DNA of 57,194 nt, taken from an uncultured Frankiales bacterium. Lineage in GTDB: Bacteria; Actinomycetota; Actinomycetes; Mycobacteriales; SCTD01. Below, piece by piece: positions 1 through 57,194 of the stretch. Every line of letters starts with the position of its first letter. Within the stretch, counting starts at the first letter, position 1. Where the stretch lies: NCBI GenBank assembly GCA_966212015.1, contig CBIHPE010000001.1, positions 1 to 57,194 of the forward strand. Direction: 5' to 3'. The position numbers were made by a program, and so were the translations under genes. The notes beneath the pieces are model-generated. The model had not been told where the DNA came from. It saw nothing but the letters and a program-made list of their open reading frames with translations, and made no database searches.

Positions 1-31
1 CAGCTTGCCGATCTTGTCCAGCAGCCGTTCC

Positions 32-496
32 TCAGCCAAGCCCGTGCTCCCCGTACGCCACCCGCAGCGCCAGCACGGCCTCGGGGCCGAGCGCCTGCCC
101 GACGAGCTCCAGCATGCACGCCCGGTACGACGGCCCGTGGTCCACGACCCCGTGCCTGTGGAAAGCCACGTGGTGCGCGAGCTCGTGCAGCAGGACCGAC
201 TCGCGCAGCGCCCACGGCTGCCCGTGCTCGGGAACGGGCAGAGCGATGACGCCCGGCGGCTCCCAGTGCGCCTGGCTGTGGCCCTTGCGCCGGCGCAGGA
301 CCACGGGCGGGTACGCGGAGACGGTGCTGTCGGCGTACTCCTGAGCGCTCTCGAGCGTGCCGAACAGCAGCTCTGCCGGCAGCAGGACGCTCGAGCCACC
401 GACCGTGGCGCGCCGGGCGCCCCTGCGGGCGGCGTCGAGCTGCAGCTCCCAGGCGCCCTCGGCCGCGTAGACCTTCGACCGCTGGACGTCCCGCAC
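32..496 (-). CDS. Small HExxH zinc metallohydrolase (TIGR04338-like)
   Basis: 154-aa ORF with GC3 bias. HExxH motif (LLHELAHHV). N-terminus MRDVQRSKVYAAE resembles small actinobacterial metallohydrolases (recalled, not searched). Confidence 0.7.
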   Translation of the reverse strand: MRDVQRSKVYAAEGAWELQLDAARRGARRATVGGSSVLLPAELLFGTLESAQEYADSTVSAYPPVVLRRRKGHSQAHWEPPGVIALPVPEHGQPWALRESVLLHELAHHVAFHRHGVVDHGPSYRACMLELVGQALGPEAVLALRVAYGEHGLG

Positions 497-562
497 CCCC
501 GCAGGCTATGAGGTCGCTCACACGGCTGGTGGAACGCCTGTGGAACGGTCGAGAATGGTCGG

Positions 563-2164
563 ATGACAGAGCGTCCTGCCCGCATCGCGATCGTGGGCGC
601 CGGCCCGGCTGGCATCTACGTCGCCGACGTGCTCATGAAGTCCGAGACGCCTGTCTCGATCGACCTCTACGAGCGGCAGCCCGCCCCGTTCGGACTGATC
701 CGCTACGGCGTGGCCCCGGACCACCCGCGGATCAAGGGGATCATCACCGCCCTGCACCAGGTGCTCGACAAGCCGCAGGTGCGCCTGATCGGCAACGTCG
801 AGTACGGCGTCGACATCAAGCTCGAGGACCTCCAGCGCTTCTACGACGCCGTCGTCTTCACGACCGGCGCCGAGAAGGACCGCGACCTCGACATCCCCGG
901 CATCGACCTGCCCGGCTCCTTCGGTGGCGCCGACTACGTCTCCTGGTTCGACGGCCACCCCGACGTCCCGCGCGAGTGGCCGCTGCAAGCCCGGCAGATC
1001 GCCGTCATCGGCGCCGGCAACGTCGGCCTCGACGTCGCCCGGATGCTTTCCAAGACCGCAGACGAGCTGCTCGTCACCGAGATCCCGGCCAACGTCTACG
1101 AGGGCCTCAAGGCCTCGCCCGTCGAGGAGGTGCACGTCTTCGCCCGTCGCGGTCCCGCGCAGGCGAAGTTCACCCCCCTCGAGCTGCGCGAGCTCGACCA
1201 CTCGCCCAACGTCGAGGTCATCGTCGCCCCCGAGGACATCGAGTACGACGACGGCTCGGTCGAGGCGATCAACTCCGACAACCAGACCAAGCTGGTCGTG
1301 CGCGAGCTCGAGCGCTACGCGATGCGCACCGCCGAGAACGGCCTGGGCTCGCGCCCGCGCAAGCTCTTCCTGCACTTCTTCGAGTCGCCCGTCGAGGTCT
1401 ACGGAGACGGTCGCGTCGAGGGCTTCCGCACCGAGCGCACCGAGCTCACCGGCGACGGCAACGTCCGCGGCACCGGCGTCATCAACGACTGGCCGGTGCA
1501 GGCCGTCTACCGCTGCGTCGGCTACCGCTCCACCGAGCTGCCGGGTCTGCCGTGGGACAACCGCAACCACGTCGTGCCGCACGCCCTCGGTCGCGTACTC
1601 GACATCGACGGCAACCACCTGCCCGGCATCTACGTCAACGGCTGGGTCAAGCGCGGCCCCGTCGGCCTCATCGGCCACACCAAGGGCGACGCCATCGAGA
1701 CCGTCAAGTCGATCCTCGAGGACCTCCCCACCGGGCCGGTCGCCGCCGAGCCGTCGCTCGAGGCGGTCGACGCGTTCCTCGACGAGCGCGGCATCCGCTA
1801 CACGACGTGGGACGGCTGGTATCGCCTGGACGAGCACGAGAAGTCGCTCGGTGCCGCGTGGTCGTCCGAGCACGGCGAGGTCGCCGGCAAGGACGGGACG
1901 CTCGCGCCCCGGGTCCGCGTCAAGGTCGTGGACAAGGAGTCCATGACGGCGATCTCTCGCGCCGAGTCGCCAGCTTCCGATTTCCAGCACCAGGGTGCTG
2001 GGGAAACCGGGGACGAGCGTCAGGCGCGGGGGAGGCGGACGGTGAAGCGGCCGCCGGGGCCGGCCGTCGCGGTGACGTCACCGCCCGTCGCGCGGGCCAG
2101 CCGGCGGGCGAGCGCGAGCCCCAGGCCCGCACCCGGGTGGCCGTCCGCCGGGTCGTGCCGGTAG
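563..2164 (+). CDS. fprA: Ferredoxin/adrenodoxin--NADP+ reductase (FprA-like)
   Basis: 533-aa ORF. FAD Rossmann motif IAIVGAGPAG and second dinucleotide site IAVIGAGNVGLDVAR. Adrenodoxin-reductase-like throughout. The last ~60 aa are Arg/Pro-rich and overlap the convergent kinase gene. Confidence 0.85.
   Translation: MTERPARIAIVGAGPAGIYVADVLMKSETPVSIDLYERQPAPFGLIRYGVAPDHPRIKGIITALHQVLDKPQVRLIGNVEYGVDIKLEDLQRFYDAVVFTTGAEKDRDLDIPGIDLPGSFGGADYVSWFDGHPDVPREWPLQARQIAVIGAGNVGLDVARMLSKTADELLVTEIPANVYEGLKASPVEEVHVFARRGPAQAKFTPLELRELDHSPNVEVIVAPEDIEYDDGSVEAINSDNQTKLVVRELERYAMRTAENGLGSRPRKLFLHFFESPVEVYGDGRVEGFRTERTELTGDGNVRGTGVINDWPVQAVYRCVGYRSTELPGLPWDNRNHVVPHALGRVLDIDGNHLPGIYVNGWVKRGPVGLIGHTKGDAIETVKSILEDLPTGPVAAEPSLEAVDAFLDERGIRYTTWDGWYRLDEHEKSLGAAWSSEHGEVAGKDGTLAPRVRVKVVDKESMTAISRAESPASDFQHQGAGETGDERQARGRRTVKRPPGPAVAVTSPPVARASRRASASPRPAPGWPSAGSCR
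1981..2006. terminator. Hairpin between the conserved ends of convergent fprA and the sensor kinase
   Basis: TTTCCAGCAC-CAGG-GTGCTGGGGAAA: about a 10-bp stem with a 2-nt bulge, A/T-flanked. It lies just 5' of the kinase stop (2020-2022) but inside the open fprA frame. Confidence 0.35.
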
Positions 2165-3306
2165 CCCGCGTCGAAGACCGCCTCCTCGGCGCCGGCGGGC
2201 ACGCCGGGTCCGTCGTCGAGCACCTCGACCAGCACGTCGGAAGCGGTCGAGGAGACCGTCATCCGCACGGTCGAGGCGTAGCGGTAGGCGTTGTCGACGA
2301 GAGGCGACAGCAGCCGCTCGACGACGTCCTCCTCGGCGCCGGCGAACTGCACCTCCGGCACGGCTTCGACCTCGTCGACGAGCCGCTGCGCCACAGCCAC
2401 TGCGTCGCAGCGGCCCCGGACCGCGCCGGCCTCGGCCCGCGCCGCGGTGAGCAGCGTGTCGAGGATGCGCTCCATCCGCAGCGCGCCCTCGCCGATCACC
2501 GCGATGGCCGCCTCGGCCTCGGCGGGGGTACGGGGGCGGGAGCTGAAGAGGTCCGCCTCGGCGATGATGCCGGCGAGCGGGGTGCGCAGCTCGTGGCTGA
2601 TCTCGGCGGACAGCTGCTGCTCGCGACGGAGCACGGCTGACAGCCGGCCGAGCACGCCGTCGAGGGTGTTGGCCAGCTCGGCGAGCTCGCCGGGCCGTGA
2701 CTCGCCACCGAACCTGCCTGAGGTGTCGGTCGCCGACCACTCCCCGGCCTGCGCCGTCATCTCCGCGACGGGCCGCAGGGCGCGCGACGCGACGTTGCGC
2801 GCCACCAGGTAGACGACGCCGAGCAGCAGGGTGCCGAGCGCCAGCGCCCCCTCGATGGTCGTGCGGGCGCTGCGGTGGTAGGGCTCGAGGCTGACCGCGG
2901 CGACGAGGGTGCCGACCTGCCGTCCGCCGTCCTTCACGGGCAGCGAGAGGAACTCGCTGCCCTGGGTCGTGACCAGCCGGTCGTGGGTGCCGGCGAGCTG
3001 GTCGGCCTCGGCTTGCAACGAGGCGGCTCCGCGCGGCCGCTCGACCGCCGTCTTCCCGTCGTAGACCCAGATGCCGGTGTCGAGAGCGGCGTCGCTCTCG
3101 GTCGTGGTGATCTTGCCGGCGTGCACCTGCACGGACGCGAGGGCGGTGTCGGCGCGGCTCCTCAGCACGTTCTCGGCCTCGGCGGCGAGGCGCCGGTCGA
3201 GCAGCCAGCCGAACAGGGCGGTCAGCACCACGACGGCGGTGCCCGCGGTCAGCGTCGCGGAGAGGGCCAGCCGACCGCGCAGGGTCGAGGGTCCTCTCAC
3301 GCTCAA
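2020..3306 (-). CDS. Sensor histidine kinase (HAMP-HisKA-HATPase)
   Basis: 428 aa. Two TM segments, H-box EISHELRTPL, ATPase boxes (LDDGPGV, GAGLGLAL). The TTG start overlaps the RR stop (TTGA); GTG at 3300 is an alternative start. Confidence 0.9.
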   Translation of the reverse strand: MSVRGPSTLRGRLALSATLTAGTAVVVLTALFGWLLDRRLAAEAENVLRSRADTALASVQVHAGKITTTESDAALDTGIWVYDGKTAVERPRGAASLQAEADQLAGTHDRLVTTQGSEFLSLPVKDGGRQVGTLVAAVSLEPYHRSARTTIEGALALGTLLLGVVYLVARNVASRALRPVAEMTAQAGEWSATDTSGRFGGESRPGELAELANTLDGVLGRLSAVLRREQQLSAEISHELRTPLAGIIAEADLFSSRPRTPAEAEAAIAVIGEGALRMERILDTLLTAARAEAGAVRGRCDAVAVAQRLVDEVEAVPEVQFAGAEEDVVERLLSPLVDNAYRYASTVRMTVSSTASDVLVEVLDDGPGVPAGAEEAVFDAGYRHDPADGHPGAGLGLALARRLARATGGDVTATAGPGGRFTVRLPRA

Positions 3307-3968
3307 GAACTTACGACCCGGTACCCGACACCGCGGACCGTCTCGATGCGGTCGGGCGCACCCACCTGCGTCAGCTTGCGGCGGACCCGCGCGACGTACT
3401 GGTCGAGCGTGTTCTCGTGCACGATCGCGCCGTCCGGCCAGCCGGACCGGAGCAGCTCCCGCCGTCGTACGACGTCACCCGGGTGACCGAGCAGCGCGGC
3501 GAGCAGCCGGAACTCGGTCGGGGAGAGCGGGGCGCTCTGGCCGTCGTGCGTGAGGGCGTGCTGGGCCGGGTCGAGGACGAGCCCCGTGTCGGTGGACGGC
3601 GGTGACGTCTCGTTGCGCCGCAGCAGCACGCGGAGCCGCGCGAGCAGCTCGGGGATGTGGAAGGGCTTGGTGAGGTAGTCGTCACCGCCGGCGGCGAAGC
3701 CGGCCATCCGCTCGTGGACCGCGTCGCGCGCGGTGAGGAACAGGACGGGTGCGTGCACGCCCCGGGTGCGGAGCGCGAGGCAGACGTCGCGGCCGTCGGC
3801 GTCGGGCAGGCCGATGTCGAGCACGATCGCGTTGGTCTCGGCGGTGGCGGTCGACAGCGCGCTGTTCCCGTCGGAGGCAGTGACGACCTGCAGTCCCTCC
3901 TCCCGCAGGACCCGGGCAACGACATCACGGAGCTGGTGGTCGTCCTCGACGACAAGCACGGTGGGCAT
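3303..3968 (-). CDS. OmpR/PhoB-family response regulator
   Basis: 221 aa. Receiver motifs (VLVVEDD, LDIGLPDADG, YLTKPF) plus a winged-helix output domain (TVRGVGYRV). Confidence 0.92.
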   Translation of the reverse strand: MPTVLVVEDDHQLRDVVARVLREEGLQVVTASDGNSALSTATAETNAIVLDIGLPDADGRDVCLALRTRGVHAPVLFLTARDAVHERMAGFAAGGDDYLTKPFHIPELLARLRVLLRRNETSPPSTDTGLVLDPAQHALTHDGQSAPLSPTEFRLLAALLGHPGDVVRRRELLRSGWPDGAIVHENTLDQYVARVRRKLTQVGAPDRIETVRGVGYRVVSS

Positions 3969-4020
3969 GCCGTCAGCGTGCCACAGGACCTGTACGGAAC
4001 TGGACTCTCAGGCCCAGATG

Positions 4021-4052
4021 GTCAGAAGGCTGTCAGGTTAGTCAGATGTCAC
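4021..4052 (+). promoter_or_regulatory. Three GTCAG direct repeats plus GTCAC in the divergent RR / muramidase intergenic region
   Basis: GTCAG at 4021, 4032 and 4041, and GTCAC at 4048, in a locally AT-richer stretch. The spacing of about one helical turn is compatible with OmpR-type direct-repeat sites (inference). Confidence 0.3.
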
Positions 4053-4073
4053 CCATCGTTTACGTTTGAGCCC

Positions 4074-4087
4074 GTGACCTAGGTCAC
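4074..4087. promoter_or_regulatory. Perfect 14-bp palindrome GTGACCTAGGTCAC upstream of the muramidase gene
   Basis: Exact self-complementary 14-mer ending 12 nt before the GGAGGA RBS (4100-4105) and 20 nt before the GTG start (4108). Confidence 0.4.
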
Positions 4088-4107
4088 CACCCAGACGTTG
4101 GAGGACC

Positions 4108-5430
4108 GTGCGGACCCGGCTCATCCCCCTGTTGCTCCTTGCTGCCCTCATCCCGGTCCTGGCGCCCCACAGCGCCCAGGCCTCGTCGGGACGCCCGCAA
4201 GGGATCGACACCGCGAAGTACCAGCACGACGGCGGGCGGGCGATCGACTGGAACGCCGTGCGACGGTCGGGCCAGCGGTTCGCGTTCATCAAGGCGACGG
4301 GCCACGCCGACAGGACCGATCCGTGGTTCGCCCGCGACTGGGCCGCGGCCGGCCGGGCCGGGATGATCCGCGGCGCCTACCACTACGCCGACCCCTCGAG
4401 CAGCGCCGTCGCGCAGGCGGACGCGATCGTCCGCGTCGTGGGCACGACGCGAGAGGCGGGTGACCTCGGCATCGTCCTCGACCTCGAGAGCACCGGCGGC
4501 AAGTCCCCCTCCGCTCTCGCCGCGTGGGCGCACGCCTTCCTCGACCGCGTCGAGAGCCGCACGGGCCGGCTGCCCATCCTCTACACCTACGTCAGCTTCT
4601 GGTCCGGCCCGATGGCGAACAACCGCAGCTTCGGGGCGTACCCGCTCTGGCTCGCCCGCTACGGGGCCGAGCCGAAGCCCCTCGCCGGCTGGAACCGCTG
4701 GACCTTCTGGCAGCAGACCTCCTCGGCACGGGTGGCCGGCATCGTCGGTGCCGTCGACCACGACGTCATGTGCTGCAGCGCCGGCACCCTCGCTGCCCTC
4801 GCCGACGGGCGCACCTCGGCGATCACCAAGCTGTGGCACAAGCTCGGTGGCGCGTCCGGCGCCCTCGGCCTCCCGACCGGTCCCGAATCGACCATCCCTG
4901 GCGGCTGGGGGCAGACGTTCGAGCGCGGCTACATCGCGTCGACCGCTGCCCACGGGACGTGGGCGGTGCAGTCGCCCATCTGGGAGCGGTACTCCTCGAT
5001 CAACGGCCCTACCGGTCCCATGGGGGTGCCCGTCGCCGCCGCGACCGAGCCGGTCCGCGGCGTGGTCTCGCAGCAGTTCACCGGCGGCCTCATCCTCTGG
5101 TCGCGGCTGACCGGAGCGCAGCCCCTCATGGGCGCGATGCTCCAGCGCTGGCGCAAGGACGGCGGTCTGCGGTCGCAAGAGGGGTTGCCGCTCGGCCCGC
5201 GGGTCGGCGTCGCGCAGCAGTTCCGCGGCGGTGGGCTCTACGCCACCTCGTCCGGCATCCACCTGGTCCCCGGTGCGATCCGCGACCGCTACGAGGAGCT
5301 CGGCGGCCCGTCGTCCGTCCTCGGCCTGCCCGCGTCGGAGGCCACGGCGTTCCAAGGCGGGCGGCTGGTGTCGTTCGACCTCGGCACGCTCATCGAGACG
5401 ACCGTCGGCGGCCAGACCGTCGTCATCTGA
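4108..5430 (+). CDS. Secreted GH25 muramidase (lysozyme) with C-terminal LGFP repeats
   Basis: 440 aa. Signal peptide MRTRLIPLLLLAALIPVLAPHSAQA. GH25 motifs GIDTAKYQ, FAFIKATGH, GAYHYADP, VLDLE. Several LGFP-type repeats (LGGASGALGLP, GPTGPMGVP, LGGPSSVLGLP). Confidence 0.9.
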   Translation: MRTRLIPLLLLAALIPVLAPHSAQASSGRPQGIDTAKYQHDGGRAIDWNAVRRSGQRFAFIKATGHADRTDPWFARDWAAAGRAGMIRGAYHYADPSSSAVAQADAIVRVVGTTREAGDLGIVLDLESTGGKSPSALAAWAHAFLDRVESRTGRLPILYTYVSFWSGPMANNRSFGAYPLWLARYGAEPKPLAGWNRWTFWQQTSSARVAGIVGAVDHDVMCCSAGTLAALADGRTSAITKLWHKLGGASGALGLPTGPESTIPGGWGQTFERGYIASTAAHGTWAVQSPIWERYSSINGPTGPMGVPVAAATEPVRGVVSQQFTGGLILWSRLTGAQPLMGAMLQRWRKDGGLRSQEGLPLGPRVGVAQQFRGGGLYATSSGIHLVPGAIRDRYEELGGPSSVLGLPASEATAFQGGRLVSFDLGTLIETTVGGQTVVI

Positions 5431-5498
5431 CGTCTTCGCGGTGGTCGTGACGCTGTCGAGAGGGCTGAGGTGAACCGCGGCGGGGTTCGCTGCGTCTC

Positions 5499-6734
5499 AT
5501 GGCCGTGGACCTCACCCGGCGGGCCTTCGCGCTCGGATCCCTCGGCCTGCTCGCTGCGTGCGGCGGGCAGTCGCACAACACGACGTCGCTCTCTCGCCCG
5601 AGCCGGCTGGCGCAGGTGCGATCGGGTACGGCGAGACGCGTCGCTCTCGGTTCCCTGACCGCGTCCGAGCTCGCTGACGCCCAGCGGTCTTTCGGCGTCG
5701 ACCTGCTCGGCAAGGTCTGCAAGGGCGGCGAGAACACGACCATCAGCCCTGCCTCCGCGGCCCTCGCGCTCGGCCTGCTGACAGCGGGGGCTCGCGGCGC
5801 CACCGAGCAGAAGATCAGCGCGATGCTGCACCTGCCGCGATGGGGCGACGACGTGGTGGCGGCCTACGCGGCGCAGCACGCGCTGCTCGCCGGGTTCCAG
5901 GACCAGCTGCAGCTCGCGAACCGCGCGTACACCGCCGTCGGCAACGCGCCGGCCGCCACGACGCTCGACGACTGGGCCACCGGCTTCGACGCCGTGCTCA
6001 CGCAGCTGGACATCGCCGGTCATGCCCAGGAGGCGACGGACCGCATCAACGCGGACGTCGCTCACGACACGGCCGGCCTCATCCCGAAGCTCCTCGACCG
6101 GCCGCTCGATCCCGGCTCCGCGTTCGTCCTGGTCAACGCCGTGCACCTGAAGGCGGACTGGCAGGCGCCGTTCCTCAAGCAGGCGACGCAGTCGGCGGCG
6201 TTCACGACCGACGCGGGGCGGCAGGTGGACGTGCAGATGATGAACGGCGGCCGGGGCGCCGGGCGCAAGGCGGAAGGCTGGCAGTCCGTCACCCTGCCGT
6301 ACGCCGGCGGGCATCTGGAGATGGTGGTGATCCTCCCGCCTCCGGCGGCGGGCTGCGCGGCGCTCACCTCCGCTCTGCTGACCCGGCTGTCCCGCGGGTC
6401 GTCTGCCGGCAGCGGCTCGGTCTCGATGCCCAAGCTGGACCTCGCGCAGACCCACGACCTGCTGAAGGTCCTGGCGGCCCTTGGCCTGCCGCTGACGGGC
6501 GACTACAGCCCGATCGGGGCCGACACGATCACGGGCGTGGTGCAGAAGGACGTGCTGAAGGTCGACGAGAAGGGCACCGAGGCGGCTGCGGCGACAGCCA
6601 TCACCGGCATCGCAACGGGGGCCGCGTTCGACCCCGTCAGCATCACGGCCGACCGGCCGTACTTCCTGCTGCTGCAGGACGTCGAGACCGGGACGCCGCT
6701 CTTCCTGAGCCACGTCGTCGACCCGACGGCCTGA
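5499..6734 (+). CDS. Serpin-family protease inhibitor, predicted Tat-exported lipoprotein
   Basis: 411 aa. Signal LTRRAFALGSLGLLAAC (twin-Arg plus lipobox). Serpin hinge and reactive-centre loop EKGTEAAAATAITGIATGAAF. C-terminal DRPYFLLLQD...PLFLSHVVDP. Confidence 0.85.
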   Translation: MAVDLTRRAFALGSLGLLAACGGQSHNTTSLSRPSRLAQVRSGTARRVALGSLTASELADAQRSFGVDLLGKVCKGGENTTISPASAALALGLLTAGARGATEQKISAMLHLPRWGDDVVAAYAAQHALLAGFQDQLQLANRAYTAVGNAPAATTLDDWATGFDAVLTQLDIAGHAQEATDRINADVAHDTAGLIPKLLDRPLDPGSAFVLVNAVHLKADWQAPFLKQATQSAAFTTDAGRQVDVQMMNGGRGAGRKAEGWQSVTLPYAGGHLEMVVILPPPAAGCAALTSALLTRLSRGSSAGSGSVSMPKLDLAQTHDLLKVLAALGLPLTGDYSPIGADTITGVVQKDVLKVDEKGTEAAAATAITGIATGAAFDPVSITADRPYFLLLQDVETGTPLFLSHVVDPTA

Positions 6735-6891
6735 TCTGCCAGGGGCCGCAGGACGGCGTCAGCGACGGACTTCCCCCGCCGTACCGCGACCCCGCGTGGC
6801 TGAGGTCTTGTAGGAATGCCACAACGGAGGTACGCATCTTCGGTGGCTGTCGTCGTGGGCGCTGCGGACGTCGGACCGGCAGGCTTGTCGG

Positions 6892-7785
6892 ATGACGACG
6901 GCACTGGTGCGCCCCGAGCTCCTCGCTGAGCACCTCACGGCGCGGCTCGAGACGGCGCTGGCGACCCACCTCGAGCGGGCGCAGGTCTGGTACCCGCACG
7001 AGTACGTCCCGTGGGGCGAGGCGAAGGACTACTGGGAGCTGCCGTTCGAGGAGGCGCAGAGCCGGCTCTCGAAGGAGGTCCGGGCGTCGGTCCAGCTCAA
7101 CCTGCTGACCGAGGACAACCTGCCCGGCTACCACGGCGCGATCAGCCGGGTCATGGGCTACACGGACGTGTGGCGGACCTGGCTCGACCGCTGGACGGCC
7201 GAGGAGGGCAGGCACGGCATCGCGCTGCGCGACTACCTCACCGTGACCCGGGCCGTCGACCCGGCCGTGCTCGAGGACGAGCGGATGGCCACGATGAGCG
7301 GCGGCTTCGACGCGGGTGACCGCGACGGCCTCCGGGTGATCGCCTACGTGTCGATGCAGGAGCTCGCGACCCGGGTCGCGCACCGCAACACCGGCCGCTT
7401 CTCGAGCGAGCCCGGCCTCGACCGGCTGCTCGCCCGGATCTCGACCGATGAGAACCTGCACATGGTCCTCTACCGCGACCTGTTCACGGCGGCCCTCGAG
7501 GTCGACCCGGTGCAGGCGATGCAGGCGCTGCTGACCGAGGTCGTCGGCTTCCAGATGCCAGGGACCGGCATCCCGAACTTCGTCCGGCGCGCTGCGGTCG
7601 TGGCTCGTGCGGGGATCTACGACCTCACGGTCCACCGCGAGCAGGTGCTCACCCCGCTGCTCGGCTACTGGCAGGTCTTCGAGCGGGAGCTGCCGCCGGA
7701 GGCGGAGGCGGTCCGCGACCAGCTCGCTCTGGTCCTCGAGGAGATCGACCGCCGCGCGTCGAAGCAGCGAGCGCGTTCGGCATAG
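6892..7785 (+). CDS. Soluble di-iron acyl-ACP desaturase (DesA-like)
   Basis: 297 aa. Motifs EDNLPGYH, WTAEEGRHG, MQELATRVAH, DENLHM. Confidence 0.88.
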   Translation: MTTALVRPELLAEHLTARLETALATHLERAQVWYPHEYVPWGEAKDYWELPFEEAQSRLSKEVRASVQLNLLTEDNLPGYHGAISRVMGYTDVWRTWLDRWTAEEGRHGIALRDYLTVTRAVDPAVLEDERMATMSGGFDAGDRDGLRVIAYVSMQELATRVAHRNTGRFSSEPGLDRLLARISTDENLHMVLYRDLFTAALEVDPVQAMQALLTEVVGFQMPGTGIPNFVRRAAVVARAGIYDLTVHREQVLTPLLGYWQVFERELPPEAEAVRDQLALVLEEIDRRASKQRARSA

Positions 7786-7793
7786 TTGGGTCG

Positions 7794-10370
7794 GTGACTC
7801 AGGACGAACTGCGCGCCGACATCCGGCTCGTCACGACGATGCTCGGCGAGACCCTGGTCCGCAACGAGGGTCAGGAGCTGTTCGACCTCGTCGAGCAGGT
7901 GCGGGCGTCCTCGGTCGACGACGTCGACCTGCCCGACCTGGCGACCACCATCCAGGTGGCCCGGGCGTTCACGTCGTACTTCCACCTCGCCAACGTCACC
8001 GAGCAGGTGCACCGTGGCCGGGCGCTGCTGGCGGACCGCGCCCAGCACGGCGGCTGGGTCGAGCGCGCGCTGTCGCGCATGGAGGACGTCCCGGCCGAGG
8101 ACGTGGCGCGGCTCGCCGTCCGTCCGGTGCTCACCGCGCACCCGACGGAGGCTGCCCGCCGCTCCATCCTCGACAAGCTGCGGAGGGTCGCGGCCCTGCT
8201 CGACCAGCCGGCGTCGGCCGGCCGTGACCGCCGGCTGGCCGAAGCGGTCGACCTGGTCTGGCAGACCGACGAGCTGCGCGTCGACCGACCCGACCCGCTC
8301 GACGAGGCGCGCAACGGGATCTACTACCTCGAGGGCCTCGGCGCCACGGCCGTCGGCGACGTGCTCGAGGAGCTGCGCGACCAGCTTGCCCGCCGAGGCG
8401 TCTCGTTCGAGGGGAGCCCGCTGACCTTCGGCACCTGGATCGGCGGTGACCGCGACGGCAACCCCAACGTCACGCCGCTCGTCACCCTCGAGGTCCTGAA
8501 GCTGCAGGCCGAGCACGGCACACGCCTGCTGCTGTCGCTGCTCGACGACCTCCGGCGCGAGCTGTCGGTCTCGCAGCGGATCAGCGGCGCGTCACCCGCT
8601 CTTCTGGCCCGGTTGGACGAGCTGCTCGAGGACGTCGACGTCGAGGAGAGGTACCAGCGGCTCAACGCCGAGGAGCCGTACCGGCTGTTCCTCACCTGCC
8701 TGCGCGAACGACTCCGGGCGGGGACCTTCCGCGGCCTGCTCGACGACCTCCGGCTGCTGCAGTCATCCGTGCGCGAGCACCAGGGGCCGCTGGTCGCCGG
8801 CGGTGGCGTCGATCGCCTCGTGCGCACCGTGTCCGCGATGGGTCTGGTGCTCGCGACGATGGACGTCCGCGAGCACGCCGAGAAGCACCACCACGCCGTC
8901 GGTCAGCTGCTCGACCGCACCTGGGAGCTGTCGTTCCCCTACGCCGATCTCGCGCGGCAGCACCGGCTCGCGGCCCTGTCGAAGGAGCTGCGCTCGCGTC
9001 GTCCGCTGGCCTCGAAGCCGCTGCCTCTCGACGAGGACGGAGCCCGCACCGCGTCCGTCTTCGACGCCATCGCGTATGCCCTCGACACCTACGGCGACCA
9101 GGCCGTGGAGAGCTACATCATCTCGATGACCCAGGGCGCCGACGACGTGCTGGCAGCCGTCGTCCTCGCCCGTGAGGCGGGGCTCGTCGACCTCACCGAA
9201 GGTGTCGCGCGGATCGGCTTCGTGCCGCTGCTCGAGACGGTCGTCGAGCTCGAGGGCGCTTCGGAGATCCTCGCAGCGCTCTTCAGCGACCCGTCGTACC
9301 GGCAGCTGCTCGCGCTGCGCGGCGACGTCCAGGAGGTCATGCTCGGCTACTCCGACTCCAACAAGGCCGGCGGCATCGCCACGTCGCAGTGGCAGATCCA
9401 CCGCGCGCAGCGCGTCATCCGCGACCTGGCTGCGGCCTTCGGCATCAGGGTCCGGTTCTTCCACGGCCGGGGAGGTTCTGTGGGTCGCGGCGGTGGGCCG
9501 ACGTATGACGCGATCATGGCTCTGCCCAACGGCGCCGTCGACGGTGCGATCAAGCTGACCGAGCAGGGCGAGGTCATCAGCGACAAGTACGCCCTCCCGG
9601 TGCTCGCCCGCGAGAACCTCGAGCTGCTCCTGGCCGCGGCGCTCGAGGCGACGGTGCTGCACAAGCAGGCCCGCCGGTCCGATGACCAGGGCGTGCGCTG
9701 GGACACGGCCATGGACGCTGTGTCGTCCGCGGCTCACACGGCCTACCGCTCGCTCGTGGAGGACCCCGACCTGCCGGCGTACTTCCTCGCGTCGACCCCG
9801 GTCGACCTGCTCGGCGAGCTGCACATCGGTTCGCGGCCGTCCCGCCGCCCCTCGTCCGACGGTGGCATCGAAGGGCTGCGCGCGATCCCGTGGGTGTTCG
9901 GCTGGACGCAGTCGCGGCAGATCGTGCCCGGCTGGTTCGGCGTCGGTACGGGACTGGCCGCCGTCTCGGACCGTGACCTGCTCCGCGAGATGCACCGCGA
10001 CTGGCACTTCTTCCGCGCCTTCCTCGGCAACGTGTCGATGACCCTGGTGAAGGCCGACCTCGCGCTTGCCTCGGTCTACGTCTCGCGCCTCGTCGACGAG
10101 CCGCTGCGCCGGTTGTTCGACGTCATCCGCACCGAGTTCGACCTCACTGTCGCGCAGGTGCTCGACGTCACGGGGGAGTCGGAGCTGCTCGGCTCCGATC
10201 CGGTGCTGCTGCAGACGCTGCGCACTCGGGAGGCCTACCTCGAGCCGCTGCACCGGCTGCAGGTCGACCTGCTCGCCCGCCGCCGCGCCGGGGACGACGA
10301 CCCGCTGCTGTCGCGCGCCCTGCTGCTGACCGTCAACGGCGTCGCCGCCGGGATGCGCAACACCGGCTGA
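7794..10370 (+). CDS. ppc: Phosphoenolpyruvate carboxylase
   Basis: 858 aa. PEPC signatures VLTAHPTE, GYSDSNKAGG, FHGRGGSVGRGGGP and C-terminal MRNTG. Confidence 0.97.
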   Translation: MTQDELRADIRLVTTMLGETLVRNEGQELFDLVEQVRASSVDDVDLPDLATTIQVARAFTSYFHLANVTEQVHRGRALLADRAQHGGWVERALSRMEDVPAEDVARLAVRPVLTAHPTEAARRSILDKLRRVAALLDQPASAGRDRRLAEAVDLVWQTDELRVDRPDPLDEARNGIYYLEGLGATAVGDVLEELRDQLARRGVSFEGSPLTFGTWIGGDRDGNPNVTPLVTLEVLKLQAEHGTRLLLSLLDDLRRELSVSQRISGASPALLARLDELLEDVDVEERYQRLNAEEPYRLFLTCLRERLRAGTFRGLLDDLRLLQSSVREHQGPLVAGGGVDRLVRTVSAMGLVLATMDVREHAEKHHHAVGQLLDRTWELSFPYADLARQHRLAALSKELRSRRPLASKPLPLDEDGARTASVFDAIAYALDTYGDQAVESYIISMTQGADDVLAAVVLAREAGLVDLTEGVARIGFVPLLETVVELEGASEILAALFSDPSYRQLLALRGDVQEVMLGYSDSNKAGGIATSQWQIHRAQRVIRDLAAAFGIRVRFFHGRGGSVGRGGGPTYDAIMALPNGAVDGAIKLTEQGEVISDKYALPVLARENLELLLAAALEATVLHKQARRSDDQGVRWDTAMDAVSSAAHTAYRSLVEDPDLPAYFLASTPVDLLGELHIGSRPSRRPSSDGGIEGLRAIPWVFGWTQSRQIVPGWFGVGTGLAAVSDRDLLREMHRDWHFFRAFLGNVSMTLVKADLALASVYVSRLVDEPLRRLFDVIRTEFDLTVAQVLDVTGESELLGSDPVLLQTLRTREAYLEPLHRLQVDLLARRRAGDDDPLLSRALLLTVNGVAAGMRNTG

Positions 10371-10382
10371 CCCTTCCAGCCC

Positions 10383-10494
10383 ACTTCCCTGAACCTGCGC
10401 GCACCTCGATCCCCTGTCAGGGGGCTTCGGGAGCCTTCCTGAGCGTGGAACGCGCCTTGGTGGCTCGGCGAGGCGTGCGCAGAAACAGGGAAGT
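10383..10494. repeat. Long imperfect inverted repeat (26-nt arms, ~60-nt spacer) in the convergent intergenic region
   Basis: Left arm ACTTCCCTGAACCTGCGCGCACCTCG (10383-10408). Right arm CGAGGCGTGCGCAGAAACAGGGAAGT (10469-10494). Nine perfect bp, a 3x3 internal loop, then 14 bp with one GT pair and one mismatch. The spacer holds short GC hairpins (CCCCT-GTC-AGGGG; GGCT-TCGGG-AGCC). Confidence 0.6.
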
Positions 10495-10590
10495 CAGGGG
10501 GTTTGAGTCTGACCGACGGCCGCTAGCACGAAGAAGTCGCCGAAGAGCCCGATGTTGCCGTTGACGTTCGCACGGCACTGCGAGCGGCGC

Positions 10591-11637
10591 TCACGTCCGG
10601 GCGGTGAGCCAGGTGGTCCATGGGGCGAGGTCCATCCCTTGGTTCGCGACCCAGCTGTCGGAGTAGTCGTAGCGGTCGCCGCGGTCGCAGAGCAGGGTGA
10701 CGACGGAACCTGTCCTGCCCGCGGTGCGCATCTCCTCGACGAGGTGGAGCGTGCCGATGAGGTTCGTGCCGGTCGACCCTCCGGCTGACCAGCCGGTGCG
10801 CTCTCGCAGCCAGCGAGCGGCGGCGATGGACGCGGCGTCAGGGATGCGCAGCACCCGGTCGACGACGCCCGGGACGAAGGACTCCTCGACCTGCGGTCGG
10901 CCGATGCCCTCGATGCGGGAGCCTTTCGCGGTGGCGGAGGGATCGTCGACGCCGTCGAAGAACGCGCTGCCCTCGGGATCGACGACGCAGACCAGGGAGT
11001 CGAGGCGCTTGTAGCGGACGTAGCGCCCGAAGGTCGCCGACGTGCCGCCCGTGCCGGCCCCGACGACGACCCAGGTCGGGACCGGGTGCCGCTCAGAGCG
11101 GAGCTGCGCGAACACGGACTCCGCGATGTTGTTGTTGCCGCGCCAGTCGGTGGCGCGCTCGGCGAAGCGGAACTGGTCCAGGTAGTGACCGCCGCAGTCC
11201 TTCGCGAGACGCGCGGCGACCTCGTACATCGATCGCGGGTCGTCGACGAAGTGCACCGAGCCGCCGCCGTGCTCGATGAGCGTCACCTTCTCCGGGCTGG
11301 TGGATCGTGGAAGGACGGCGACGAAGGGCAGCCCCAGGAGCCGGGCGAAGTGCACCTCGCTGACGGCGGTCGAGCCGCTCGACGCCTCGACGAGAGTGGT
11401 GCCCTCGCGCACCCAGCCGTTGACCAGGCCGTACAGCACGAGCGAGCGCGCGAGCCGGTGCTTCAGCGAGCCGGTCGGGTGGCTGCTCTCGTCCTTGAGG
11501 TAGACGTGCACGTCGTCGAAGGACAGCGGGAGGCGCAGCAGGTGGGTGTCGGCGCTGCGGTCGGCATCCGCCTCGAGCAGCCGGATGGCCTCGTTGACCC
11601 AGGCGCGGTCCGACGGGCGGGAGCGGTCCTCGATCAC
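10591..11637 (-). CDS. PLP-dependent cysteine-synthase-family enzyme (CysK2-like)
   Basis: 348 aa. PLP lysine motif [11 protein letters not shown] and glycine loop [13 protein letters not shown]. Fold-type II PLP enzyme. Confidence 0.8.
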
Positions 11638-11660
11638 GGGCGCAGCATAGGGTCGGCCGC

Positions 11661-12095
11661 GTGGACGACTCGCTCGCCCTTCGTGAGGGCCCTCCGCCGG
11701 ACGTGTCCGACTACCTGCGCCTGAGAGAGGTGGCCGGACTGTCTCCCAAGAGCCTCCAGCAGGCGGAGGCTGCCCTGCACGGTGCCTGGGCGGCGTTGCA
11801 CGTCGTCGACCTCGACAGCGACCTGGTGGTCGGTATGGGGCGGGTCATCGGCGACGGGGGGTGGTACTTCCACGTGATCGACATGGCTGTGCGTCCGAGC
11901 CACCAGCGGCGCGGCATCGGCGCTGCCGTCCTCGAAGCGCTGCTCCAGGCGATCGAGGACCGCGCGCCGCAGGGGGCCTACGTCTCGCTGCTCGCGGACG
12001 AACCAGGCCGCCCACTCTACGAGCGCTCCGGCTTCCTCCCGACGGCGCCCAGGTCGATCGGGATGGCCCGTCCCAGTGGGAAGGTGCCCGGATGA
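11661..12095 (+). CDS. GNAT-family N-acetyltransferase
   Basis: 144 aa. Acetyl-CoA motif [18 protein letters not shown]. Its stop overlaps the next start (ATGA at 12092-12095). Confidence 0.85.
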
Positions 12096-13153
12096 CCTAC
12101 CGCGTCGTGCAGTGGACAACGGGCAACGTCGGGATGCGCTCCGTCATCGCTGTCCGCGACAACCCGTTGCTCGAGCTGGTCGGCTGCTACGCCTGGGCGC
12201 CCGAGAAGGTCGGGCAGGACGTCGGCACGCTGTGCGGCATCGAGCCCTTGGGCATCACCGCCACCGACGACGTGGACGCGCTGCTCGCCCTGAAGCCGGA
12301 CTGCGTCGTCTACAACCCGAAGTGGCCCGACGTCGACGTGATGTGCCGGATCCTGTCGGCAGGCGTCAACATCGTCGCGACCGCAGGCTTCATCACCGGC
12401 CACGCCCTCGGTGAGGGCAAGGCGAGGATCGAGGCAGCCTGCGCTGAGGGTGGCTCGAGCGTCTTCGGCTCCGGGATGAACCCGGGCTTCCTCAACCTGC
12501 TCGGCCTCGTGTCCGCCGGCATCTGCGACCGCGTCGACAAGATCACGATGCTCGAGTCTGTCGACTCCACCGGCTACGACTCACCCGACACCGAGCAGTC
12601 GGTCGGCTTCGGTCAGCCCCTCGACGACCCAGGTCTGCAGGAGCGGGTCGCTCGCGCGACGGCCGTCTTCGGCGATGCCGTGTGGCTCACCGGTGAGGCC
12701 CTCGGGGTCGACCTGGACGAGGTGAGGTGCGTCGCGGAGTTCGCGACGACGACGGCCCCGGTGGACCTGGTCAGCTGGACCATCGAGCCCGGGCAGGTCG
12801 CCGGCGTCGCGGCGTCGTGGCAGGGCTGGTACGGCGGTCGGCTCGTGATCGATCTCCGCGTGATGTGGCGCAAGGGCCGGACGCTCGAGCCCGACTGGAA
12901 GGTCGAGCACGGCTACGTCGTCAACGTCGAGGGCCGGCCCAACGTTCGCACCAAGCTGACCATCGCGCCGCCCGACGACTTCGTCGCGACGTCGGTGCAG
13001 GACTACATGGTCCTCGGGATGATCATCACCGGCCTGCCGGCCATCAACGCGATCCCCGCGGTGTGCCAGGCGAAGCCGGGGATCGTGACCTACAACGACC
13101 TGCCGCTCATCGCGAGCAAGGGCTTCTCGACCAGAGCCCTTCGTAAGTCGTAA
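12092..13153 (+). CDS. DapB-like NAD(P)H-dependent amine dehydrogenase family protein
   Basis: 353 aa from ATG 12092. The 5' extension of the ORF back to 11861 is Arg-rich shadow sequence over the GNAT gene. N-terminus [14 protein letters not shown] is Rossmann-like. Ends with a TAA stop. Confidence 0.75.
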   Translation: MTYRVVQWTTGNVGMRSVIAVRDNPLLELVGCYAWAPEKVGQDVGTLCGIEPLGITATDDVDALLALKPDCVVYNPKWPDVDVMCRILSAGVNIVATAGFITGHALGEGKARIEAACAEGGSSVFGSGMNPGFLNLLGLVSAGICDRVDKITMLESVDSTGYDSPDTEQSVGFGQPLDDPGLQERVARATAVFGDAVWLTGEALGVDLDEVRCVAEFATTTAPVDLVSWTIEPGQVAGVAASWQGWYGGRLVIDLRVMWRKGRTLEPDWKVEHGYVVNVEGRPNVRTKLTIAPPDDFVATSVQDYMVLGMIITGLPAINAIPAVCQAKPGIVTYNDLPLIASKGFSTRALRKS

Positions 13154-13164
13154 CTTACGTAAGT
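13142..13164. promoter_or_regulatory. AT-rich palindrome ACTTACGTAAGT with an extra CGTAAGT half-site at the arsR-like start
   Basis: Perfect 12-bp palindrome at 13153-13164 spanning the upstream TAA stop and the GTG start. CGTAAGT also occurs at 13142-13148. Strongly AT-rich for this sequence. Confidence 0.5.
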
Positions 13165-13471
13165 GCTCACCGACGCAGCCTCCGTCCTGACGGCGCTGGG
13201 CGACGGCACGAGGCGGCAGGTCTTCGAGCTGCTCGCCGAGGGACCTCGTTCGGTGACCGACCTCGCGGACCTGCTGCCGGTCAGCCGGCCTGCGGTCTCG
13301 CAGCACCTGCGGGTCCTGCAGGACGCGGGCCTGGTGCAGCACGAGGCCGACGGGACGCGTCGGCTCTACCGGCACGACCCGCGGGGGCTGCAGGCCCTGC
13401 GCGGCTACGTCGACCAGTTCTGGTCCGACGCCCTCGCCAGCTTCGCGACCCATGTGGAGAAGAACCGATGA
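13163..13471 (+). CDS. ArsR/SmtB-family transcriptional regulator
   Basis: 102 aa. HTH VTDLADLLPVSRPAVSQHLRVLQDAGLV. Confidence 0.9.
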   Translation: MLTDAASVLTALGDGTRRQVFELLAEGPRSVTDLADLLPVSRPAVSQHLRVLQDAGLVQHEADGTRRLYRHDPRGLQALRGYVDQFWSDALASFATHVEKNR

Positions 13472-13935
13472 TCGACAGCAACGGCAACGTGGTCCGCTCG
13501 GTGACGGTCAAGGCCAGCGCAGACCGCGCGTTCGAGGCCTTCACGGCGGAGATGACCGCCTGGTGGCCGCCGGCCCATCACATCGGCACGACGCCGATCC
13601 AGGAGATCGTCATCGAGCCGTTCACCGGCGGTCGCTGGTTCACGCGGCACGAGGACGGCAGCGAGACCTCGACCGGCGTGGTGGCCGAGTGGGACCCGCC
13701 GCGCAGGTTCGTCGTGACGTGGCAGATCTCGTCGCAGTGGAAGTACGACGAGAAGCTGCGCACCGAGGTGCAGGTCGACTTCGTCGCGGAGGGTCCCGAG
13801 GTCACGCGGGTCGAGCTCGCCCACGTCGGCTTCGAGGGCTACGGCGCCGACGCCGACACGATGCGCGAGACGTTCGACAAGCCGGATGCCTGGGTCGCGA
13901 CGCTGGACGCGTTCGCGTCGCACGCGGCCTCGTGA
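13468..13935 (+). CDS. SRPBCC (Aha1/START-like) domain protein
   Basis: 155 aa. ATGA overlap with the arsR-like gene. The ArsR-SRPBCC pairing is typical. Size and sequence (FTAEMTAWWPPAHH) fit the family. Confidence 0.8.
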   Translation: MIDSNGNVVRSVTVKASADRAFEAFTAEMTAWWPPAHHIGTTPIQEIVIEPFTGGRWFTRHEDGSETSTGVVAEWDPPRRFVVTWQISSQWKYDEKLRTEVQVDFVAEGPEVTRVELAHVGFEGYGADADTMRETFDKPDAWVATLDAFASHAAS

Positions 13936-13939
13936 GCTG

Positions 13940-14446
13940 TCAGTCCGAACGCAGCCGCGTGATCTCGAGGATCCGGGGACGGATCCCGGCTGCGAGGCCG
14001 GCCCAGAAGCCGTCGGGGCTGGACTCCAGCAGGGTGTGACTGCCTGAGCCGAGGACCAGCAGCACCTGCAGCGGGCCCTCCCGGTCGACGAGCTGGAGCG
14101 TGACGGCGCGGACGCCCTGCTGCTCCATCAGCTGGTCGACCATCGAGTCGTGCCGGCCACCCACGGTCTCGTGCACGGGGCGCCCCGACGCGGTCCGGTC
14201 GACGAGCTCGCGGATGCCGGGCGTGATGTCGATCGCCACCGACGTGCCCGGTTCGAAGACGTTGTCGCTGATCGACCAGCTGGCCTCCACGACGGCGGTG
14301 TCGCCGCGCAGGGTCACGAGCCCGAGCAGCCACAGGTCGAACCGGGGCCGGAGCTCTCCGGCGACGGTGGTCACCAGCTCCTCCAGGTCGTGGGCGTCCT
14401 GCGCGTCGTTGACGGCCTGGAGCAGCAGTGCGGTGTCGAGACCCAT
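13940..14446 (-). CDS. Hypothetical cytoplasmic protein (possibly GAF-like)
   Basis: 168-aa ORF with good GC3 bias and no signal peptide. The GAF-like assignment is only a guess from length and pattern. Confidence 0.6.
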   Translation of the reverse strand: MGLDTALLLQAVNDAQDAHDLEELVTTVAGELRPRFDLWLLGLVTLRGDTAVVEASWSISDNVFEPGTSVAIDITPGIRELVDRTASGRPVHETVGGRHDSMVDQLMEQQGVRAVTLQLVDREGPLQVLLVLGSGSHTLLESSPDGFWAGLAAGIRPRILEITRLRSD

Positions 14447-14452
14447 GGAAGA

Positions 14453-14486
14453 TCACCTCACGCTGGACGGTAACGGGCTGAGGTGA
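14453..14486. terminator. 8-bp inverted repeat TCACCTCA / TGAGGTGA with an 18-nt spacer
   Basis: Lies between the stop of the lipoprotein gene (14508) and the start of the hypothetical gene (14446). Could be a terminator or an operator. Confidence 0.3.
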
Positions 14487-14507
14487 CCCGTCAATCGTCC
14501 GCGAGGG

Positions 14508-15311
14508 CTACTCGCACCCGCCGAAGTAGATGGTCTGGCTGTCGACGAGCAAGGTGTCGCCCTCGACCTTGACGTCCGTCGCCTGGGGCAGGGGAAGCCG
14601 GTAGCGCCAACCCAGCTTGCCGGTCTGCAGGTCGAGAGTCTGGATCTCCCCGTGGCCGTGCACGGACTCGGCACTGGCGAGGGACACCACGAGGTCACCG
14701 GCAACGGCGAGGTTGCCCCGCCGCACCAGCTGCGTCCGCCAGACCGGCACAGCCGTGCGCGCCGAGACCCGGGTGACGAACGTGGGCGACGTGCGCAGGT
14801 CCCCGAGCTCGTCCTCGAAGATCAGGTCACCGTCGACGAGGCTGACGGGCCAGAGGTAGTCCTTGGTGAAGCTGCCCTGCGCCCAGACGATGCTGCCGTC
14901 GGCCACCCTGGCCATGTAGACCCGGAGCGGGTTGCCCGTCCGGATGAGCAGCAGGTCGTCGACCTGCGTGATGACGTTCGCGTCCTTGACCGACCAGGCC
15001 GGTCGACCCGGCGGGTGCACCGTGATGTCGGTCTGGTAGTCGGCGTGCTTCACCGAGGTGACCCTCACCCGGACCTTGGGGACGCGCGGCTGCGGCGCGT
15101 GCATCAGCCCGTCGGTGCGCGGTGTGTCCGGAGCCCGCCTCTCCGAGCGCTTGGCCCCGGTCCTGGGGTCGAGCAAGGTCGTCAGGATCCGGGCGTTCTT
15201 CAGCTCCCGCTCGCACTCGTCGTCAGCGCGGGTCGGGGTGGGCGTGGCCCTCGACGGCCCATGCGTGCAGGCGCTGGAGAGGAGCAACGCGACCAGGCAG
15301 AGTCGCTTCAT
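14508..15311 (-). CDS. Lipoprotein with PQQ/BamB-like beta-propeller repeats (paralog B)
   Basis: Start moved to MKRLCLVALLLSSAC (lipobox) at 15311, overlapping the upstream stop (TGATG). Repeats of the G..W type (GSIVWAQG, VPVWRTQL, GKLGWRYRL). Ends in GGCE. Confidence 0.8.
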   Translation of the reverse strand: MKRLCLVALLLSSACTHGPSRATPTPTRADDECERELKNARILTTLLDPRTGAKRSERRAPDTPRTDGLMHAPQPRVPKVRVRVTSVKHADYQTDITVHPPGRPAWSVKDANVITQVDDLLLIRTGNPLRVYMARVADGSIVWAQGSFTKDYLWPVSLVDGDLIFEDELGDLRTSPTFVTRVSARTAVPVWRTQLVRRGNLAVAGDLVVSLASAESVHGHGEIQTLDLQTGKLGWRYRLPLPQATDVKVEGDTLLVDSQTIYFGGCE

Positions 15312-16132
15312 CAGCCACAGCCTCCACCGTAGGAGCGGGTCTGGTTGTCGAGGAGGAGGTGGGTGCCCTCGAGCTTCGCGTTGGTGATCCTCGGCAGCGG
15401 GAACCGCTTGCGCCACAGCGGTTTGCCGGTCCTCTGGTTGATGACCTGGACCTCGCCGTGCCCGGCGAAGGACTGCGCGCTCGCGGTGACGACCACGTAG
15501 TCACCAGAGACGGCGAAGGCGTCGCCCCGCGGCAGCTGGGTTCGCCACCGCACCCACGCCGTCTTCGCATCGACCTTCTCGAGCGTCGGAGGGGACTGGT
15601 AGCTCTCTGCCTCGACCAGGACGAGGTCGTTCCCCGTGACCCCGACGGTCGAGAGCCCGTAGAGGTGGAAGGAGCCCTGCACCCACTTCAGGTGACCGTC
15701 TCCGGCATCGACCGCGTAGAGGCCCATCGGGGCCGAGCCCTGCACGATGATGACCCCGTTGGTCTCGGTCTCGGGGATGCCTGAGGGCAGGGTCCAAGCC
15801 GGTCTGCCCTTGGGATGGAAGATCTTGGGGCTGTTGAAGACCGGGGCCTGGAAGGCGTAGCGCTTGGTGTAGGTGACCGGTGTCGTCAGCGGAGGAAGGT
15901 GGTAGGGGCGGGGGCCGGAGAACAGACCGTCCGTGCGTGGCTTCAAGGGGCGCGGCGCCTCAGAGATCTGGGCGCCTGTCGCCACGTCCACGGTGATGGT
16001 GTTGGCGTGGGCCGTCTTCGCCTCCTCCTCGCAGGTGTCCGGCGGGAACGTCGGGCTCGCTGTGGTGACGGCCTTGGCGCCGCCGTGGGTGCAGCCCGCG
16101 ACCAGCAGGAGGACAGCGAGTGCGCGGCGCAT
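15311..16132 (-). CDS. Lipoprotein with PQQ/BamB-like beta-propeller repeats (paralog A)
   Basis: 273 aa. Signal MRRALAVLLLVAGC. Alignable by eye to the downstream paralog (PRTDGL, GRPAW, HGHGE, RFPLP). Ends in GGGCG. Confidence 0.82.
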   Translation of the reverse strand: MRRALAVLLLVAGCTHGGAKAVTTASPTFPPDTCEEEAKTAHANTITVDVATGAQISEAPRPLKPRTDGLFSGPRPYHLPPLTTPVTYTKRYAFQAPVFNSPKIFHPKGRPAWTLPSGIPETETNGVIIVQGSAPMGLYAVDAGDGHLKWVQGSFHLYGLSTVGVTGNDLVLVEAESYQSPPTLEKVDAKTAWVRWRTQLPRGDAFAVSGDYVVVTASAQSFAGHGEVQVINQRTGKPLWRKRFPLPRITNAKLEGTHLLLDNQTRSYGGGCG

Positions 16133-16176
16133 GTCCCCTTGAACGCGGTGAGCGGCCTGCGTCGCTGCACCCTGTC

Positions 16177-16671
16177 TCAGAAGTCGCCTGCTCCGCGACG
16201 GAGGTCCTCGAGGACGTTGACCAGCGTCGTCACCCGCCGGGCAGACAGGCCCGGCTTGCTGAACACCTCGGTGTTCAGCGTCTCCGTGGCCTTCAGCGCG
16301 GTACGGCGACCGGCCGGGGTCACGGCGACGAGCGTCGCGCGTCCGTCGGTCGGGTGCGGTGAGCGCGAGACCAAGCCGGCCGCCTCGAGCCGGTCGACCG
16401 CGTTGGTGATCGAGGTCGGGTGGACCTGCAGCCTCTCGGAGGCCTTCTTCAGGGGCATCGAGCCCCGGCTGCTGAAGTGCAGCAGCATCAGCAGCTCGTA
16501 CCTCGCGAAGGTGAGGTCGAAGGGCTTGAGCGCCTCGTCGACGCGGGCCTGGAGGATCTGCTGGGCACGCATCACCGAGGTCACCGCGACCATGCCCTCG
16601 GCCGCGTCGAACCAGCCCTCGCGCTCCCAGTTCTCGCGCGCAAGGGCGATCGGGTCTCGTGGGTCAGACAT
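16177..16671 (-). CDS. MarR-family transcriptional regulator
   Basis: 164 aa. Winged-helix region LTFARYELLMLL...LQVHPTSITNAVDRLEAAGLV. The start overlaps the icmF stop by 8 nt. Confidence 0.9.
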   Translation of the reverse strand: MSDPRDPIALARENWEREGWFDAAEGMVAVTSVMRAQQILQARVDEALKPFDLTFARYELLMLLHFSSRGSMPLKKASERLQVHPTSITNAVDRLEAAGLVSRSPHPTDGRATLVAVTPAGRRTALKATETLNTEVFSKPGLSARRVTTLVNVLEDLRRGAGDF

Positions 16672-19600
16672 TGCGGCGGTACTGCCCTCCGACCTCGAAG
16701 AAGGCGTCCGAGATCTGGCCGAGCGAGCAGTGCCGGACGGCCTCCATCAGCGCCTCGAAGACGTTGCCGCCCTCGGTGGCCGCCTTCTGCAGGGCAGCGA
16801 GGGCGGCCGGCGCCTCGGCGCGGTGGCGGGCGTGGAAGTCGTGCAGCCGGTCGAGCTGCGACTTCTTCTCCTCCTCGGTGGCGCGGGCGAGCTCGACGGT
16901 CTGTGGCTCGTCGTCGGTCGCGGGGGGCAGGAACGTGTTGACGCCGATCAGCGGCAGCGAGCCGTCGTGCTTCTTGTGCTCGTAGAGCATCGACTCGTCC
17001 TGGATCCGACCGCGCTGGTAGCCGGTCTCCATCGCGCCGAGGACGCCGCCGCGCTGCGCGATGCGGTCGAACTCCTGCAGCACCATCTCCTCGACCAGGT
17101 CGGTGAGCTCGTCGACGACGAACGAGCCCTGGAGCGGGTTCTCGTTCATCGACAGGCCCCACTCCTTGTCGATGATCATCTGGATGGCGAGCGCCCGGCG
17201 CACCGACTCCTCGGTCGGTGTCGTGACGGCCTCGTCGTAGGCGTTCGTGTGCAGGGAGTTGGCGTTGTCGTAGAGAGCGCAGAGCGCCTGCAGGGTGGTG
17301 CGGATGTCGTTGAAGTGCATCTCCTGCGCGTGCAGGGAGCGACCGCTGGTCTGGACGTGGTACTTCAGCTTCTGGGAGCGGTCGTTGGCGCCGTACTTCT
17401 CCTTCATCGCGACGGCCCAGATGCGGCGGGCGACGCGGCCCAGCACCGTGTACTCGGCGTCCATGCCGTTGCTGAAGAAGAACGACAGGTTCGGCGCGAA
17501 GTCGTCGATGTGCATGCCGCGCGCGAGGTAGGCCTCGACGTAGGTGAAGCCGTTGGACAGCGTGAAGGCGAGCTGGCTGATGGGGTTCGCCCCGGCCTCG
17601 GCGATGTGGTAGCCGGAGATCGAGACCGAGTAGAAGTTGCGCACCTGGTGCTCGATGAACCACTGCTGGATGTCGGCCATCATCCGCAGCGAGAACTCGG
17701 TGGAGAACAGGCAGGTGTTCTGGCCCTGGTCCTCCTTGAGGATGTCGGCCTGCACGGTGCCGCGCACGTTCTGCAGCACCCACTCGCGGACCTCGGCCGG
17801 GTCGGCGTCGGGGCGCTTCTCGAGCTCCTGGTCGATCGCCGTGTTGAGGAACATGGCGAGGATCGTCGGAGCCGGGCCGTTGATCGTCATCGACACCGAC
17901 GTCGTCGGCGAGCAGAGGTCGAAGCCGCTGTAGAGGACCTTCATGTCGTCGAGCGTCGCGATGCTGACGCCGGACGTGCCGACCTTGCCGTAGATGTCGG
18001 GGCGCAGGTCGGGATCGCGGCCGTAGAGGGTGACCGAGTCGAACGCCGTGCTCAGCCGGGTGGCCGGCTGGCCCTCCGACAGCACCTTGAAGCGCCGGTT
18101 GGTGCGGAACGCGTCGCCCTCGCCGGCGAACATGCGAGCGGGGGCCTCGCCGACTCGCTTGAAGGGGAAGACCCCTGCTGTGTAGGGGAAGTAGCCCGGA
18201 AGGTTCTCGCGACGGAGGAAGCCGACCAGCTCACCGTGGTCCTCCGTGCGGGGGATCGCCACGCGACGGACCTTGTTGCCTGACAGCGTCTCGCGGGTCA
18301 GCGGCGTGTGGATCTCCTTGCCGCGGACGGTGTAGACCAGCTCGTCACCGGAGTACTCCTCCACGCGCGAGGGCCACTCGTCGAGCAGGGCCTGCACCTC
18401 CGGGGAGACCGTCGTGCGGTCGAGCGCGGCCTGCAGCTCGCCGGTGTCCTTGACCAGTGCCAGGGCGGTCGTGACGTGCTGGCGGGTGCGGGCCAGCGCG
18501 GCCTGCCGCCTGGTCTCGGCGTGGTAGTCGCGGACGGCCGCGCTGATCTCCGAGAGGTAGCGCTCGCGGGCGGCGGGCAGCACCGACGTGAGGTCGGTGC
18601 TGACCGTCGTGTCGACGTGCGGGAGCAGACCGGCCGGGAGCCCCAGCAGGGTGCGGAGCTCCTGGTAGAGCGCGGTGACGCCGTCGTCGTTGAAGCGGGC
18701 GGCGGACGTGCCGAACACCGGCATCTCGTCCGGGTGGGCGCTGCTGCCCGTGCGGTTGCGGGCGACCGTGCGGGCCACGTCCCGGCGGGCGTCCTCGGCG
18801 CCGCGGCGCTCGAACTTGTTGATGGCGACGACGTCGGCGTGGTCGAGCATGTCGATCTTCTCGAGCTGGCTGGACGCGCCGTACTCCGGGGTCATGACGT
18901 ACAGCGACACGTCGCAGTGGTCGGTGATGGACGCGTCACCCTGGCCGACGCCCGGTGTCTCGACGATGACCAGGTCGAAGCCCGCGGCCTTGCAGGCGTT
19001 GATGATGTCGTCCAGGTGCTCCGGGACGGCAGCGTTTCCGCGGGTGGCGAGCGACCGGAAGTAGACGTTGCTGCCCGAGAGGCTGTTCATCCGGATCCGG
19101 TCGCCGAGCAGGGCGCCTCCGTGCTTGCGCCGGGTCGGGTCCACGGCGATGCAGGCGATCCGGAGCTTGTCCTCCTGATCGACGCGCATCCGGCGTACGA
19201 GCTCGTCCGTGAGGCTGGACTTGCCCGACCCGCCGGTGCCCGTGATGCCGAGGACCTTCACGTCCTTGGCGCTGTCGCGCATGGCCGCAGCCAGCTCGGG
19301 GGAGCGGCCGTCCTCGAGCACGGTGATGGCGCGCGCGAGCGCGGCGACGTCTCCGGAGAGCACGTCCTCCACGGCCGGCGGCTGGGCGGCGAGGTCGACG
19401 TCGCACGCCTCGACCAGCGTGTTGATCATCCCCGCGAGACCGAGCCGCTGGCCCTCCTCGGGGGAGAAGATCGTGACGCCACGGCTCCTCAGCAGCGCGA
19501 TCTCCTCGGGGACGATGACGCCTCCACCACCGCCGAAGACCTGCACGTGGCCGGCGCCCACCTCGGCGAGACGCTCCTTGAGGTAGGTGAAGTACTCGAC

Positions 19601-19813
19601 GTGGCCGCCCTGGTAGGAGCTGACCGCGACCCCCTGCACGTCCTCCTGCACGGCGGCCTGGACGACCGACTCGACCGAGCGGTCGTGCCCGAGGTGCACG
19701 ACCTCGGCTCCCTGGCTCTGCAGGACGCGACGCATGATGTTGATCGCAGCGTCATGGCCGTCGAAGAGCGAGGCCGAGGTCACGAAGCGGACAGGGTTCA
19801 CCGGCGTGTGCAT
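16664..19813 (-). CDS. icmF: Fused isobutyryl-CoA mutase (B12 domain - MeaB-like GTPase - mutase domain)
   Basis: 1049 aa. N-terminal B12-binding region (LFDGHDAAINIM...GVAVSSYQGGH), P-loop GITGTGGSGKSS, and a long methylmalonyl-CoA-mutase-like C-terminal domain. Confidence 0.93.
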   Translation of the reverse strand: MHTPVNPVRFVTSASLFDGHDAAINIMRRVLQSQGAEVVHLGHDRSVESVVQAAVQEDVQGVAVSSYQGGHVEYFTYLKERLAEVGAGHVQVFGGGGGVIVPEEIALLRSRGVTIFSPEEGQRLGLAGMINTLVEACDVDLAAQPPAVEDVLSGDVAALARAITVLEDGRSPELAAAMRDSAKDVKVLGITGTGGSGKSSLTDELVRRMRVDQEDKLRIACIAVDPTRRKHGGALLGDRIRMNSLSGSNVYFRSLATRGNAAVPEHLDDIINACKAAGFDLVIVETPGVGQGDASITDHCDVSLYVMTPEYGASSQLEKIDMLDHADVVAINKFERRGAEDARRDVARTVARNRTGSSAHPDEMPVFGTSAARFNDDGVTALYQELRTLLGLPAGLLPHVDTTVSTDLTSVLPAARERYLSEISAAVRDYHAETRRQAALARTRQHVTTALALVKDTGELQAALDRTTVSPEVQALLDEWPSRVEEYSGDELVYTVRGKEIHTPLTRETLSGNKVRRVAIPRTEDHGELVGFLRRENLPGYFPYTAGVFPFKRVGEAPARMFAGEGDAFRTNRRFKVLSEGQPATRLSTAFDSVTLYGRDPDLRPDIYGKVGTSGVSIATLDDMKVLYSGFDLCSPTTSVSMTINGPAPTILAMFLNTAIDQELEKRPDADPAEVREWVLQNVRGTVQADILKEDQGQNTCLFSTEFSLRMMADIQQWFIEHQVRNFYSVSISGYHIAEAGANPISQLAFTLSNGFTYVEAYLARGMHIDDFAPNLSFFFSNGMDAEYTVLGRVARRIWAVAMKEKYGANDRSQKLKYHVQTSGRSLHAQEMHFNDIRTTLQALCALYDNANSLHTNAYDEAVTTPTEESVRRALAIQMIIDKEWGLSMNENPLQGSFVVDELTDLVEEMVLQEFDRIAQRGGVLGAMETGYQRGRIQDESMLYEHKKHDGSLPLIGVNTFLPPATDDEPQTVELARATEEEKKSQLDRLHDFHARHRAEAPAALAALQKAATEGGNVFEALMEAVRHCSLGQISDAFFEVGGQYRRNV

Positions 19814-19823
19814 GCGCCGAGGA

Positions 19824-19882
19824 TACGTGGACGTCCTCGCAGTTGGCTAGTCCCTAAGTTACTTCCAAGTACGTGGACGTCC
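19824..19882. promoter_or_regulatory. Two copies of TACGTGGACGTCC in the icmF / acyl-CoA dehydrogenase divergent intergenic region
   Basis: Exact 13-mers at 19824-19836 and 19870-19882, each containing the palindrome GGACGTCC. The second sits in the 16-bp near-palindrome ACGTGGACGTCCATGT. Confidence 0.45.
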
Positions 19883-19897
19883 ATGTACTTTGGCATC

Positions 19898-21040
19898 ATG
19901 CTCACCCAGGAGAACCTCGACCTCCGCGCCGCCGTCCGCGATCTCGTCACCGACAAGATCGCCCCCTACGCGGCGGCCGTCGACGAGGAGGCGCGCTTCC
20001 CTCAGGAGGCCTACGACGCGCTCCGGGCGGCTGACCTGCACGCCATCCACGTCCCCGTCGAGCACGGCGGCAACGGCGCTGACGCCCTGTCCGCCTGCCT
20101 CGTCATCGAGGAGGTCGCCCGCGGGTGCACGAGCTCCTCGCTCATCCCCGCGGTCAACAAGCTCGGCTCGCTCCCGATCATGCTCAACGGCACCGAGGCC
20201 CAGAAGGCGCAGTGGCTCGCGCCGCTTGCCAAGGGGGACGCGCTGTTCTGCTATGCGCTGTCCGAGCGGGAGGCCGGCTCCGACGTCGCGTCGATGCGCA
20301 CGCGGGCGGAGTGGACCGGCGACGAGTGGCTGCTGAACGGCGTGAAGTGCTGGATCACCAACGCCGGCGAGGGTGACAGCTACACGGTCTTCGCCGTCAC
20401 GGACCCGGACGCCAAGCGCGGTCAGCACATCAGCGCGTTCCTGGTGTCGAAGACCGATGAGGGCGTCTCCTTCAGCACTCCCGAGCACAAGATGGGCATC
20501 AAGGGGTCGCCGACCCGCGAGGTGCACTTCGACAACGTGCGGCTCCCGGCCGATCGCCTGCTCGGTGAGCGCGGGCAGGGCATGCGCATCGCCATGCAGA
20601 CGCTGGATCACACGCGCGTGACGATCGCCGCGCAGGCGCTCGGCGTGGCCCAGGCCGCGATCGACCTCGCCGCGTCCTACGTCAAGGAGCGGCAGCAGTT
20701 CGGCAAGCCCATCGCAGCGAACCAGGGCGTGCAGTTCATGCTCGCCGACATGGCCATCAAGCTCGAGGCCGCCCGCGCGCTGACCTACCTCGCTGCGGAG
20801 AAGAGCGAGGCGCACGCTCCTGACCTGACCTACTTCTCGGCCGCAGCCAAGACCGCGGCGAGCGACGCGGCCATGGCGATCACGACCGACGCCGTCCAGC
20901 TCCTCGGCGGCTACGGCTACACCCGCGACTTCCCGGCGGAGCGCCTCATGCGCGACGCCAAGATCACCCAGATCTACGAGGGGACCAACCAGGTCCAGCG
21001 CATCGTGCTGGCCCGCGAGCTGCTGAAGACAGTGAGATAG
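19898..21040 (+). CDS. Acyl-CoA dehydrogenase (short/branched-chain type)
   Basis: 380 aa from MLTQENLDL; ATG 19883 is also possible. ACAD motifs YALSEREAGSD, KCWITNAG, and catalytic-base region IYEGTNQVQRIV. Confidence 0.9.
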   Translation: MLTQENLDLRAAVRDLVTDKIAPYAAAVDEEARFPQEAYDALRAADLHAIHVPVEHGGNGADALSACLVIEEVARGCTSSSLIPAVNKLGSLPIMLNGTEAQKAQWLAPLAKGDALFCYALSEREAGSDVASMRTRAEWTGDEWLLNGVKCWITNAGEGDSYTVFAVTDPDAKRGQHISAFLVSKTDEGVSFSTPEHKMGIKGSPTREVHFDNVRLPADRLLGERGQGMRIAMQTLDHTRVTIAAQALGVAQAAIDLAASYVKERQQFGKPIAANQGVQFMLADMAIKLEAARALTYLAAEKSEAHAPDLTYFSAAAKTAASDAAMAITTDAVQLLGGYGYTRDFPAERLMRDAKITQIYEGTNQVQRIVLARELLKTVR

Positions 21041-21052
21041 GGACGGCGACAG

Positions 21053-21901
21053 GTGAAGAACGTCGGAGTGATCGGCGGCGGCACCATGGGTGCCGGCATC
21101 GCCGAGGTGTGCGCCAAGGCCGAGAAGGATGTCATCGTCCGCGAGATCAACGACGCGGCGATCGACGCGGGTCGGGCCCGGGTCGCCTCGAGCCTGGACC
21201 GCGCCCTGCGCGGAGGGCGGCTGGAGCAGGAGGCCTACGACGCCATCCTCGGCCGGATCCGCTGGACCACCTCCTTCGAGGAGCTCGGCGACCGCGACCT
21301 GGTCATCGAGGCGGCGCCCGAGAACGAGCAGCTCAAGCTCGACACCTTCCGCACCCTCGACCAGGTCGTGCAGCCCGGAGCTGTCCTCGCCTCCAACACG
21401 AGCTCCATCCCGCTGGTGAAGATGGCGGCGGTCACGAAGCGCCCCGACAAGGTCGTCGGCGTGCACTTCTTCAACCCCGTGCCGGTGCTGCCGCTGATCG
21501 AGATCGTCGAGTCGCTCCTCACCGGACCGGACACCCTGCTCGCGGTCACGGACTTCGCGGAGAAGGACCTGCACAAGCAGACGATCCGCTCCAAGGACCG
21601 CGCCGGCTTCGTCGTGAACGCGCTGCTCGTGCCGTACATCCTGAGCGCCATCCGCATGCTCGAGTCGGGCTTCGCGTCCGCCGAGGACATCGACCTGGGC
21701 ATGGTCAAGGGCTGCGCGCACCCGATGGGCCCGCTGCACCTCGCGGACCTCATCGGCCTCGACACCTGCGCTGCGATCGCCGAGTCGATGTACACCGAGT
21801 TCAAGGAGCAGCTCTTCACGCCGCCGCCGCTCCTGCTGCGCATGTGCGAGGCCGGCCTGCTCGGCCGCAAGACCGGGCAGGGCTTCTTCGCCTACGCCTG
21901 A
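21053..21901 (+). CDS. 3-hydroxybutyryl-CoA dehydrogenase
   Basis: 282 aa. NAD motif VGVIGGGTMGAGIA. The 3HCDH N- and C-domains are recognisable (HFFNPVPVLPLIEIV, GFVVNALL). Confidence 0.92.
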   Translation: MKNVGVIGGGTMGAGIAEVCAKAEKDVIVREINDAAIDAGRARVASSLDRALRGGRLEQEAYDAILGRIRWTTSFEELGDRDLVIEAAPENEQLKLDTFRTLDQVVQPGAVLASNTSSIPLVKMAAVTKRPDKVVGVHFFNPVPVLPLIEIVESLLTGPDTLLAVTDFAEKDLHKQTIRSKDRAGFVVNALLVPYILSAIRMLESGFASAEDIDLGMVKGCAHPMGPLHLADLIGLDTCAAIAESMYTEFKEQLFTPPPLLLRMCEAGLLGRKTGQGFFAYA

Positions 21902-21989
21902 CGGGGTGGTGGGAGCACCCACTCGGATCACCCAGGTGTGTGCGGTGTTCACGTCGTGAGCGGTGTTGCGCGCCCGTAACGTGAAACGC

Positions 21990-22841
21990 ATGACTGCAGC
22001 TGCCCCCGCCCGTCAGGTCGTCACGCACGAGGTCAACGGCCTCACCGTGACCGAGTGGCCCGGCGAGGGCCCGACGGTCTTCTGCCTGTCGGGGCTCGGC
22101 AGCCACGCGCCGACGTGGGCGCCGTTCGCGGCGTCCGTCCCCGCCGCGCGCGTCTTCGGCATCGACCTGCGCGGTCGCGGCACCGGCCAGGGCCTGACGG
22201 GTCCGACCGGCCTGCGGCAGCACGCGAAGGACGTCGCAGCCGTCCTGGAGGCGCTCGACCTGACCGACGTCGTCCTCGTCGGCCACTCGATGGGTGCCTA
22301 CCTGGCCCCCGTCGTCGCCCAGGAGACGCCCCGGCTGAAGAAGCTCGTGCTCGTCGACGGGGGCATCCGCCCGGCGCTCCCGTTCTTCATGAAGCCGGGC
22401 CTGGTCCGGATCACGTTCCGCAAGCAGCTGAAGGACGCGGACAAGACGTTCCCGTCCGTCGAGGCCCTTGCCGAGAAGGCGCGCGTCGGGAAGATGCTCG
22501 CGGACCGCCCCGACCTGAAGCCGGCGCTGCTCGAGATCCTGGCCGCCGAGTCGCAGCAGGCGGACGGCTTCCGCCCGAAGCTCGACGTCGACCGCTGCGT
22601 CGCCGACGCCGTCGACTGCTTCTTCGGCCCGGACAACGCCCCGGCCCTGGCCGCCCTCGACCTCCCGACCGACGTGTTCCTCGCCGAGCACGCCAAGGGG
22701 ACCACCGACAAGCCGTTCGTGTCGGACAAGGCCGTCACCGAGGCCGTCGCGAAGCAGCCGCTGCTCAACGTGAAGCGCCTGCCCGGCAACCACGTCACCG
22801 TGCTGTTCGCTCCCGAGGTCGCTGCGGCGGTCCAGGCGTGA
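21990..22841 (+). CDS. Alpha/beta hydrolase
   Basis: Nucleophile elbow VLVGHSMGAY. Start taken at ATG 21990; GTG 21963 is possible. Confidence 0.8.
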   Translation: MTAAAPARQVVTHEVNGLTVTEWPGEGPTVFCLSGLGSHAPTWAPFAASVPAARVFGIDLRGRGTGQGLTGPTGLRQHAKDVAAVLEALDLTDVVLVGHSMGAYLAPVVAQETPRLKKLVLVDGGIRPALPFFMKPGLVRITFRKQLKDADKTFPSVEALAEKARVGKMLADRPDLKPALLEILAAESQQADGFRPKLDVDRCVADAVDCFFGPDNAPALAALDLPTDVFLAEHAKGTTDKPFVSDKAVTEAVAKQPLLNVKRLPGNHVTVLFAPEVAAAVQA

Positions 22842-24406
22842 GGCGCGCCATCGCAGCTGTTGCGATCGTCGGGCTGACGGCCGCCTGCGGCTCCACGGTT
22901 CAGGTCAAGGACCAGGCGACGCTCGGCGGCAACGGCTTCGGCCAGAGCGGCCTCGGCGGCACATCGGGGGGCAGCGGGACGGGTACGACGACGGCCGGTC
23001 TCGGTGGCGGGACGACCGGGCTTGGCGGGTCGGGCAGCAGCACCGGTGGTTCCCTCAGGGGCTCGGACGCGACCGGTGCCGCCGGCACCTCATCCACCGG
23101 CGGTTCGACCGGCACGTCCTCGACGAGCGGGCTCATCCCCGTCGCGGGCAACGGGAAGATCCCGGCCTCGGGGCCGGGCTGGGACGCGAAGCACGTCTAC
23201 ATCGGCGTCACGACCCAGAAGGACGTGAACACCGCAGCCCAGGCCGCGGGTGCGAACGGGCTCGACGCGGGTGACCAGGAGGCAGAGGTCAAGGCCGTCG
23301 CGGCCTACCTCAACGCGCAGGGCGGGCTGTTCGGCCGGCAGATCGTGCCCGTGTTCAAGGACGAGGCGACGGTCGCCACCCAGCAGAACCCGGACCAGGC
23401 CGGGGCCCAGACCTGCAGCTACTTCACGAGCGACCGGAAGGTCATCGCGCTCTTCAGCCCGGTGACCCTCATGGACGTCGACAGCTTCCGCAGCTGCATG
23501 GCCCAGCACCACGTGCCCCTCTTCAGCGCCAGCGTCGCTGCGGTCAGCCAGCAGATCTCGCACAAGTACGCGCCGTACTTCTTCCAGTCGGTCGCCCCCA
23601 CGTGGGACGCGCTGGCCCCGGCGTTGGTCAAGGGCCTGAGCGATCAGGGCTACTTCGCGTCTGCGTGGAACACCAGCGCAGGCAAGTCCGTGCCCGGCAA
23701 GGCCACCATCGGCATCATCACCGACAACACTCCGGGTGGTAAGCAGACCGGCGCCATCCTCAAGCGCACGCTCGAGTCAGCCGGGCACCCGGTGAAGTCC
23801 GTCTTCGAGTACGACTCCAAGAACAACAGCACGCTCAGCTCGGCGGTCCTCCAGTTCCGCGGCAACGGCATCGACCACGTGCTGTCCACGGACTCCGCCC
23901 TCGTCGCCTTCCAGCTGCAGGCCGCCAGCCAGAGCTACATGCCGCGCTACGGCGTCTCGTCGATCAACGCGCCGATCACGTTCCTGCAGACCAACGGCGG
24001 CGCGGCGCAGAACGCCGGCGACGTCGGCGTCGGATGGGCGCCGACCCTGGACGTCGACGACGCGAACGACCCGGGTGTCGTGACCGAGGGTCAGCGCACC
24101 TGCAACGGCATCATGGCGAAGGCGCACCAGAACCTCACCGGCAAGCGGCTCGGCCGGGCCGTCGCCTACGCCTTCTGCGACGGGCTGACGCTCATCGCGA
24201 AGGGCGCGACAGCCGGCGGCGGCCTGACCGGCGTCCAGATCTACAACGGGATGCTGAAGTTCGCGCCGTCCTTCTCGAGCGCCTTCAGCTTCGCGCCGGG
24301 CCTGTCGGACAACCGCCTCTTCATCCCCGGTGGGGTGCGCCCGCTGGCTTTCAACAGCAGCTGCGCCTGCTTCCGCTACGCCTCGAAGACCACGTCCCGG
24401 ATGTGA
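22838..24406 (+). CDS. Orphan type-1 periplasmic-binding-fold (LivJ-like) solute-binding lipoprotein with a Gly/Ser/Thr-rich linker
   Basis: GTG 22838 gives VRRAIAAVAIVGLTAACG (lipobox) and a GTGA overlap with the upstream stop. A ~90-aa G/S/T linker precedes a PBP1-like domain (HVYIGVTTQKD...). The 5' part of ORF 22055-24406 is a shadow frame. Confidence 0.75.
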   Translation: MRRAIAAVAIVGLTAACGSTVQVKDQATLGGNGFGQSGLGGTSGGSGTGTTTAGLGGGTTGLGGSGSSTGGSLRGSDATGAAGTSSTGGSTGTSSTSGLIPVAGNGKIPASGPGWDAKHVYIGVTTQKDVNTAAQAAGANGLDAGDQEAEVKAVAAYLNAQGGLFGRQIVPVFKDEATVATQQNPDQAGAQTCSYFTSDRKVIALFSPVTLMDVDSFRSCMAQHHVPLFSASVAAVSQQISHKYAPYFFQSVAPTWDALAPALVKGLSDQGYFASAWNTSAGKSVPGKATIGIITDNTPGGKQTGAILKRTLESAGHPVKSVFEYDSKNNSTLSSAVLQFRGNGIDHVLSTDSALVAFQLQAASQSYMPRYGVSSINAPITFLQTNGGAAQNAGDVGVGWAPTLDVDDANDPGVVTEGQRTCNGIMAKAHQNLTGKRLGRAVAYAFCDGLTLIAKGATAGGGLTGVQIYNGMLKFAPSFSSAFSFAPGLSDNRLFIPGGVRPLAFNSSCACFRYASKTTSRM

Positions 24407-24434
24407 GCCGGCTGAGCCGTGAAAGGCTGGCCGC

Positions 24435-25301
24435 GTGAACGTCCTGGTGATCGGTGAGGCACTCGTCGACCGGGTGACCCGGACCGACGGGACGGTCGTC
24501 GAGCGCGTGGGCGGCAGTCCGCTCAACGTGGCCGTTGCCCTCGGTCGGCTGGGCCTCGAGGTGCAGCTCCTCACGGCCCTCGGCGACGACGCCCACGGGG
24601 CAGCGGTGCGTGAGCACGCCACCGCTTCCAAGGTCGACGTGCTGGCCGCGCCGGTGCCGCGCACCGCGGTGGCGGACGCGAGGCTCGATGCGGCGGGCGC
24701 CGCGAGCTACGGGTTCGACATCGCCTGGGACCTCGCCGGTGCGCCGTCTCCGCGACCTGCCGACTGGCTGCACGTCGGCTCGATCGCGACGGTGCTGCAA
24801 CCGGGTGCCGCGCTGGTCCGCGAGCTGGTCGAGGGCTTCGAGGGCACGGTCAGCTTCGACCCGAACTGCCGCCCGCTGCTGACCCCCGAGCCCGACCTGG
24901 GCGCGGTCGAGGCGATCGTGGCCCGTTGCGACGTCGTCAAGCTGAGCGACGAGGATGCCGAGTTCCTGCTGCCGGGCATGCCGCTCGGAGACGTCCTCCG
25001 GCGCTGGCGCGGCCTCGGCCCGCGGCTCGTGGCCGTCACGCGGGGTGCGTCCGGCGCGCTGGCGCTCGGTGACGACCTCGTCGAGATCCCTGTGCCTGCG
25101 GGCGGTCCGGTCGTGGACACCGTCGGTGCCGGCGACACGTTCATGGCCGGCCTCATCGCGTCCGAGGGTCGCTCGTTCGAGCTCGCAGCAACTGCTTCGC
25201 GCGTGGTCGTGTCCCGCGTCGGTGCCGACCCGCCTTGGCGGCAGGAGCTGTCATCTGCGCTGCAGGACGAGCTGTCGTCTGCACTGCAGCACGAGCTGTG
25301 A
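24435..25301 (+). CDS. PfkB-family carbohydrate kinase (fructokinase-like)
   Basis: 288 aa. N-terminal VLVIGEALVD, GGSPLNVA. C-terminal ATP motif DTVGAGDTFMAGL. Unusual duplicated tail ELSSALQDELSSALQHEL. Confidence 0.85.
   Translation: MNVLVIGEALVDRVTRTDGTVVERVGGSPLNVAVALGRLGLEVQLLTALGDDAHGAAVREHATASKVDVLAAPVPRTAVADARLDAAGAASYGFDIAWDLAGAPSPRPADWLHVGSIATVLQPGAALVRELVEGFEGTVSFDPNCRPLLTPEPDLGAVEAIVARCDVVKLSDEDAEFLLPGMPLGDVLRRWRGLGPRLVAVTRGASGALALGDDLVEIPVPAGGPVVDTVGAGDTFMAGLIASEGRSFELAATASRVVVSRVGADPPWRQELSSALQDELSSALQHEL
25245..25298 (+). repeat. 24-bp tandem duplication (2.25 units) at the 3' end of the kinase gene
   Basis: GAGCTGTCATCTGCGCTGCAGGAC / GAGCTGTCGTCTGCACTGCAGCAC / GAGCTG. Three mismatches between the two full units. 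Confidence 0.9.
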
Positions 25302-26068
25302 TCCTGACCAGCGACGGCGTGCAGCTGCACGTCCGCGACGAGGGAGCGGGTCGTCCCGTGGTCCTGCTCCCCGGCTACGGCGCGGCCGCCACCGGCTTCC
25401 ACCCGCAGACCGCCGCCCTCCGTGACGCCCACCGGGTCATCGGTGTCGACCGGCGCAGCCACGGCCGCTCCGACCGGCCCGAGTTCGGGCAGCGGATGTC
25501 CCGGCACGGCAAGGACGTCGCCGACGTGCTCGACGCCCTCGGGCTCGACGACGTGCTCCTCGTCGGCAGCTCGATGGGAGCGAACGTCGCGCTCGCCTAC
25601 GTCGACTTGTTCGGCACCTCCCGCCTGCGCGGGCTCGTGCTCATCGACCAGACGCCGAAGATGGTCAACGAGGGCGACTGGCAACTGGGGTTTCACGGCC
25701 TCACCCGCGACAACCTCGACGCCTGGGTCGCAGCCTTCCCGGCAGGTCTCAACCCGTTCCACACGATGCCGCCGGCTGAGGTGCTCGCGGCCGTCGCCGA
25801 CGGCCCGGAGTTCTCGGTCGACGGCACGCGAGCGCTGCTGCGCGACCACGCCGAGGCCGACTGGCGCGACGTCGTCGCCCGGGTCGGCGTCCCGCTCGTC
25901 GCCGTCGCAGGTCGGCACAGCCCGACCTGGCCCTGCGAGCACGCCGAGTGGCTGGCGGAGGCCGCGCCGCTGGGTGAGGTGCACGTCTTCGAGGAGAGCG
26001 GCCACGTCCCGTTCCTCGAGGAGCCTGTGGCCTTCAACGCACTCCTGCTCGAGGTAGCAACCCGCTGA
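25298..26068 (+). CDS. Alpha/beta hydrolase
   Basis: GTG 25298 (GTGA overlap with the kinase stop) gives VILTSDGVQLHVRDEG. HG-like VVLLPGYG. Nucleophile elbow LLVGSSMGAN. Confidence 0.8.
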   Translation: MILTSDGVQLHVRDEGAGRPVVLLPGYGAAATGFHPQTAALRDAHRVIGVDRRSHGRSDRPEFGQRMSRHGKDVADVLDALGLDDVLLVGSSMGANVALAYVDLFGTSRLRGLVLIDQTPKMVNEGDWQLGFHGLTRDNLDAWVAAFPAGLNPFHTMPPAEVLAAVADGPEFSVDGTRALLRDHAEADWRDVVARVGVPLVAVAGRHSPTWPCEHAEWLAEAAPLGEVHVFEESGHVPFLEEPVAFNALLLEVATR

Positions 26069-26137
26069 CCCCCGCAGCGTCCTCGTAGGTGGCGCGGCAG
26101 TCAGGCTCAGGAAAAAGGACGCAAGGGAGGGTGGGGG

Positions 26138-26173
26138 AGACCTCCACGGTCTGGATCGATCCGTGGGAGGTCT
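26138..26173 (+). terminator. Hairpin AGACCTCCACGG / CCGTGGGAGGTCT with an 11-nt loop
   Basis: 12-bp stem with one extra G, 70 nt after the hydrolase stop. No U-tract, so the terminator function is uncertain. Confidence 0.3.
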
Positions 26174-26213
26174 GTACGTACTTTCGCGCGGGTTTCCGCC
26201 GTACCTTCGAGTC

Positions 26214-27062
26214 ATGGCGCTCACCCCAGGACTGCACCGGATCCCTGTGACGGGGGGCGACCTGGCCGTCGAGGTGCTGCAGGGGACGACCGAGCCGGTG
26301 CTGGCGATCCACGGCATCAGCAGCCACCGCAAGCTGTGGAACTGGCTCAAGGCCGAGTCTCCGGACCTGACGCTGGTCGCGCCCGACCTGCGCGGCCGCG
26401 CGGACTCGTTCGGGGTCGAGGGCGTCAGCACCGTGCCCCAGCACGGGGACGACATGGTCGCCGTCCTCGACGGCCTGGGCCTGGACCGGGTGCACGTGAT
26501 CGGCATGTCGATGGGCGGCTTCATCGGTGTCGAGCTGGCGACCCGCTTCCCGGAGCGCGTGAAGAGCCTGGTCCTCATCGACGGCGGCTTCCCGATGGTC
26601 AAGCCCGCAGGCCTGACCGAGGACAAGGTCGAGACGGTCTTCGCCGACCGGGTCGCGCGGCTCGGCCGCAGCTGGACGCTCGAGGACTTCACCGAGCTCT
26701 TCACCACCAGCACCGCACCGATGCTCGACGCCTCCGACCCGCTGCTCCAGGACTACCTCCGCCACGACCTGGCGGCCGACGGCACCGTGAGGTTGTCCGG
26801 CGACGCGCTCGTCACCGACTTCGTCTCGGTCTTCTTCGCCGACTCCCCGTGGGAGTCGCTGACGCTGCCGGTGCGCTTCGCCCACGCGGAGTTCGCGACG
26901 GGCGAGGGCAGTGCCCCGGCGTACCCGGCGGAGAACGTCGAGCGCTACGCGAGGGTCTGCACCGACGTGCGGTTCGTGCCCGGTGTGGACCACGCCGGGA
27001 GCATCATGACCAAGTCGGGCGCGCTGGTCGCCGCCGACCTGCTGGGGGAGGCGCTCGCGTGA
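26214..27062 (+). CDS. Alpha/beta hydrolase
   Basis: Start at MALTPGLHRIPV (ATG 26214). HG region LAIHGISSH. Nucleophile elbow HVIGMSMGGF. Confidence 0.8.
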   Translation: MALTPGLHRIPVTGGDLAVEVLQGTTEPVLAIHGISSHRKLWNWLKAESPDLTLVAPDLRGRADSFGVEGVSTVPQHGDDMVAVLDGLGLDRVHVIGMSMGGFIGVELATRFPERVKSLVLIDGGFPMVKPAGLTEDKVETVFADRVARLGRSWTLEDFTELFTTSTAPMLDASDPLLQDYLRHDLAADGTVRLSGDALVTDFVSVFFADSPWESLTLPVRFAHAEFATGEGSAPAYPAENVERYARVCTDVRFVPGVDHAGSIMTKSGALVAADLLGEALA

Positions 27063-28465
27063 CGGCGCTCGAGGTGAGTCAGACGGAGATCCTGCTGGAG
27101 GCGCTCGGTCGCGTCGTCCCGGGTGAGCGGCTGGTCGTCGACAACGACGTGCTCGCGAGCATGAGCCACGACGAGGCCGAGTGGGCGCCGGTCGGCCACG
27201 CGGCCGTCGGCCTGCGCGCTCGCAGCGAGGCGGAGGTCGCCGCCGCCGTGCGCGTCGCTGCCGACCTGCTCGTCCCCGTCGTCGCCCGCGGCGCGGGCAC
27301 CGGCCTGTCCGGGGGCGCCAACGCCGTCGACGGCTGCATCGTCATCGACGTCAGCCGGATGACCGGCGTCGAGGTCGACGCCGACAACATGATCTGCACG
27401 GTGCAGCCGGGCATCGTCAACAACGACCTCAAGGCCGTCGTCGCCGAGCACGGGCTCTGGTACCCGCCCGACCCGGCGAGCGCCCCCTGGTCGACGCTCG
27501 GCGGCAACGTCGCGACGAACGCCGGCGGCCTGTGCTGCCTGAAGTACGGCGTGACGCGCGACTACGTCCTCGGCATGCGGGCCGTGATGGGCGGCGCCGC
27601 CGGCTACGGCACGCCCGTGGCCCTGGGGCGCAAGACGAACAAGGGCGTCGCGGGTCTCGACCTCGCCGGCCTGATGGTCGGGTCCGAGGGCATCCTCGGC
27701 GTCGTCACCGAGATCACCCTGAAGCTGCGTCCGGCTGTGCTCGGCACGCCCCGCACCGTCGTCGGCTACTTCAACAGCCTGGTCGCGGCGGGTGAGGCCG
27801 TCGCCTGCGTCACGAAGGCAGGGCTCATCCCGAGCGCGCTCGAGCTGCTCGACCGCGCCGCGCTCGAGGCCGTCGAGGAGTGGAAGCACTTCGGGCTCGA
27901 CCCCGACGCCCAGACCCTGCTGCTCGCCCGCATCGACACCCCCGGCGAGGTCGGTGACCGCGAGGCCGCAGCCGTCGTCGAGTGCTTCGAGCGCGGCGGC
28001 GCCACCTGGGCTGCCCAGTCGACCGACGACGCCGAGGCGGAGGCGCTCTTCGAGGCCCGCCGGCTCGCCTACCCGGCCCTCGAGCGGCTCGGCCCGGTCC
28101 TCACCGAGGACATCTGCGTCCCGCGCTCGAAGGTGCCCGTGATGCTCGCGCAGGTCGAGGAGATCGCGGCTCGCAACAGCAGCCGGATCACCACCATCGC
28201 CCACGCCGGTGACGGCAACCTCCACCCGCTGATCCTCACCCCCGTCGGGGACGACGCCGCCAAGGCGCGAGCCCAGGTCGCCTTCGAGGAGCTGCTCGAC
28301 GCTGCCATCGCCCTGGGCGGGACGGTCACAGGAGAGCACGGGGTCGGCCTCCTCAAGAAGGGCGGGATGGAGCGCGAGCTCGACCCCGCCGCGCTCGGGC
28401 TCATGCGGTCGGTCAAGGAAGCGCTCGACCCGCGCGGGATCTTCAACCCAGGGAAGGTGGTCTGA
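27059..28465 (+). CDS. FAD-linked oxidase (GlcD / D-lactate dehydrogenase-like)
   Basis: 468 aa from GTG 27059 (GTGA overlap). FAD-binding PCMH motif VVARGAGTGLSGGA. C-terminal GEHGVGLLKK. Confidence 0.88.
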   Translation: MTALEVSQTEILLEALGRVVPGERLVVDNDVLASMSHDEAEWAPVGHAAVGLRARSEAEVAAAVRVAADLLVPVVARGAGTGLSGGANAVDGCIVIDVSRMTGVEVDADNMICTVQPGIVNNDLKAVVAEHGLWYPPDPASAPWSTLGGNVATNAGGLCCLKYGVTRDYVLGMRAVMGGAAGYGTPVALGRKTNKGVAGLDLAGLMVGSEGILGVVTEITLKLRPAVLGTPRTVVGYFNSLVAAGEAVACVTKAGLIPSALELLDRAALEAVEEWKHFGLDPDAQTLLLARIDTPGEVGDREAAAVVECFERGGATWAAQSTDDAEAEALFEARRLAYPALERLGPVLTEDICVPRSKVPVMLAQVEEIAARNSSRITTIAHAGDGNLHPLILTPVGDDAAKARAQVAFEELLDAAIALGGTVTGEHGVGLLKKGGMERELDPAALGLMRSVKEALDPRGIFNPGKVV

Positions 28466-29484
28466 TGAGCCTCGCAACCCTTACGAGGTCCTCCGGCCCT
28501 GCGCTCGTCGAGCTCGTCGACGGCCTGGCTGCCCGTTCGGGAGCGTGGGTGGTCGTCGAGCGCTTCGGCGCCGTCGTCACCCACGGCGCGGGCGCCGGGG
28601 CCTGCCCCGCTGCGCTGGCGACCAGCCTCATCGGGAAGTCCACGTCGGAACTCCGGGCCGCCGTCTGCTGGAAGCGCTCCGCCAAGGGCCTGACCGGCAC
28701 GCTCGACGGCGTCGCGGTCAGTGCCGCCGAGCTCGGCGACGGCGTCACCGCCTGGTTCCTCGGGGGGCCTCTCGAGGACGGCGCCGTCACCCTGCTCTCC
28801 GAGGCCGTGCACGGCTGCGGCCCCGTCACCGACGCCTTCGTCGAGGAGCTGCTGCACCCACGCGGCCCTGCCCGCCGAGGACGTGCGCCGCTCGCCCGCC
28901 TGGTCGTCCTGCAGTCGGAGGCCCCGGGGCTCGCCCGACGTGCGTCCGCCCTCGTCGCGGGCACCGATGGGCGGGTCCACGAGGAGGAGGGACTGGTGCT
29001 CGTCGCCCTGCCGGCCGGTGGGGACGTCGAGCAGCTGGTCGCCCGGCTCGGTGGCGACGTCGTCGCGGGCGTGGCGGACGTCGTCGCGGACGCCAGCGAC
29101 TGGGTCTCGGCGGCGGCGCTGGCTGCCGGAAGTGCCTGCGCCGCAAGGGATCTCGGGCTGACCATCGGGCGGCCCGACGACCCTGCTGTTGCCGGTGAGC
29201 TGGTCGTCAACGAGGCCCAGCAGGCCGTGGCCGAGCTGGTGCGCAGCCTTCCCGACGCGCCACTGCGACGCCTGCAGGAGCACGATGCGAGGTCCGGCGG
29301 CGAGCTCGTCTCGAGCCTCACCGCCTGGTGCCGGGCCGGCTTCGACGTGCCCACCGCCGCGACCGTCCTGCACGTCCACGCCAACACCCTGCGCTACCGC
29401 CTGAAGCGGGCTGCAGAGGTCAGCGGCCTCGACGTGACCCGCCCACGACAGCTCCTGGCCCTGCAGCTCCTGCTCGAGGTGTGA
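28465..29484 (+). CDS. PucR-family transcriptional regulator
   Basis: 339 aa. C-terminal HTH AATVLHVHANTLRYRLKRAAEVSGLDV. The start shares 1 nt with the oxidase stop (TGATG). Confidence 0.8.
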   Translation: MSLATLTRSSGPALVELVDGLAARSGAWVVVERFGAVVTHGAGAGACPAALATSLIGKSTSELRAAVCWKRSAKGLTGTLDGVAVSAAELGDGVTAWFLGGPLEDGAVTLLSEAVHGCGPVTDAFVEELLHPRGPARRGRAPLARLVVLQSEAPGLARRASALVAGTDGRVHEEEGLVLVALPAGGDVEQLVARLGGDVVAGVADVVADASDWVSAAALAAGSACAARDLGLTIGRPDDPAVAGELVVNEAQQAVAELVRSLPDAPLRRLQEHDARSGGELVSSLTAWCRAGFDVPTAATVLHVHANTLRYRLKRAAEVSGLDVTRPRQLLALQLLLEV

Positions 29485-29494
29485 CACTTCCGAC

Positions 29495-31264
29495 GTGACG
29501 GAGTCCTGGCTGCAGCTGCTGCTGCGCGACGCCTCGGCCGCTGAGCTCGAGGCGCACCGCGTCGCGCTCCTCGCAGCAGGGCACGAAGGCGTCGAGGTCG
29601 AGGCGCGGGAGGCGCTGCAGCTGCACGCGCTGCTGCGCGAACGCGCGAGCCGTGCGTCCGAGCTCGCGGCCCTCTCGGAGATGGCGAGCCGGCTCACCTC
29701 GGTGCGGGACCTGTCCGAGCTGCTCGCCGACAGCGCGCGGCAGGCCCGGCAGCTGCTGCGCACCGATGTCAGCTACCTCGCCCTGCTCGAGGGCGACTCG
29801 CTGCGCATCCGCTACTTCGACGGCACGCTCTCACCGACCTTCCGCGACATCCGGCTGTCCCTGACCGAGGGCCTCGCAGGCCGCATCTTCACCAGCGGCA
29901 AGTCGTCCTGGACCAGCGACTACCTCAACGACCCGTCCTTCCCGCACTCGGCGGCTGCCGACGAGCTCGCCGGCGACGAGCAGCTGCGGGCCATCCTCGG
30001 CGTACCGCTCCATGCCCGCGGCGAGACCATCGGGGCGCTGTTCACCTCCGACCGCCAGAGCCGACCCTTCACCGACGGGGAGGTGCAGCTGCTCGCCGGT
30101 CTTGCCGGGCACGCCTCGGTCGCCATCGAGAACGCGCGGCTGTTCGACGCCGAGCGGGAGGCTGCGCAGGACCTGCGGGCTTCCGCCGCCGCCGTCGACC
30201 GCGCGATCGCCTTGCACGAGCGACTGACCGACGCCGCGGTCCGCGGCGGTGGGCCGGCTGCGGTCGTGTCCGCCCTGAGCGATGTGCTCGCCGTCCCGGT
30301 CCAGCTGCTCGACGCCTCCGACCGCTCCCTCGCCGGGCCGGACCTCGGGGTCGAGCCGCCCTCGCAGCGCTTCGCGGGAGGCGAGCGCGGGACCGTCGTC
30401 GAGGAGTCGTTCGTCCTCTGCCCCGTCGTCGCGGCGGAGGACTACCTCGGCTGCCTCGTCGTCCGGGCCACCCGCACCGCTGACGATGCCGAGGTCCGGC
30501 TCCTCGAGCGCGGCGCTCTGGGCATCGCGCTCTCGCTGGTGCAGGAACGCGCCCTCACCGACGCAGCGACCAGGTCTGCCGGCGAGCTCCTCGCCGCCCT
30601 GGTCGAGGGCGGCGAGTCCGAGGTCCTCGAGCGTCGCGCGGCGTCGGTGCGCGTCGACCTGCGCATCCCGCACGTCGTGGCGCTCGTCGAGACCGACGAC
30701 CCCGCCGCCCGCAGCGCCTGCGTCGACCTCGCTCGCCGCAACGGCGGTCTCGTCGTCGACCGCGCGGGCCGCACGCTGCTGCTGGTGAAGGACGGCGTGG
30801 ACCTCTCCGGCCTTGCGGGTACGGCCACGGTCGGCGTCTCCGGTGCGGTGACCGGAGCCGCGGCGATGCCGGGCGCGCTCGCGTCGGCGCGGCGCTGCCT
30901 GGCGGCGCTGCTGGCGCTGGGCCGGCGTGGCGTCGTCGGGGGTGCCGCCGAGCTCGGCGTCTACCGCTTCCTGCTGGCCTCCGGCGGGCCCGACGAGGCG
31001 GCCGAGTTCGTCGCACGCACCATCGGGCCGCTGCTGCTGCACGACGAGGCGCGCGGGACCGAGCTGGCCCGCACCCTCGAGGAGTACCTCGCCTCAGGCC
31101 GCCAGCACTCGGCGACGGCGGAGCGGCTGCACATCCACCCCAACACGCTCTACCAGCGGCTCACCCGCATCGGCGCTGTCCTCGGTGAGGACTGGCGCGA
31201 GCCGGACGCGGCCCTCGACCTCCACGTCGCGCTCCGCCTGCACCGGCTCGCGGCGAGCCTCTAG
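29495..31264 (+). CDS. GAF-domain PucR-family transcriptional regulator
   Basis: 589 aa. GAF-like N-terminal region (LAGRIFTSGKS...GALFTSDRQSRPFTDGEVQLL). C-terminal HTH TAERLHIHPNTLYQRLTRIGAVLG. Confidence 0.85.
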   Translation: MTESWLQLLLRDASAAELEAHRVALLAAGHEGVEVEAREALQLHALLRERASRASELAALSEMASRLTSVRDLSELLADSARQARQLLRTDVSYLALLEGDSLRIRYFDGTLSPTFRDIRLSLTEGLAGRIFTSGKSSWTSDYLNDPSFPHSAAADELAGDEQLRAILGVPLHARGETIGALFTSDRQSRPFTDGEVQLLAGLAGHASVAIENARLFDAEREAAQDLRASAAAVDRAIALHERLTDAAVRGGGPAAVVSALSDVLAVPVQLLDASDRSLAGPDLGVEPPSQRFAGGERGTVVEESFVLCPVVAAEDYLGCLVVRATRTADDAEVRLLERGALGIALSLVQERALTDAATRSAGELLAALVEGGESEVLERRAASVRVDLRIPHVVALVETDDPAARSACVDLARRNGGLVVDRAGRTLLLVKDGVDLSGLAGTATVGVSGAVTGAAAMPGALASARRCLAALLALGRRGVVGGAAELGVYRFLLASGGPDEAAEFVARTIGPLLLHDEARGTELARTLEEYLASGRQHSATAERLHIHPNTLYQRLTRIGAVLGEDWREPDAALDLHVALRLHRLAASL

Positions 31265-31683
31265 GCGCGCTGGCGGGCCGGCTCGTCGTGCGACGCCGCC
31301 CGCGGCGCGGGCACGCGCGGCGTCAGGACGCTCGCCACGACCTCGACGAACGTCGCGAAGTCAAACGGCTTCGACAGCACGGCGGAGGCGAGCGACCGGT
31401 CCGGTGCCGACTCGAGCTCGGTCATCGGCTTGCCGGACACGACGACGATCGGGACGGAGCGCGTGAGCGGGTCGCGGCCGAGGTGCTGCGCGACCTCCCA
31501 GCCCGTCATGCCCGGCATCATGATGTCCAGCGTCACGACGTCGGGCCGGTGCTCGGCCGCGAGCGCGAGCGCGGTCGGGCCGTCGGCAGCGGTGATGACC
31601 CGGTAGCCCTCCATCTGCAGGGTCACCTCGATGAGCAGGCGGATGGAGTCCTCGTCGTCGACCACGAGCGCGAGCGGAGTCAT
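31261..31683 (-). CDS. Stand-alone response-regulator receiver protein
   Basis: 140 aa. LVVDDEDSIR, phospho-acceptor region VTLDIMMPGMTG, SKPFD. No output domain. Confidence 0.88.
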   Translation of the reverse strand: MTPLALVVDDEDSIRLLIEVTLQMEGYRVITAADGPTALALAAEHRPDVVTLDIMMPGMTGWEVAQHLGRDPLTRSVPIVVVSGKPMTELESAPDRSLASAVLSKPFDFATFVEVVASVLTPRVPAPRAASHDEPARQRA

Positions 31684-31785
31684 GCCATGGAGTTCGGCAC
31701 GGCGGCCGCGGGACTACCTGACGAACGAGGCGTCACCCACCTGGCCCGAAGTGACCATTCAGAGTCCGGAGAAGCCCTGGATGCC

Positions 31786-32343
31786 CTATTCGCCGAGGGG
31801 GTCGCAGAGCTTGCAGGGGGTGAGGCCGGGAGTCGTCGCGGTGACTGACCGGAGGTTGTCGCGGCCGTCGACGGCGACGCAGTCGGTGCGGTGGATCATC
31901 GTTCCGGTCTTGGTGGCGACCAGGTCGACGGCGGCGACCGCCGTGCCGGCGGTGCCGCGCGCAGTGCGGGTCTGCGGCTGGGCCTGCGCCTGCATGAGCT
32001 CCTCCATGCGGAGCAGCACGGCCTGCATCTCCTCGCGCCCGACCCGGTTCTCCCGGACGAGCAGGGTCATCCAGTAGGCGAAGTAGACGAAGCCGCCGCC
32101 GATCACGAAGGCGAGGCCGAGCAGACCGCCCGAGATGAGGTACGGGACCTGCTCGAACAGCAGCACCGTGTGCGAGGCGCCGTACCAGCCGAGCAGGACG
32201 AAGACGACACCGAGCGGCAGCAGGGTGCCGCCGACGACGAGCATCCACCGGTCGCTGAAGGAGAACGTCGCGCGGGGCACCCGCAGGCCCTGGACGTTGG
32301 AGGCGAGCCGCTCCTGGCGGAGGTCGGCGTCGGCTGTGGTCAT
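31786..32343 (-). CDS. Two-TM membrane protein with a C-terminal Cys-x(n)-Cys-x2-Cys motif
   Basis: 185 aa from ATG 32343 (ATGA overlap with the upstream stop). Two hydrophobic helices. C-terminal MIHRTDC...GLTPCKLCDP resembles small Ada-like zinc-binding modules (inference). Confidence 0.7.
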   Translation of the reverse strand: MTTADADLRQERLASNVQGLRVPRATFSFSDRWMLVVGGTLLPLGVVFVLLGWYGASHTVLLFEQVPYLISGGLLGLAFVIGGGFVYFAYWMTLLVRENRVGREEMQAVLLRMEELMQAQAQPQTRTARGTAGTAVAAVDLVATKTGTMIHRTDCVAVDGRDNLRSVTATTPGLTPCKLCDPLGE

Positions 32344-33686
32344 CGGTTCTCCTCGAGGGGGCACACGGGTGGGACTGCTTCGAGCACCTTGTCAGGAAGT
32401 CGCTTGAAGCCAAAGGCCATCAGTCCGACACCGACCAGGCCGAGGACCGGCAGGAACGGTGAGAGGCCGCCGTAGAGCGGTCGGGACACGGCGGCGTTCG
32501 ACGTGCCAGGGTTGGCGATCGTCGGCGGCGCCCCGGTGGTGCCGCCGGTCGTCGTCGGCACCCCACCGGTCGTGGTCGGGTTGCCGGAGAACCCGCCCGA
32601 GCCGGACGTAGTGCCTGCGGAGCTGCCGCCCGTGCCTCCGCTCGTCGTCGTGCTGCCGGTCGTCGTGCCTCCGGTCGTCCCGCCCGTCGACCCACTGGGG
32701 AAGTCGAAGCCGGGGATGCTGGTCGCCGTGACGTTGGCACCGCCGAGAGAGATCGTGAACGTGTAGCCGGCCTGCGGAGCGAACACGGCCACCAGGCTGC
32801 CTGAGGTGTAGGAGACGCTCGCGCCGTCCGGCTTGCCCTGAGGCTGGCTCACGCGCAGCGTGAGGCCGGCGTTCGAGAGCGCGCCGTTCACCTGGTTCTG
32901 CAGCGCGCCGAGCGCGGCCCCCTGTCCCTGGACCGTCACACCGTTCTCGTCGATGTTGACCGGGACACCCGCCACGGTGGCTCCGGTGACCGTGGTGTGA
33001 CCGCTCACCTTCGCCGCCTTGCCGTCGGTCGTCGCGGTGGCCTCGGACGTCACCGAGCCGATGTGCACGACGGTCGCGAGCGTGATGTCGGAGACGCTGC
33101 TCTTCGCCGCCGACATGGCGCTCGCCGGGCCGGTCAGGTTGGTCTTGGCCGCGGCCGTCGACGGGCCGAAGGTGCCCACCGGGGCGGTCACGCTGTCGAC
33201 GTGGGCGTCAGCCGACGTGACCTCGGGCTTCGCCGTCGCTGTCATCGTGGTGCCCTGGACCTGGGTGTTGGTCACGGTGTCGGGCGTCTGTCCCATCCGC
33301 ACCTGCGCGCGGACAGGCGTGTTCAGCGCCGTGGCTTGCGACGGGATCTGGCCGTTGCTGGCCGTGATGAGCAGGTCGCCGAGGTCGGCAGCGAGCGCAC
33401 CGGGCCAGGCGACAGAGGCAAGAGCCTGGCCGGTCGGGCCGTTCTGAAGAGTGGTCGTCGCCTCGGGCAGGGCACCCTCGCAGCCGTTGGCTGCAGCGGT
33501 CGTCGTGTAGCAGAAGTTGGGCTCACCGACCCTGAGCTGGACGCCCTGCGCGAACCCGTTGAGGGCGTAGGACCCCAGGCCCGAACCCAGCGTGCCGTCG
33601 GCCGCGCCAGCGGTTGCCATCGGCAGCGCAGCGCCTGCCACGCAAGCGATCCCGGCCACGACGAGGGCAGCACCGGAGCGCCTCAT
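32340..33686 (-). CDS. Secreted Thr/Gly-rich protein with a C-terminal membrane anchor
   Basis: 448 aa. Signal peptide ending ATAGAADG. Thr/Ala/Gly-rich body. ~70-aa G/T/S low-complexity tract. C-terminal hydrophobic helix LSPFLPVLGLVGVGLMAFGF followed by KR. ATGA overlap with the livF-like stop. Confidence 0.75.
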   Translation of the reverse strand: MRRSGAALVVAGIACVAGAALPMATAGAADGTLGSGLGSYALNGFAQGVQLRVGEPNFCYTTTAAANGCEGALPEATTTLQNGPTGQALASVAWPGALAADLGDLLITASNGQIPSQATALNTPVRAQVRMGQTPDTVTNTQVQGTTMTATAKPEVTSADAHVDSVTAPVGTFGPSTAAAKTNLTGPASAMSAAKSSVSDITLATVVHIGSVTSEATATTDGKAAKVSGHTTVTGATVAGVPVNIDENGVTVQGQGAALGALQNQVNGALSNAGLTLRVSQPQGKPDGASVSYTSGSLVAVFAPQAGYTFTISLGGANVTATSIPGFDFPSGSTGGTTGGTTTGSTTTSGGTGGSSAGTTSGSGGFSGNPTTTGGVPTTTGGTTGAPPTIANPGTSNAAVSRPLYGGLSPFLPVLGLVGVGLMAFGFKRLPDKVLEAVPPVCPLEENR

Positions 33687-34393
33687 GCTGCACCTCCGAG
33701 GTAGGCCTCGTTGACGAAGTCCGCGACATCCGCGGGCTGGCCCACCATCGCGATCCGGCCGCCGGTCATGACTGCGGCGTAGTCGGAGACGGCGAGAGCC
33801 GTGCGGGCGAACTGCTCCACGAGCAGGATGCTGATGCCCTCCTGGGCCAGCTGCCCGACCAGCTCGTAGAGCTCGGACACGATCTTGGGAGCGAGCCCCA
33901 TGGAGATCTCGTCGAGCAGCAGGATCCCCGGGTCGGCCACGAGTGCGCGCGACATGGCGAGCATCTGCTGCTCACCGCCGGACATCGTCCCGGCGAGCTG
34001 GTTGCGCCGCTCCCCGAGCCGGGGGAAGCGGGTGTAGGCCTTCTCCTGCACCTCGTTCGTGGAGTACGGCGAGGCGTAGGTGAACATGCGGAGGTTCTCG
34101 TTGACCGTGAGGTTGGGGAAGACGCCGCGGCCCTCCGGGATGCGGCACACGCCTGCCTTCGCGAGGCTCTCCGGCTGGACCCGGTTCACGTGCGAACCAG
34201 CGACGTGGATGCATCCGGACGTAGGGCGGACGTAACCTGACGCGACGAGCATGGTCGTGGTCTTGCCCGCGCCGTTGGGCCCGAGCAGCGCGTAGACCGT
34301 CCCCGCGGGCACGGACAGGGAGACGTCGTGGAGGACCTCGATCCGGCCGTAGCCGGCGTTGATGCCCTTCAGCTCGAGTGCGGGGGCGGCCAC
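33683..34393 (-). CDS. HAAT-family ABC transporter ATP-binding protein (LivF-like)
   Basis: 236 aa. Walker A GPNGAGKTT, signature MSGGEQQ, Walker B LLLDEISMGLAP. Confidence 0.92.
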   Translation of the reverse strand: MAAPALELKGINAGYGRIEVLHDVSLSVPAGTVYALLGPNGAGKTTTMLVASGYVRPTSGCIHVAGSHVNRVQPESLAKAGVCRIPEGRGVFPNLTVNENLRMFTYASPYSTNEVQEKAYTRFPRLGERRNQLAGTMSGGEQQMLAMSRALVADPGILLLDEISMGLAPKIVSELYELVGQLAQEGISILLVEQFARTALAVSDYAAVMTGGRIAMVGQPADVADFVNEAYLGGAA

Positions 34394-35184
34394 TAGTCCT
34401 CAGCTCCCAGGTAGGCGGCTTGCACGGCCGGGTCGGCTTGCACGTCCTTGGGGAACCCGACGCTGATGATGCGCCCGAAGTCGAGGACGTGGATGCGGTC
34501 GCAGACGCGCATGACGAGGTCGACGTCGTGCTCGACGACGAGCACCGCGATGCCCTCCTGCGCGAGCTCGATGAGCAGGTCGCCGAGCGCCTCGGACTCC
34601 GCGATGTCGAGGCCGGAGGCGGGCTCGTCGAGCAGCAGGACCTTCGGGTGCGTGGCGAGCCCGCGACCGAGCTCGACGAGCCGGGCGAGGCCGGTGGGGA
34701 GCATGTCGACGCGCTCGTGCTGCACGTGCGTGAGACCGACCCGCTCGACGATCTGGTCCGCGACGGCCCGGGGGTCGCTCTTGTCCTTCGACCAGCCGCG
34801 TCGGAACTCAGCGGCCGCCAGGATGTTGTCGCGCGCGGTCAGGGTGCCGAAGACCTCGAGCCTTTGGAAGGTGCGCGCCAGGCCCTTGCGTGCCCGCTTG
34901 TAGGGCGAGAGGGAGCTGACGTCCTCGTTGCCGAGGAACACCCTGCCGTTCGTGGGTGTCTCAAGGCCTGTGATGACGTTGAACGTCGTGGTCTTCCCGG
35001 CGCCGTTCGGGCCGATCAGGCCCGTCACCTGACCAGCGAGGCACGCGATGGTCGCAGCGCTCACGGCCTGCACCCCGCCGAAGCGGACGGACACCTCGTC
35101 GACGTAGAGCGCGACCTGCGGGTCGAGCGGGTCGTACTGGTGGTCGATGTGTGGGACGTAGGTCTCGAGATCAACCGTGGACAA
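34393..35184 (-). CDS. HAAT-family ABC transporter ATP-binding protein (LivG-like)
   Basis: 263 aa. Walker A GPNGAGKTT, Walker B LLLDEPASGL, H-loop VVEHDV. Confidence 0.92.
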   Translation of the reverse strand: MSTVDLETYVPHIDHQYDPLDPQVALYVDEVSVRFGGVQAVSAATIACLAGQVTGLIGPNGAGKTTTFNVITGLETPTNGRVFLGNEDVSSLSPYKRARKGLARTFQRLEVFGTLTARDNILAAAEFRRGWSKDKSDPRAVADQIVERVGLTHVQHERVDMLPTGLARLVELGRGLATHPKVLLLDEPASGLDIAESEALGDLLIELAQEGIAVLVVEHDVDLVMRVCDRIHVLDFGRIISVGFPKDVQADPAVQAAYLGAED

Positions 35185-37102
35185 GGCTCGCCTCCTCGTA
35201 GGAAGGGGTGGCGGGAGGAGTGGAGTGCCGGCCCAGCTGCGACCGGATCTTCAACCCCAGCTTCGACATCTGACCCCCGAGCCCGTCCGGGTCGCGGCCG
35301 ATGACGACGGCCGAGATGCCGGTGAGCAGGAAGGTGAGCTGCACCTTGTCCGGCAGGGTGACGTGGAAGTGCCCCAGGATCTGCGGCATCTCCGGGAACA
35401 GGCCGATCGTGAACGCACCGAAGATCGCGCCGGTGATGGTGTTGATGCCACCGATGCGCAGCGCGAGCAGCAGCGCGAGGGAGCCGAGGACGTCGAACTG
35501 AGACGGCGTGATGATCTCCTGCTGCGCGCCGAACAACGCGCCGGCGACCCCGGCGATGCCGGCGGCCGCCGTGAACACCACGACCTTGGTGATGGTCGTG
35601 TTGACGCCCAAGGTGGCGCAGGCCGCGGGGGAGTCGTTGAGAGCAGTGAGCTGCCGTCCCCACCGGCCTCGGCGCACGGCGAGGACGCCGATGGCTGCCG
35701 CGGTGAAGACGATGACGGTGAGGAGGAAGAAGGTCTTCTCCGAGTGCGTGTCGACCAGCGGCAGCTCGAAGCGCTTCAGCTGGAGCGAACCCCCGGTGCC
35801 GAGGTGGAAGTTGAAGAACCCGACGTCCATGCCCTTGGCGAAGGCGAACGTCGCGAGGGCGAGGTAGAGGCCCCGCAGGCGCGCCGTCACCAAAGCGACC
35901 AGCATGCCCGCACCGGCGGCGAGCAGGCCGCCCCAGAGCAGGCCGAGCGGTGACGTGCCCGAGTGCGCCATGGCGAAGGCGCCGAGCCCGAAGAAGGTCA
36001 GGACGCAGAGAGAGGTCTGACCGCTGTATCCGGTGAGGAGGACGAGCGAGAGCAGCGCCAGCGCGGAGATGAACATGCCACCCGCGATGAGCAGGTTGGC
36101 TGAGGACAACCACGACGCGAGGACGATGCCGACGACCAGCATCAGAGCGCCACCCCCGAGCGACTGCCGGAGCCCGGGCACGGTCGGCGCGATCCGGCCG
36201 ACCGTCGTGGCGGTGCGCAAGCGGGCGCTCGGCAGGAACAGCAGCAGGACGCCGAGGAAGATCATCGGCACGGCCTTCTCGAGCTCGCCGAACGTGGTGC
36301 TGAACGGCAGGTGCGGCGCGAAGTAGACCGGGTAGTAGCTGACCAGCAGGCCGAGGGCGAGGCCCCCGACGGCTGTGCGCGGCAGGCTCTTCAGACGCCC
36401 GAACAGTGCCGCGGCGTAGCCGTTGATGACGAGCAGCGTGAGCTGCAGCGCACTCATGCCGACCTTCGGCGCGACCAGGATCCCGGCCAGGGCCGCCAGC
36501 CCTGATCCGATCGCCCACGACAGCTGCTGGATGCGCGCGGGGGAGGCTCCGGACATGGCGCACAGGTCGGGGTCGTCGACGACACCGCGCATGGCGATGC
36601 CGATCCGAGTCGTCGAGAACAGGAAGCGCAGGCCGATCGCGACGCCGATGGCGGCCAGCACGATGATGATCTGTCCCCACGTGACGATCACGCCGCCGAT
36701 GTCGACGGGCTTCCACGAGGCCAGCAGCTCCGGGAGCACGCGGGACTGACCCTGGTCCCAGAGGTAGTTGGCCACGCCGAGGAAGAACAGCAGCAGGCCG
36801 AGGGTGATGACCAGGGTGACGTCGACGGAGGCCCCGTGCAGCGGTCTCATGACGATCCGCTCGATGGCGGCGCCGAACAGGGGGGCCAGGACGAGCAGCA
36901 CGACTGGCAACGCCAGGAGCACCGGCCAGCCCCACTTCACCGTGAGCTGCCAGTAGGTGAACGCGCCGAGCATGCCGACGGCTCCGTGGGCGAAGTTGAA
37001 GATGCCAGAGGTCGTGTAGGTCACGACGAGACCGGTCGCCGTCAAGGCGTAGACGCACCCGACGACCAGTCCGACCACTGTCAGCTGCAGGAGCTGGTCC
37101 AT
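35171..37102 (-). CDS. Fused HAAT-family ABC permease (LivH-LivM)
   Basis: 643 aa, polytopic. The N-terminal half is LivH-like (MDQLLQLTVVGLVVGCVYAL...) and the C-terminal half is LivM-like. Confidence 0.9.
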   Translation of the reverse strand: MDQLLQLTVVGLVVGCVYALTATGLVVTYTTSGIFNFAHGAVGMLGAFTYWQLTVKWGWPVLLALPVVLLVLAPLFGAAIERIVMRPLHGASVDVTLVITLGLLLFFLGVANYLWDQGQSRVLPELLASWKPVDIGGVIVTWGQIIIVLAAIGVAIGLRFLFSTTRIGIAMRGVVDDPDLCAMSGASPARIQQLSWAIGSGLAALAGILVAPKVGMSALQLTLLVINGYAAALFGRLKSLPRTAVGGLALGLLVSYYPVYFAPHLPFSTTFGELEKAVPMIFLGVLLLFLPSARLRTATTVGRIAPTVPGLRQSLGGGALMLVVGIVLASWLSSANLLIAGGMFISALALLSLVLLTGYSGQTSLCVLTFFGLGAFAMAHSGTSPLGLLWGGLLAAGAGMLVALVTARLRGLYLALATFAFAKGMDVGFFNFHLGTGGSLQLKRFELPLVDTHSEKTFFLLTVIVFTAAAIGVLAVRRGRWGRQLTALNDSPAACATLGVNTTITKVVVFTAAAGIAGVAGALFGAQQEIITPSQFDVLGSLALLLALRIGGINTITGAIFGAFTIGLFPEMPQILGHFHVTLPDKVQLTFLLTGISAVVIGRDPDGLGGQMSKLGLKIRSQLGRHSTPPATPSYEEASLVHG

Positions 37103-37105
37103 CGA

Positions 37106-38686
37106 TCAGCCCTTGGGCGGGAAGTAGGAGGCCCCGGTGCAGTAGAACCCGGTGCCGGGCGACGGCGGGACGCGCACGAACTTGCCTCCCTGGACCTTGG
37201 TCAGGATCCAGCAGACCGCGGGCTTCTTGGCAGCCGGGTTGGCGGTGGCGAACATGCCGCCGGCGTCGTAGCTCGTGTAGGTCTTCAGCGCGTTGAACAA
37301 GGACGCCCGGGTCGCCTTCGGGCCCGCCTTCTTGAGCGCGTCGACGAACAGCATCGCCGAGGTCCAGCCGTAAGCAGCGAAGATGTCCTCGGGCTGGTTG
37401 CTGTCGGTGAGCTTCATCCACTTCTGGAACGCCGCGACCGTGGGGATCTTGGCGGCCTCGTCGGTGTTGAAGAACATCGCGAACTGCTGGTCGTTGTAGA
37501 CGCCCTCCGCGTTGCTGCCGGCCTGGCTGAGAAAGGCCTGGGCGTAGGCGGTGGCGCCGAAGATGATCGGCCAGGTGTAGCGCTGCTGCTTGACCGCGTT
37601 GACGAAGCGGGCGGTGGTCGCGCCGTCCGTGGTGTTGATGTAGATCAGCTTCACCCCCGCGCTGTTCATGCGGATGACCGCGGCGGTGAAGTCGGTGTCG
37701 GTGGCGCCGTACGACTCGTCGTGGACGACCTTGCCGCCCGAGTGGGCGATGGCCTTCTTGGTGTTGGCCCAGACGTTCGGACCCGTGCCGACGCCGGCGT
37801 AGATCGCGCCGATGTGCTGCCACGCAGAGCCGTAGGTCTTGTTGTAGTAGTCGAGCGGGCCCGTCCGCCAGCCGTCGCCGAGGGGTGCCGTGCTGTAGGT
37901 GCTCTTGAGGTTGGCGGTGTTCGGTCCCAGCGCGTTGGAGACGTTCGGGACGTCGAGGTGCTGGGCGAGGACCTGAGCGCCGCAGTCGTCGTTGAGCGAG
38001 AAGCTGCCGACGAACGCGAACACCTTGTCGACGCGTGCCTGCGTCGCGGACTTGTTGGCCGGGCAGGTGAGCTGGCTGTCCCCGAAGTCGATGTTGAGCT
38101 TGCGCCCGTAGACCCCGCCGGTGCTGTTGACCATGTTGAAGTAGGCCTGGGTGCCGGTGAACGCTCCCTTGAAGAGGCCTGGGACCGGCCCGGAGGCGTC
38201 TGCGACGTTGCCGACCGTGATGGACGTCGCCGTCACGCCCTTGTCCGTGGCCCCGCCGTTGCCGCCGGGAGGAGCGGGTGCGCCGGTGGTGCTGCCGCTG
38301 GTGGTGCCTGCGCCGGAGCCCGCGGTCGTGCCGCTGCCCGAGCCCGACGTGCTGCCGCTCCCGGAGCCTGAGGTCGTGCCGCTGCCCGAGCCCGACGTCG
38401 TACCGCTGCCGGTCGTCGCGATGCCCGTGGTGCCGCTGCCGGTGCCGCTGCCGTCGGTGCCGGACCCGGTGCCGCTGCCCGAGGAGGAGCCGCCGCCTCG
38501 GCCGAGCGCCTGGTCGGCGGCCTGCTGCCTCAGCGAGCTGTCGACCCGGGCGCCGCAGGCAGTGAGCGTGAGCGCCAGTCCTGCAAGAGCAAGGAGGGCT
38601 GGGGACCTTCTGGGCACGTCGTGTTTCCTTCCCGTTCCTGCTGAGGATGCACCGTGGCGCAGTCGCTGTCTGCGGTTCGTGATCAT
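37106..38686 (-). CDS. LivJ-like solute-binding lipoprotein with a long Gly/Ser/Thr linker
   Basis: Lipobox LALTLTACG. ~75-aa GSGT-rich linker, then a PBP1 domain (GVTATSITVGNVAD...). ATG 38686 overlaps the TetR stop (ATGA). GTG 38616, preceded by GGAAGGAAA, is a plausible alternative start. Confidence 0.85.
   Translation of the reverse strand: MITNRRQRLRHGASSAGTGRKHDVPRRSPALLALAGLALTLTACGARVDSSLRQQAADQALGRGGGSSSGSGTGSGTDGSGTGSGTTGIATTGSGTTSGSGSGTTSGSGSGSTSGSGSGTTAGSGAGTTSGSTTGAPAPPGGNGGATDKGVTATSITVGNVADASGPVPGLFKGAFTGTQAYFNMVNSTGGVYGRKLNIDFGDSQLTCPANKSATQARVDKVFAFVGSFSLNDDCGAQVLAQHLDVPNVSNALGPNTANLKSTYSTAPLGDGWRTGPLDYYNKTYGSAWQHIGAIYAGVGTGPNVWANTKKAIAHSGGKVVHDESYGATDTDFTAAVIRMNSAGVKLIYINTTDGATTARFVNAVKQQRYTWPIIFGATAYAQAFLSQAGSNAEGVYNDQQFAMFFNTDEAAKIPTVAAFQKWMKLTDSNQPEDIFAAYGWTSAMLFVDALKKAGPKATRASLFNALKTYTSYDAGGMFATANPAAKKPAVCWILTKVQGGKFVRVPPSPGTGFYCTGASYFPPKG
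38324..38398 (-). repeat. 48-bp-period coding repeat inside the Gly/Ser/Thr linker
   Basis: GGTCGTGCCGCTGCCCGAGCCCGACGT occurs exactly at 38324-38350 and 38372-38398 (plus-strand reading). It encodes the reiterated GSGSGTTSGSGSG segments. Confidence 0.85.
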
Positions 38687-39306
38687 GGCGTGACGCCTGG
38701 GACGAGGGAGACCGTGCGGAGCGCGCCGGCGAGGAGCTCGGCCAGGTCCTTGGTCGCGCCGCTGGCCAGCCAGGTGTCGAGGCTGATGCGCACGGCGGAC
38801 ATGGTGAGCGCCCCGACCATGCGGGGCCGGGCGTCGTCGGGGGTCAGGTCAGCGAAGCGGTGAGCGACCGCGTCGGCAATGGCTATCTCGAACCGGACGT
38901 AGAGGGCCAGCGTCCACGCCGTGAGCGTCGGAGAGCTCTGCAGCAGCTGCACCTGCTGCAGCACCAGGTTGCGGACCTCGGGGGTGAAGCCGCCCGCGAA
39001 GCCGGTGAACGTCTCGATGACCGCTTCGAGCGCACCGAGCTCGGCCGGCTGGACCTCGAGGTTGTCGAGGATCAGCGACAGCCAGGGGATGCTGAACCCC
39101 TCGGCGACCGCCGTCTCCTTGGCGTCGAAGTAGCGGAAGAAGGTCGCGCGGCCCACCTCGGCAGCGGCGGCGATCTCGTCGATCGTCGTGTTGTCGAGGC
39201 CCTTCAGCCGGGTCAGCCGGGCTGCCTCGTCAGCGATCCGCTGGTGCGTCGCCCGCCGCTTGCGCTCGCGCAGCCCGAGCTCCGGGGCAACGGTGATCTG
39301 CGACAC
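38683..39306 (-). CDS. TetR-family transcriptional regulator
   Basis: 207 aa. HTH TTIDEIAAAAEVGRATFFRYF. Confidence 0.9.
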   Translation of the reverse strand: MSQITVAPELGLRERKRRATHQRIADEAARLTRLKGLDNTTIDEIAAAAEVGRATFFRYFDAKETAVAEGFSIPWLSLILDNLEVQPAELGALEAVIETFTGFAGGFTPEVRNLVLQQVQLLQSSPTLTAWTLALYVRFEIAIADAVAHRFADLTPDDARPRMVGALTMSAVRISLDTWLASGATKDLAELLAGALRTVSLVPGVTP

Positions 39307-39360
39307 AGTCGCAAGTTAGACGAAGTCTCACGAGTTGCACAAGAGGCACAGATGGGACTC

Positions 39361-40458
39361 TCACGTGCGCCAGCGGTACGCCGCGAGGGCCGTGAGCTGC
39401 TGCGGCCCGGCCTCCTCGACGGTCCAGAGCGAGGCGCCGACGGCACCACCACGACGGGCAGCGTCGAGGAAGCGCAGCGTCTCGCGCGCCGACGGGGTGC
39501 CCCGCCGGCCGCCTTCGCTGCCCATGTCGTACCCCTGTCCCACGGGAGCGACGGGGAGGAGCCTGCCGAGGGTCCGCAGCGACTGCTGGACGAGGCTGCC
39601 CGGCTCCTTGCAGGACCAGTAGACCATCGGCGCGAACACGTCGGCGTACGGCTGGAAGAGCGCGTAGGGGTAGGACTTCCTGGCGCTGGAGGGACGCGGC
39701 ACGGTGGCGATCACGGGCCGCTCCCCGGCGTACCGCCGGACCAGCGAGAGGTAGAGCCTCAGCCGCCGCGCCGTCACGTGCGTGCCTTCGGCCGACGTCT
39801 CCACGTCGGGGGAGAAGGCGTCGATGCCGGTGGCGAGCGCCTGCCGCGCGCGGGTCGCGTCGGCGACCGGGTCGGACAGGAACGGGAAGTCCCACGCGAT
39901 GACGCGGAGGCCTGCGGCGTGCGCCTTCGGCACCAGCGATCCGAGGAACTGGTCGCCGTAGTAGCCCTGCCGGGTGCCGCCGGTGCGCACCCAGATGCTC
40001 CGCACGCCGGTCCGCCGCGCCTGCGCGATCAGCGCGTCGACGCCGAGTGGCTCTTTCCCGAACGGCGTCGCCCAGAGCCCCTTTCCGCGCACCGCGTCCA
40101 GCCCGGATGCCTTGCGCAGCACGGGAAGTGCGGCTGGCAGCGCGGCCTCAGCGACCTTCGGCGGAGTCAGCGGGCGGGGGCCACCGCCGCCGTGGGACGG
40201 CTTGACCGGGCAGCCCGTGAGCGGGGGAGACGCAGGGACGGGGACGTCGACGGGCTTCGCCTTCGGCGTGGCCTTCGGCTTCGCGTGGGTCGGCGCCGGC
40301 TTCGGCGCGACGGGCGCGGGCGTCTCCTGCCGGGTGACGACCACCGGCTCTCGAACGGCCGCCGGCTTCGCGTCGCTGTGCGTCCCGGCAGCGACCGTCG
40401 CGGTCAGCAGCGTCCCGATCGCGAGCAGCCCGACTGCGCGCTCTGCTGCCGTCACCAC
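39361..40458 (-). CDS. Secreted hypothetical protein, possibly a glycoside-hydrolase-like TIM barrel
   Basis: 365 aa. N-terminal hydrophobic signal or anchor. Pro/Lys/Ala-rich linker. Alpha/beta-looking C-terminal domain (IWVRTGG, RVIAWDFPF). The function is a guess. Confidence 0.6.
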   Translation of the reverse strand: MVTAAERAVGLLAIGTLLTATVAAGTHSDAKPAAVREPVVVTRQETPAPVAPKPAPTHAKPKATPKAKPVDVPVPASPPLTGCPVKPSHGGGGPRPLTPPKVAEAALPAALPVLRKASGLDAVRGKGLWATPFGKEPLGVDALIAQARRTGVRSIWVRTGGTRQGYYGDQFLGSLVPKAHAAGLRVIAWDFPFLSDPVADATRARQALATGIDAFSPDVETSAEGTHVTARRLRLYLSLVRRYAGERPVIATVPRPSSARKSYPYALFQPYADVFAPMVYWSCKEPGSLVQQSLRTLGRLLPVAPVGQGYDMGSEGGRRGTPSARETLRFLDAARRGGAVGASLWTVEEAGPQQLTALAAYRWRT

Positions 40459-40485
40459 CGCTTCAGGGTAAGTGCCCGAAACGGG

Positions 40486-41109
40486 TCAGGAGACCAGCTT
40501 GAGGGCGTTCGCGACGTACTTCTCGAGGATCTGCTCGCGGGTGCGGGGCGAGTCGGGGGTCCACCACTCGGGCAGCCGCACGCCCATGGCGCCGATCGCC
40601 TTGGCGTCCAGGTAGGGGTCGGTGCTGTGGAAGACACCCATCCGGACGCCTCGCTCGATGACGTCGATGCTGATCTGCTCGGACTGCGTCCGGATCGCGA
40701 CGACGTCGGCGTACTGCTCAGGGGTGAGGGCACGCAGCTCGCGGTTGGTGAGCCGAGCCATCGACGGGAAGTCGAGGTGCACGCGGACGTGGGCCGACAC
40801 CGTGGCGCGGAGCTGGTCGACGGGGTCGGACCCCGCGTCCATCAGCGCGTCGCGCAGCGACTCGAAGTGGGACCGGTGACCGATCAGCGCGAGGTCGAAC
40901 AGCAGGTCCTGCTTGCTCGCGACGTGGAAGTAGATGGCGCTGGGCTGCTGGCCCAGGGCGTTCGCGATGTCGCGGATGGAGACGGCGTGGAAGCCCTCCT
41001 GCCCGAACAGCTCGAGGGCCACCTCGTAGAGCTTGCGCTTCGCGGGCGACATCTCGAGGCCGGGCGGGAGCAGGCCCTCGGTCGCGAGAACCTCAGCAGT
41101 CATGGCCAC
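40486..41109 (-). CDS. TetR-family transcriptional regulator (divergent from the fused ABC operon)
   Basis: 207 aa. HTH VSIRDIANALGQQPSAIYFHV. ATG 41103 is an alternative start. Confidence 0.9.
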   Translation of the reverse strand: MAMTAEVLATEGLLPPGLEMSPAKRKLYEVALELFGQEGFHAVSIRDIANALGQQPSAIYFHVASKQDLLFDLALIGHRSHFESLRDALMDAGSDPVDQLRATVSAHVRVHLDFPSMARLTNRELRALTPEQYADVVAIRTQSEQISIDVIERGVRMGVFHSTDPYLDAKAIGAMGVRLPEWWTPDSPRTREQILEKYVANALKLVS

Positions 41110-41114
41110 AGCCT

Positions 41115-41124
41115 AACGATCGTT
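41115..41124. promoter_or_regulatory. Palindrome AACGATCGTT; related AACGAT-TGATCA at 41225-41236
   Basis: Perfect 10-bp palindrome 6 nt upstream of the TetR start. A second AACGAT lies next to palindromic TGATCA just before the ABC start. TTGACA at 41180-41185 is a possible -35. Confidence 0.3.
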
Positions 41125-41240
41125 CGGTCAGCAAGCGAGACCTTTTCAAGGCTCGTGTGAGCGAAATCTCCCACAGGTGTTGACAGCGACGCAACACAAG
41201 GAGCAATCTTCGGCTCCCCAGCAGAACGATTGATCAGTAG

Positions 41241-44200
41241 GTGAGGCTGCGCATGCCGTATCGCCGGCTCGTGAGCCGTCCGGAGCTGCTGCTCCTGGTC
41301 GCGCTCGTCGTCGGCTGCTCCTTCCTCTCGGAGGGGCTCCCGCTCGGCATCGCCGGGCTGGGGGTCGTCACCGGCTGCATCGTCGGGCTGCACGCCATGG
41401 GCATCGTGCTCGTCTACTCGCGGACCCGGATCCTGTCCTTCGCGCAGTTCGGGCTCGGCGCGTTCGCCTCCACGCTGTTCTTCGCCTGCATCTTCTACAA
41501 CCAGTGGGCGGTCCTCGGCGACGGCGTCTGCAAGTGCCTGGCCCCGGACGGCGCCAACCTGTACCAGCTGCAGCACCACCCGACTGCCTACCGCGCGTAC
41601 CTCGCGCACGAGCACCCGTGGGCGCTGGTGCTCAACATCGTCATCACCGTCGTGCTCGCCGTCCTGTTCGCGCTGGACGCGGGCAAGACGGTCTACAACA
41701 AACACACGACGTTCTTCTACCGCGCCCCCGCGATCGGCCCGACGATCGCGACGCTGGCGTTCGCGGGGATCCTGAGCGGGGCTGCCGGGGCGCTGACCCT
41801 GCGCACGAAGCAGACCTTCGGCCACTACATCTGGCAGTGGTGGCCCTGGGGACCGGTGCCCGGCACGGGCATCCACGGGAAGCCGGCGGTCCCGGAGGGC
41901 ATCTTCGAGATGCCCCACCAGAAGGACCTCGGCTTCTCCCTGAGCGGCGGCGCGACGTTCCACCTGTACGACGTCCTGGCGGTGCTCACGGCGCTGCTCG
42001 CGCTCGGGTTCGTCACGCTCCGCTTCCGGGTGGGGCGCCGTGGCCTGCTGAGCCGGGCTGCCGCCGCCAACCTCGAGCGGTCGGCGACGCTCGGCGTCGA
42101 CGTCGTGAAGGAGAGCCGGGGCCCGTGGCGGGTCGCCGGTGCCCTGGCCGGCCTGTCCGGCGTGCTGGCGATCGCGACCGGTGGCGGCCAGCCCGTGACC
42201 GGGCTCGACGTGAGCGTCCTGACGAGCGTGCTCGCGGCCGTCGTCCTGGCCCGGCTGACCAGCCCGGGCTGGGCGCTGCTCGCCTCGGTGCTGCTGGGGG
42301 TCCTCGACCAGGGCATGTACTGGAACCTGCGGTCCCACACCCAGTACCAGGGGGCGCTGTTCGTCATCATCGGCGCGGCCCTGCTCATCCAGCGCGGGCG
42401 CAAGAACCGCGCCGAGCGCGACAGCGAGTCGGTCTTCACGTCCGCGACCGAGCCGCGCCGGGTGCCCCTGCAGCTGCGCAACGCGCCCGGCGTGAACGGC
42501 TTCCTGCGGGCCAACGCGCTGCTCGCGGGCGCGATCCTGATCAGCTACCCGCTCTTCACGACGCCCGGCCAGCTGAGCCAGGGCCTCGTCATCGTCGCCA
42601 ACATGGTGCTCGGCCTGTCGATCCTGGTGCTCTCTGGCTGGGGCGGGCTGGTCAGCCTCGGACAGCTGTCCGTGGCGGCCGTGTCGGCGTACGCCGTGGC
42701 GATCGCCGGCGCGACCTGGCACCTGCCCATGCCGCTGGCTCTCCTGCTCGGCGCCTTCGCGGCCGCGCTGGTCTCACCGGTGGTCGGCTTCCCGGCACTG
42801 CGGCTGCCCGGCCCGTTCGTCGCCATCATGACGCTGGCCTTCGCGCTCGCGATCCCGGCGGTGCTGCTCAACCCGGACCTGCTGGGCGACGCGCTCCCCG
42901 GCAACCTGCCGCGGCCCGTGCTCCTCGGCCTCGACTTCGACAGCGACCGCTACTTCTACTGGTTCTCGCTCCTGGTGCTCGCCGGCGTGCTCGCGCTCGT
43001 GACCGGCCTCCGCCGGTCCCGACTGCGCCGGGCGCTGATCGCGGCCCGCGACAACCAGCTCGCGACGGAGGCCTTCGGCGTCGACGTCACGCGGCTGCGG
43101 CTCGAGGCCTTCGCCGTGTCAGGCTTCATCGCCGGCCTGGGCGGCGGACTCCTGGCGTACGCCAACAGCGGGGTCCAGGGCGACGCCTTCGCGGCACCCA
43201 GCAGCATCCTGATCTTCCTGCTGGTCGTCATCGGCGGGCTGTCCGCCGTCTCTGGCCCGGTGCTCGGGGCCGGCACCTTCGGGCTCGTGTCGCTGCTCGG
43301 TCCGACCTGGGCCGGCACCTACATCGGCCTCGGCACGCTCTTCATCTTGGCGGCCCGGCCGAACGGCCTCGCGGGCCTCGTGACCAGCCTCCGCGACGCG
43401 GCGATCCGCGTGATCATGCACCTGCAGGGCAACGACCTCATCCGCTTCGGCGGCGCCCGGGTCGCCATCGCCGACCGCGGTGCACAGGCGCCGGTCGTGC
43501 CCGTGACCTACCGCCTGGTCGGCGACGGGTTCGGTCCGGTCGAGGGCACCCGGCTGCGGCCCGTCGAGGGCGTTGCCGCCGTGGAGCAGGTGGTCGAGCC
43601 CGAGCTGGTCGACGAGGTCGAGCAGGCGCTCTCCCGACTGGCCTGCCACCGGCTCGACGTCAGCTACGGCGGCGCGAGCGCCGTCACGGGCGTCTCGCTG
43701 TCGGTGGCTCCGGGCGAGATCCTCGCGATCGTCGGCCTCAACGGCGCCGGCAAGACGTCGCTGCTGCGGGCGCTCGCGGGTCTCGAGCCGGCGGCCCACG
43801 GCACCGTGGAGATCAACGGCACCGACGTCACCCTGATGCTCCCGCAGGACCGGGCCGGACTGGGCCTGGGCTACGTGCCGGGTGGGGCCGCGGTGCTCCC
43901 GACGCTGACGGTCCGGGAGAACCTCGTCGTCGCAGGCGGCGACGACGACTCGATCGAGGAGATGGTCACCCGCTACCCGGCCCTGGGTCAGCGGCTCGAG
44001 ACCATGGCCGGCAACCTGTCCGGCGGCGAGCAGCAGGTGCTCGCGCTCGCGCAGGGCGTCCTGCGCCGGCCGTCTGCTCTGCTCGTCGACGAGCTGTCAC
44101 TCGGCCTGTCGCCGGAGGCGCTGTCGGCGACGCTCGACCTGATCGTGCAGCTGGCCGACGAGGGCACAGCGATCGTGCTGGTGGAGCAGTCGATCAGCAC

Positions 44201-45164
44201 CGCGATGTCGATCGCCGACTCCGCGGTCTTCCTCGAGAACGGCCGGGTCCGCTACCAGGGGCCGGCGCAGTCGCTGCGCGACCACCCCGAGCTGTTCGCC
44301 AGCGTCGCCTTCGGCGCCGGCGGGGCGAGCACCGGTGGCGGCTCGGAGCTCTCCCGCGCTCTCAAGCAGCAGCGCACCGAGCGCGAGCCGGTGCTCGTCG
44401 TCGAGCACGTCAGCGCGGCTTACGGCGACGTGCGCGTCGTCGACGACGTGTCCTTCGACCTGGCGGCCGGCGAGGTCGTCGGCGTCCTCGGTCCCAACGG
44501 CGCCGGCAAGACGTCGCTGTTCGACGCGCTGTCGGGACTGCTGCCCGTCGCCGAGGGCACCGTCAACCTGCTGGGTACGGACATCACGGGGACCAGCTCG
44601 CACCGGCGCGCGCAGCTCGGCCTGATGCGCTCCTTCCAGAGCGTGCGGCTGTTCCCCTCCTTGACCGTCCGAGACACGATCGCCGTCGCCCTCGAGACGC
44701 GCCTGCAGGTGAAGAGCTCGGCCTTCGCCGGCTTGTGGCTGCCACCGGCGCGCGCCGAGGAGCGTCGCACCGACGAGCGCGTCGACGGCCTGCTCGAGCT
44801 GCTGCGCCTGGAGAAGGTCGCGGACGCCAGCATCTCCTCCCTGTCGCTGGGGTCGCGCCGGATGGTCGACCTGGCGTGCCAGCTGGCGGCGCGTCCGAAG
44901 GTGCTGCTGCTTGACGAGCCGGCTGCGGGTCTGGCGGCGGGGGAGACGGAGCTGCTGGGTCCGCTGGTGAGCCGGATCAGCAGCGACCTGGACTGCGCAG
45001 TCCTGATCATCGAGCACAACGTGCAGGTGCTCGCGTCCGTCGCCGACCGCCTGATCGCCATGAGCAACGGCGCGGTGATCGTCGAGGGTGCCCCGAACGA
45101 CGTCCTGAACGACCCCGAGGTGCGCGGTGCGTACTTCGGGTCCCGACAGCTGCAGAACTCCTGA
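41241..45164 (+). CDS. Single-polypeptide HAAT-type ABC transporter: LivH-like TMD + LivM-like TMD + LivF-like NBD + LivG-like NBD
   Basis: 1307-aa uninterrupted ORF. Two polytopic halves. NBD1: GLNGAGKTS / LSGGEQQ / LLVDELSLGLSP. NBD2: GPNGAGKTS / LSLGSRR / LLLDEPAAGL. ATG 41253 is an alternative start. Confidence 0.88.
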   Translation: MRLRMPYRRLVSRPELLLLVALVVGCSFLSEGLPLGIAGLGVVTGCIVGLHAMGIVLVYSRTRILSFAQFGLGAFASTLFFACIFYNQWAVLGDGVCKCLAPDGANLYQLQHHPTAYRAYLAHEHPWALVLNIVITVVLAVLFALDAGKTVYNKHTTFFYRAPAIGPTIATLAFAGILSGAAGALTLRTKQTFGHYIWQWWPWGPVPGTGIHGKPAVPEGIFEMPHQKDLGFSLSGGATFHLYDVLAVLTALLALGFVTLRFRVGRRGLLSRAAAANLERSATLGVDVVKESRGPWRVAGALAGLSGVLAIATGGGQPVTGLDVSVLTSVLAAVVLARLTSPGWALLASVLLGVLDQGMYWNLRSHTQYQGALFVIIGAALLIQRGRKNRAERDSESVFTSATEPRRVPLQLRNAPGVNGFLRANALLAGAILISYPLFTTPGQLSQGLVIVANMVLGLSILVLSGWGGLVSLGQLSVAAVSAYAVAIAGATWHLPMPLALLLGAFAAALVSPVVGFPALRLPGPFVAIMTLAFALAIPAVLLNPDLLGDALPGNLPRPVLLGLDFDSDRYFYWFSLLVLAGVLALVTGLRRSRLRRALIAARDNQLATEAFGVDVTRLRLEAFAVSGFIAGLGGGLLAYANSGVQGDAFAAPSSILIFLLVVIGGLSAVSGPVLGAGTFGLVSLLGPTWAGTYIGLGTLFILAARPNGLAGLVTSLRDAAIRVIMHLQGNDLIRFGGARVAIADRGAQAPVVPVTYRLVGDGFGPVEGTRLRPVEGVAAVEQVVEPELVDEVEQALSRLACHRLDVSYGGASAVTGVSLSVAPGEILAIVGLNGAGKTSLLRALAGLEPAAHGTVEINGTDVTLMLPQDRAGLGLGYVPGGAAVLPTLTVRENLVVAGGDDDSIEEMVTRYPALGQRLETMAGNLSGGEQQVLALAQGVLRRPSALLVDELSLGLSPEALSATLDLIVQLADEGTAIVLVEQSISTAMSIADSAVFLENGRVRYQGPAQSLRDHPELFASVAFGAGGASTGGGSELSRALKQQRTEREPVLVVEHVSAAYGDVRVVDDVSFDLAAGEVVGVLGPNGAGKTSLFDALSGLLPVAEGTVNLLGTDITGTSSHRRAQLGLMRSFQSVRLFPSLTVRDTIAVALETRLQVKSSAFAGLWLPPARAEERRTDERVDGLLELLRLEKVADASISSLSLGSRRMVDLACQLAARPKVLLLDEPAAGLAAGETELLGPLVSRISSDLDCAVLIIEHNVQVLASVADRLIAMSNGAVIVEGAPNDVLNDPEVRGAYFGSRQLQNS

Positions 45165-46189
45165 TGAGCCCCACGAGAGGACCCCAGAAGAACATGGCCA
45201 CTCCCACGGTCACCCGCCAGCGCAACAAGCCGGCGTCGATGTCCGCATCCGGGTTCCAGGAGGCGTTCGAGCGGATCGTTGCGAACGCGTCGCTTGTCAT
45301 CAAGGGCAAGGAGGAGGCGCTGCGGCTGGTGCTGACGGCGATGATCGCTGACGGTCACTGCTTGTTGGAGGACATGCCGGGGACGGGCAAGACGATGATG
45401 GCGCGGGCGCTGTCGACGTCGATCAACGCCAAGAGCAACCGCATCCAGTGCACGCCGGACCTGCTGCCGTCGGATGTGACGGGCGCGCCGGTGCTGGACA
45501 CGCGGAACGGGACGTTCACCTTCCGTGAGGGGCCGGTGTTCGCGAACGTGCTGCTGGTCGATGAGATCAACCGGGCGACGCCGAAGACGCAGTCGGCGCT
45601 GCTGGAGGCGATGCAGGAGCGGAACGTCACGCTGGACGGCGTGACGCACAAGCTCCCGACGCCGTTCCTGATCCTGGCGACGCAGAACCCGGTGGAGCAG
45701 GCGGGCACGTTCCAGCTGCCTGAGGCGCAGCTGGACCGGTTCCTGATCAAGCTGTCGGTCGGCTACCCGGACCGGGAGGCGGAGGGTGAGCTGCTGGATG
45801 CGAACAAGTCGACGGAGGCGATCACCCGCCTGGGGTCGGTGTCGAGCACGGAGGAGATCTTGGCGATGCAGGCGTTCTGCCAGGACGTGGACCTGCCTGA
45901 GCCGGTGAAGATGTACATCGTCGACGTGTGCCAGGCGACCCGCACCGACCCGTCCCTGCTGATGGGCGCGAGCTCGCGTGCCTCGATCTCGCTCGTCAAG
46001 GCGTCACGTGTCCGCGCCGCGTCGCAGGGCCGTGACGTGGTCCTGCCGGACGACGTCCGCGCGCTGCTCTCGGCCGTCATCGAGCACCGGCTGATCCTGA
46101 CCCCGGACGCGCAGCTGCGCGACGAGACCGTCACCAACGTCCTCGAGCGGATCCTCACCCGCATCCCCGTCCCCCTCGGCGTCGGCTAG
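45164..46189 (+). CDS. MoxR-family AAA+ ATPase
   Basis: 341 aa. Walker A DMPGTGKT, Walker B VLLVDEINRATPKTQSALLEAMQE, LPEAQLDRF. The start shares 1 nt with the ABC stop (TGATG). ATG 45194 is an alternative start. Confidence 0.92.
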   Translation: MSPTRGPQKNMATPTVTRQRNKPASMSASGFQEAFERIVANASLVIKGKEEALRLVLTAMIADGHCLLEDMPGTGKTMMARALSTSINAKSNRIQCTPDLLPSDVTGAPVLDTRNGTFTFREGPVFANVLLVDEINRATPKTQSALLEAMQERNVTLDGVTHKLPTPFLILATQNPVEQAGTFQLPEAQLDRFLIKLSVGYPDREAEGELLDANKSTEAITRLGSVSSTEEILAMQAFCQDVDLPEPVKMYIVDVCQATRTDPSLLMGASSRASISLVKASRVRAASQGRDVVLPDDVRALLSAVIEHRLILTPDAQLRDETVTNVLERILTRIPVPLGVG

Positions 46190-46195
46190 CTGAAG

Positions 46196-47464
46196 ATGGC
46201 TGCCCTCTCCCGTCGGCGCGCGACCGGTCCCAGCTCGGAGGTTGCGGGCTTCGGCGCGCTCGTCGAGCGGTTCACCGGTCTCACGTCAGCTGGGGCGATC
46301 GTCCTCGTGGCGAGCCTGCTCGGCTACGTGCTGGCCCGCCAGCTCGGTGGCCGCGCGCTGTTCCTGCTCGTCTCCGCGGGTGTCCTGCTCGTGGTCGCCG
46401 CCGCCGTCACCAGCCGTCGCAAGCGGCGGCTCACCGCTGAGCGGTCCGCGCTCCCGACGCGGATGCGGGTCGGGCAGGTCGCTGAGGTCGAGCTGACGGT
46501 GAAGTCGCCGGGGCGGCTCCGGGCCTTCGTCGTGCAGGACCACATGTCCTCGCTGCTCGCCGACCAGGTGCGGGTCCCGGTGCCGACCGTCGGTTCGGAG
46601 CAGGACTTCGTGCACGCGTACTCGATCCGCCCGACGCTCCGTGGCGTCTACCAGCTGGGCCCGCTGGCGGCGGAGTGGACCGACCCGTTCGGGCTCGCGC
46701 GGCACCAGCAGAAGCTCAGCGACCCGGTCGACGTGATCGTGCACCCGACGACCGACGCGGTGTTCGACCGGCCGCTGACCCGGATGTGGGAGGACCCGCC
46801 GTTCCGCCCGCCGGTGTCCAAGCCGTGGCCGCAGGGCTTCGAGTTCTACGGCATGCGCGACTACGTGCCCGGTGACGACCCGCGCCGGATCGTCTGGACC
46901 GCCATGGCCCGCACCGGGAAGTACCTCGTCCGCGAGTCGGAGCAGGGCATCACCGACCGCATCACCGTCGTGCTCGACAACAACGCCAGGGCGCACTCGC
47001 CGGGCTACCCGTCGGAGACCTTCGAGCTGGCCATCCGGGCCTGCGCCTCCCTCGGCGCCTGGAACATCAAGCAGGGCTTCTCGGTCCGCTTCCTCACCAA
47101 CGACTCGGGCCAGGGCCCGGAGCTGCGGGGCAGCAAGGCCCGCATCAGCCTGCTCGACGAGCTGGCCAAGCTCGAGCTCACCGACGTGCCCGTCAGCAAG
47201 GCCATCGAGCGGGTCATCACCGAGCGCCGCGGCGGCACCCACATGTGCCTGGTCTCAACCGGGTTCGACAACCGCACGGCCACGCGCGTCCGCATGCTCA
47301 CCGACAAGGGGATGTCGCTCGTCGTCTGCCTGGTGCGCTGGGAGGACAGCGACCCGAACGCCGCGCGGCGGGCCCGCGAGATCGGCGCGCAGGTCGTGCA
47401 GGTCTCCCCGGGCGACCAGCTCGAGCACGCCTTCGCCCACGGCCTCGGGCTGGCCGTCCGATGA
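46196..47464 (+). CDS. DUF58 (VWA-like) domain protein
   Basis: 422 aa. Two N-terminal TM helices. DUF58 signature FYGMRDYVPGDDPRRIVW...RESEQG. Confidence 0.88.
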   Translation: MAALSRRRATGPSSEVAGFGALVERFTGLTSAGAIVLVASLLGYVLARQLGGRALFLLVSAGVLLVVAAAVTSRRKRRLTAERSALPTRMRVGQVAEVELTVKSPGRLRAFVVQDHMSSLLADQVRVPVPTVGSEQDFVHAYSIRPTLRGVYQLGPLAAEWTDPFGLARHQQKLSDPVDVIVHPTTDAVFDRPLTRMWEDPPFRPPVSKPWPQGFEFYGMRDYVPGDDPRRIVWTAMARTGKYLVRESEQGITDRITVVLDNNARAHSPGYPSETFELAIRACASLGAWNIKQGFSVRFLTNDSGQGPELRGSKARISLLDELAKLELTDVPVSKAIERVITERRGGTHMCLVSTGFDNRTATRVRMLTDKGMSLVVCLVRWEDSDPNAARRAREIGAQVVQVSPGDQLEHAFAHGLGLAVR

Positions 47465-50355
47465 CCTCGATCCTCGACCAGCCCGCTGACCTCGACCACC
47501 TCGAGAAGCCCGACCTCGACCACCTCGCCGACGACCCCGCCGAGCACGGCCCGGAGGACGAGCAGGAGCGCGCTCTCGCGCCCGCGGCTCTCGCGCTCGC
47601 AGCCGTGTCGGCCCTGCTGTCGTCCGCCGGGGCCGCGTGGATGGTCGGCGGCATCTTCCGGGGCCTCGAGGCCCGCCTCGTCGGACTGCTCGGCGTCCTC
47701 ATCGGCTGCGGCTTCGTCTACCTCGGCACCCGGCTGCGCAGCTCCGTCCTCCAGTACCTGACCCTGCCGGCAGCGCTCCTCGCCGGTGCCGTTCTCATGA
47801 GCAGCGCGTCCGGGGCGGGTACGTCCTCGCTGCCGGCGCTCGTCAAGGACGCCGCGACCACGTCGCAGGTGCTCCAGCCGCCGATCGACTTCGCGCCCGG
47901 CTGGCGTCTGATCCTCGTCGTCATCCTCGCGCTGCTGTCGTCCGCTGCCTGCTCGCTCGCGCTGTCGCTGAGCCGGCCCCGGCTCGCCGTCGCCGTGCCC
48001 GCCCCGCTCGTCGTCGCACCCGCCTTCATCCAGCCGAGCTCGTCGGCGGTCGTCACGAGCTCCGTGAGCGTCGGCCTCGTGATGATGGCGCTCGCCACGT
48101 CGTACGCCGCCGACGGCGTGGGCGACACCTTCGACGCGAGCTTCGAGCTGCGCCGCCTCGCGCGCAGCGTGCTCGCCGGCGGCCTGCTCATCGCGACGCT
48201 CATCGCCGCGAGCAAGGTGTCGTTCCTGTTCCCGGAGAAGGACAAGCACCACGTCGTCCCGCCGCGTCGCCCACCCGTGAGCCCGCCGCAGCCGGACGTC
48301 CCGCTCTACACGGTCACCGGCGCGCTGAACGGCCCGCTCGAGGCCGGCGTCATCGACGTCTACTCCGTCAAGGAGGGCGCCTGGCTGCTGCCCCCCGTCG
48401 ACAACCTGCGGCTGAAGCGCCTCAAGTCCGACGCGGACATCCCGGGTGCGCCGGCGCCGTTCGGCGCCTCGACGAGCTTCAGCGTCACGGTGAAGCAGGC
48501 GACCGGTCACCTGCTGCCGTCGGTCTCGTCGGCGCTGCACCTCGACGGTGATGTGAAGGTCGACTACGACCCCCGCACGCAGTCGCTGTCCCTCCCCTCG
48601 AGGCCGGTCTACACCGGGCTGCACTACACGGTCACGACGAACCCCGTCCCCGACGGGAAGCAGCTCAGCGCGGTCAAGGGCGACGTCCCGTACGCGCTGA
48701 GGGAGTTCCTCACCGCGCCCGACGCGCCGCCGGCCGTCACCGACCTGCTCGCGAAAGCCCCGCAGGCGCCTTACGCGAAGCTGCAGTCGCTCCGCGCGGC
48801 GCTCTACCGGAAGTTCACCGCCGCGGGACAGGGCAAGCCGACGGACGTCGACGCCGACCGGGTCGTGCAGCTGCTCCGCGGCGGCACCGGCAACCCCTAC
48901 GAGCTCACCGCCTCCGAGGCGCTGCTGGCCCGCTGGGCCGGCATCCCGAGCCGCATCGGGTTCGGCTACTACAACGGCAACCCGCTCGACGACGGCTCCG
49001 TCGAGTTCCGCCCCGCCAACGCCGCGACCTACCTCGAGGTCTACCTCGCGCCCTACGGCTGGGTGCCCATCATCGGTGTCCCGCCGCGTGCGCAGCAGAG
49101 CCTGTCCAACAACCAGCGCAACAACGACTCGAGCATCGCCGCATCGCCCGAGCTCGGCATCAACGTCTACCTGCCCGTGAAGCAGGACAACCGGTTGCCG
49201 CTCTACGAGTACGCCCGCTACTACCTGGTGCGCGCACTCCCGATCGCCCTCGGCGTGGGCGCGCTCGTGCTCCTCTACCCCGTCGTCCTGAAGCGGGTCC
49301 GCCGGCGGCGGCGCGCGGCCTGGGCGAGCCAGTTCGGTCCCGCCGGTGCGATCGCGGTGGCCTACTGCGCCCTGCGTGACCAGATGATCGACCTCGCCCT
49401 GCCGGGGCGCGGCCTGACCCCCCTGGAGCTGGTCGAGATCATCGAGGAGGACGAGGAGCACGCCGAGCTGGCCTGGCTCGTCACGCGCGGGCTGTGGGGC
49501 GACCTGCGGCACCGCCTCACGGAGGAGGACGCGGCGGCAGCGCGGGCCCTCAGCGCCTCGGTGAGCGCGCGGCTGTCGAAGGCCCAGCCCGAGACGGCGC
49601 GGCTCCTCGCTGCCGTCTCCCGGGCCAGCCTCCGGCACCCGCACAGCCTCGAGGTGCCCAACGCGTGGTGGGAGCTGCGGCTGCCGCGGCTGCGCGTGCC
49701 CCGGCTGCGGGCGCTGCGCCCCAGCGTCGCGACGTCGCTCCTCGCCGTGCTCGCGACGCTGACCCTCGGCGGCTGCTCGTCCGGCGGGCACCACGCCGAG
49801 CCGAGCGTCGCCTTCCCGACCCGGCTCGCCCCGACTGCCGTCGCAGGGCTCGAGGTGCACGAGGAGAAGCGCGCCACGGCTGCCTACGTCAAGGCCGCCA
49901 AGGACGACGCGGTGATCGTCAACGAGGGCAAGGTGCTCTCCTTCAACAAGAACGGGCTCGTCCAGGCCGCCCTTCAGGTCGCGCAGCTCAAGCCTGGCTA
50001 CGTGAGCACGGACAAGGAGGTCCGGGACGCGATCACCCGGAGTGTCGGCAGCGGCAACCAGGTCGCGAAGCTCAGGCCCGAGGGCTCGCACGACCTCTAC
50101 AACGTCGTCGACGGCAGCCAGCGCATCTACCTCTGGTTCCCCACGGCGAAGTCGATGGCCCTGCTGGTCCTGCGCACGCAGATCACCGAGGGAGCCGCGG
50201 AGGCTCTCGCGCGCGGCCTCATCGACTACTCCGACGGTGGCGACATCAGCGAGGCAGCACTCTCCGCAGCCTTCGCCGACTCCACCGGACCGACCCCCAG
50301 CGGCACCCCGACCAGCAGTCCCAGCCCCAGCGCCTCCCCGGAGCCGACGCCATGA
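47461..50355 (+). CDS. Polytopic transglutaminase-like protein (apparently lacking the Cys-His-Asp triad) with DUF4129-like region and an extra C-terminal lipoprotein-like module
   Basis: 964 aa from ATG 47461 (ATGA overlap). N-terminal multi-TM region. TGase-core-like stretch ARWAGIPSRIGFGYY...YLEVYLAPYGWVPI. A TM, then an acidic DUF4129-like segment, then an in-frame lipobox LTLGGC at 49759-49776. Confidence 0.8.
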   Translation: MTSILDQPADLDHLEKPDLDHLADDPAEHGPEDEQERALAPAALALAAVSALLSSAGAAWMVGGIFRGLEARLVGLLGVLIGCGFVYLGTRLRSSVLQYLTLPAALLAGAVLMSSASGAGTSSLPALVKDAATTSQVLQPPIDFAPGWRLILVVILALLSSAACSLALSLSRPRLAVAVPAPLVVAPAFIQPSSSAVVTSSVSVGLVMMALATSYAADGVGDTFDASFELRRLARSVLAGGLLIATLIAASKVSFLFPEKDKHHVVPPRRPPVSPPQPDVPLYTVTGALNGPLEAGVIDVYSVKEGAWLLPPVDNLRLKRLKSDADIPGAPAPFGASTSFSVTVKQATGHLLPSVSSALHLDGDVKVDYDPRTQSLSLPSRPVYTGLHYTVTTNPVPDGKQLSAVKGDVPYALREFLTAPDAPPAVTDLLAKAPQAPYAKLQSLRAALYRKFTAAGQGKPTDVDADRVVQLLRGGTGNPYELTASEALLARWAGIPSRIGFGYYNGNPLDDGSVEFRPANAATYLEVYLAPYGWVPIIGVPPRAQQSLSNNQRNNDSSIAASPELGINVYLPVKQDNRLPLYEYARYYLVRALPIALGVGALVLLYPVVLKRVRRRRRAAWASQFGPAGAIAVAYCALRDQMIDLALPGRGLTPLELVEIIEEDEEHAELAWLVTRGLWGDLRHRLTEEDAAAARALSASVSARLSKAQPETARLLAAVSRASLRHPHSLEVPNAWWELRLPRLRVPRLRALRPSVATSLLAVLATLTLGGCSSGGHHAEPSVAFPTRLAPTAVAGLEVHEEKRATAAYVKAAKDDAVIVNEGKVLSFNKNGLVQAALQVAQLKPGYVSTDKEVRDAITRSVGSGNQVAKLRPEGSHDLYNVVDGSQRIYLWFPTAKSMALLVLRTQITEGAAEALARGLIDYSDGGDISEAALSAAFADSTGPTPSGTPTSSPSPSASPEPTP

Positions 50356-51332
50356 AGCGACCCCTCGTCCTGGCCCTCGCAGCCTGCGCCCTCGCGACCG
50401 CCTGCGGGCCGACGACCCACCTCGACCTGCGGCTGCGCGGCGTCGAGATCACGTCGGTGCGTGTGCTGACGCCGGCGATCACCCTCGTGCCCCCGGCGAC
50501 CACGCCTCCGCCCGCGTCGCTCCCGCCGGTGCCGCCCATCACGACGTACCTGCCCCCGTCGCCGGCTCCGGGCGCGAGCGCGCCGCCCGCGGTCCTGACC
50601 CCGCCGCCCGCGTGTCCGACGGCCGGCCAGTTCGACGCCCCCGAGTTCGCTGCTCCCGCTGCGGTGAAGGGGATCCCGGCGAACGCGGAGTACGTGCAGA
50701 AGGCGCTCGGGACGTATGCCGAGAACGGCACCCAGAAGCCGCTGGACGGCATCGTCGACGTGAAGGTCGTCCGGCTCCCCGACAGCACCACGACGGCGAA
50801 CCAGGCCGTCCGGTCCTGGCGGGTGGAGCGGCACAACGGCAAGGCGAGCTCGGTCGAGGTCTACCAGCTCGTCGGTCCGTCGAGCCTCGCAAGCGCGGCC
50901 TCCCCGGTCTCGCCGGGGATCTACCTCGTCGGGCTGGCCTGGGACGACCCGACGCGCGGCAAGCTCACGTTCCAGCCGACCGGCAACGGGCTGTGGATCC
51001 TGCCCGACCCGGTGGCCGAGGCGACGAACGACACCCAGTACGTCGGCACCGCCACCGACCCGAACACGGTGACCACGCTCGAGCTGCTGCGCAACGTGCG
51101 GGCGCACAAGCGGGTCGACGCCTGCGGCAAGCTCATCGACACCTTCACGGTCGAGATGAGCGGCACGCTCGTGTCGCCGACCGACCAGTACCAGGTGAGC
51201 TGGACGCAGCAGCTCGCCACGGCCTACGGCGGTCTCGACGTCGCGAGCACGTTCTCCCTCGTGTCGCCGCTGACGACGTTCCGCTGGAGCAGGTCGCTCA
51301 CCTCGACGACCGTCCCGAAGGCGTCGTCGTGA
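50352..51332 (+). CDS. Hypothetical lipoprotein with a Pro-rich linker
   Basis: 326 aa. MKRPLVLALAACALATACG lipobox. ATGA overlap with the upstream stop. Pro-rich tract, then a beta-looking domain. Confidence 0.8.
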   Translation: MKRPLVLALAACALATACGPTTHLDLRLRGVEITSVRVLTPAITLVPPATTPPPASLPPVPPITTYLPPSPAPGASAPPAVLTPPPACPTAGQFDAPEFAAPAAVKGIPANAEYVQKALGTYAENGTQKPLDGIVDVKVVRLPDSTTTANQAVRSWRVERHNGKASSVEVYQLVGPSSLASAASPVSPGIYLVGLAWDDPTRGKLTFQPTGNGLWILPDPVAEATNDTQYVGTATDPNTVTTLELLRNVRAHKRVDACGKLIDTFTVEMSGTLVSPTDQYQVSWTQQLATAYGGLDVASTFSLVSPLTTFRWSRSLTSTTVPKASS

Positions 51333-51538
51333 GCGCCCCGCTCCGCCGGCCGGGGCGCACCCCCGGCAGCGTCAACCTCGCCGTCGGCCTGGGGCTGCTG
51401 GTGCTGCTGCTCCCGCTCCTCCTCAACGCGGCGACCTCCTCGCCCCCGACGGCGGCGGAGTTCTCGCCGAACGCCAAGCAGGTCATCAAGAAGGCGCCGC
51501 CCGGCCAGGCCGCCGCCGTGACCGGGACAGGGCAGTGA
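51329..51538 (+). CDS. 69-aa signal-anchor ORF, probably the N-terminus of the downstream binding protein
   Basis: GTG 51329 (GTGA overlap). RRPGR n-region and hydrophobic core VNLAVGLGLLVLLLPLLL. Ends at TGA 51536-51538 in the same frame as the next ORF. Confidence 0.6.
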   Translation: MSAPLRRPGRTPGSVNLAVGLGLLVLLLPLLLNAATSSPPTAAEFSPNAKQVIKKAPPGQAAAVTGTGQ

Positions 51539-51547
51539 TCGGCCCCT

Positions 51548-51577
51548 GGCGCCGGTCCGTCCGCCGGACCTGGCGCC
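51548..51577 (+). other. GC-rich hairpin 10 nt downstream of the in-frame TGA
   Basis: GGCGCCGGTCC (51548-51558) pairs with GGACC-T-GGCGCC (51566-51577). 11 bp, one bulged T, 7-nt loop GTCCGCC. Confidence 0.6.
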
Positions 51578-51625
51578 TCGCCGTCCCCCACTCCGAGCCC
51601 GACCCCGACGCCCACCCCGAGCCTG

Positions 51626-53068
51626 GTGCCCCAGAACCAGCTGAAGCGGTGCGTCGGCCCGCCCCCGCTGCGGCAGATCGAGGACCCGCAGTCGCCGCCC
51701 TGCATCGCCTACTGGAACGGCGACAACGGCGGTGCCACGTCCAAAGGCGTGACGAAGGACGCGGTCTACGTCGCGGTGCCCACGCCCGAGAACGCGAAGG
51801 ACCAGTACGACGCGCTGTTCGCGTTCTTCAACGCGCGGTTCCAGCTCTACGGGCGCAAGCTCGTCCCTAACTACTGCGACACCACGGCATCCGGCAGCAG
51901 CGACCAGGCGACGCAGGTCTCGGACGCAGCGACCAACGCCTCCGGGTGCAACGGCAAGTACCACGTGCCCTTCATCTCGACGATGTACCGCACGGCCAAC
52001 GGGCCCTACTACATGCCGGAGATGGGCTGCCGCTACAAGGTCATCGCGGTCGGCTCCTACTCGCCCTACGACAGCAAGCAGCTGGGCAAGTGCCCGGGCT
52101 ACGAGTACCAGTACCCGATGCTCGTCGACGACGAGTTCGCCAACATCGGCGAGTGGATGTGCAAGCGGCTCGCGGGCAGGAAGGCGGAGTACGTCTCCGG
52201 CAACGACGGCTCGACGCCGGGCAAGCCGCTCAGCTCGCTGACCCGAAGGTTCGGGATCCTCATCGAGCCCTTCACCGACGACGACCCGGTCATGCGGCGC
52301 AGCGCGTTCAACCCGATGACGTCGCGGTTGCGCGCCTGCGGAGCCGATGCCCCGGCGAAGGACCAGATCCTCAACCCCGTCGTCGGCGAGTTCGACGCAG
52401 CGTCGGCCCAGAACACCATGCTGCAGCTGAAGAACGACGGCGTCACCTCCGTCGTCTGCATGTGCAACTTCTTCAGCTTCGGCACGCTGGCCCGGGCGGC
52501 GTCGACCAACGCCTACCACCCTGAGTGGATCAGCTCGACCTTCGGCCTCAACGACGTCAACAGCTCGTTCTTCCTCGGGGCGGCGCCGACGGACCAGATG
52601 CAGCACCTGTTCGGCGTCACCTTCCAGCCGCCCCTGGTCCGCCCCCTGCTCAACCCCTACAACATCGCCGTGCACGAGGGGAACCCGGCACAGGGCGGCG
52701 ACACGACCAGCTTCGTCGAGGCCAAGCTCGAGATCTACCGCGCGCTGCTGGTGATCGCCTCCGGCATCCAGATGGCCGGCCCGAAGCTGACCCCGAAGAC
52801 CTTCCAGCAGGGGCTCGAGAAGACCACGTTCCCGAACCCCGACACCGAGACGCACGCCGGCCATGTCGGCTTCAAGCCCAACACCTACTCGATGACCGAC
52901 GACGGCGCCGAGTGGTACTGGTCCACGACCGCCCGCGGCCCGTTCACCGACAGCGACAGCCACCCCGGAACGGTCTGCTACCTCAACGACTTCCGGCGCT
53001 ACACCCTCGGCAACTGGCCCACCGGCAAGGGTCCGTTCTTCACCGGCACCTGCAAGTCGTCGCCGTGA
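51626..53068 (+). CDS. Cys-rich type-1 periplasmic-binding-fold (LivJ-like) protein lacking its own signal peptide
   Basis: First ATG/GTG/TTG after the TGA is GTG 51626. The frame is open from 51539 and encodes a Pro/Ser/Thr/Gly linker. 12 Cys. PBP1-like start GVTKDAVYVAVP. Confidence 0.75.
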   Translation: MPQNQLKRCVGPPPLRQIEDPQSPPCIAYWNGDNGGATSKGVTKDAVYVAVPTPENAKDQYDALFAFFNARFQLYGRKLVPNYCDTTASGSSDQATQVSDAATNASGCNGKYHVPFISTMYRTANGPYYMPEMGCRYKVIAVGSYSPYDSKQLGKCPGYEYQYPMLVDDEFANIGEWMCKRLAGRKAEYVSGNDGSTPGKPLSSLTRRFGILIEPFTDDDPVMRRSAFNPMTSRLRACGADAPAKDQILNPVVGEFDAASAQNTMLQLKNDGVTSVVCMCNFFSFGTLARAASTNAYHPEWISSTFGLNDVNSSFFLGAAPTDQMQHLFGVTFQPPLVRPLLNPYNIAVHEGNPAQGGDTTSFVEAKLEIYRALLVIASGIQMAGPKLTPKTFQQGLEKTTFPNPDTETHAGHVGFKPNTYSMTDDGAEWYWSTTARGPFTDSDSHPGTVCYLNDFRRYTLGNWPTGKGPFFTGTCKSSP

Positions 53069-54288
53069 GCCAGGACGTGAGAGAGCTCGGCTTCGACCCC
53101 GAGCGGCTGGCCCGCATCGACAAGCTGCTCGCCGGCTACGTCGATGACGGCAAGCTGGCGGGCTGGCAGGTCGCGATCACCCGCAAGGGCCAGGTGGTGC
53201 ACGACGCCGGCTACGGCTGGCGCGACCGCGAGGCCGGCAAGCCCGTCGAGAGCGACACCCTGTGGCGGATCGCGTCGATGACGAAGCCGATCACCTCGGT
53301 GACGGCGATGACCCTCTGGGAGGAGGGCGTCTTCGACCTCAACGAGCCGGTCAGCACGTGGATCCCGTCGTTCGCGGACGCGCGGGTCTACACCGGCGGT
53401 GTCGGCCGCACGATGCAGACGAAGCCGGCCACCGAGCCGGTGCGGGTCTGGCACCTGCTCTCGCACACCTCCGGCATGACGGCCGGGTTCCTGCGCAGCT
53501 CGCACGTCGACCAGCTCTACCGCGACGCGGGCTACGAGTTCGGCGCGCCGGCAGGGCACGACCTCGCGGCATGCGTCGACGACTGGGCCCGGCTGCCGCT
53601 GCTGTTCAACCCCGGGAGTGCCTGGGGCTACGGCGTCTCGACCGACGTCGTCGGCCGGCTCATCGAGATCTGGACCGGCCAGCGCCTCGACCAGGCCTTC
53701 GCGAACCGGGTGCTCGAGCCGCTCGGGATGAAGGACACCTGCTGGTGGGTCGGGGACGCGCGCGCAGATCGGCTCGCGGCGCTCTACGTCCCCGATGACG
53801 ACTTCCAGGCCGTGCGCTACGAGCTCAGCGACCACGTGGGGCGCAGCGAGCCGACGATCCACTCCGGTGGTGGCGGGCTCATCAGCACGATGCCGGACTA
53901 CCTCCGCTTCACGCAGATGCTCAACGGCGACGGCGAGCTCGAGGGCACCCGCATCCTGTCGCCGCGCACGCTGCGGCTGATGCGCTCCAACCACCTGGTC
54001 GGCGACCTCGACGACAACCGCGCCGACGGCTTCGCCGAGACGACGTTCCCGGGCGTCGGCTTCGGTCTCGGCTTCGCTGTCCTCGAGGACCCGCTGCTGA
54101 TGCACTCCGTCGCCAACAAGGGCGAGTACTTCTGGGGCGGCATCTACGGGACGACCTTCTGGTGCGACCCGGTCGACGACCTGTCGTGCGTCTTCATGAC
54201 GCAGCTGCTGCCGTCCGACATGCACCCGATCCGCGCTCAGCTGCGGCAGCTCGTCTACAGCGCGCTCATCGACAGGAGACCCGCGTGA
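53065..54288 (+). CDS. Beta-lactamase-family serine hydrolase (paralog 1, no signal peptide)
   Basis: 407 aa from GTG 53065 (GTGA overlap). SxxK motif IASMTKPIT. Class-C/EstB-like. Confidence 0.85.
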   Translation: MSQDVRELGFDPERLARIDKLLAGYVDDGKLAGWQVAITRKGQVVHDAGYGWRDREAGKPVESDTLWRIASMTKPITSVTAMTLWEEGVFDLNEPVSTWIPSFADARVYTGGVGRTMQTKPATEPVRVWHLLSHTSGMTAGFLRSSHVDQLYRDAGYEFGAPAGHDLAACVDDWARLPLLFNPGSAWGYGVSTDVVGRLIEIWTGQRLDQAFANRVLEPLGMKDTCWWVGDARADRLAALYVPDDDFQAVRYELSDHVGRSEPTIHSGGGGLISTMPDYLRFTQMLNGDGELEGTRILSPRTLRLMRSNHLVGDLDDNRADGFAETTFPGVGFGLGFAVLEDPLLMHSVANKGEYFWGGIYGTTFWCDPVDDLSCVFMTQLLPSDMHPIRAQLRQLVYSALIDRRPA

Positions 54289-55472
54289 GCGGCTTCACGC
54301 CAGCGGGTCTCGCCCGGCTCGACAAGCAGCTGGCCAAGCACGTCGACGAGGGTCGCCTCGCCGGCTGGCAGGTCGCGGTCACCCAGCACGACGAGGTGGC
54401 CCACGACGCCGCCTACGGCTGGCGCGATCGCGAGGCCGGGCTGGCCGTCGAGAGCGACACGATCTGGCGCATCGCGTCGATGACCAAGCCGATCACCTCC
54501 GTCGCCGCCATGACGCTGTGGGAGGAGGGGGCGTTCGACCTCAACGACCCGATCAGCCGGTGGCTGCCCGAGTTCTCCGACATGCGCGTCTACACCGGCG
54601 GCATCGGGCGCACCCTCACGACAGTGCCTGCGACCGAGCCGATCCGGGTGTGGCACCTGCTGACCCACACGTCCGGGCTCTCCGCCGGGTTCATGCGCGT
54701 CTCCCACGTCGACGAGCTCTACCGCGACGCCGGGTACGACCTGGGCTCGCCGGCGCAGAACGACAGCCTCGCCGAGTGCGTCACCGACTGGGCCGGTCTG
54801 CCGCTGCGGTTCCAGCCCGGCACGGCCTGGGGGTACGGCGTCAGCCACGACGTCCTTGGCCGGCTCGTCGAGATCTGGTCCGGCCAGACCCTCGACGTCG
54901 CCTTCCGCAACCGCGTGCTCGGGCCGCTCGGCATGACGGACACGACCTTCTGGTGCGACCCGTCCCGCGCCGACCGTCTGGCCGCGCTCTACCAGCCCGG
55001 CGACGGCGACCTGGCCGTCCGCGGCGAGTGGCCCGACAGCCCCACCATGCCGAAGGTCCTGTCCGGGGGCGGGGGCCTCTACAGCACCCTCGCCGACTAC
55101 ACCCGGTTCACGCGCATGCTCGCGAACGGGGGTGAGCTCGAGGGCACGCGAGTCCTCGCCCCCCGCACCGTCGACCTGATGCGCTCCAACCACCTCAAGA
55201 GCGACCTCGGGCAGCTGTCCACCGGCGGCTTCGCCGAGACCAGCTTCGACGGCATGGGCTTCGGCCTCGGCTTCGCCGTCGTCCTCGACCCGCTGAGGAC
55301 GCACAGCATCGCCCGACCCGGCGAGTTCAACTGGGGCGGCATCTTCAGCACCTGCTTCTGGGTCGATCCGGTCGAGGAGCTGAGCTGCGTCTTCATGACT
55401 CAGCTCATGCCGTCCAGCACGCATCCGCTGCGACAGCAGCTGCGCCAGCTGGTCTACAGCGCCGTCGCCTAG
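54285..55472 (+). CDS. Beta-lactamase-family serine hydrolase (paralog 2, no signal peptide)
   Basis: 395 aa from GTG 54285 (GTGA overlap). Long stretches identical to paralog 1 (YGWRDREAG, WRIASMTKPITSV, MTLWEEG). Confidence 0.85.
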   Translation: MSGFTPAGLARLDKQLAKHVDEGRLAGWQVAVTQHDEVAHDAAYGWRDREAGLAVESDTIWRIASMTKPITSVAAMTLWEEGAFDLNDPISRWLPEFSDMRVYTGGIGRTLTTVPATEPIRVWHLLTHTSGLSAGFMRVSHVDELYRDAGYDLGSPAQNDSLAECVTDWAGLPLRFQPGTAWGYGVSHDVLGRLVEIWSGQTLDVAFRNRVLGPLGMTDTTFWCDPSRADRLAALYQPGDGDLAVRGEWPDSPTMPKVLSGGGGLYSTLADYTRFTRMLANGGELEGTRVLAPRTVDLMRSNHLKSDLGQLSTGGFAETSFDGMGFGLGFAVVLDPLRTHSIARPGEFNWGGIFSTCFWVDPVEELSCVFMTQLMPSSTHPLRQQLRQLVYSAVA

Positions 55473-55498
55473 TCAGATCGGGTCATCTTTCGATCTGA
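55473..55498 (+). terminator. Hairpin TCAGATCG-N10-CGATCTGA immediately after the operon's last stop
   Basis: Perfect 8-bp stem starting 1 nt after TAG (55470-55472). AT-richer than its surroundings. No clear U-tract. Confidence 0.35.
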
Positions 55499-55582
55499 GT
55501 CGGGATGTCCATGGTTCGACCGACATCGGTGTGGTGATCTTTGGGCACTCGAGTCCCAGACGCCCGATGAGGGGTGATCGCG

Positions 55583-57194
55583 ATGCGCATCACACATCGT
55601 CCCCCCTGGCGCCTCGCCGCACTGACCGCCGCTGCGGTCGCCGCAGCGGGAGCGGTCACCGCCTCGGCGCGCCCTGCTCCACCGCCGCCGCTCTCGCCGG
55701 TGATCGTGCAGGCGCCCAGCACCGCCCTTGCCCGCAGTGCTGTCCAGTCGGTCATCACGCTGGCGGGTGGCGTCGGCAGCATCGGCTTCGACCTGCCGCT
55801 GGTGAACGGTGTCGTCGCCAACCTCACCGCCGTCGAGATCGGCCAGCTCACGTCGTACGTCGTGACCCCCGACGCGACCGTGCTCACGGCCGGCAAGCCG
55901 AGCCCGGCGCCGTCCCCCACCCGGCAGCTCGACAACGTCTTCCCGCAGGTGACCGGCGCGACCGGGGTCATCGCGAACGGGAACAGCGGGCAGGGCGTCG
56001 GCGTCGCGGTGCTCGACACCGGCATCGCGCCGCTCGCCGACTTCGCCGGGCGGTTGCGCACCGGCGTCGACCTGTCGGGTGAGGGCAACGCCCAGCTCGA
56101 CAGCTACGGCCACGGCACCTTCGTCGCCGGCCTGGTCGCCGGCAGCGGGGCGTCGAGCGGCGGGACCTACCTGGGAGAGGCACCCGGGGCGACGCTCGTA
56201 CCGGTGAAGGTCGCCGGCAAGTCGGGCAGCACGACGCTGTCGACCGTGATCCGCGGACTGCAGTGGATCCAGGCCAACACGACCGATGGCATCCGCGTCA
56301 TCAACATGTCCATCGGCGCCATCCCGACGACGTCGACCGCGCTGAACCCGCTCGACCAGGCCGTCGAGACGATGTGGCGCAGCGGCTTCGTCGTGGTGAC
56401 GTCGGCCGGCAACAACGGCCCGAACAAGGGGACCATCACCTCACCCGGTGACGACCCGCTGGTCGTCACGGTCGGCGCCTTGGACGACAAGGACACTGTC
56501 GCGACGACGGACGACGCGGTGCCGTCGTTCAGCAGCCAGGGCCCGACGGCCTGGGACGGCTGGTGGAAGCCCGACCTGCTGGCCCCCGGCAAGTCCGTCG
56601 TCAGCGTCACCTCGACCACGTCGGTGATCTGGAACGCGAACAAGTCGGCGCGGGTCGGCACGAGAAACTTCGTCGGGTCCGGTACCTCGTTCGCGACTGC
56701 TGTCGTCAGCGGCGCGGCCGCCATGCTGCTGCGCGAGAACCCGCTCGCAACACCCGACAACGTCAAGGCTGCGCTGCTCACCACGACCAACGCCGGGCCC
56801 AGCCCTCCGCAGTCGCCGTTCGTCCAGGGCCACGGCGTCCTCGACGTCGGCAAGGCCGTCGACGAGCCCCTGATCGGCATGACGCAAGACGTCAGCGCGA
56901 TCGTCCCGCCGGCCGCGCTCAACACCCCGATCTCGCTTCTGTCGCGCCAGGTCGTCTCGACCTGGGCGACGGTCAGCCCGTCCGAGCAGCTGCTCTACCC
57001 GGCGCTCTACCCGTTCCCGTACTCCGGTGACGCGACCACATCGACGGACAACGGCTCGCCGCTCTTCCAGTCGTCGGCGTGGAACAGCAGTGCGTGGAAC
57101 TCGTCGGCCTGGAACTCGAGCGCGTGGAACAGCAGCGCCTGGAACTCGTCGGCCTGGAACTCGAGCGCGTGGAACAGCAGCGCCTGGAACTCGT
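55583..57194 (+). CDS. Secreted S8 (subtilisin-like) serine peptidase with a C-terminal SSAWN repeat array (3' end outside the window)
   Basis: ATG 55583, preceded by GAGGGG. Signal peptide. I9-like propeptide. Catalytic D (AVLDTGI), H (HGTFVAG), S (GSGTSFATA). The frame is open to the window end. Confidence 0.9.
   Translation, partial: MRITHRPPWRLAALTAAAVAAAGAVTASARPAPPPPLSPVIVQAPSTALARSAVQSVITLAGGVGSIGFDLPLVNGVVANLTAVEIGQLTSYVVTPDATVLTAGKPSPAPSPTRQLDNVFPQVTGATGVIANGNSGQGVGVAVLDTGIAPLADFAGRLRTGVDLSGEGNAQLDSYGHGTFVAGLVAGSGASSGGTYLGEAPGATLVPVKVAGKSGSTTLSTVIRGLQWIQANTTDGIRVINMSIGAIPTTSTALNPLDQAVETMWRSGFVVVTSAGNNGPNKGTITSPGDDPLVVTVGALDDKDTVATTDDAVPSFSSQGPTAWDGWWKPDLLAPGKSVVSVTSTTSVIWNANKSARVGTRNFVGSGTSFATAVVSGAAAMLLRENPLATPDNVKAALLTTTNAGPSPPQSPFVQGHGVLDVGKAVDEPLIGMTQDVSAIVPPAALNTPISLLSRQVVSTWATVSPSEQLLYPALYPFPYSGDATTSTDNGSPLFQSSAWNSSAWNSSAWNSSAWNSSAWNSSAWNSSAWNSSAWNS
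57071..57194 (+). repeat. 15-bp (SSAWN) tandem repeat with an exact 45-bp higher-order unit
   Basis: Eight SSAWN pentapeptide units. 57101-57145 and 57146-57190 are identical 45-mers. The array continues to the last base of the window. Confidence 0.95.

Follow-up and report, generated by a model that had tools for sequence, protein, structure and literature searches.

Why should a MoxR-DUF58-transglutaminase-like trio be encoded between the membrane/ATPase core and the binding protein of an ABC importer? The question is raised by a stretch of 57,194 nt from an uncultured Frankiales bacterium, the whole of which is called the window here. A sequence-only reading of this DNA was aware of no such described system, and our literature search likewise found no prior description of a trio of this kind inside an importer gene set. 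With this conserved operon from uncultured soil bacteria the widespread MoxR-DUF58-transglutaminase module gains a first concrete candidate partner. All known cases are metagenome-assembled or metagenomic sequences. The locus comprises the following features.

40486-41109, minus strand: TetR-family regulator, 207 aa (PF00440 and PF17932, i.e. TetR_N and TetR_C_24)
41110-41240, no strand assigned: divergent promoter/operator region with two palindromes and a -35-like hexamer
41241-45164, plus strand: single-chain HAAT-type ABC transporter, 1307 aa (PF02653 twice, PF00005 twice, PF12399)
45164-46189, plus strand: MoxR (MRP-type) AAA+ ATPase, cytoplasmic, 341 aa (PF07726, E 1e-61; PF17863, AAA_lid_2)
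46196-47464, plus strand: DUF58 protein, vWA-like MoxR partner, 422 aa (PF01882, E 7e-10)
47461-50355, plus strand: TgpA-like polytopic pseudo-transglutaminase, 964 aa (PF01841, E 2e-10)
50352-51332, plus strand: cluster-specific lipoprotein, 326 aa (lipobox, Pro-rich linker, all-beta barrel-like domain)
51329-53068, plus strand: membrane-anchored Cys-rich solute-binding protein with predicted type I (LivK/LIVBP) fold (AlphaFold and Foldseek)
53065-54288, plus strand: family VIII carboxylesterase (beta-lactamase fold), cytoplasmic, 407 aa (PF00144, E 1e-65)
54285-55472, plus strand: second family VIII carboxylesterase, cytoplasmic, 395 aa (PF00144, E 1e-66)
55473-55498, plus strand: hairpin directly 3' of the last stop, 10-bp stem, without U tract

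Results

Eight plus-strand genes (41241-55472) are chained over 14 kb by short overlaps or a short gap. The ABC fusion and MoxR genes meet at TGATG (45162-45166), 6 nt separate MoxR from DUF58 (46190-46195), ATGA overlaps link DUF58 to the transglutaminase-like gene (47461-47464) and the latter to the lipoprotein gene (50352-50355), and three GTGA overlaps follow (51329-51332, 53065-53068 and 54285-54288). When checked on the window sequence, all seven successive junctions fell between -4 and +6 nt and were exactly those listed in the sequence-only reading. Its view that these genes are closely coupled into a single set, with a TetR gene diverging upstream, is supported. Orthologous loci show equally tight junctions, and therefore the layout did not arise by chance. 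The hairpin claimed after the last stop is present (-24.9 kcal/mol for 65 nt), but its score relative to shuffled sequences (z = -1.7) and the missing U tract make it weak evidence. In a scan that is not designed for high-GC actinobacteria, the operon showed neither internal promoters nor internal terminators.

The TetR gene adjoining the cluster is conserved in orthologous loci, and the nearest solved relatives of its product are 3him, 3vpr, KstR2 and Mce3R. The divergent region carries two GAACGATCGTTC-like palindrome copies (41114-41125 and 41224-41235), which have no further matches in the whole window, as well as the -35-like hexamer TTGACA near 41184. The same palindrome motif family was found in intergenic regions of L006, L008 and L010-L012.

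Within the ABC fusion a LivH-like permease, a LivM-like permease, a LivF/UrtE-like ATPase and a LivG/UrtD-like ATPase follow each other, with NCBIfam matches to UrtE at residues 801-1013 and to LivG at 1049-1301; the membrane segments were examined by hydrophobicity scan. The start of the gene is ambiguous (GTG 41241 or ATG 41253), the gene call on a sibling contig being ATG 41253. Orthologues comprise 1290-1340 aa.

Both Walker motifs can be read in the MoxR translation (A, GTGKT; B, VDEINR), which is 83-92% identical to close orthologues and matches PF20030 weakly. The DUF58 protein has transmembrane segments at residues 29-47 and 54-72 with Arg/Lys clusters on their flanks, i.e. an N-terminal two-helix hairpin, and the positive-inside rule predicts its body on the cytoplasmic side. 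In the transglutaminase-like protein, about seven transmembrane helices are followed by a loop (residues 258-591) that contains the core (residues 431-536, nt 48751-49068), a further transmembrane segment (592-610), a helical region (611-750), an internal lipoprotein-type signal peptide with the lipobox LGG followed by C772 (nt 49693-49776), and a C-terminal domain (772-964). By the same rule the loop and the C-terminal domain are predicted to face outward and residues 611-750 to be cytoplasmic. The sole PDB match is the periplasmic domain of TgpA (6g49). Across the family, Pro, Ala and Ile/Leu/Val stand where TgpA has its catalytic Cys, His and Asp, and the triad is absent in all 43 aligned members. 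The domain is thus catalytically dead, a point on which the sequence-only reading needs correction. Fusions exist in which the domain shares one chain with lipoprotein-like domains (P0398, P0394) or with DUF4434 glycosidase-like domains (P0332, P0334).

The lipoprotein had no Pfam or NCBIfam match. Its family consists of only 59 clusters, all of similar size, in which the lipobox Cys is invariant. The AlphaFold model (pLDDT 87) gave weak fold matches (TM 0.34/0.47) to YmcC-like, DynF and DUF1849 structures. For the binding protein, the AlphaFold model (pLDDT 93) with LivK, LIVBP and 4n03 as top Foldseek matches (E ~1e-10) points to a LivK-type fold. Six of the eight Pfam families that had been expected for the operon were matched, but PF13559 (0/43 transglutaminase-like family members in a profile search) and PF13458 were not; the latter left the binding protein of the window unmatched and hit 6 of 49 members of its family, the binding fold being backed instead by structure prediction and Foldseek. 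An in-frame TGA (51536-51538), which falls in the linker behind the signal anchor, had been listed as a part of the binding protein's architecture. It is real in the assembly, but the 99.7%-identical sibling contig has GGA (Gly) at this place, a single G-to-T difference, and an intact gene of 579 aa; homologues are also intact (560-595 aa). The TGA is a strain- or assembly-level SNP and not a design feature.

The first esterase shows an SMTK (S-x-x-K) motif and has no hydrophobic N-terminus, and the nearest solved relative of the second is 7pp3 (E 5e-99), the broad-range esterase EH7 (PMC9795927). Beta-lactamase fold and S-x-x-K nucleophile motif are shared with known family VIII carboxylesterases (EH7 7pp3, EstU1 4ivi, Est-Y29, EstB 1ci8), whereas here two paralogues stand in tandem and their translation is coupled to that of a transporter. 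At the Dormibacteria locus a non-homologous PF00135 carboxylesterase occupies the same place, and the neighbours of distant relatives encode GH2, GH13, GH31 and GH78 enzymes, a sugar kinase and a ROK regulator. The proposal that the hydrolases cleave the imported substrate therefore holds up for this clade as far as esters are concerned (family VIII; PF00135 in Dormibacteria), but the hydrolases lie outside the conserved core, with esterases here and glycosidases elsewhere. Since the esterases are clade-specific, an ester substrate would apply at most to this clade.

The full gene set was present in 11/11 genome loci, each with the LivF/LivG-type ATPases immediately ahead of MoxR-DUF58-TGase. 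A metagenome survey yielded 80 loci with a transglutaminase-like relative at 33-73% identity. MoxR lay upstream of the transglutaminase-like gene in 47 of 51 metagenome loci and DUF58 in 49 of 51, and tandem LivF/LivG-type ATPases directly preceded MoxR in 40 of the 41 informative ones. Co-localisation in related genomes, the absence of which would have refuted the sequence-only reading by its own account, was thus found down to 33% identity and much more consistently than expected. The linkage survives changes in gene order, including a moved binding-protein gene, and reaches Dormibacteria: the order TetR-SBP-ABC-MoxR-DUF58-TGase-lipoprotein occurs at the Dormibacteria locus (L002/L013) and on the metagenome contigs L003 and L021. 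Moreover, percent identities of the transglutaminase-like protein co-vary with those of DUF58, binding protein and lipoprotein (rho 0.70-0.77). We also identified six related pairs of an ABC protein and a binding protein (560-590 aa) without the trio; in an NJ tree built from the ATPase regions, a single branch separates these six systems from the others. As such pairs exist, the trio is accessory and not obligatory for this transporter type, and since these transporters work without it, it is not required for translocation as such.

Discussion

MoxR ATPases with vWA partners are known to assist the assembly or maturation of particular complexes to which they are dedicated. In RavA-ViaA, CbbQ-CbbO, NorQ-NorD and CoxD-E-F the AAA+ protein and a vWA-type adaptor are encoded in the operon of the client complex, and the same pairing inside an operon is found here. 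However, the adaptor here is a membrane-anchored DUF58 protein, and what it serves would presumably be a transporter or scaffold instead of a metalloenzyme. For the canonical trio, we know of no established function from which to extrapolate. The MoxR-vWA/DUF58-TgpA (YebA-like) operon (Zhang & Aravind 2012, PMC3495828; P. aeruginosa PA2875-PA2873, PMC3507681) has the same three families in identical order, and both systems share an AAA_3-type MoxR, the N-terminal membrane hairpin of DUF58 and a polytopic protein with TgpA_N (below cut-off in the present one) and Transglut_core whose large loop matches 6g49. In contrast, TgpA is an active transglutaminase, whereas the triad is replaced family-wide here. 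The cytoplasmic region, the internal lipoprotein signal peptide, the outward C-terminal domain and the dedicated lipoprotein are additions, and the module nearly always lies within a HAAT-type ABC gene set.

With a probability of roughly one half, we interpret the locus as a TetR-controlled uptake-and-hydrolysis operon with a MoxR-driven scaffold beside a HAAT-type importer. LivH-LivM-LivF-LivG in one chain would form the importer core, with the membrane-anchored and putatively disulfide-rich LivK-fold binding protein as cognate partner. The compound imported in this clade would most likely be an ester, to be cleaved by the two cytoplasmic family VIII carboxylesterases. The four-gene accessory module between transporter and binding protein comprises MoxR, the DUF58 adaptor, the pseudo-transglutaminase and the beta-rich lipoprotein. 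With its triad lost, the outward domain would bind instead of catalysing and thus serve as a scaffold, not an enzyme; together with the lipidated C-terminal domain and the lipoprotein it may form an extracytoplasmic docking platform, possibly in a physical complex with the transporter. MoxR and DUF58 would act on the cytoplasmic parts of the scaffold, spending ATP on the assembly or remodelling of the platform, which could enable or tune the hand-over of the loaded binding protein to the permease.

It is rather unlikely that the module regulates the transporter instead of assembling it. The outward pseudo-transglutaminase and the lipoprotein would then sense substrate or envelope state and a DUF58-MoxR relay would switch the transporter on or off; alternatively, MoxR would work inside-out and open access. 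The precedent is the Esr pathway of Actinomycetales, in which MoxR, a vWA protein and the transglutaminase EsrD take part in signalling and MoxR and the vWA protein relay a surface signal (bioRxiv 10.64898/2026.09.08.750141). The weak PF20030 match of MoxR and the module parts on both membrane sides fit this idea, and so does the fact that the basic transporter type can do without the trio, as it should if the trio were a regulator. However, regulation is already supplied by the TetR repressor, the start/stop overlaps point to co-production, which would suit structural partners, and we know of no MoxR protein that gates a transporter. Esr and the bifidobacterial PFNA operon (PMC8430577; bioRxiv 10.64898/2026.09.08.750141) share MoxR, DUF58/vWA and transglutaminase-like proteins with surface partners, but they lack an ABC transporter and include Ser/Thr kinases, FHA proteins and sensors of the FN3 or beta-propeller type, whereas none of the mapped loci here carries kinase, FHA, FN3, beta-propeller or effector genes.

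That the ABC protein exports a lipid or cell-wall precursor, to be handled outside by the TgpA-like protein and the lipoproteins next to unrelated hydrolases, appears improbable. Catabolic loci are typically under TetR or ROK control, and HAAT permeases are, as far as we know, importers only. The partner moreover has a predicted LivK-type binding fold, the neighbours are catabolic enzymes and sugar/ester regulators and not synthases, and the loss of the triad makes cross-linking chemistry unavailable. These points outweigh the lipoprotein components, the internal lipobox, the odd MFS-ATPase fusion of relatives and the example of P. aeruginosa TgpA, a periplasmic protein that matters for viability and for which a role at the cell wall was proposed (PMC3507681).

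A self-contained trio that was inserted into an ABC operon by chance and inherited along would agree with the canonical trio as a mobile three-gene operon in many contexts (PMC3495828) and with Frankia alni, where the trio lies far from the liv genes. We consider this very improbable in view of the association in 40/41 loci across 33-73% identity, its persistence through several gene-order changes and across phyla, the co-varying identities, the fusions to the cluster lipoprotein and the distinct, triad-less clade formed by the transglutaminase-like family. Membrane-proximal degradation for quality control of the large transporter, with recruitment by the vWA protein, unfolding by MoxR and cleavage by the transglutaminase-like peptidase, was proposed by Zhang and Aravind for MoxR-vWA-YebA-like operons (PMC3495828), but is hardly credible here as the would-be peptidase has lost Cys, His and Asp in 43/43 members and, by topology and homology to the TgpA periplasmic domain, lies across the membrane from MoxR.

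As in HAAT importers (LivJ/K-LivHMGF, UrtABCDE; TC 3.A.1.4), the system proposed here has two BPD_transp_2 permease domains, LivF/UrtE-like and LivG/UrtD-like ATPases with a BCA_ABC_TP_C tail and a binding protein with a predicted LivK/LIVBP fold. It differs from them in that all four transporter domains form one 1307-aa chain with the LivF-like ATPase preceding the LivG-like one, in the binding protein (~580 aa, TM-anchored, Cys-rich, below Pfam detection), in the accessory MoxR module and in distant relatives whose ATPases are fused to an MFS domain. Besides, the neighbouring genes suggest esters or glycosides instead of amino acids or urea. Within the same window, the cluster is adjoined by a conventional HAAT operon.

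Organization of the gene cluster

The cluster analyzed here combines two known kinds of system, a HAAT-type ABC importer and a trio of MoxR, DUF58 and transglutaminase-like (TGase-like) proteins. Eight open reading frames run on the forward strand from 41241 to 55472, in a window with a GC content of about 70%. They encode a fused ABC protein, the trio, a lipoprotein, a binding protein and two hydrolases. The sequence-only reading had described them as translationally coupled, and all of its gene junctions were exact: TGATG at 45162-45166, a 6-nt gap at 46190-46195 (the DUF58 gene starts 6 nt past the MoxR stop codon), ATGA at 47461 and 50352, and GTGA at 51329, 53065 and 54285. Profile searches recovered most of the Pfam families it had expected (PF02653, PF00005, PF07726, PF01882, PF01841 and PF00144) but neither PF13559 nor PF13458. 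The hairpin that it had placed after the last stop codon is present, though weakly evidenced (z = -1.7, without a U tract). Scans of positions 40000-57194 returned no promoter-like site and 4 terminator-like sites, where 3.0 were expected, with none of the latter at a forward-strand junction apart from a weak one within moxR; both scans are uninformative at 70% GC. An Rfam search of the cluster gave no match. A full-text literature search found no earlier account of an ABC importer operon that encloses a MoxR trio, in agreement with the sequence-only reading, and in Frankia alni the trio and the liv genes are at separate loci.

A single-chain ABC transporter and its relatives

The ABC protein is a single open reading frame of 1307 aa, with orthologues of 1290-1340 aa. 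Its start is ambiguous between GTG at 41241, chosen by the sequence-only reading, and ATG at 41253, the gene call on a near-identical sibling contig from a second assembly (1303 aa). PF02653 matched two stretches of the protein (E 9e-36), which represent two BPD_transp_2 permease domains of the LivH/LivM type, and about 18 hydrophobic segments lie in residues 1-700. Pfam further identified PF00005 twice together with PF12399, and NCBIfam placed UrtE at 801-1013 (288 bits, over cut-off) and LivG at 1049-1301. The domain order is two permease domains, a UrtE/LivF-like ATPase and then a LivG-like ATPase.

In its domains the transporter matches the definition of the HAAT family (TC 3.A.1.4), as a LivH/LivM-type permease pair, LivG/LivF-type ATPases and a type I solute-binding protein fold are all matched here. 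Nevertheless, it departs from this family in its order of ATPases (LivF-like before LivG-like), in its binding protein, in its neighbouring genes and in being one polypeptide, whereas canonical livHMGF genes encode separate polypeptides. A conventional HAAT operon, which adjoins the cluster just upstream on the opposite strand, makes the contrast plain:

33683-39306, minus strand: conventional HAAT operon with TetR, Peripla_BP_6 protein, fused LivHM, LivG and LivF
38683-39306, minus strand: TetR of this operon
37106-38686, minus strand: Peripla_BP_6 binding protein, 526 aa
35171-37105, minus strand: fused LivHM permease, 644 aa
34393-35250, minus strand: LivG
33683-34399, minus strand: LivF

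Between two TetR genes lies a gene for a 365-aa protein (39361-40458, minus strand) with an N-terminal hydrophobic segment, a Pro/Lys-rich region and no Pfam match.

Relatives of the system include a further design, in which an MFS_1 domain is fused to two LivF/G-type ABC ATPase domains in a protein of about 1000 aa beside a LivHM permease (mapped locus L023:4416-7523). Such fusions were also found at the mapped loci L099, L100 and L101 and for the relatives P0192, P0223 and P0229-P0240; in P0192 the LivHM permease, MFS_1 and the ATPases are all in one chain of 1719 aa. We know of no described MFS-ABC ATPase fusion of such a kind.

Conservation of the linkage

When 185,579 species genomes were scanned with a TGase-like alignment, under strict patterns by which cultured carriers could be missed, 11 loci were identified, all of them in MAGs assigned to Actinomycetota, "Frankiales", "Mycobacteriales" and one Candidatus Dormibacteria; the carriers of the system are all uncultured. 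Every genome locus with enough flank contained TetR, ABC, MoxR, DUF58, TGase-like, lipoprotein and binding-protein genes. Most Actinomycetota loci had one to three PF00144 genes, and none was detected in two loci (L009, L014) despite sufficient flank. The Dormibacteria locus (L002/L013) and two metagenome contigs (L003, L021) share the order TetR-SBP-ABC-MoxR-DUF58-TGase-lipoprotein, where SBP is the binding protein. Therefore, the linkage persists when the binding-protein gene has moved and when the phylum changes.

An exhaustive search resolved the TGase-like family into 607 representative clusters, 157 of them at E <= 1e-30. With an alignment of 43 sequences, 326 relatives were retrieved from metagenomes, and the best 80 of these 326 (33-73% identity) were mapped. 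Among the mapped loci with enough flank, MoxR was found immediately upstream in 47 of 51 and DUF58 in 49 of 51, and a large binding-protein homologue occurred, at variable position, in 19 of 25. Tandem LivF/G-type ATPases ended just before MoxR in 40 of 41. The sequence-only reading had made its proposal depend on co-localisation of the trio with the ABC genes in related genomes, and this held in the metagenome loci as well as in the 11 genome loci, which are complete where the flank allows.

The reverse association is incomplete, as related transporters without the trio exist (n=6). These are fused ABC proteins (35-37% identity) and pairs of LivHM and MFS-ATPase proteins, and each system is limited to its one or more ABC genes together with an overlapping gene for a binding-protein homologue of 560-590 aa (E 1e-18 to 1e-24). 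We set aside a correlation between TGase-like and ATPase-region identities (rho 0.15), in which fused proteins of the window clade had been binned separately, and used a neighbour-joining tree of the ATPase regions instead. In this tree, which was not resampled (no bootstrap) and holds six trio-less taxa, one branch parts the trio-less systems from all trio-linked ones. The base module is the ABC transporter with its large anchored binding protein, and MoxR, DUF58, TGase-like protein and lipoprotein form an accessory module. This accessory module is restricted to the present transporter family and is co-inherited with the transporter wherever it has been acquired. The system is real, and it is more widespread and more unusual than could be seen from the sequence alone.

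MoxR, DUF58 and the transglutaminase-like protein

In gene content the module matches the MoxR-vWA-TgpA operon, with AAA_3 and AAA_lid_2, an adjacent DUF58 gene and TgpA_N/Transglut_core. MoxR matched PF07726 (AAA_3, E 1e-61) and PF17863 (AAA_lid_2, E 1e-18), with a secondary match to PF20030 (E 1.5e-11). The DUF58 protein matched PF01882 (E 7e-10, over cut-off) and carries D-N-[DN] at a putative metal-binding site, which may be degenerate. It begins with a two-helix N-terminal hairpin between Arg clusters, and its body is therefore predicted to be cytoplasmic, on the same side as MoxR. The TGase-like protein matched PF01841 (Transglut_core, E 2e-10), and TgpA_N, under cut-off in the window protein, was matched by 21 of the 43 family members (E <= 0.01). 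For PF13559 (DUF4129) there was no match in the window protein or in the 43 family members (E <= 0.01); its assignment to region 611-750 was a resemblance by eye and was rejected.

Sequence searches of the PDB with the full TGase-like protein and with the binding-protein profile gave no match. The sole match of a TGase-core profile was the periplasmic domain of Pseudomonas aeruginosa TgpA (6g49, E 7e-6). When aligned to 6g49 by HMMER, the catalytic Cys of TgpA (GFC-AHYA) stands opposite a nearly invariant Pro479, the His (H-AW) opposite Ala522 and the Asp (VD-PT) opposite Ile/Leu/Val538. Position 480 is aromatic throughout the 43 sequences (Tyr, Phe or Trp), Glu481 is invariant, and none of the 43 members (27-64% identity) has a Cys near the catalytic position. 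Judged by this alignment, the Cys-His-Asp triad of active transglutaminase-like enzymes and thiol peptidases such as TgpA is lost and the protein is a predicted scaffold, not an enzyme.

Its topology was predicted from a hydrophobicity scan and the positive-inside rule. Seven N-terminal helices with Arg-rich loops inside would be followed by the 330-residue TGase-like loop outside, in line with the experimental support for a periplasmic TgpA (PMC3507681), and by a helix at 592-610 with the sequence KRVRRRRR behind it. Residues 611-750 are predicted to be cytoplasmic. At aa 745-772 (49693-49776) we found an internal lipoprotein-type signal peptide, consisting of RLRVPRLRALR, a hydrophobic stretch and LGG before C772, and the 190 residues after C772 are predicted to form an outward C-terminal domain. 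Of about 33 aligned members that have this domain, about 24 contain the internal lipobox, which suggests lipidation of the domain, perhaps with cleavage. The C-terminal domain has no PDB relative and is unrelated to the cluster lipoprotein (hhalign probability 0.2). Two TGase-like relatives, P0398 and P0394, carry a domain homologous to the cluster lipoprotein (in P0398 with 27% identity over 253 aa, E 1.6e-6), and two others, P0332 and P0334, a C-terminal DUF4434 glycosidase-like domain (E ~1e-24). From these fusions the outward face therefore appears to be the attachment place for binding or processing modules.

Lipoprotein and binding protein

Neither the lipoprotein gene nor the binding-protein gene that it precedes had a Pfam or NCBIfam match. 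The lipoprotein (326 aa) has the lipobox L-[AT]-[AG]-C, whose putatively lipidated Cys is invariant in 35 sequences, then a Pro-rich linker and an all-beta domain (AlphaFold pLDDT 87) that is weakly similar in fold to barrels of the YmcC-like, DynF and DUF1849 types (best E 2.7e-4, TM 0.34/0.47). Its family comprises only 59 sequence clusters of similar sizes and without other annotation, and a member was present in every complete close-relative locus mapped.

In the binding protein, a Pro/Ser-rich linker joins the N-terminal signal anchor to a Cys-rich domain of 480 aa. The AlphaFold model, based on a 49-sequence alignment, reached a pLDDT of 93, and its top Foldseek matches were 4n0q, 1z15 and 3td9 (E ~5e-11); with 4n03, which binds fatty acids, included, the matches have E ~1e-10 and TM 0.5-0.7. 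The solute-binding domain postulated from the sequence was thus supported by its LivK/LIVBP fold but not by PF13458, which was unmatched in the window protein and matched by 6 of the 49 family members. As modelled, the protein is a genuine, very divergent type I (LivK/LIVBP) solute-binding protein.

In the window the gene contains an in-frame TGA at 51536-51538, and the NCBI gene call covers only the 480-aa remainder from GTG 51626. The sibling contig (NODE_1632), which is 99.7% identical (37 differences in 14,203 nt), has GGA (Gly) at this site, a single G-to-T difference, and an intact gene of 579 aa; the homologues are all 560-595 aa long. Therefore, the TGA is a strain variant or a consensus error and not a design feature. 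Selenocysteine insertion or programmed read-through was ruled out by the position in a low-complexity linker and the GGA of the sibling contig. In two distant loci (L037:13689-15623 and L070:14016-15857) an SBP_bac_5 (family 5) binding protein follows the lipoprotein position. Family 5 proteins normally serve Opp/Dpp-type permeases, not HAAT permeases.

Hydrolases, regulator and candidate substrates

The last two genes had been read as cytoplasmic beta-lactamase-fold hydrolases, and our analysis confirmed this: both products matched PF00144 (E ~1e-66), contain SMTK (S-x-x-K) and have no signal peptide. One of them matched EH7 (7pp3, E 5e-99), a broad-range esterase (PMC9795927), and there were also matches to EstU1 (2e-75), Est-Y29 and EstB. 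By homology, the two are predicted family VIII carboxylesterases. In the Dormibacteria locus a non-homologous PF00135 carboxylesterase occupies the same position, and this non-orthologous replacement supports an ester as the probable substrate.

The divergent TetR contains TetR_N and TetR_C_24, and its closest solved relatives include KstR2 and Mce3R, which respond to lipid-derived acyl-CoA ligands; this likeness is only a hint to the type of ligand. Within the window, GAACGATCGTTC-like palindromes match at just two sites (41114-41125 and 41224-41235), which flank a TTGACA hexamer between the TetR and ABC genes. The motif recurs in orthologous intergenic regions, and Dormibacteria-type loci have CAAACAAGCGCTTGTTTG in its place.

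Distant relatives are neighboured by genes for GH2, for GH13, for GH31 with a ROK regulator, for a GH78 rhamnosidase or for an FGGY kinase with aldolase/dehydrogenase. Since the catabolic neighbours vary between clades, the constant part would be a general uptake platform. The specificity genes appear to be exchangeable, which fits an importer that supplies catabolic pathways. The clues to the solute of the predicted importer come only from the neighbouring genes, esterases here and glycosidases in the relatives.

Possible role of the accessory module

Bacteria and archaea very commonly encode the MoxR-DUF58-TgpA trio, and published ideas on its role comprise proteolysis, cell-wall cross-linking and signalling. 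MoxR proteins with vWA-type partners are dedicated assembly or remodelling factors in RavA-ViaA, CbbQ-CbbO, NorQ-NorD and CoxD-E-F. TgpA is important for the viability of P. aeruginosa (PMC3507681). In the present system an entire sub-family of the trio is linked to a single defined partner, the ABC importer, which leads to concrete and testable questions.

We consider it highly probable (about 0.9) that the accessory module is functionally integrated with the importer. Beyond the observed parts list, coupling, co-inheritance, sequence-implied sidedness, loss of the triad, fusions and catabolic context, we propose by analogy a mechanism to which we give an even chance. An extracytoplasmic docking platform beside the single-chain transporter would be built from the pseudo-transglutaminase, with its possibly lipidated C-terminal domain, and from the lipoprotein. 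MoxR and DUF58 would assemble or remodel this platform with ATP from the cytoplasmic face, and the platform would enable or tune the delivery of the substrate-loaded, membrane-tethered binding protein to the permease.

A bolder version, which we regard as tentative, is a new class of binding-protein-dependent ABC importer that spans the envelope as a supercomplex and has a MoxR AAA+ motor of its own. Here, ATP hydrolysis by MoxR would be passed on through DUF58 and the catalytically dead TgpA-like scaffold, and would in this way power or permit the capture of substrate outside the membrane. If true, this would be the first function for the trio, as a transmembrane mechanical adaptor, and the MFS-ATPase fusions would be a second unprecedented coupling in the same system.

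A sensor or gate resembling the Esr systems is unlikely, as it would have to work without kinase or FHA partners: the third components that define MoxR-vWA ternary conflict/Esr systems are missing, and no beta-propeller, VMAP, kinase, FHA or effector domain was found in the window or the mapped loci. Still less probable is a machine for envelope biogenesis or export, against which the binding-protein fold and the catabolic neighbours speak. That the trio and the ABC genes are mere neighbours is hardly credible given the linkage in 40 of 41 loci and the fusions. Least plausible of all is proteolysis, as put forward for the canonical trio (PMC3495828); both the loss of the triad and the opposite sidedness speak against this model.

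Unusual transporter designs also come to light here, namely a HAAT importer with all four domains in a single chain and the fusion of MFS domains with ABC ATPases. The bacteria that carry the system belong to abundant, uncultured soil lineages (Actinomycetota, Dormibacteria), and the neighbouring genes suggest uptake of esters and glycosides, which may link the system to soil carbon turnover and possibly to polyester breakdown.

Other features of the window

Three further genes were annotated outside the cluster:

7452-10370, plus strand: PEP carboxylase
16664-19846, minus strand: IcmF-like fused B12-binding/MeaB/acyl-CoA mutase
55571-57193, plus strand: S8 subtilase, running past the window end

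Moreover, Rfam matched an ASdes sRNA at 7204-7271 on the minus strand (71.6 bits, E 3.5e-15), antisense to a plus-strand open reading frame at 6814-7785.

Follow-up and report, generated by a model that had tools for sequence, protein, structure and literature searches.

ABC importers of the HAAT family (TC 3.A.1.4), represented by LivHMGF/LivJK and UrtBCDE, conventionally carry their transmembrane domains (TMDs) and nucleotide-binding domains (NBDs) on separate polypeptides. TgpA (PA2873) of P. aeruginosa is co-transcribed with PA2875-PA2874; its PF01841 domain faces outward and keeps the Cys-His-Asp triad, and transglutaminase activity was detected in vitro (PMC3507681). A core of MoxR (MRP subfamily), DUF58 and transglutaminase genes has been described in the bifidobacterial PFNA cluster, along with the definition of the MRP subfamily (PMC12067865).

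The window, which is the whole 57,194-nucleotide stretch of DNA analysed here, encoded a complete HAAT-type transporter as one polypeptide, in which a LivH-like TMD, a LivM-like TMD, a LivF-like NBD and a LivG-like NBD followed one another (Table 1). Pfam detected two BPD_transp_2 (PF02653) domains, at aa 41-375 and aa 455-693, whose scores both exceeded the gathering threshold, two ABC_tran domains (about aa 816-951 and aa 1068-1228) and the BCA_ABC_TP_C motif at aa 1279-1301. The module junctions given in the earlier note, about 42430, 43500 and 44330 (aa 396, 753 and 1030), agreed with the Pfam boundaries. The transporter shared with LivHMGF and UrtBCDE the BPD_transp_2 TMDs in the order LivH then LivM, the LivG/LivF-type NBDs, the BCA_ABC_TP_C tail, a degenerate LivG-type signature and a LivF-type VEQ switch, and with LivHMGF/LivJK a LivK-fold binding protein. 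Unlike these importers, it united the four modules in one chain with the NBDs in the order F then G, began with one additional TM helix, carried in TMD1 two insertions predicted to face outward, had Gly at the Q-loop position of NBD1, and was co-encoded with a MoxR module.

Table 1. Features of the transporter gene and its neighbours in the window.
Feature	Position	Strand	Evidence or remark
Divergent TetR-family regulator (TetR_N + TetR_C_24)	40486..41109	-	Pfam
Putative regulatory intergenic region	41112..41237	.	Seven-locus alignment, palindrome detection
Single-chain HAAT-type ABC transporter	41241..45164	+	1307 aa if started at GTG 41241; the likelier start, ATG 41253, gives 1303 aa
TMD1, divergent LivH-like BPD_transp_2 domain	41343..42395 (about aa 35-385)	+	Pfam E 9e-13; BLAST; AF2 helices
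Insertion 1	41496..41615 (about aa 86-125)	+	Alignment, conservation, AF2
Insertion 2 region, Trp/Pro-rich predicted outward-facing loop	41808..41930 (about aa 190-230)	+	Alignment, conservation, AF2
TMD2, LivM/UrtC-like	42486..43430 (about aa 416-730)	+	Pfam E 1e-24; NCBIfam; BLAST
NBD1, LivF/UrtE-like	43638..44300 (about aa 800-1020)	+	Profile and motif matches
NBD2, LivG/UrtD-like, BCA_ABC_TP_C tail	44388..45161 (about aa 1050-1307)	+	Profile and motif matches
MoxR-type AAA+ ATPase (AAA_3 + AAA_lid_2)	45164..46189	+	Pfam AAA_3 E 1e-61, AAA_lid_2 E 1e-18
DUF58 protein, N-terminal two-helix membrane hairpin	46196..47464	+	Pfam DUF58 E 7e-10
TgpA-like polytopic membrane protein, 964 aa	47461..50355	+	Pfam PF01841, topology estimate
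X, 326 aa, predicted to be secreted or a lipoprotein, MKRPLVLALAACALATAC followed by G	50352..51332	+	Sequence features
Y, membrane-anchored Cys-rich substrate-binding protein, LivK/LIVBP fold	51329..53068	+	Homology, hhalign, AF2
Beta-lactamase-family serine hydrolase, SMTK motif	53065..54288	+	Family match

The frame contained no internal stop over all 1307 codons counted from the GTG, although the downstream ATG was favoured as the start by gene callers and by the N-termini of homologs. The GC content of about 70% gives rise to many long spurious ORFs, such as one of 1136 aa in an alternative frame (41504-44914). The transporter frame is real and not a chance ORF, as its profile matches and its homologs, which scored 1500-2800 bits, support. 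It might still be supposed that a GC-rich livHMFG-like operon had lost its stop codons, or acquired frameshifts, when it was assembled, given such spurious ORFs and one suspicious in-frame stop in the neighbouring gene Y. About 60 full-length homologs (about 1300 aa, 57-75% identity) were found in JGI, ENA, NCBI and Logan assemblies, with all three junctions aligned gap-free, and the junction sequences were still conserved in homologs at 33-44% identity. The single chain was kept in these close homologs and in about 45 more distant clusters. As the homologs come from independent assemblies, the loss of stop codons at the junctions against which the earlier note had cautioned was ruled out; an assembly artefact is thus effectively refuted, with a negligible residual probability.

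TMD1, preceded by a predicted extra TM helix (aa 14-27), was weakly LivH-like (BLAST E 2e-4 against the LivH half of the window's own LivHM). TMD2 matched the NCBIfam models LivM (E 1e-22) and UrtC (E 3e-18), as well as the LivM half of the same LivHM (BLAST E 1e-11). The AF2 model, which covered aa 1-780 only (the TMD1-TMD2 part), had a pLDDT of 88.5 and a pTM of 0.87. Its sole significant PDB match in Foldseek, in a comparison that included no solved HAAT-family TMD, was FhuB (E 2.5e-5, probability 1.0, TM-scores of only 0.34/0.41); BtuC, PsaC and HmuU matched less well (probabilities 0.94-0.99, E 0.05-0.5). FhuB, itself a fused TMD-TMD chain, is the closest solved fold to this model. Sequence identity was only 12-16% and the TM-scores were low (0.34-0.54); FhuB and the other type II importers BtuCD and HmuUV belong to a different family, and these systems have other binding-protein classes and separate NBDs.

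NBD1 had the Walker A GLNGAGKT, the signature LSGGEQQ and the Walker B LLVDE, with Gln replacing the switch His (VEQS) and Gly at the Q-loop position (VPGG). NBD2 had the Walker A GPNGAGKT, the Q-loop SFQS, the signature LSLGSRR (aa 1201-1207), the Walker B LLLDE and the switch IEH. The best profile matches were UrtE/LivF for NBD1 and LivG/UrtD for NBD2. Indeed, NBD1 was 36.5% identical to LivF of the same genome and 27.6% to its LivG, while NBD2 shared 39.3% of its residues with LivG and 28.2% with LivF. These identities bear out the proposed reversal of the NBD order with respect to a conventional operon, such as the one that the window also contains, which runs SBP, LivHM, LivG, LivF. The earlier note had regarded LSLGSRR as an atypical signature. 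It is rather the LivG-type norm, as the window's own LivG has LPTGLAR and the insertion-less fused homologs have LSTG[TS]RR.

The operon was tightly packed with overlapping stop and start codons, and the transporter stop overlapped the MoxR start (TGATG). Upstream, the intergenic region contained the conserved palindrome CCTAACGATCGTTCGG at 41112-41127, a TTGACA at 41180-41185 that was invariant in the seven-locus alignment, and a conserved site related to the palindrome, CAGAACGATTGATCAG, at 41222-41237 immediately upstream of the start codon. From their sequences these would be candidate operator and promoter elements. A TetR_C_24 regulator bordered the cassette throughout the close-clade loci, as it did in L021 and L022.

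In the TgpA-like protein, the Transglut_core PF01841 scored 41 bits against a cut-off of 23, and PF11992 was also present in many family members. Six or seven TM helices lay in its N-terminal part, and the one after the core was flanked by strong positive charge, so the core is predicted to lie outside the cell, in agreement with the topology of TgpA (PMC3507681). No Cys was present in the core region of 10/10 cassette orthologs and 114/114 family members, and no His in that of the window protein. The Cys-His-Asp triad of an active transglutaminase was accordingly absent, and the protein, with no possible thiol active site, is a pseudo-transglutaminase. By comparison with the canonical G-x-C-x-x-F-A motif, the lost catalytic Cys would correspond to the Pro in GNPYEL. 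The window module resembled those of TgpA and PFNA in having a MoxR AAA_3 ATPase, DUF58 and a polytopic protein with an outward PF01841 domain, in that order; PA2875 and PA2874 are the MoxR and DUF58 proteins, respectively. Unlike TgpA, the window subfamily had a Cys-less core throughout and stood beside a HAAT-type transporter in every informative locus, usually also beside lipoprotein X; in PFNA their place is taken by a Ser/Thr kinase and an FN3 protein. X gave no family match; in L021, L022 and L025, as in 20/36 loci of the survey described below, the TgpA-like gene was followed by one for an X-like lipoprotein. In the close clade, the conserved cassette ended with the gene for the beta-lactamase-family hydrolase, in which no signal peptide was detected.

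Neither a Pfam match for Y itself nor a close characterised homolog was found, and in being divergent, TM-anchored and Cys-rich it differed from the LivJK binding proteins. Six insertion-less fused transporters had a partner of 560-583 aa to which Y proved homologous (E 6e-22 and 8e-20), and such partners in turn matched Peripla_BP_6 (E 6e-7 and 1e-5). Alignment of the Y family with the window's own Peripla_BP_6 protein by hhalign gave 90% probability, and the AF2 model of Y (pLDDT 93.4) matched LivK/LIVBP structures at a probability of 1.0 with a TM-score of up to 0.71. These comparisons identify Y as the cognate, highly divergent LivK-fold binding protein of the transporter. A LivK-fold binding protein was encoded in 29/36 survey loci and in all actinobacterial cassettes. 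No Y-like gene lay within 10 kb of the Acidobacteriota locus L025, nor was one found in 7/36 survey loci, so dependence on a binding protein may not be universal. The window copy of Y was broken by one in-frame TGA (51536-51538); this organism may therefore have a non-functional system, unless the stop is an error of the assembly. Y, the inactive transglutaminase and the status of the fusion as one variant of a wider system were absent from the earlier note.

Four-module fusions were not rare, with about 45 further clusters at 50% identity. The insertion-less ones (e.g. P0063, P0074, P0086, P0070 and P0107) were uncharacterised database proteins from Actinomycetota and others; they had the same TMD-TMD-NBD(F)-NBD(G) order and conserved junctions at 33-44% identity, and were adjoined by a Y-like or Peripla_BP_6 gene. 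They lacked the TMD1 insertions, and no MoxR, DUF58, TgpA-like or X gene was near them in 6/6 loci examined, which answers in the negative the question of whether such fusions always accompany MoxR/DUF58 genes. By contrast, each of the 11 fused loci with insertions had the MoxR module, and two gene orders were represented among them. In a survey anchored on the Cys-less TgpA-like protein, MoxR, DUF58, a HAAT-type NBD pair and TMD2 were each found in all 36 informative loci and TMD1 in 35; the gene order was canonical in 34, with L087 and L104 rearranged. By the taxonomic labels of the source records, the gene set was conserved across no fewer than three bacterial phyla. L025 had the same partners and an insertion-1 homolog with a split architecture, TMD-TMD plus MFS-NBD-NBD. 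An MFS domain occurred in most of the distant systems, and our best explanation does not account for this domain. From this linkage, the window gene represents the form that a conserved transporter-MoxR system takes in Actinomycetota, and the four-module fusion is only one of the architectures found in that wider system. Only a small number of independent evolutionary events may underlie the co-occurrence. The gene set is apparently undescribed in the searchable literature, where no prior description was found.

Both insertion peptides quoted in the earlier note were present and were true insertions relative to the insertion-less fused homologs; they aligned gap-free with invariant residues across 56 close-clade sequences. 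Insertion 1, a loop predicted to face outward and modelled with three short helices, contained a conserved Cys pair (C97 and C99) and the invariant motif L110-Q111-H112-x-P114. The invariant residues of insertion 2 were W200, P202, G204, E219 and P225. Insertion 2 was seen only in the four-module MoxR-linked clades and was absent from L025, whereas a Cys-pair insertion occupied the insertion-1 site in every MoxR-linked TMD1 examined; the spacing between two conserved TMD1 motifs was bimodal, about 96 aa with the Cys pair and about 54 aa without it. The insertions occurred only in transporters encoded beside MoxR, DUF58, the Cys-less TgpA-like protein and X. Together with their predicted outward position, this distribution lends strong comparative support to the suggestion that they are related to the co-encoded envelope proteins.

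We consider it likely that the transporter is a HAAT importer acting with Y and the ABC part of a MoxR-DUF58-TgpA-like-X envelope system, with the insertions as a likely docking surface. Domain architecture, folds, homology, conservation and gene linkage are what the analysis established. As regards transport direction and substrate class, we infer that it is most likely a binding-protein-dependent importer of the HAAT type partnered by the operon-encoded, membrane-anchored Y. The cytoplasmic beta-lactamase-fold hydrolase of the operon would probably process the compound taken up, and the divergent TetR regulator probably controls the operon. The transporter would form the ABC component together with the MoxR AAA+ ATPase, the membrane-anchored DUF58 protein, the thiol-less TgpA-like protein and lipoprotein X, and the TMD1 insertions, above all the Cys-pair loop, would most likely dock the ectodomain of the TgpA-like protein, that of X, or both.

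The same chain could instead be an ordinary fused importer of the branched-chain-amino-acid type, with MoxR, DUF58 and the TgpA-like protein as mere neighbours in the transcription unit without functional connection, and with insertions that are lineage-specific decoration or just tune the docking of Y. The insertion-less fusions manage with only a binding-protein gene alongside, standalone MoxR-DUF58-TGase triads exist in other bacteria, and, as the cassette-clade Y is divergent and Cys-rich, the insertions could have co-evolved with Y alone. This explanation is nevertheless quite improbable, since the gene set was the same in all informative loci from records labelled three phyla and survived both changes of order (Y upstream or downstream; L087 and L104) and different fusion architectures, and since the Cys-pair insertion tracked the MoxR module and not Y, as at L025, where insertion 1 is present with no Y nearby. 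FtsEX, an ABC ATPase coupled via extracytoplasmic loops to an envelope protein, offers an analogy for another explanation, in which the ABC protein would be mainly a mechanotransducer or sensor and not a nutrient importer: ATP-driven, perhaps Y-gated movements of the outward loops would control the pseudo-transglutaminase and X ectodomains, while MoxR and DUF58 would remodel the complex from the cytoplasmic side. A pseudo-enzyme ectodomain as partner is typical of a regulatory or scaffolding role, the outward-facing loops are system-specific with invariant residues, some systems have no binding-protein gene nearby, and NBD1 without the Q-loop Gln/Glu and the switch His suggests an asymmetric ATPase. 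We find this explanation unlikely, however, because the TMDs are of the importer type, a LivK-fold binding protein is so widely encoded alongside, the cytoplasmic hydrolase is what uptake followed by catabolism would lead one to expect, and the same LivF-type NBD features occur in ordinary Liv systems. FtsEX itself has an unrelated TMD fold (MacB/FtsX type), no binding protein and no sequence relationship to the window transporter.

Beyond the favoured reading of an importer within an envelope system, we put forward tentatively, as a possibility with less than even chances, that the transporter, Y, MoxR, DUF58, the Cys-less TgpA-like protein and X form one physical machine, in which the ABC cycle would be coupled mechanically or allosterically to the pseudo-transglutaminase and X ectodomains via the TMD1 Cys-pair loop, and to a cytoplasmic MoxR-DUF58 remodeller. 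More notable than the fusion is the conserved gene set that links such a transporter to MoxR, DUF58 and an inactive transglutaminase-like protein. If the components do form one machine, they would represent a new class of ABC-coupled envelope system in several soil-bacterial phyla, reaching beyond nutrient import, and would place the enigmatic MoxR-DUF58-TgpA triad in a functional context for the first time.

The window has a GC content of approximately 70% and contains long ORFs in many frames. Despite this GC-driven abundance of ORFs, the single-chain ABC transporter ORF listed below is a genuine gene. Pfam detected two BPD_transp_2 domains (aa 41-375 and 455-693), two ABC_tran domains (approximately aa 816-951 and 1068-1228) and a branched-chain-type C-terminal motif (aa 1279-1301). 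NCBIfam assigned the first nucleotide-binding domain (NBD1) to UrtE/LivF, NBD2 to LivG/UrtD and the second transmembrane domain (TMD2) to LivM/UrtC; TMD1 appears to be a divergent LivH-like domain. The proposal in the earlier note that all four importer modules lie in one uninterrupted frame was borne out. The start is likely ATG 41253, located 12 nt 3' of the GTG, because gene callers choose this codon and homologs start there. At the other end, the stop codon shares nucleotides with the start codon of the gene that follows. An alternative-frame ORF inside the gene (41504-44914, forward strand, 1136 aa) gave a translation composed mostly of Arg, Pro, Gly and Ala and was discarded as a high-GC by-product.

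Features of the window (SBP, binding protein; empty strand cells, strand not given)
Feature	Position	Strand	Basis or remarks
LivF, conventional HAAT locus	33683-34393	-	separate gene
LivG, conventional HAAT locus	34393-35184	-	separate gene
LivHM, conventional HAAT locus	35171-37102	-	LivH-LivM fused, 643 aa
SBP, conventional HAAT locus	37106-38686	-	526 aa, ~150-aa N-terminal extension ahead of Peripla_BP_6
TetR adjoining conventional HAAT locus	38683-39306		TetR_C_14 (MftR C-terminal) domain
Predicted secreted protein	39361-40458	-	365 aa, Pro/Lys-rich linker
Intergenic palindrome	41112-41127		next to start of cassette TetR; consensus CCGAACGATCGTTCGG
TTGACA	41180-41185		invariant
Site related to palindrome	41222-41237		directly 5' of transporter start
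Single-chain ABC transporter ORF	41241-45164	+	Pfam, NCBIfam, homologs
TgpA-like protein	47461-50355		Transglut_core region without Cys and His
Y	51329-53068		in-frame TGA at 51536-51538
Beta-lactamase-family protein	53065-54288		SMTK motif
Beta-lactamase-family paralog, tandem	about 54200-55472		SMTK motif

Assembly-derived loss of stop codons at the module junctions, which the earlier note had raised, was contradicted by approximately 60 proteins of ~1300 aa with 57-75% identity to the window transporter, found in a large protein database (JGI, ENA, NCBI and Logan assemblies). The close homologs gave gap-free alignments to the window protein over residues ~18 to 1300, all three junctions included, and the junction sequences were kept even in homologs of 33-44% identity. 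As the homologs with intact junctions come from independent assemblies, the fusion can be accepted without resequencing. When residues 108-1307 were searched exhaustively against 1.84 billion cluster representatives (50% identity), approximately 45 clusters of 1190-1420 aa aligned from TMD1 through the C-terminus, indicating that four-module fusions of the HAAT (LivHMGF/UrtBCDE-type) family are diverse and fairly common. No description of such fusions was found in the open-access papers searched. Three-module fusions (TMD-TMD-NBD, 951-971 aa) were also seen in the loci L006 and L023.

The inverted order of the ATPase domains was confirmed by pairwise comparison with the subunits of the same genome: NBD1 shared 36.5% identity with LivF and 27.6% with LivG, and NBD2 39.3% with LivG and 28.2% with LivF. 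The reversed order was common to all 96 fused homologs examined; it is a trait of the family and speaks against the fusion having arisen merely because stop codons were lost from an HMGF operon. The NBD2 signature LSLGSRR had been regarded as atypical, but the canonical LSGGQ is generally missing from LivG-type subunits; the corresponding sequence is LPTGLAR in the window's own LivG and LSTG[TS]RR in fused homologs without the TMD1 insertions described below. In NBD1, the signature LSGGEQQ is intact, the switch His is replaced by Gln as in LivF, and the Q-loop has Gly at the position where LivF carries Glu. We infer that the two NBDs form an asymmetric ATPase pair.

The two insertions proposed for TMD1 are indeed present when the window protein is compared with the insertion-less fused homologs, the first adding ~45 residues (aa ~89-136) and the second ~24 (aa ~193-216). 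Both regions were gap-free in an alignment of 56 close-clade sequences, in which insertion 1 kept C97 and C99 in 55 sequences and L110, Q111, H112 and P114 in all, and insertion 2 kept W200, P202, G204, E219 and P225 in all. The AlphaFold2 (AF2) model of aa 1-780 had a pLDDT of 88.5 and a pTM of 0.87, with both insertion regions at about 87-95. The topology was assigned from the order of the helices, from the positive-inside rule and from where a conserved loop rich in Arg/Lys, taken to be the NBD-coupling loop, is found (aa 261-297, after TM5); both insertions were thereby predicted to lie outside the cell. The sole significant PDB match of the model was FhuB, in which two type II importer TMDs are fused, followed by weaker fold matches to BtuC, PsaC and HmuU. 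Neither a sequence search of the PDB with the TMD half, which returned nothing useful, nor the fold comparison found a HAAT-family TMD structure.

Metal binding by the Cys/His-rich insertion 1 was considered and set aside, as the Cys spacing is variable (CxC, CxxC) and the His is unconserved in distant members; disulfides would fit its predicted outward location better. The spacing between two conserved TMD1 motifs was 76-102 residues in every MoxR-linked TMD1, always with a C-x(1-2)-C pair, versus 53-55 residues in insertion-less proteins, and insertion 2 was confined to the four-module clades. Insertion 1 is the transporter's hallmark of belonging to a MoxR-linked system. It would be the strongest candidate for a contact surface with the ectodomain of the TgpA-like protein or of X, a predicted lipoprotein or secreted protein, in line with the suggestion in the earlier note that the insertions could touch co-encoded envelope proteins.

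The cassettes of the close homologs have the order TetR (divergent), fused ABC transporter, MoxR, DUF58, TgpA-like protein, X (~320 aa), Y (~575-585 aa) and beta-lactamase-family protein. The idea that four-module fusions always accompany MoxR/DUF58 genes did not hold, since no MoxR or DUF58 gene was found near the insertion-less fusions of the six loci examined (L004-L007, L023 and L024). Among the fused transporters, the insertions and the MoxR module occurred together in 11 of 11 loci and were both absent from 6 of 6, the loci not being phylogenetically independent. The 11 include a second insertion-bearing clade, L021 (Candidatus Dormibacteria according to the MAG record) and L022, whose transporters are 43% identical to that of the window, carry homologous versions of insertions 1 and 2, and lie in the gene order TetR, Y, ABC, MoxR, DUF58, TgpA-like, X. 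P0267, a database protein considered as a third such lineage, was ruled out as both insertions are absent.

The linkage also extended to split transporters. In L025 (Candidatus Solibacter by its MAG record), the TgpA-like gene lies 3' of MoxR-DUF58 and of a transporter split into TMD-TMD (772 aa) and MFS-NBD-NBD (1027 aa), and is followed by an X-like lipoprotein gene, with no Y-like gene detected within 10 kb. The L025 NBDs share 46% identity with those of the window and are likewise in F-then-G order; its TMD1 contains a homolog of insertion 1, Cys pair included. A metagenome survey was anchored on the Cys-less TgpA-like protein, so that only this subfamily was sampled; of the 197 relatives found, 80 had their loci retrieved, and in 36 of these the upstream sequence reached 8 kb or more. 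By tblastn with a small query panel, MoxR, DUF58, the HAAT-type NBD pair and TMD2 were each detected in 36/36 loci (counts not phylogenetically independent), TMD1 in 35, a Y-like gene in 29 and an X-like gene in 20, the last an undercount because X is poorly conserved. The canonical gene order was kept in 34/36, and 32/36 loci had an MFS-like segment, which was missing only from the four four-module loci.

Proteins of ~1000 aa with an N-terminal MFS_1 domain fused to LivF-type and LivG-type NBDs formed a large family (L025 4609-7692; P0109-P0120; about 50 clusters; survey loci L035-L104). Their genes usually follow a separate HAAT TMD-TMD gene and precede MoxR-DUF58-(Cys-less TgpA-like), and P0072, P0103 and P0105 join TMD-TMD-NBD-NBD-MFS in one chain of ~1650-1720 aa. 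The joining of an MFS domain to ABC ATPase domains was unexpected.

Many bacteria share a conserved MoxR-DUF58-TgpA triad, whose TgpA component is essential in P. aeruginosa; we know of no function for the triad. All 114 members of the TgpA-like family (P0385-P0504) lacked Cys in the Transglut_core region, and the protein cannot therefore be a thiol transglutaminase, whereas TgpA of P. aeruginosa retains the conserved catalytic triad and measured activity (PMC3507681). The Cys-less family shares the motif (N/S/T)PYE(I/L)TA.EALLARWAG(I/V)P(S/A)RIG(Y/F)GYY, and the TgpA-like protein has a C-terminal domain of ~190 aa after an extra hydrophobic segment ending in the lipobox-like LTLGGC. Pfam and NCBIfam contained no family for these C-terminal parts or for X, and a PDB sequence search with the core gave nothing useful.

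Y had no family in Pfam or NCBIfam, and PDB sequence searches with Y-family profiles returned nothing useful. Each of the six insertion-less fusions examined directly adjoins a binding-protein gene (~440-630 aa), with above-threshold or weak Peripla_BP_6 matches on record for L005, L023 and L024 and a sub-threshold match in our own scan for L004, and Y was homologous to this partner (E 6e-22, 8e-20). The Y-family profile matched the window's own Peripla_BP_6 protein (hhalign probability 90%, E 1.6e-6), and the AF2 model (pLDDT 93.4, pTM 0.92) matched LivK/LIVBP structures with a probability of 1.0 and TM-scores up to 0.71. These homology, profile and fold matches indicate that the transporter has a cognate binding protein, overlooked in the earlier note. 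A single TM helix at the N-terminus of Y is followed by a Pro/Gly linker, and the protein is rich in conserved Cys. The window copy contains a single in-frame TGA in the linker between the membrane anchor and the binding domain, after which the frame runs on to its end; almost all of the ~640 members of the family are uninterrupted, with lengths of 560-590 aa. The TGA is either a true nonsense mutation, in which case the binding domain would not be exported, or an assembly/consensus error. Y also diverges unevenly relative to the transporter (L008, contigs of P0003/P0204 and P0004/P0209): in some cassettes the transporter is 72-73% identical to the window's and Y merely 50-53%, and in others Y is 66-73%, which suggests two Y subtypes, possibly differing in ligand specificity.

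The intergenic layout between TetR and the transporter was conserved across seven loci. The conserved palindromes and the invariant TTGACA, candidate operator and promoter, suggest control of the transporter by TetR. A beta-lactamase-family gene was also identified by Pfam in the L008 cassette; other cassette loci have one such gene directly after Y, and the window has tandem paralogs. The beta-lactamase-fold hydrolase at the end of the cassette shows an SxxK motif, no signal peptide, and methyl acetate hydrolase AcmB (esterase) as its closest NCBIfam model (172 bits versus a cut-off of 550), suggesting that it processes the imported compound in the cytoplasm, where MoxR and the DUF58 domain are also predicted to reside. 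The predicted secreted 365-aa protein had no Pfam or NCBIfam match. Of the fetched loci, L014, the closest relative, was the only one to have it beside the cassette (87% identity), and the protein probably does not belong to the system.

Taken together, the window transporter is a HAAT-type single chain, which most likely serves to import a small solute supplied by Y. Its gene represents, by the taxon labels of MAG records, the Actinomycetota-type variant of a conserved system combining a HAAT transporter with MoxR, DUF58, a pseudo-transglutaminase membrane protein and a lipoprotein. This linkage turned out to be the most interesting feature, to which the most speculative remark of the earlier note had pointed. 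No description of HAAT transporters linked with MoxR, DUF58 and TgpA was found in the open-access papers searched. The system ties a subfamily of the triad to a specific transporter with a hallmark loop predicted to face outward, providing testable hypotheses on the partners, the interface residues and the regulator. According to textbooks, bacterial ABC importers are multi-subunit assemblies; a complete importer-type transporter is also possible as one chain, a form widespread in uncultured soil bacteria. With all modules on one chain, their stoichiometry is set and so is the way in which the two non-equivalent NBDs pair, making these proteins attractive for structural work on the HAAT family.

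Follow-up and report, generated by a model that had tools for sequence, protein, structure and literature searches.

Binding proteins of the LivJ/LivK type (Peripla_BP_6, HAAT family) are the closest described counterparts of the protein examined here: the predicted fold is the same, and a BPD_transp_2/ABC_tran transporter is encoded in the same gene cluster. Its reading frame is interrupted by a TGA, an arrangement also met in described recoding systems. In programmed stop-codon readthrough, as in MuLV gag-pol (UAG with a pseudoknot) and phage Qbeta A1 (UGA), an in-frame stop is followed by an ORF in the same frame and by a structure about 9 nt further on. The fdhF-type SECIS combines a UGA with a close stem-loop that carries a bulged U. 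These features recur in the gene described here, which lies in a 57,194-nucleotide stretch of DNA (the window).

Layout of the interrupted gene

Translation of positions 51329-53068 on the forward strand gives 579 codons in one frame with exactly one internal stop, a TGA that has a 69-aa signal anchor before it and a 480-aa Cys-rich domain after it. An earlier note, made from the sequence, had described such a shared frame with a single interruption, and translation confirms it. The gene comprises the following features:

51329-53068, + strand: whole gene for a putative membrane-anchored, Cys-rich LivJ/LivK-type substrate-binding protein, interrupted at codon 70
51329-51535, + strand: N-terminal 69 codons with GTG start, RRPGR n-region, hydrophobic segment of ~20 residues and juxtamembrane motif (alignment A1)
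51522, + strand: private difference AAC (Asn65) to ACC (Thr); the Asn is conserved in nearly all orthologs
51536-51538, + strand: in-frame TGA, codon 70; GGA (Gly70) in the sister strain and GGG, GGC or GGT in the closest orthologs
51539-51625, + strand: variable low-complexity Gly/Ala/Pro/Ser/Thr linker, SAPGAGPSAGPGASPSPTPSPTPTPTPSL, aligning with equally variable ortholog linkers
51548-51577, + strand: hairpin of 12 bp (6+6) with a bulged U at 51571 and the 5-nt loop UCCGC, encoding G-A-G-P-S-A-G-P-G-A
51550, + strand: synonymous difference GGT to GGC in the 5' arm of the hairpin; a G.U pair in the sister is G-C in the window
51626-53068, + strand: 480-aa remainder with a predicted type I periplasmic-binding-protein fold; public entry P0001 is 100% identical

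The start GTG at 51329 overlaps the TGA of the upstream gene (GTGA, 51329-51332), and GAAGG is found 9 nt upstream of it. The n-region and hydrophobic core noted earlier in the N-terminal piece are both present, and alignment A1 confirms the reading of this piece as the protein's own signal anchor. Just after the hydrophobic segment follows a highly conserved juxtamembrane motif, APPTAAEFSPNAxQVIKKAPPGQAA; the A1 columns L32, P39, P40, E44, F45, P47 and P57 are invariant or near-invariant. By inspection of A1, the RR and the hydrophobic segment are kept in all full-length orthologs.

As the earlier note had stated, ATG, GTG and TTG are all absent from the 87 nt after the stop (whichever frame is read), and the protein read from GTG 51626, the first start codon, has 12 cysteines and lacks an export signal of its own. 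No purine-rich Shine-Dalgarno sequence precedes this GTG (CCCACCCCGAGCCTG-GTG). Since homologs of 560-590 aa span 99-100% of the fused 579-codon sequence as single proteins, an origin of the split from two chance ORFs was dismissed. The stretch between the stop and GTG 51626 reads, in the alignments, as coding sequence and not as an intergenic spacer. The 69-aa peptide had no entry in the protein collection searched, and Pfam and NCBIfam scans of the fused protein returned no family.

An AlphaFold2 model of the 480-aa domain (pLDDT 93.4, pTM 0.92) was compared with solved structures using Foldseek. The best matches were 4n0q, 1z15, 3td9 and 4gnr, with a probability of 1.0 and target-normalised TM-scores of 0.5-0.72; the first three are Leu/Ile/Val-binding proteins. 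On this model, the downstream domain is predicted to be a LivJ/LivK-type binding protein with the type I fold, in line with the solute-binding domain proposed earlier. A profile search of PDB sequences gave only a chance match (E = 0.99). The window protein does not match PF13458, and 3 of 27 homologs match this family weakly (best E = 5.5e-5); a few database relatives are labelled PF13458.

Orthologs, sister allele and gene neighborhood

The gene is a single unbroken ORF in every ortholog examined, a set of about 120 proteins plus 15 loci that were read at the nucleotide level. The protein set consisted of the best 120 of 644 matches, nearly all of 548-603 aa and spanning 92-100% of the fused query; shorter matches among them lie on short contigs or are labelled partial. 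The TGA column of A1 falls within ...NGTG[EQ]-G-[SA]APG... (27 aligned proteins), and no stop occurs at this position in the 27 proteins or the 15 loci. At the DNA level, the closest orthologs encode Gly here with GGG, GGC or GGT, and others carry other sense codons. Because the closest orthologs carry GGN, GGA to TGA is a one-step derived change. The earlier note had suggested looking among orthologs for either a sense codon or a conserved TGA plus hairpin, and had named two separate genes in all orthologs as a refutation. The comparison returned a sense codon in every ortholog examined and no conserved hairpin, and the opposite of two genes, namely, a single gene.

Among the cluster members of the protein, we found an uninterrupted 579-aa twin (P0121) on contig L082. 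This contig aligns with window positions 43329-57194 without gaps at 99.74% identity (36 mismatches over 13.9 kb) and has a G at 51536, i.e., GGA (Gly) where the window reads TGA. The differences are mostly at third positions, and 21 of the 36 are synonymous; together with the absence of indels, this looks like real strain divergence and not like a noisy assembly. Downstream of the stop, the two sequences differ by four synonymous and no nonsynonymous changes, which argues that the binding domain has not been drifting for long as a dead gene. Three of the 36 differences (51522, 51536 and 51550) fall within 29 nt at or beside the hairpin, with P = 0.076 for such a cluster anywhere in the alignment. 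Two of them, N65T and G70*, are derived in the window. This grouping is a hint that a local process was at work, whether error or clustered mutation, and not a series of independent substitutions. The TGA allele is known from one contig only; when JGI metagenome contigs were scanned for the exact pattern of the site, leaving the variable base as N, there were no matches and no third allele.

The gene is part of a conserved cluster, whose upstream part was annotated from the gene calls and Pfam matches of L082, transferred by the gapless alignment:

41253-50355, + strand: upstream part of the cluster
41241-45164 (ORF), + strand: fused Liv-type ABC transporter with BPD_transp_2 and two ABC_tran domains, ~1303 aa
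45164-46189, + strand: MoxR ATPase
46196-47464, + strand: DUF58 protein
47461-50355, + strand: transglutaminase-like protein (Transglut_core match)
50352-51332, + strand: 326-aa protein with a lipoprotein-like N terminus, assigned to no Pfam family; its stop codon and the start codon of the broken gene overlap
53065-54288, + strand: beta-lactamase-family serine hydrolase (PF00144, E = 1.4e-65), with a GTG start overlapping the TGA that ends the binding-protein gene (GTGA, 53065-53068)
54285-55472, + strand: second beta-lactamase-family copy (PF00144, E = 1.3e-66)

The cluster with the fused BPD_transp_2 and ABC_tran gene also occurs in L082, L083 and L084, and the upstream 326-aa gene is syntenic in L079, L081, L083 and L084. 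The family of the broken gene is itself a minor lead: it occurs widely among uncultured Frankiales/Mycobacteriales, lacks a Pfam entry and combines a LivJ-like predicted fold with conserved cysteines. It is also tied to an unusual cluster of ABC transporter, MoxR, DUF58, transglutaminase and beta-lactamase-family genes.

The hairpin downstream of the stop codon

The bulged hairpin at 51548-51577 described in the earlier note is real, with two corrections: it has 12 bp instead of 11 and begins 9 nt, not 10, past the last base of the stop codon. The 30-mer folds at -23.3 kcal/mol, and only three places on the + strand of the window fold so well. Compared with dinucleotide shuffles, a 36-mer has a z-score of -4.1, which falls to only -1.3 in a 101-nt context. 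The sister, which lacks the stop, has the hairpin at -21.4 kcal/mol; the window hairpin is 1.9 kcal/mol stronger owing to the T-to-C difference at 51550.

When the linker peptide was recoded synonymously using local codon usage, an equal or stronger hairpin arose in 21% of 1,000 trials (mean, -21.1 kcal/mol). Applied to the whole family, synonymous recoding gave no sign that structure is selected (median p 0.59, Fisher p 0.82), and orthologs do not share the nucleotide sequence of hairpin and linker. What produces the hairpin is the near-palindromic linker peptide of Gly, Ala and Pro, whose codons form reverse-complementary pairs (GGC/GCC and CCG/CGG). More generally, Gly/Ala/Pro linkers of high-GC actinobacteria form very strong hairpins unaided, their preferred codons being reverse complements, and a hairpin beside a stop in such a linker is therefore weak evidence for recoding.

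In many orthologs, linker hairpins are strong relative to their own locus. A conserved translational pause for membrane targeting, considered as a role for linker hairpins, was rejected on the basis of the synonymous-recoding control. An intrinsic terminator was likewise rejected, as no T-run follows the hairpin and a terminator scan returned no sites.

Origin of the stop codon and comparison with known systems

Judged from the sequences compared, the TGA is a private single-base substitution (G to T) of GGA (Gly70) in an otherwise unbroken gene. The earlier note had left three options: a recent nonsense mutation or pseudogene, a sequencing error, or programmed readthrough. The GGA of the sister and the unbroken orthologs uphold the first two and not the third. 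We lean slightly toward a true recent nonsense allele of the strain or population. A sequencing or consensus artefact is a serious contender, if a less probable one; the true base at 51536 would then be G, with the T introduced by a base-call error, by low coverage or by co-assembled strains merged into a chimeric consensus, and the gene would be intact and ordinary. Such an origin would fit the single contig that carries the TGA next to a 99.74%-identical assembly with GGA, the three clustered differences, one of which replaces a conserved Asn, and the ratio of nonsynonymous to synonymous changes past the stop (0 to 4), which is that of an intact gene. All relatives, and evidently the window too, are metagenome-derived contigs, and the sister contig has, according to its name, a coverage of only 6.5x. 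The GC-rich inverted repeat and the repeated GGC/GCC motifs would make the region hard to sequence: at inverted repeats and GGC, Illumina reads are prone to sequence-specific errors that lead to false SNP calls, the more so in high-GC genomes (Nakamura et al. 2011, PMC3141275). With these trigger motifs present, an error of this kind is a possible specific cause. However, miscalls of this type are usually repeats of the one or two bases before them (PMC3141275), and with A-G preceding on the + strand and T-C on the - strand, neither G to T nor C to A fits this pattern. Errors of this type are also strand-specific and usually outvoted in a consensus, and the other 33 differences, mostly at third positions and free of indels, resemble real divergence.

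Stop-codon readthrough, programmed or fortuitous, is very unlikely. The hairpin would have to slow the ribosome or hinder release factor 2 while a near-cognate tRNA decodes the UGA, yielding a short anchor peptide and some full-length exported binding protein. An in-frame UGA with a coding-quality frame after it and a 12-bp hairpin at recoding-stimulator spacing is what such a mechanism would use, and both the hairpin's gain in stability over that of the sister and the purely synonymous differences in the downstream domain are compatible with it. However, the stop is missing from the sister and from every ortholog, so nothing has been selected for. The hairpin, moreover, pre-exists without the stop, is unconserved in sequence and is no stronger than the peptide dictates; on these grounds, the hairpin-driven programmed readthrough put forward earlier is not supported. 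The aligned residue lies in a variable linker, and two products would bring no obvious benefit. The base after the stop is U, not a leaky context; Poole, Brown and Tate reportedly found in 1995 that U after the stop is the strongest termination context in E. coli. If the TGA is real, a newborn readthrough site in a natural population, one or two mutations old, in which the hairpin spacing raises near-cognate decoding of the UGA and a useful full-length fraction is exported, would be a long shot; the T-to-C change at 51550 could then be its first adaptive adjustment. Less likely still is a genuinely split gene, in which the 69-aa anchor and a 480-aa domain starting at GTG 51626 are made separately, e.g., by termination-reinitiation. 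The public record does list the 480-aa product (P0001), and overlapping stop/start GTGA sequences at 51329-51332 and 53065-53068 occur in the operon. Against this, there is no split ortholog among the best 120 of 644 matches, in every ortholog the 87-nt gap is matched by coding linker, and GTG 51626 lies at the far end of that gap with no Shine-Dalgarno sequence. Its product would also be left without an export signal despite 12 cysteines and a periplasmic-binding-protein fold.

Selenocysteine insertion, with the UGA read as Sec through the hairpin as a bacterial SECIS, is effectively refuted. A UGA with a bulged-U stem-loop no more than ~10 nt downstream is superficially similar to the fdhF SECIS, although the bulged U on the 3' arm and the loop UCCGC are unlike the fdhF element. 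Homologs have Gly, not Cys or Sec, in a low-complexity linker with no redox site, and the sister encodes Gly with the same hairpin. An Rfam 15 scan of 51300-51750 (E <= 10) found no family, SECIS included, at the hairpin, and no tRNA-Sec or any other tRNA is present in the 57-kb window.

A reassigned UGA (genetic codes 4 and 25; UGA = Gly) was also rejected, as TGA is the usual terminator and scattered sense UGAs are absent: TGA ends five of the seven operon genes checked, and the one at 51536 is the only internal TGA. A scan combining GC3 with GC1 > GC2 revealed no other in-frame interruptions in the window and left three normal gene boundaries. The GC1 > GC2 criterion was added because, with GC3 alone, signal from the antisense frame, which has the same third positions, dominated the scan; the site at 51536 itself fails both filters, as the codon-position composition of the linker is atypical.

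That the T at 51536 is genuine and no miscall is our inference, and so is its effect on the protein. For a true nonsense allele, translation would stop after the 69-residue signal anchor; since the binding domain lacks its own start codon, ribosome-binding site and export signal, no useful quantity of it would be expected. The allele would then be a loss-of-function or nascent-pseudogene variant. The annotated 480-aa, cytoplasmic-looking P0001 is a truncation artefact of the stop, and the real gene product probably the 579-aa anchored binding protein.

Compared with LivJ/LivK-type proteins, the window protein is ~100 residues larger, has seven invariant cysteines and shows only ~12% identity to solved binding proteins; it has an N-terminal anchor and a conserved juxtamembrane motif in place of a plain signal peptide or lipobox. 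Whereas MuLV and Qbeta serve as examples of programmed readthrough, here both stop and structure are unconserved, and the structure is independent of the stop and explained by the peptide. In contrast to the fdhF-type SECIS, the UGA replaces a Gly residue of a linker, the stem-loop matches no Rfam family and the window shows no Sec machinery. The gene is otherwise ordinary. The case is of the same kind throughout as nonsense pseudogenes, strain-level loss-of-function alleles and base-call errors in metagenome contigs, and its only oddity compared with an ordinary nonsense allele is its position 9 nt upstream of an unusually strong hairpin, within a cluster of three SNPs.

A single reading frame with one internal stop

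The gene for the membrane-anchored, Cys-rich binding protein (51329-53068, + strand) is part of a conserved cluster and harbors a hairpin in its linker region:

~41253-55472 (+): conserved cluster, in the order fused ABC transporter, MoxR, DUF58, transglutaminase-like protein, ~320-aa protein, binding protein and hydrolase(s)
51548-51577 (+): hairpin of 12 bp (6+6) with a bulged U at 51571 and the loop UCCGC

Translation of 51329-53068 gives 579 codons with a single stop, TGA 51536-51538, at codon 70. The 69-codon upstream piece opens with GTG 51329, which shares bases with the terminal TGA of the gene before it (GTGA) and has GAAGG 9 nt upstream; it encodes RRPGR and then a hydrophobic segment about 20 residues long. 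Across the stop, the frame reads ...AAAVTGTGQ-X-SAPGAGPSAGPGASPSPTPSPTPTPTPSLVPQNQLK, with X for the TGA codon. No ATG, GTG or TTG is present in any frame in the 87 nt after the TGA, and a purine-rich ribosome-binding site was not found upstream of GTG 51626, the next start after the stop. The 480-aa remainder contains 12 Cys residues. The sequence description in the earlier note was accurate apart from minor points (the hairpin has 12 bp instead of 11, and the spacer is 9 nt), and its designation of the two pieces as a signal anchor and a Cys-rich solute-binding domain was correct. The deposited annotation starts the protein at GTG 51626 (480 aa) and leaves the 69-aa piece unrecorded, so that database users obtain a truncated binding protein without its signal sequence. 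The exact 69-aa sequence had no match in the protein collection.

The protein matched no Pfam or NCBIfam family, and a sequence-profile search of the PDB gave no match; weak matches to PF13458 (Peripla_BP_6) were obtained for 3 of 27 homologs. AlphaFold2 modeling from a 61-sequence alignment yielded a pLDDT of 93.4 and a pTM of 0.92, and Foldseek searches of the PDB with this model retrieved Leu/Ile/Val-binding proteins (4n0q, 1z15, 3td9 and 4gnr) and related receptor ligand-binding domains with a probability of 1.0 at about 12% identity. All relatives originate from uncultured Frankiales, Mycobacteriales, Acidimicrobiales, Dormibacteria and similar metagenome-assembled genomes (MAGs). The family, with 644 matches and few members weakly labeled PF13458, is barely covered by Pfam; it is characterized by the LivJ-like fold, seven invariant Cys residues and the strongly conserved motif APPTAAEFSPNAxQVIKKAPPGQAA, and is confined to uncultured Actinomycetota, Dormibacteria and similar MAGs. 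Paralogs are numerous in some MAGs, with at least 10 loci each in CAZCSK01 and CAZLKN01.

Within the cluster, the Liv-type ABC transporter of ~1300 aa combines BPD_transp_2 and two ABC_tran domains, i.e., a permease and two ATPase domains in one protein. The ~320-aa protein encoded upstream of the binding protein belongs to no known family, and the last members are one or two beta-lactamase-family hydrolases. A sister contig and an Actinomycetota genome of 66% identity also carry the cluster, and a Dormibacteria genome has it in rearranged form. Successive genes overlap by 4 nt (GTGA/ATGA; 47461-47464, 50352-50355, 51329-51332, 53065-53068 and 54285-54288), the usual sign of translational coupling, so that the two hydrolase genes downstream could also be translated less because of the premature stop at 51536.

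Sense codons in orthologs and in the sister strain

A search with the fused sequence returned 644 homologs. Almost all of the best 120 are single proteins of 548 to 603 aa that span 92 to 100% of the query, the exception being the window's own 480-aa product. Few parts of the protein are as well conserved in an alignment of 27 sequences as the N-terminal anchor and the juxtamembrane motif. The TGA column falls at the end of this motif (...NGTG[EQ]-G-[SA]APG...), a position occupied by Gly in the closest orthologs. The earlier note had called for a comparison with orthologs to look for a sense codon or a conserved TGA plus hairpin; tblastn showed an unbroken frame through the site in 15 of 15 ortholog loci, and the codon is GGG, GGC or GGT in loci sharing the motif.

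The 90% cluster of the 480-aa product has a second member, P0121 (579 aa), which differs from the fused window product at only two positions, with Asn65 where the window has Thr and Gly70 where it has the stop. It is encoded on a 16.2-kb contig (ENA ERZ27336873 NODE_1632) that aligns to window positions 43329-57194 without gaps at 99.74% identity (36 mismatches). This sister contig has G at 51536, giving GGA, and the window stop is thus one G-to-T step away from the sister allele. The outgroup sequences show Gly to be the ancestral state at codon 70. Furthermore, the window has ACC for AAC at 51522, replacing an Asn kept in nearly all orthologs, and GGC for GGT at 51550, a synonymous difference inside the 5' arm of the hairpin. 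The chance of three differences within 29 nt anywhere in the alignment is P = 0.076. In the 509 codons past the stop, four differences are synonymous and none is non-synonymous (21 versus 15 in the entire alignment), which indicates that the stop is either very recent or not real.

Exactly 14 nt separate each of the differences at 51522, 51536 and 51550 from the next. The one at 51550 turns the sister's G.U pair into G-C and makes the GGCGCC arms perfectly complementary; template-switch correction of a quasi-palindrome, a possible cause, would yield exactly this outcome. The window ends in a 45-nt tandem repeat (57077-57194; 2.6 copies, 97% matches) that is also present in the sister contig and is probably the reason why the assembly stops there.

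The hairpin and recoding of the stop

The 30-mer of the hairpin folds at -23.3 kcal/mol, a stability reached at no more than three sites on the + strand across the 57 kb of the window. Its z-score is -4.1 for a 36-mer (dinucleotide shuffles) and only -1.3 in a 101-nt context. The hairpin encodes G-A-G-P-S-A-G-P-G-A; since the codons GGC and GCC, like CCG and CGG, are reverse complements of each other, the RNA of this linker peptide folds back on itself. When the same peptide was recoded with local codon usage, 21% of 1000 trials reached -23.3 kcal/mol or lower (mean, -21.1); shuffling of codon order matched this value in only 0.3%. At the nucleotide level, the linker is not conserved among orthologs. 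Many of them have linker hairpins of high stability relative to their locus, at differing positions and with differing sequences, and the recoding control over 26 loci gave no excess structure (median p 0.59, Fisher p 0.82). The linker peptide itself thus gives rise to the hairpin, which is not an RNA element under selection. The only other 30-nt windows at or below -23.3 kcal/mol, located at ~30587-30620 (an inverted repeat, CTCGCCGCCC / GGGCGGCGAG) and ~31930-31960 on both strands and at ~35542 and ~39484 on the - strand, appear to lie within coding sequence.

Programmed readthrough driven by the hairpin, as proposed earlier, received no support: the stop is private, the sister contig has the same hairpin without a stop (-21.4 kcal/mol, G.U for G-C at one position), and the structure does not exceed that of the recoded peptide. 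The TGA is followed by U, a context that makes for strong termination in E. coli. Functional readthrough at this codon is very improbable. Selenocysteine was rejected since the homologs have Gly, not Cys, in a variable linker, and reading of UGA as Gly (genetic code 25) was rejected since TGA ends five of seven operon genes checked and 51536 is the sole internal TGA. An intrinsic terminator was also dismissed, as no T-run follows the hairpin. Against selenocysteine, too, the hairpin matched no Rfam family at a cutoff as loose as E <= 10, and tRNA genes are absent from the window; against code 25, a window-wide scan for in-frame interruptions yielded nothing besides normal gene boundaries. The sole Rfam family in the window is ASdes (RF01781; 7204-7271, - strand; 71.6 bits, E = 3.5e-15, above the gathering score), a mycobacterial antisense sRNA of desaturase genes.

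Nonsense allele or artefact

The TGA and GGA alleles are each represented by one contig, and no additional copy of the site turned up when JGI metagenomes were scanned for its exact pattern. We lean slightly toward a true nonsense allele. That the T at 51536 is an artefact is a possibility to be taken seriously, if a somewhat doubtful one, and the small remainder falls to other readings. An artefact would fit the private, clustered changes adjoining a GC-rich inverted repeat with abundant GGC/GCC, a motif class (inverted repeats, GGC) known to trigger sequence-specific Illumina errors and false SNPs, particularly in genomes of high GC content (PMC3141275). However, typical miscalls copy the preceding one or two bases (PMC3141275), which the G-to-T change at 51536 does not. 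Also, there is no indel between the two assemblies, and most of their differences fall at third codon positions, which looks like true strain divergence; a single nonsense allele in about 50 genes is nothing unusual. Of the options raised in the earlier note, the evidence supports the two mundane ones, a recent nonsense mutation or pseudogene and a sequencing error. The feature is an ordinary private GGA-to-TGA change in a single-ORF gene, a type of event that is already known.
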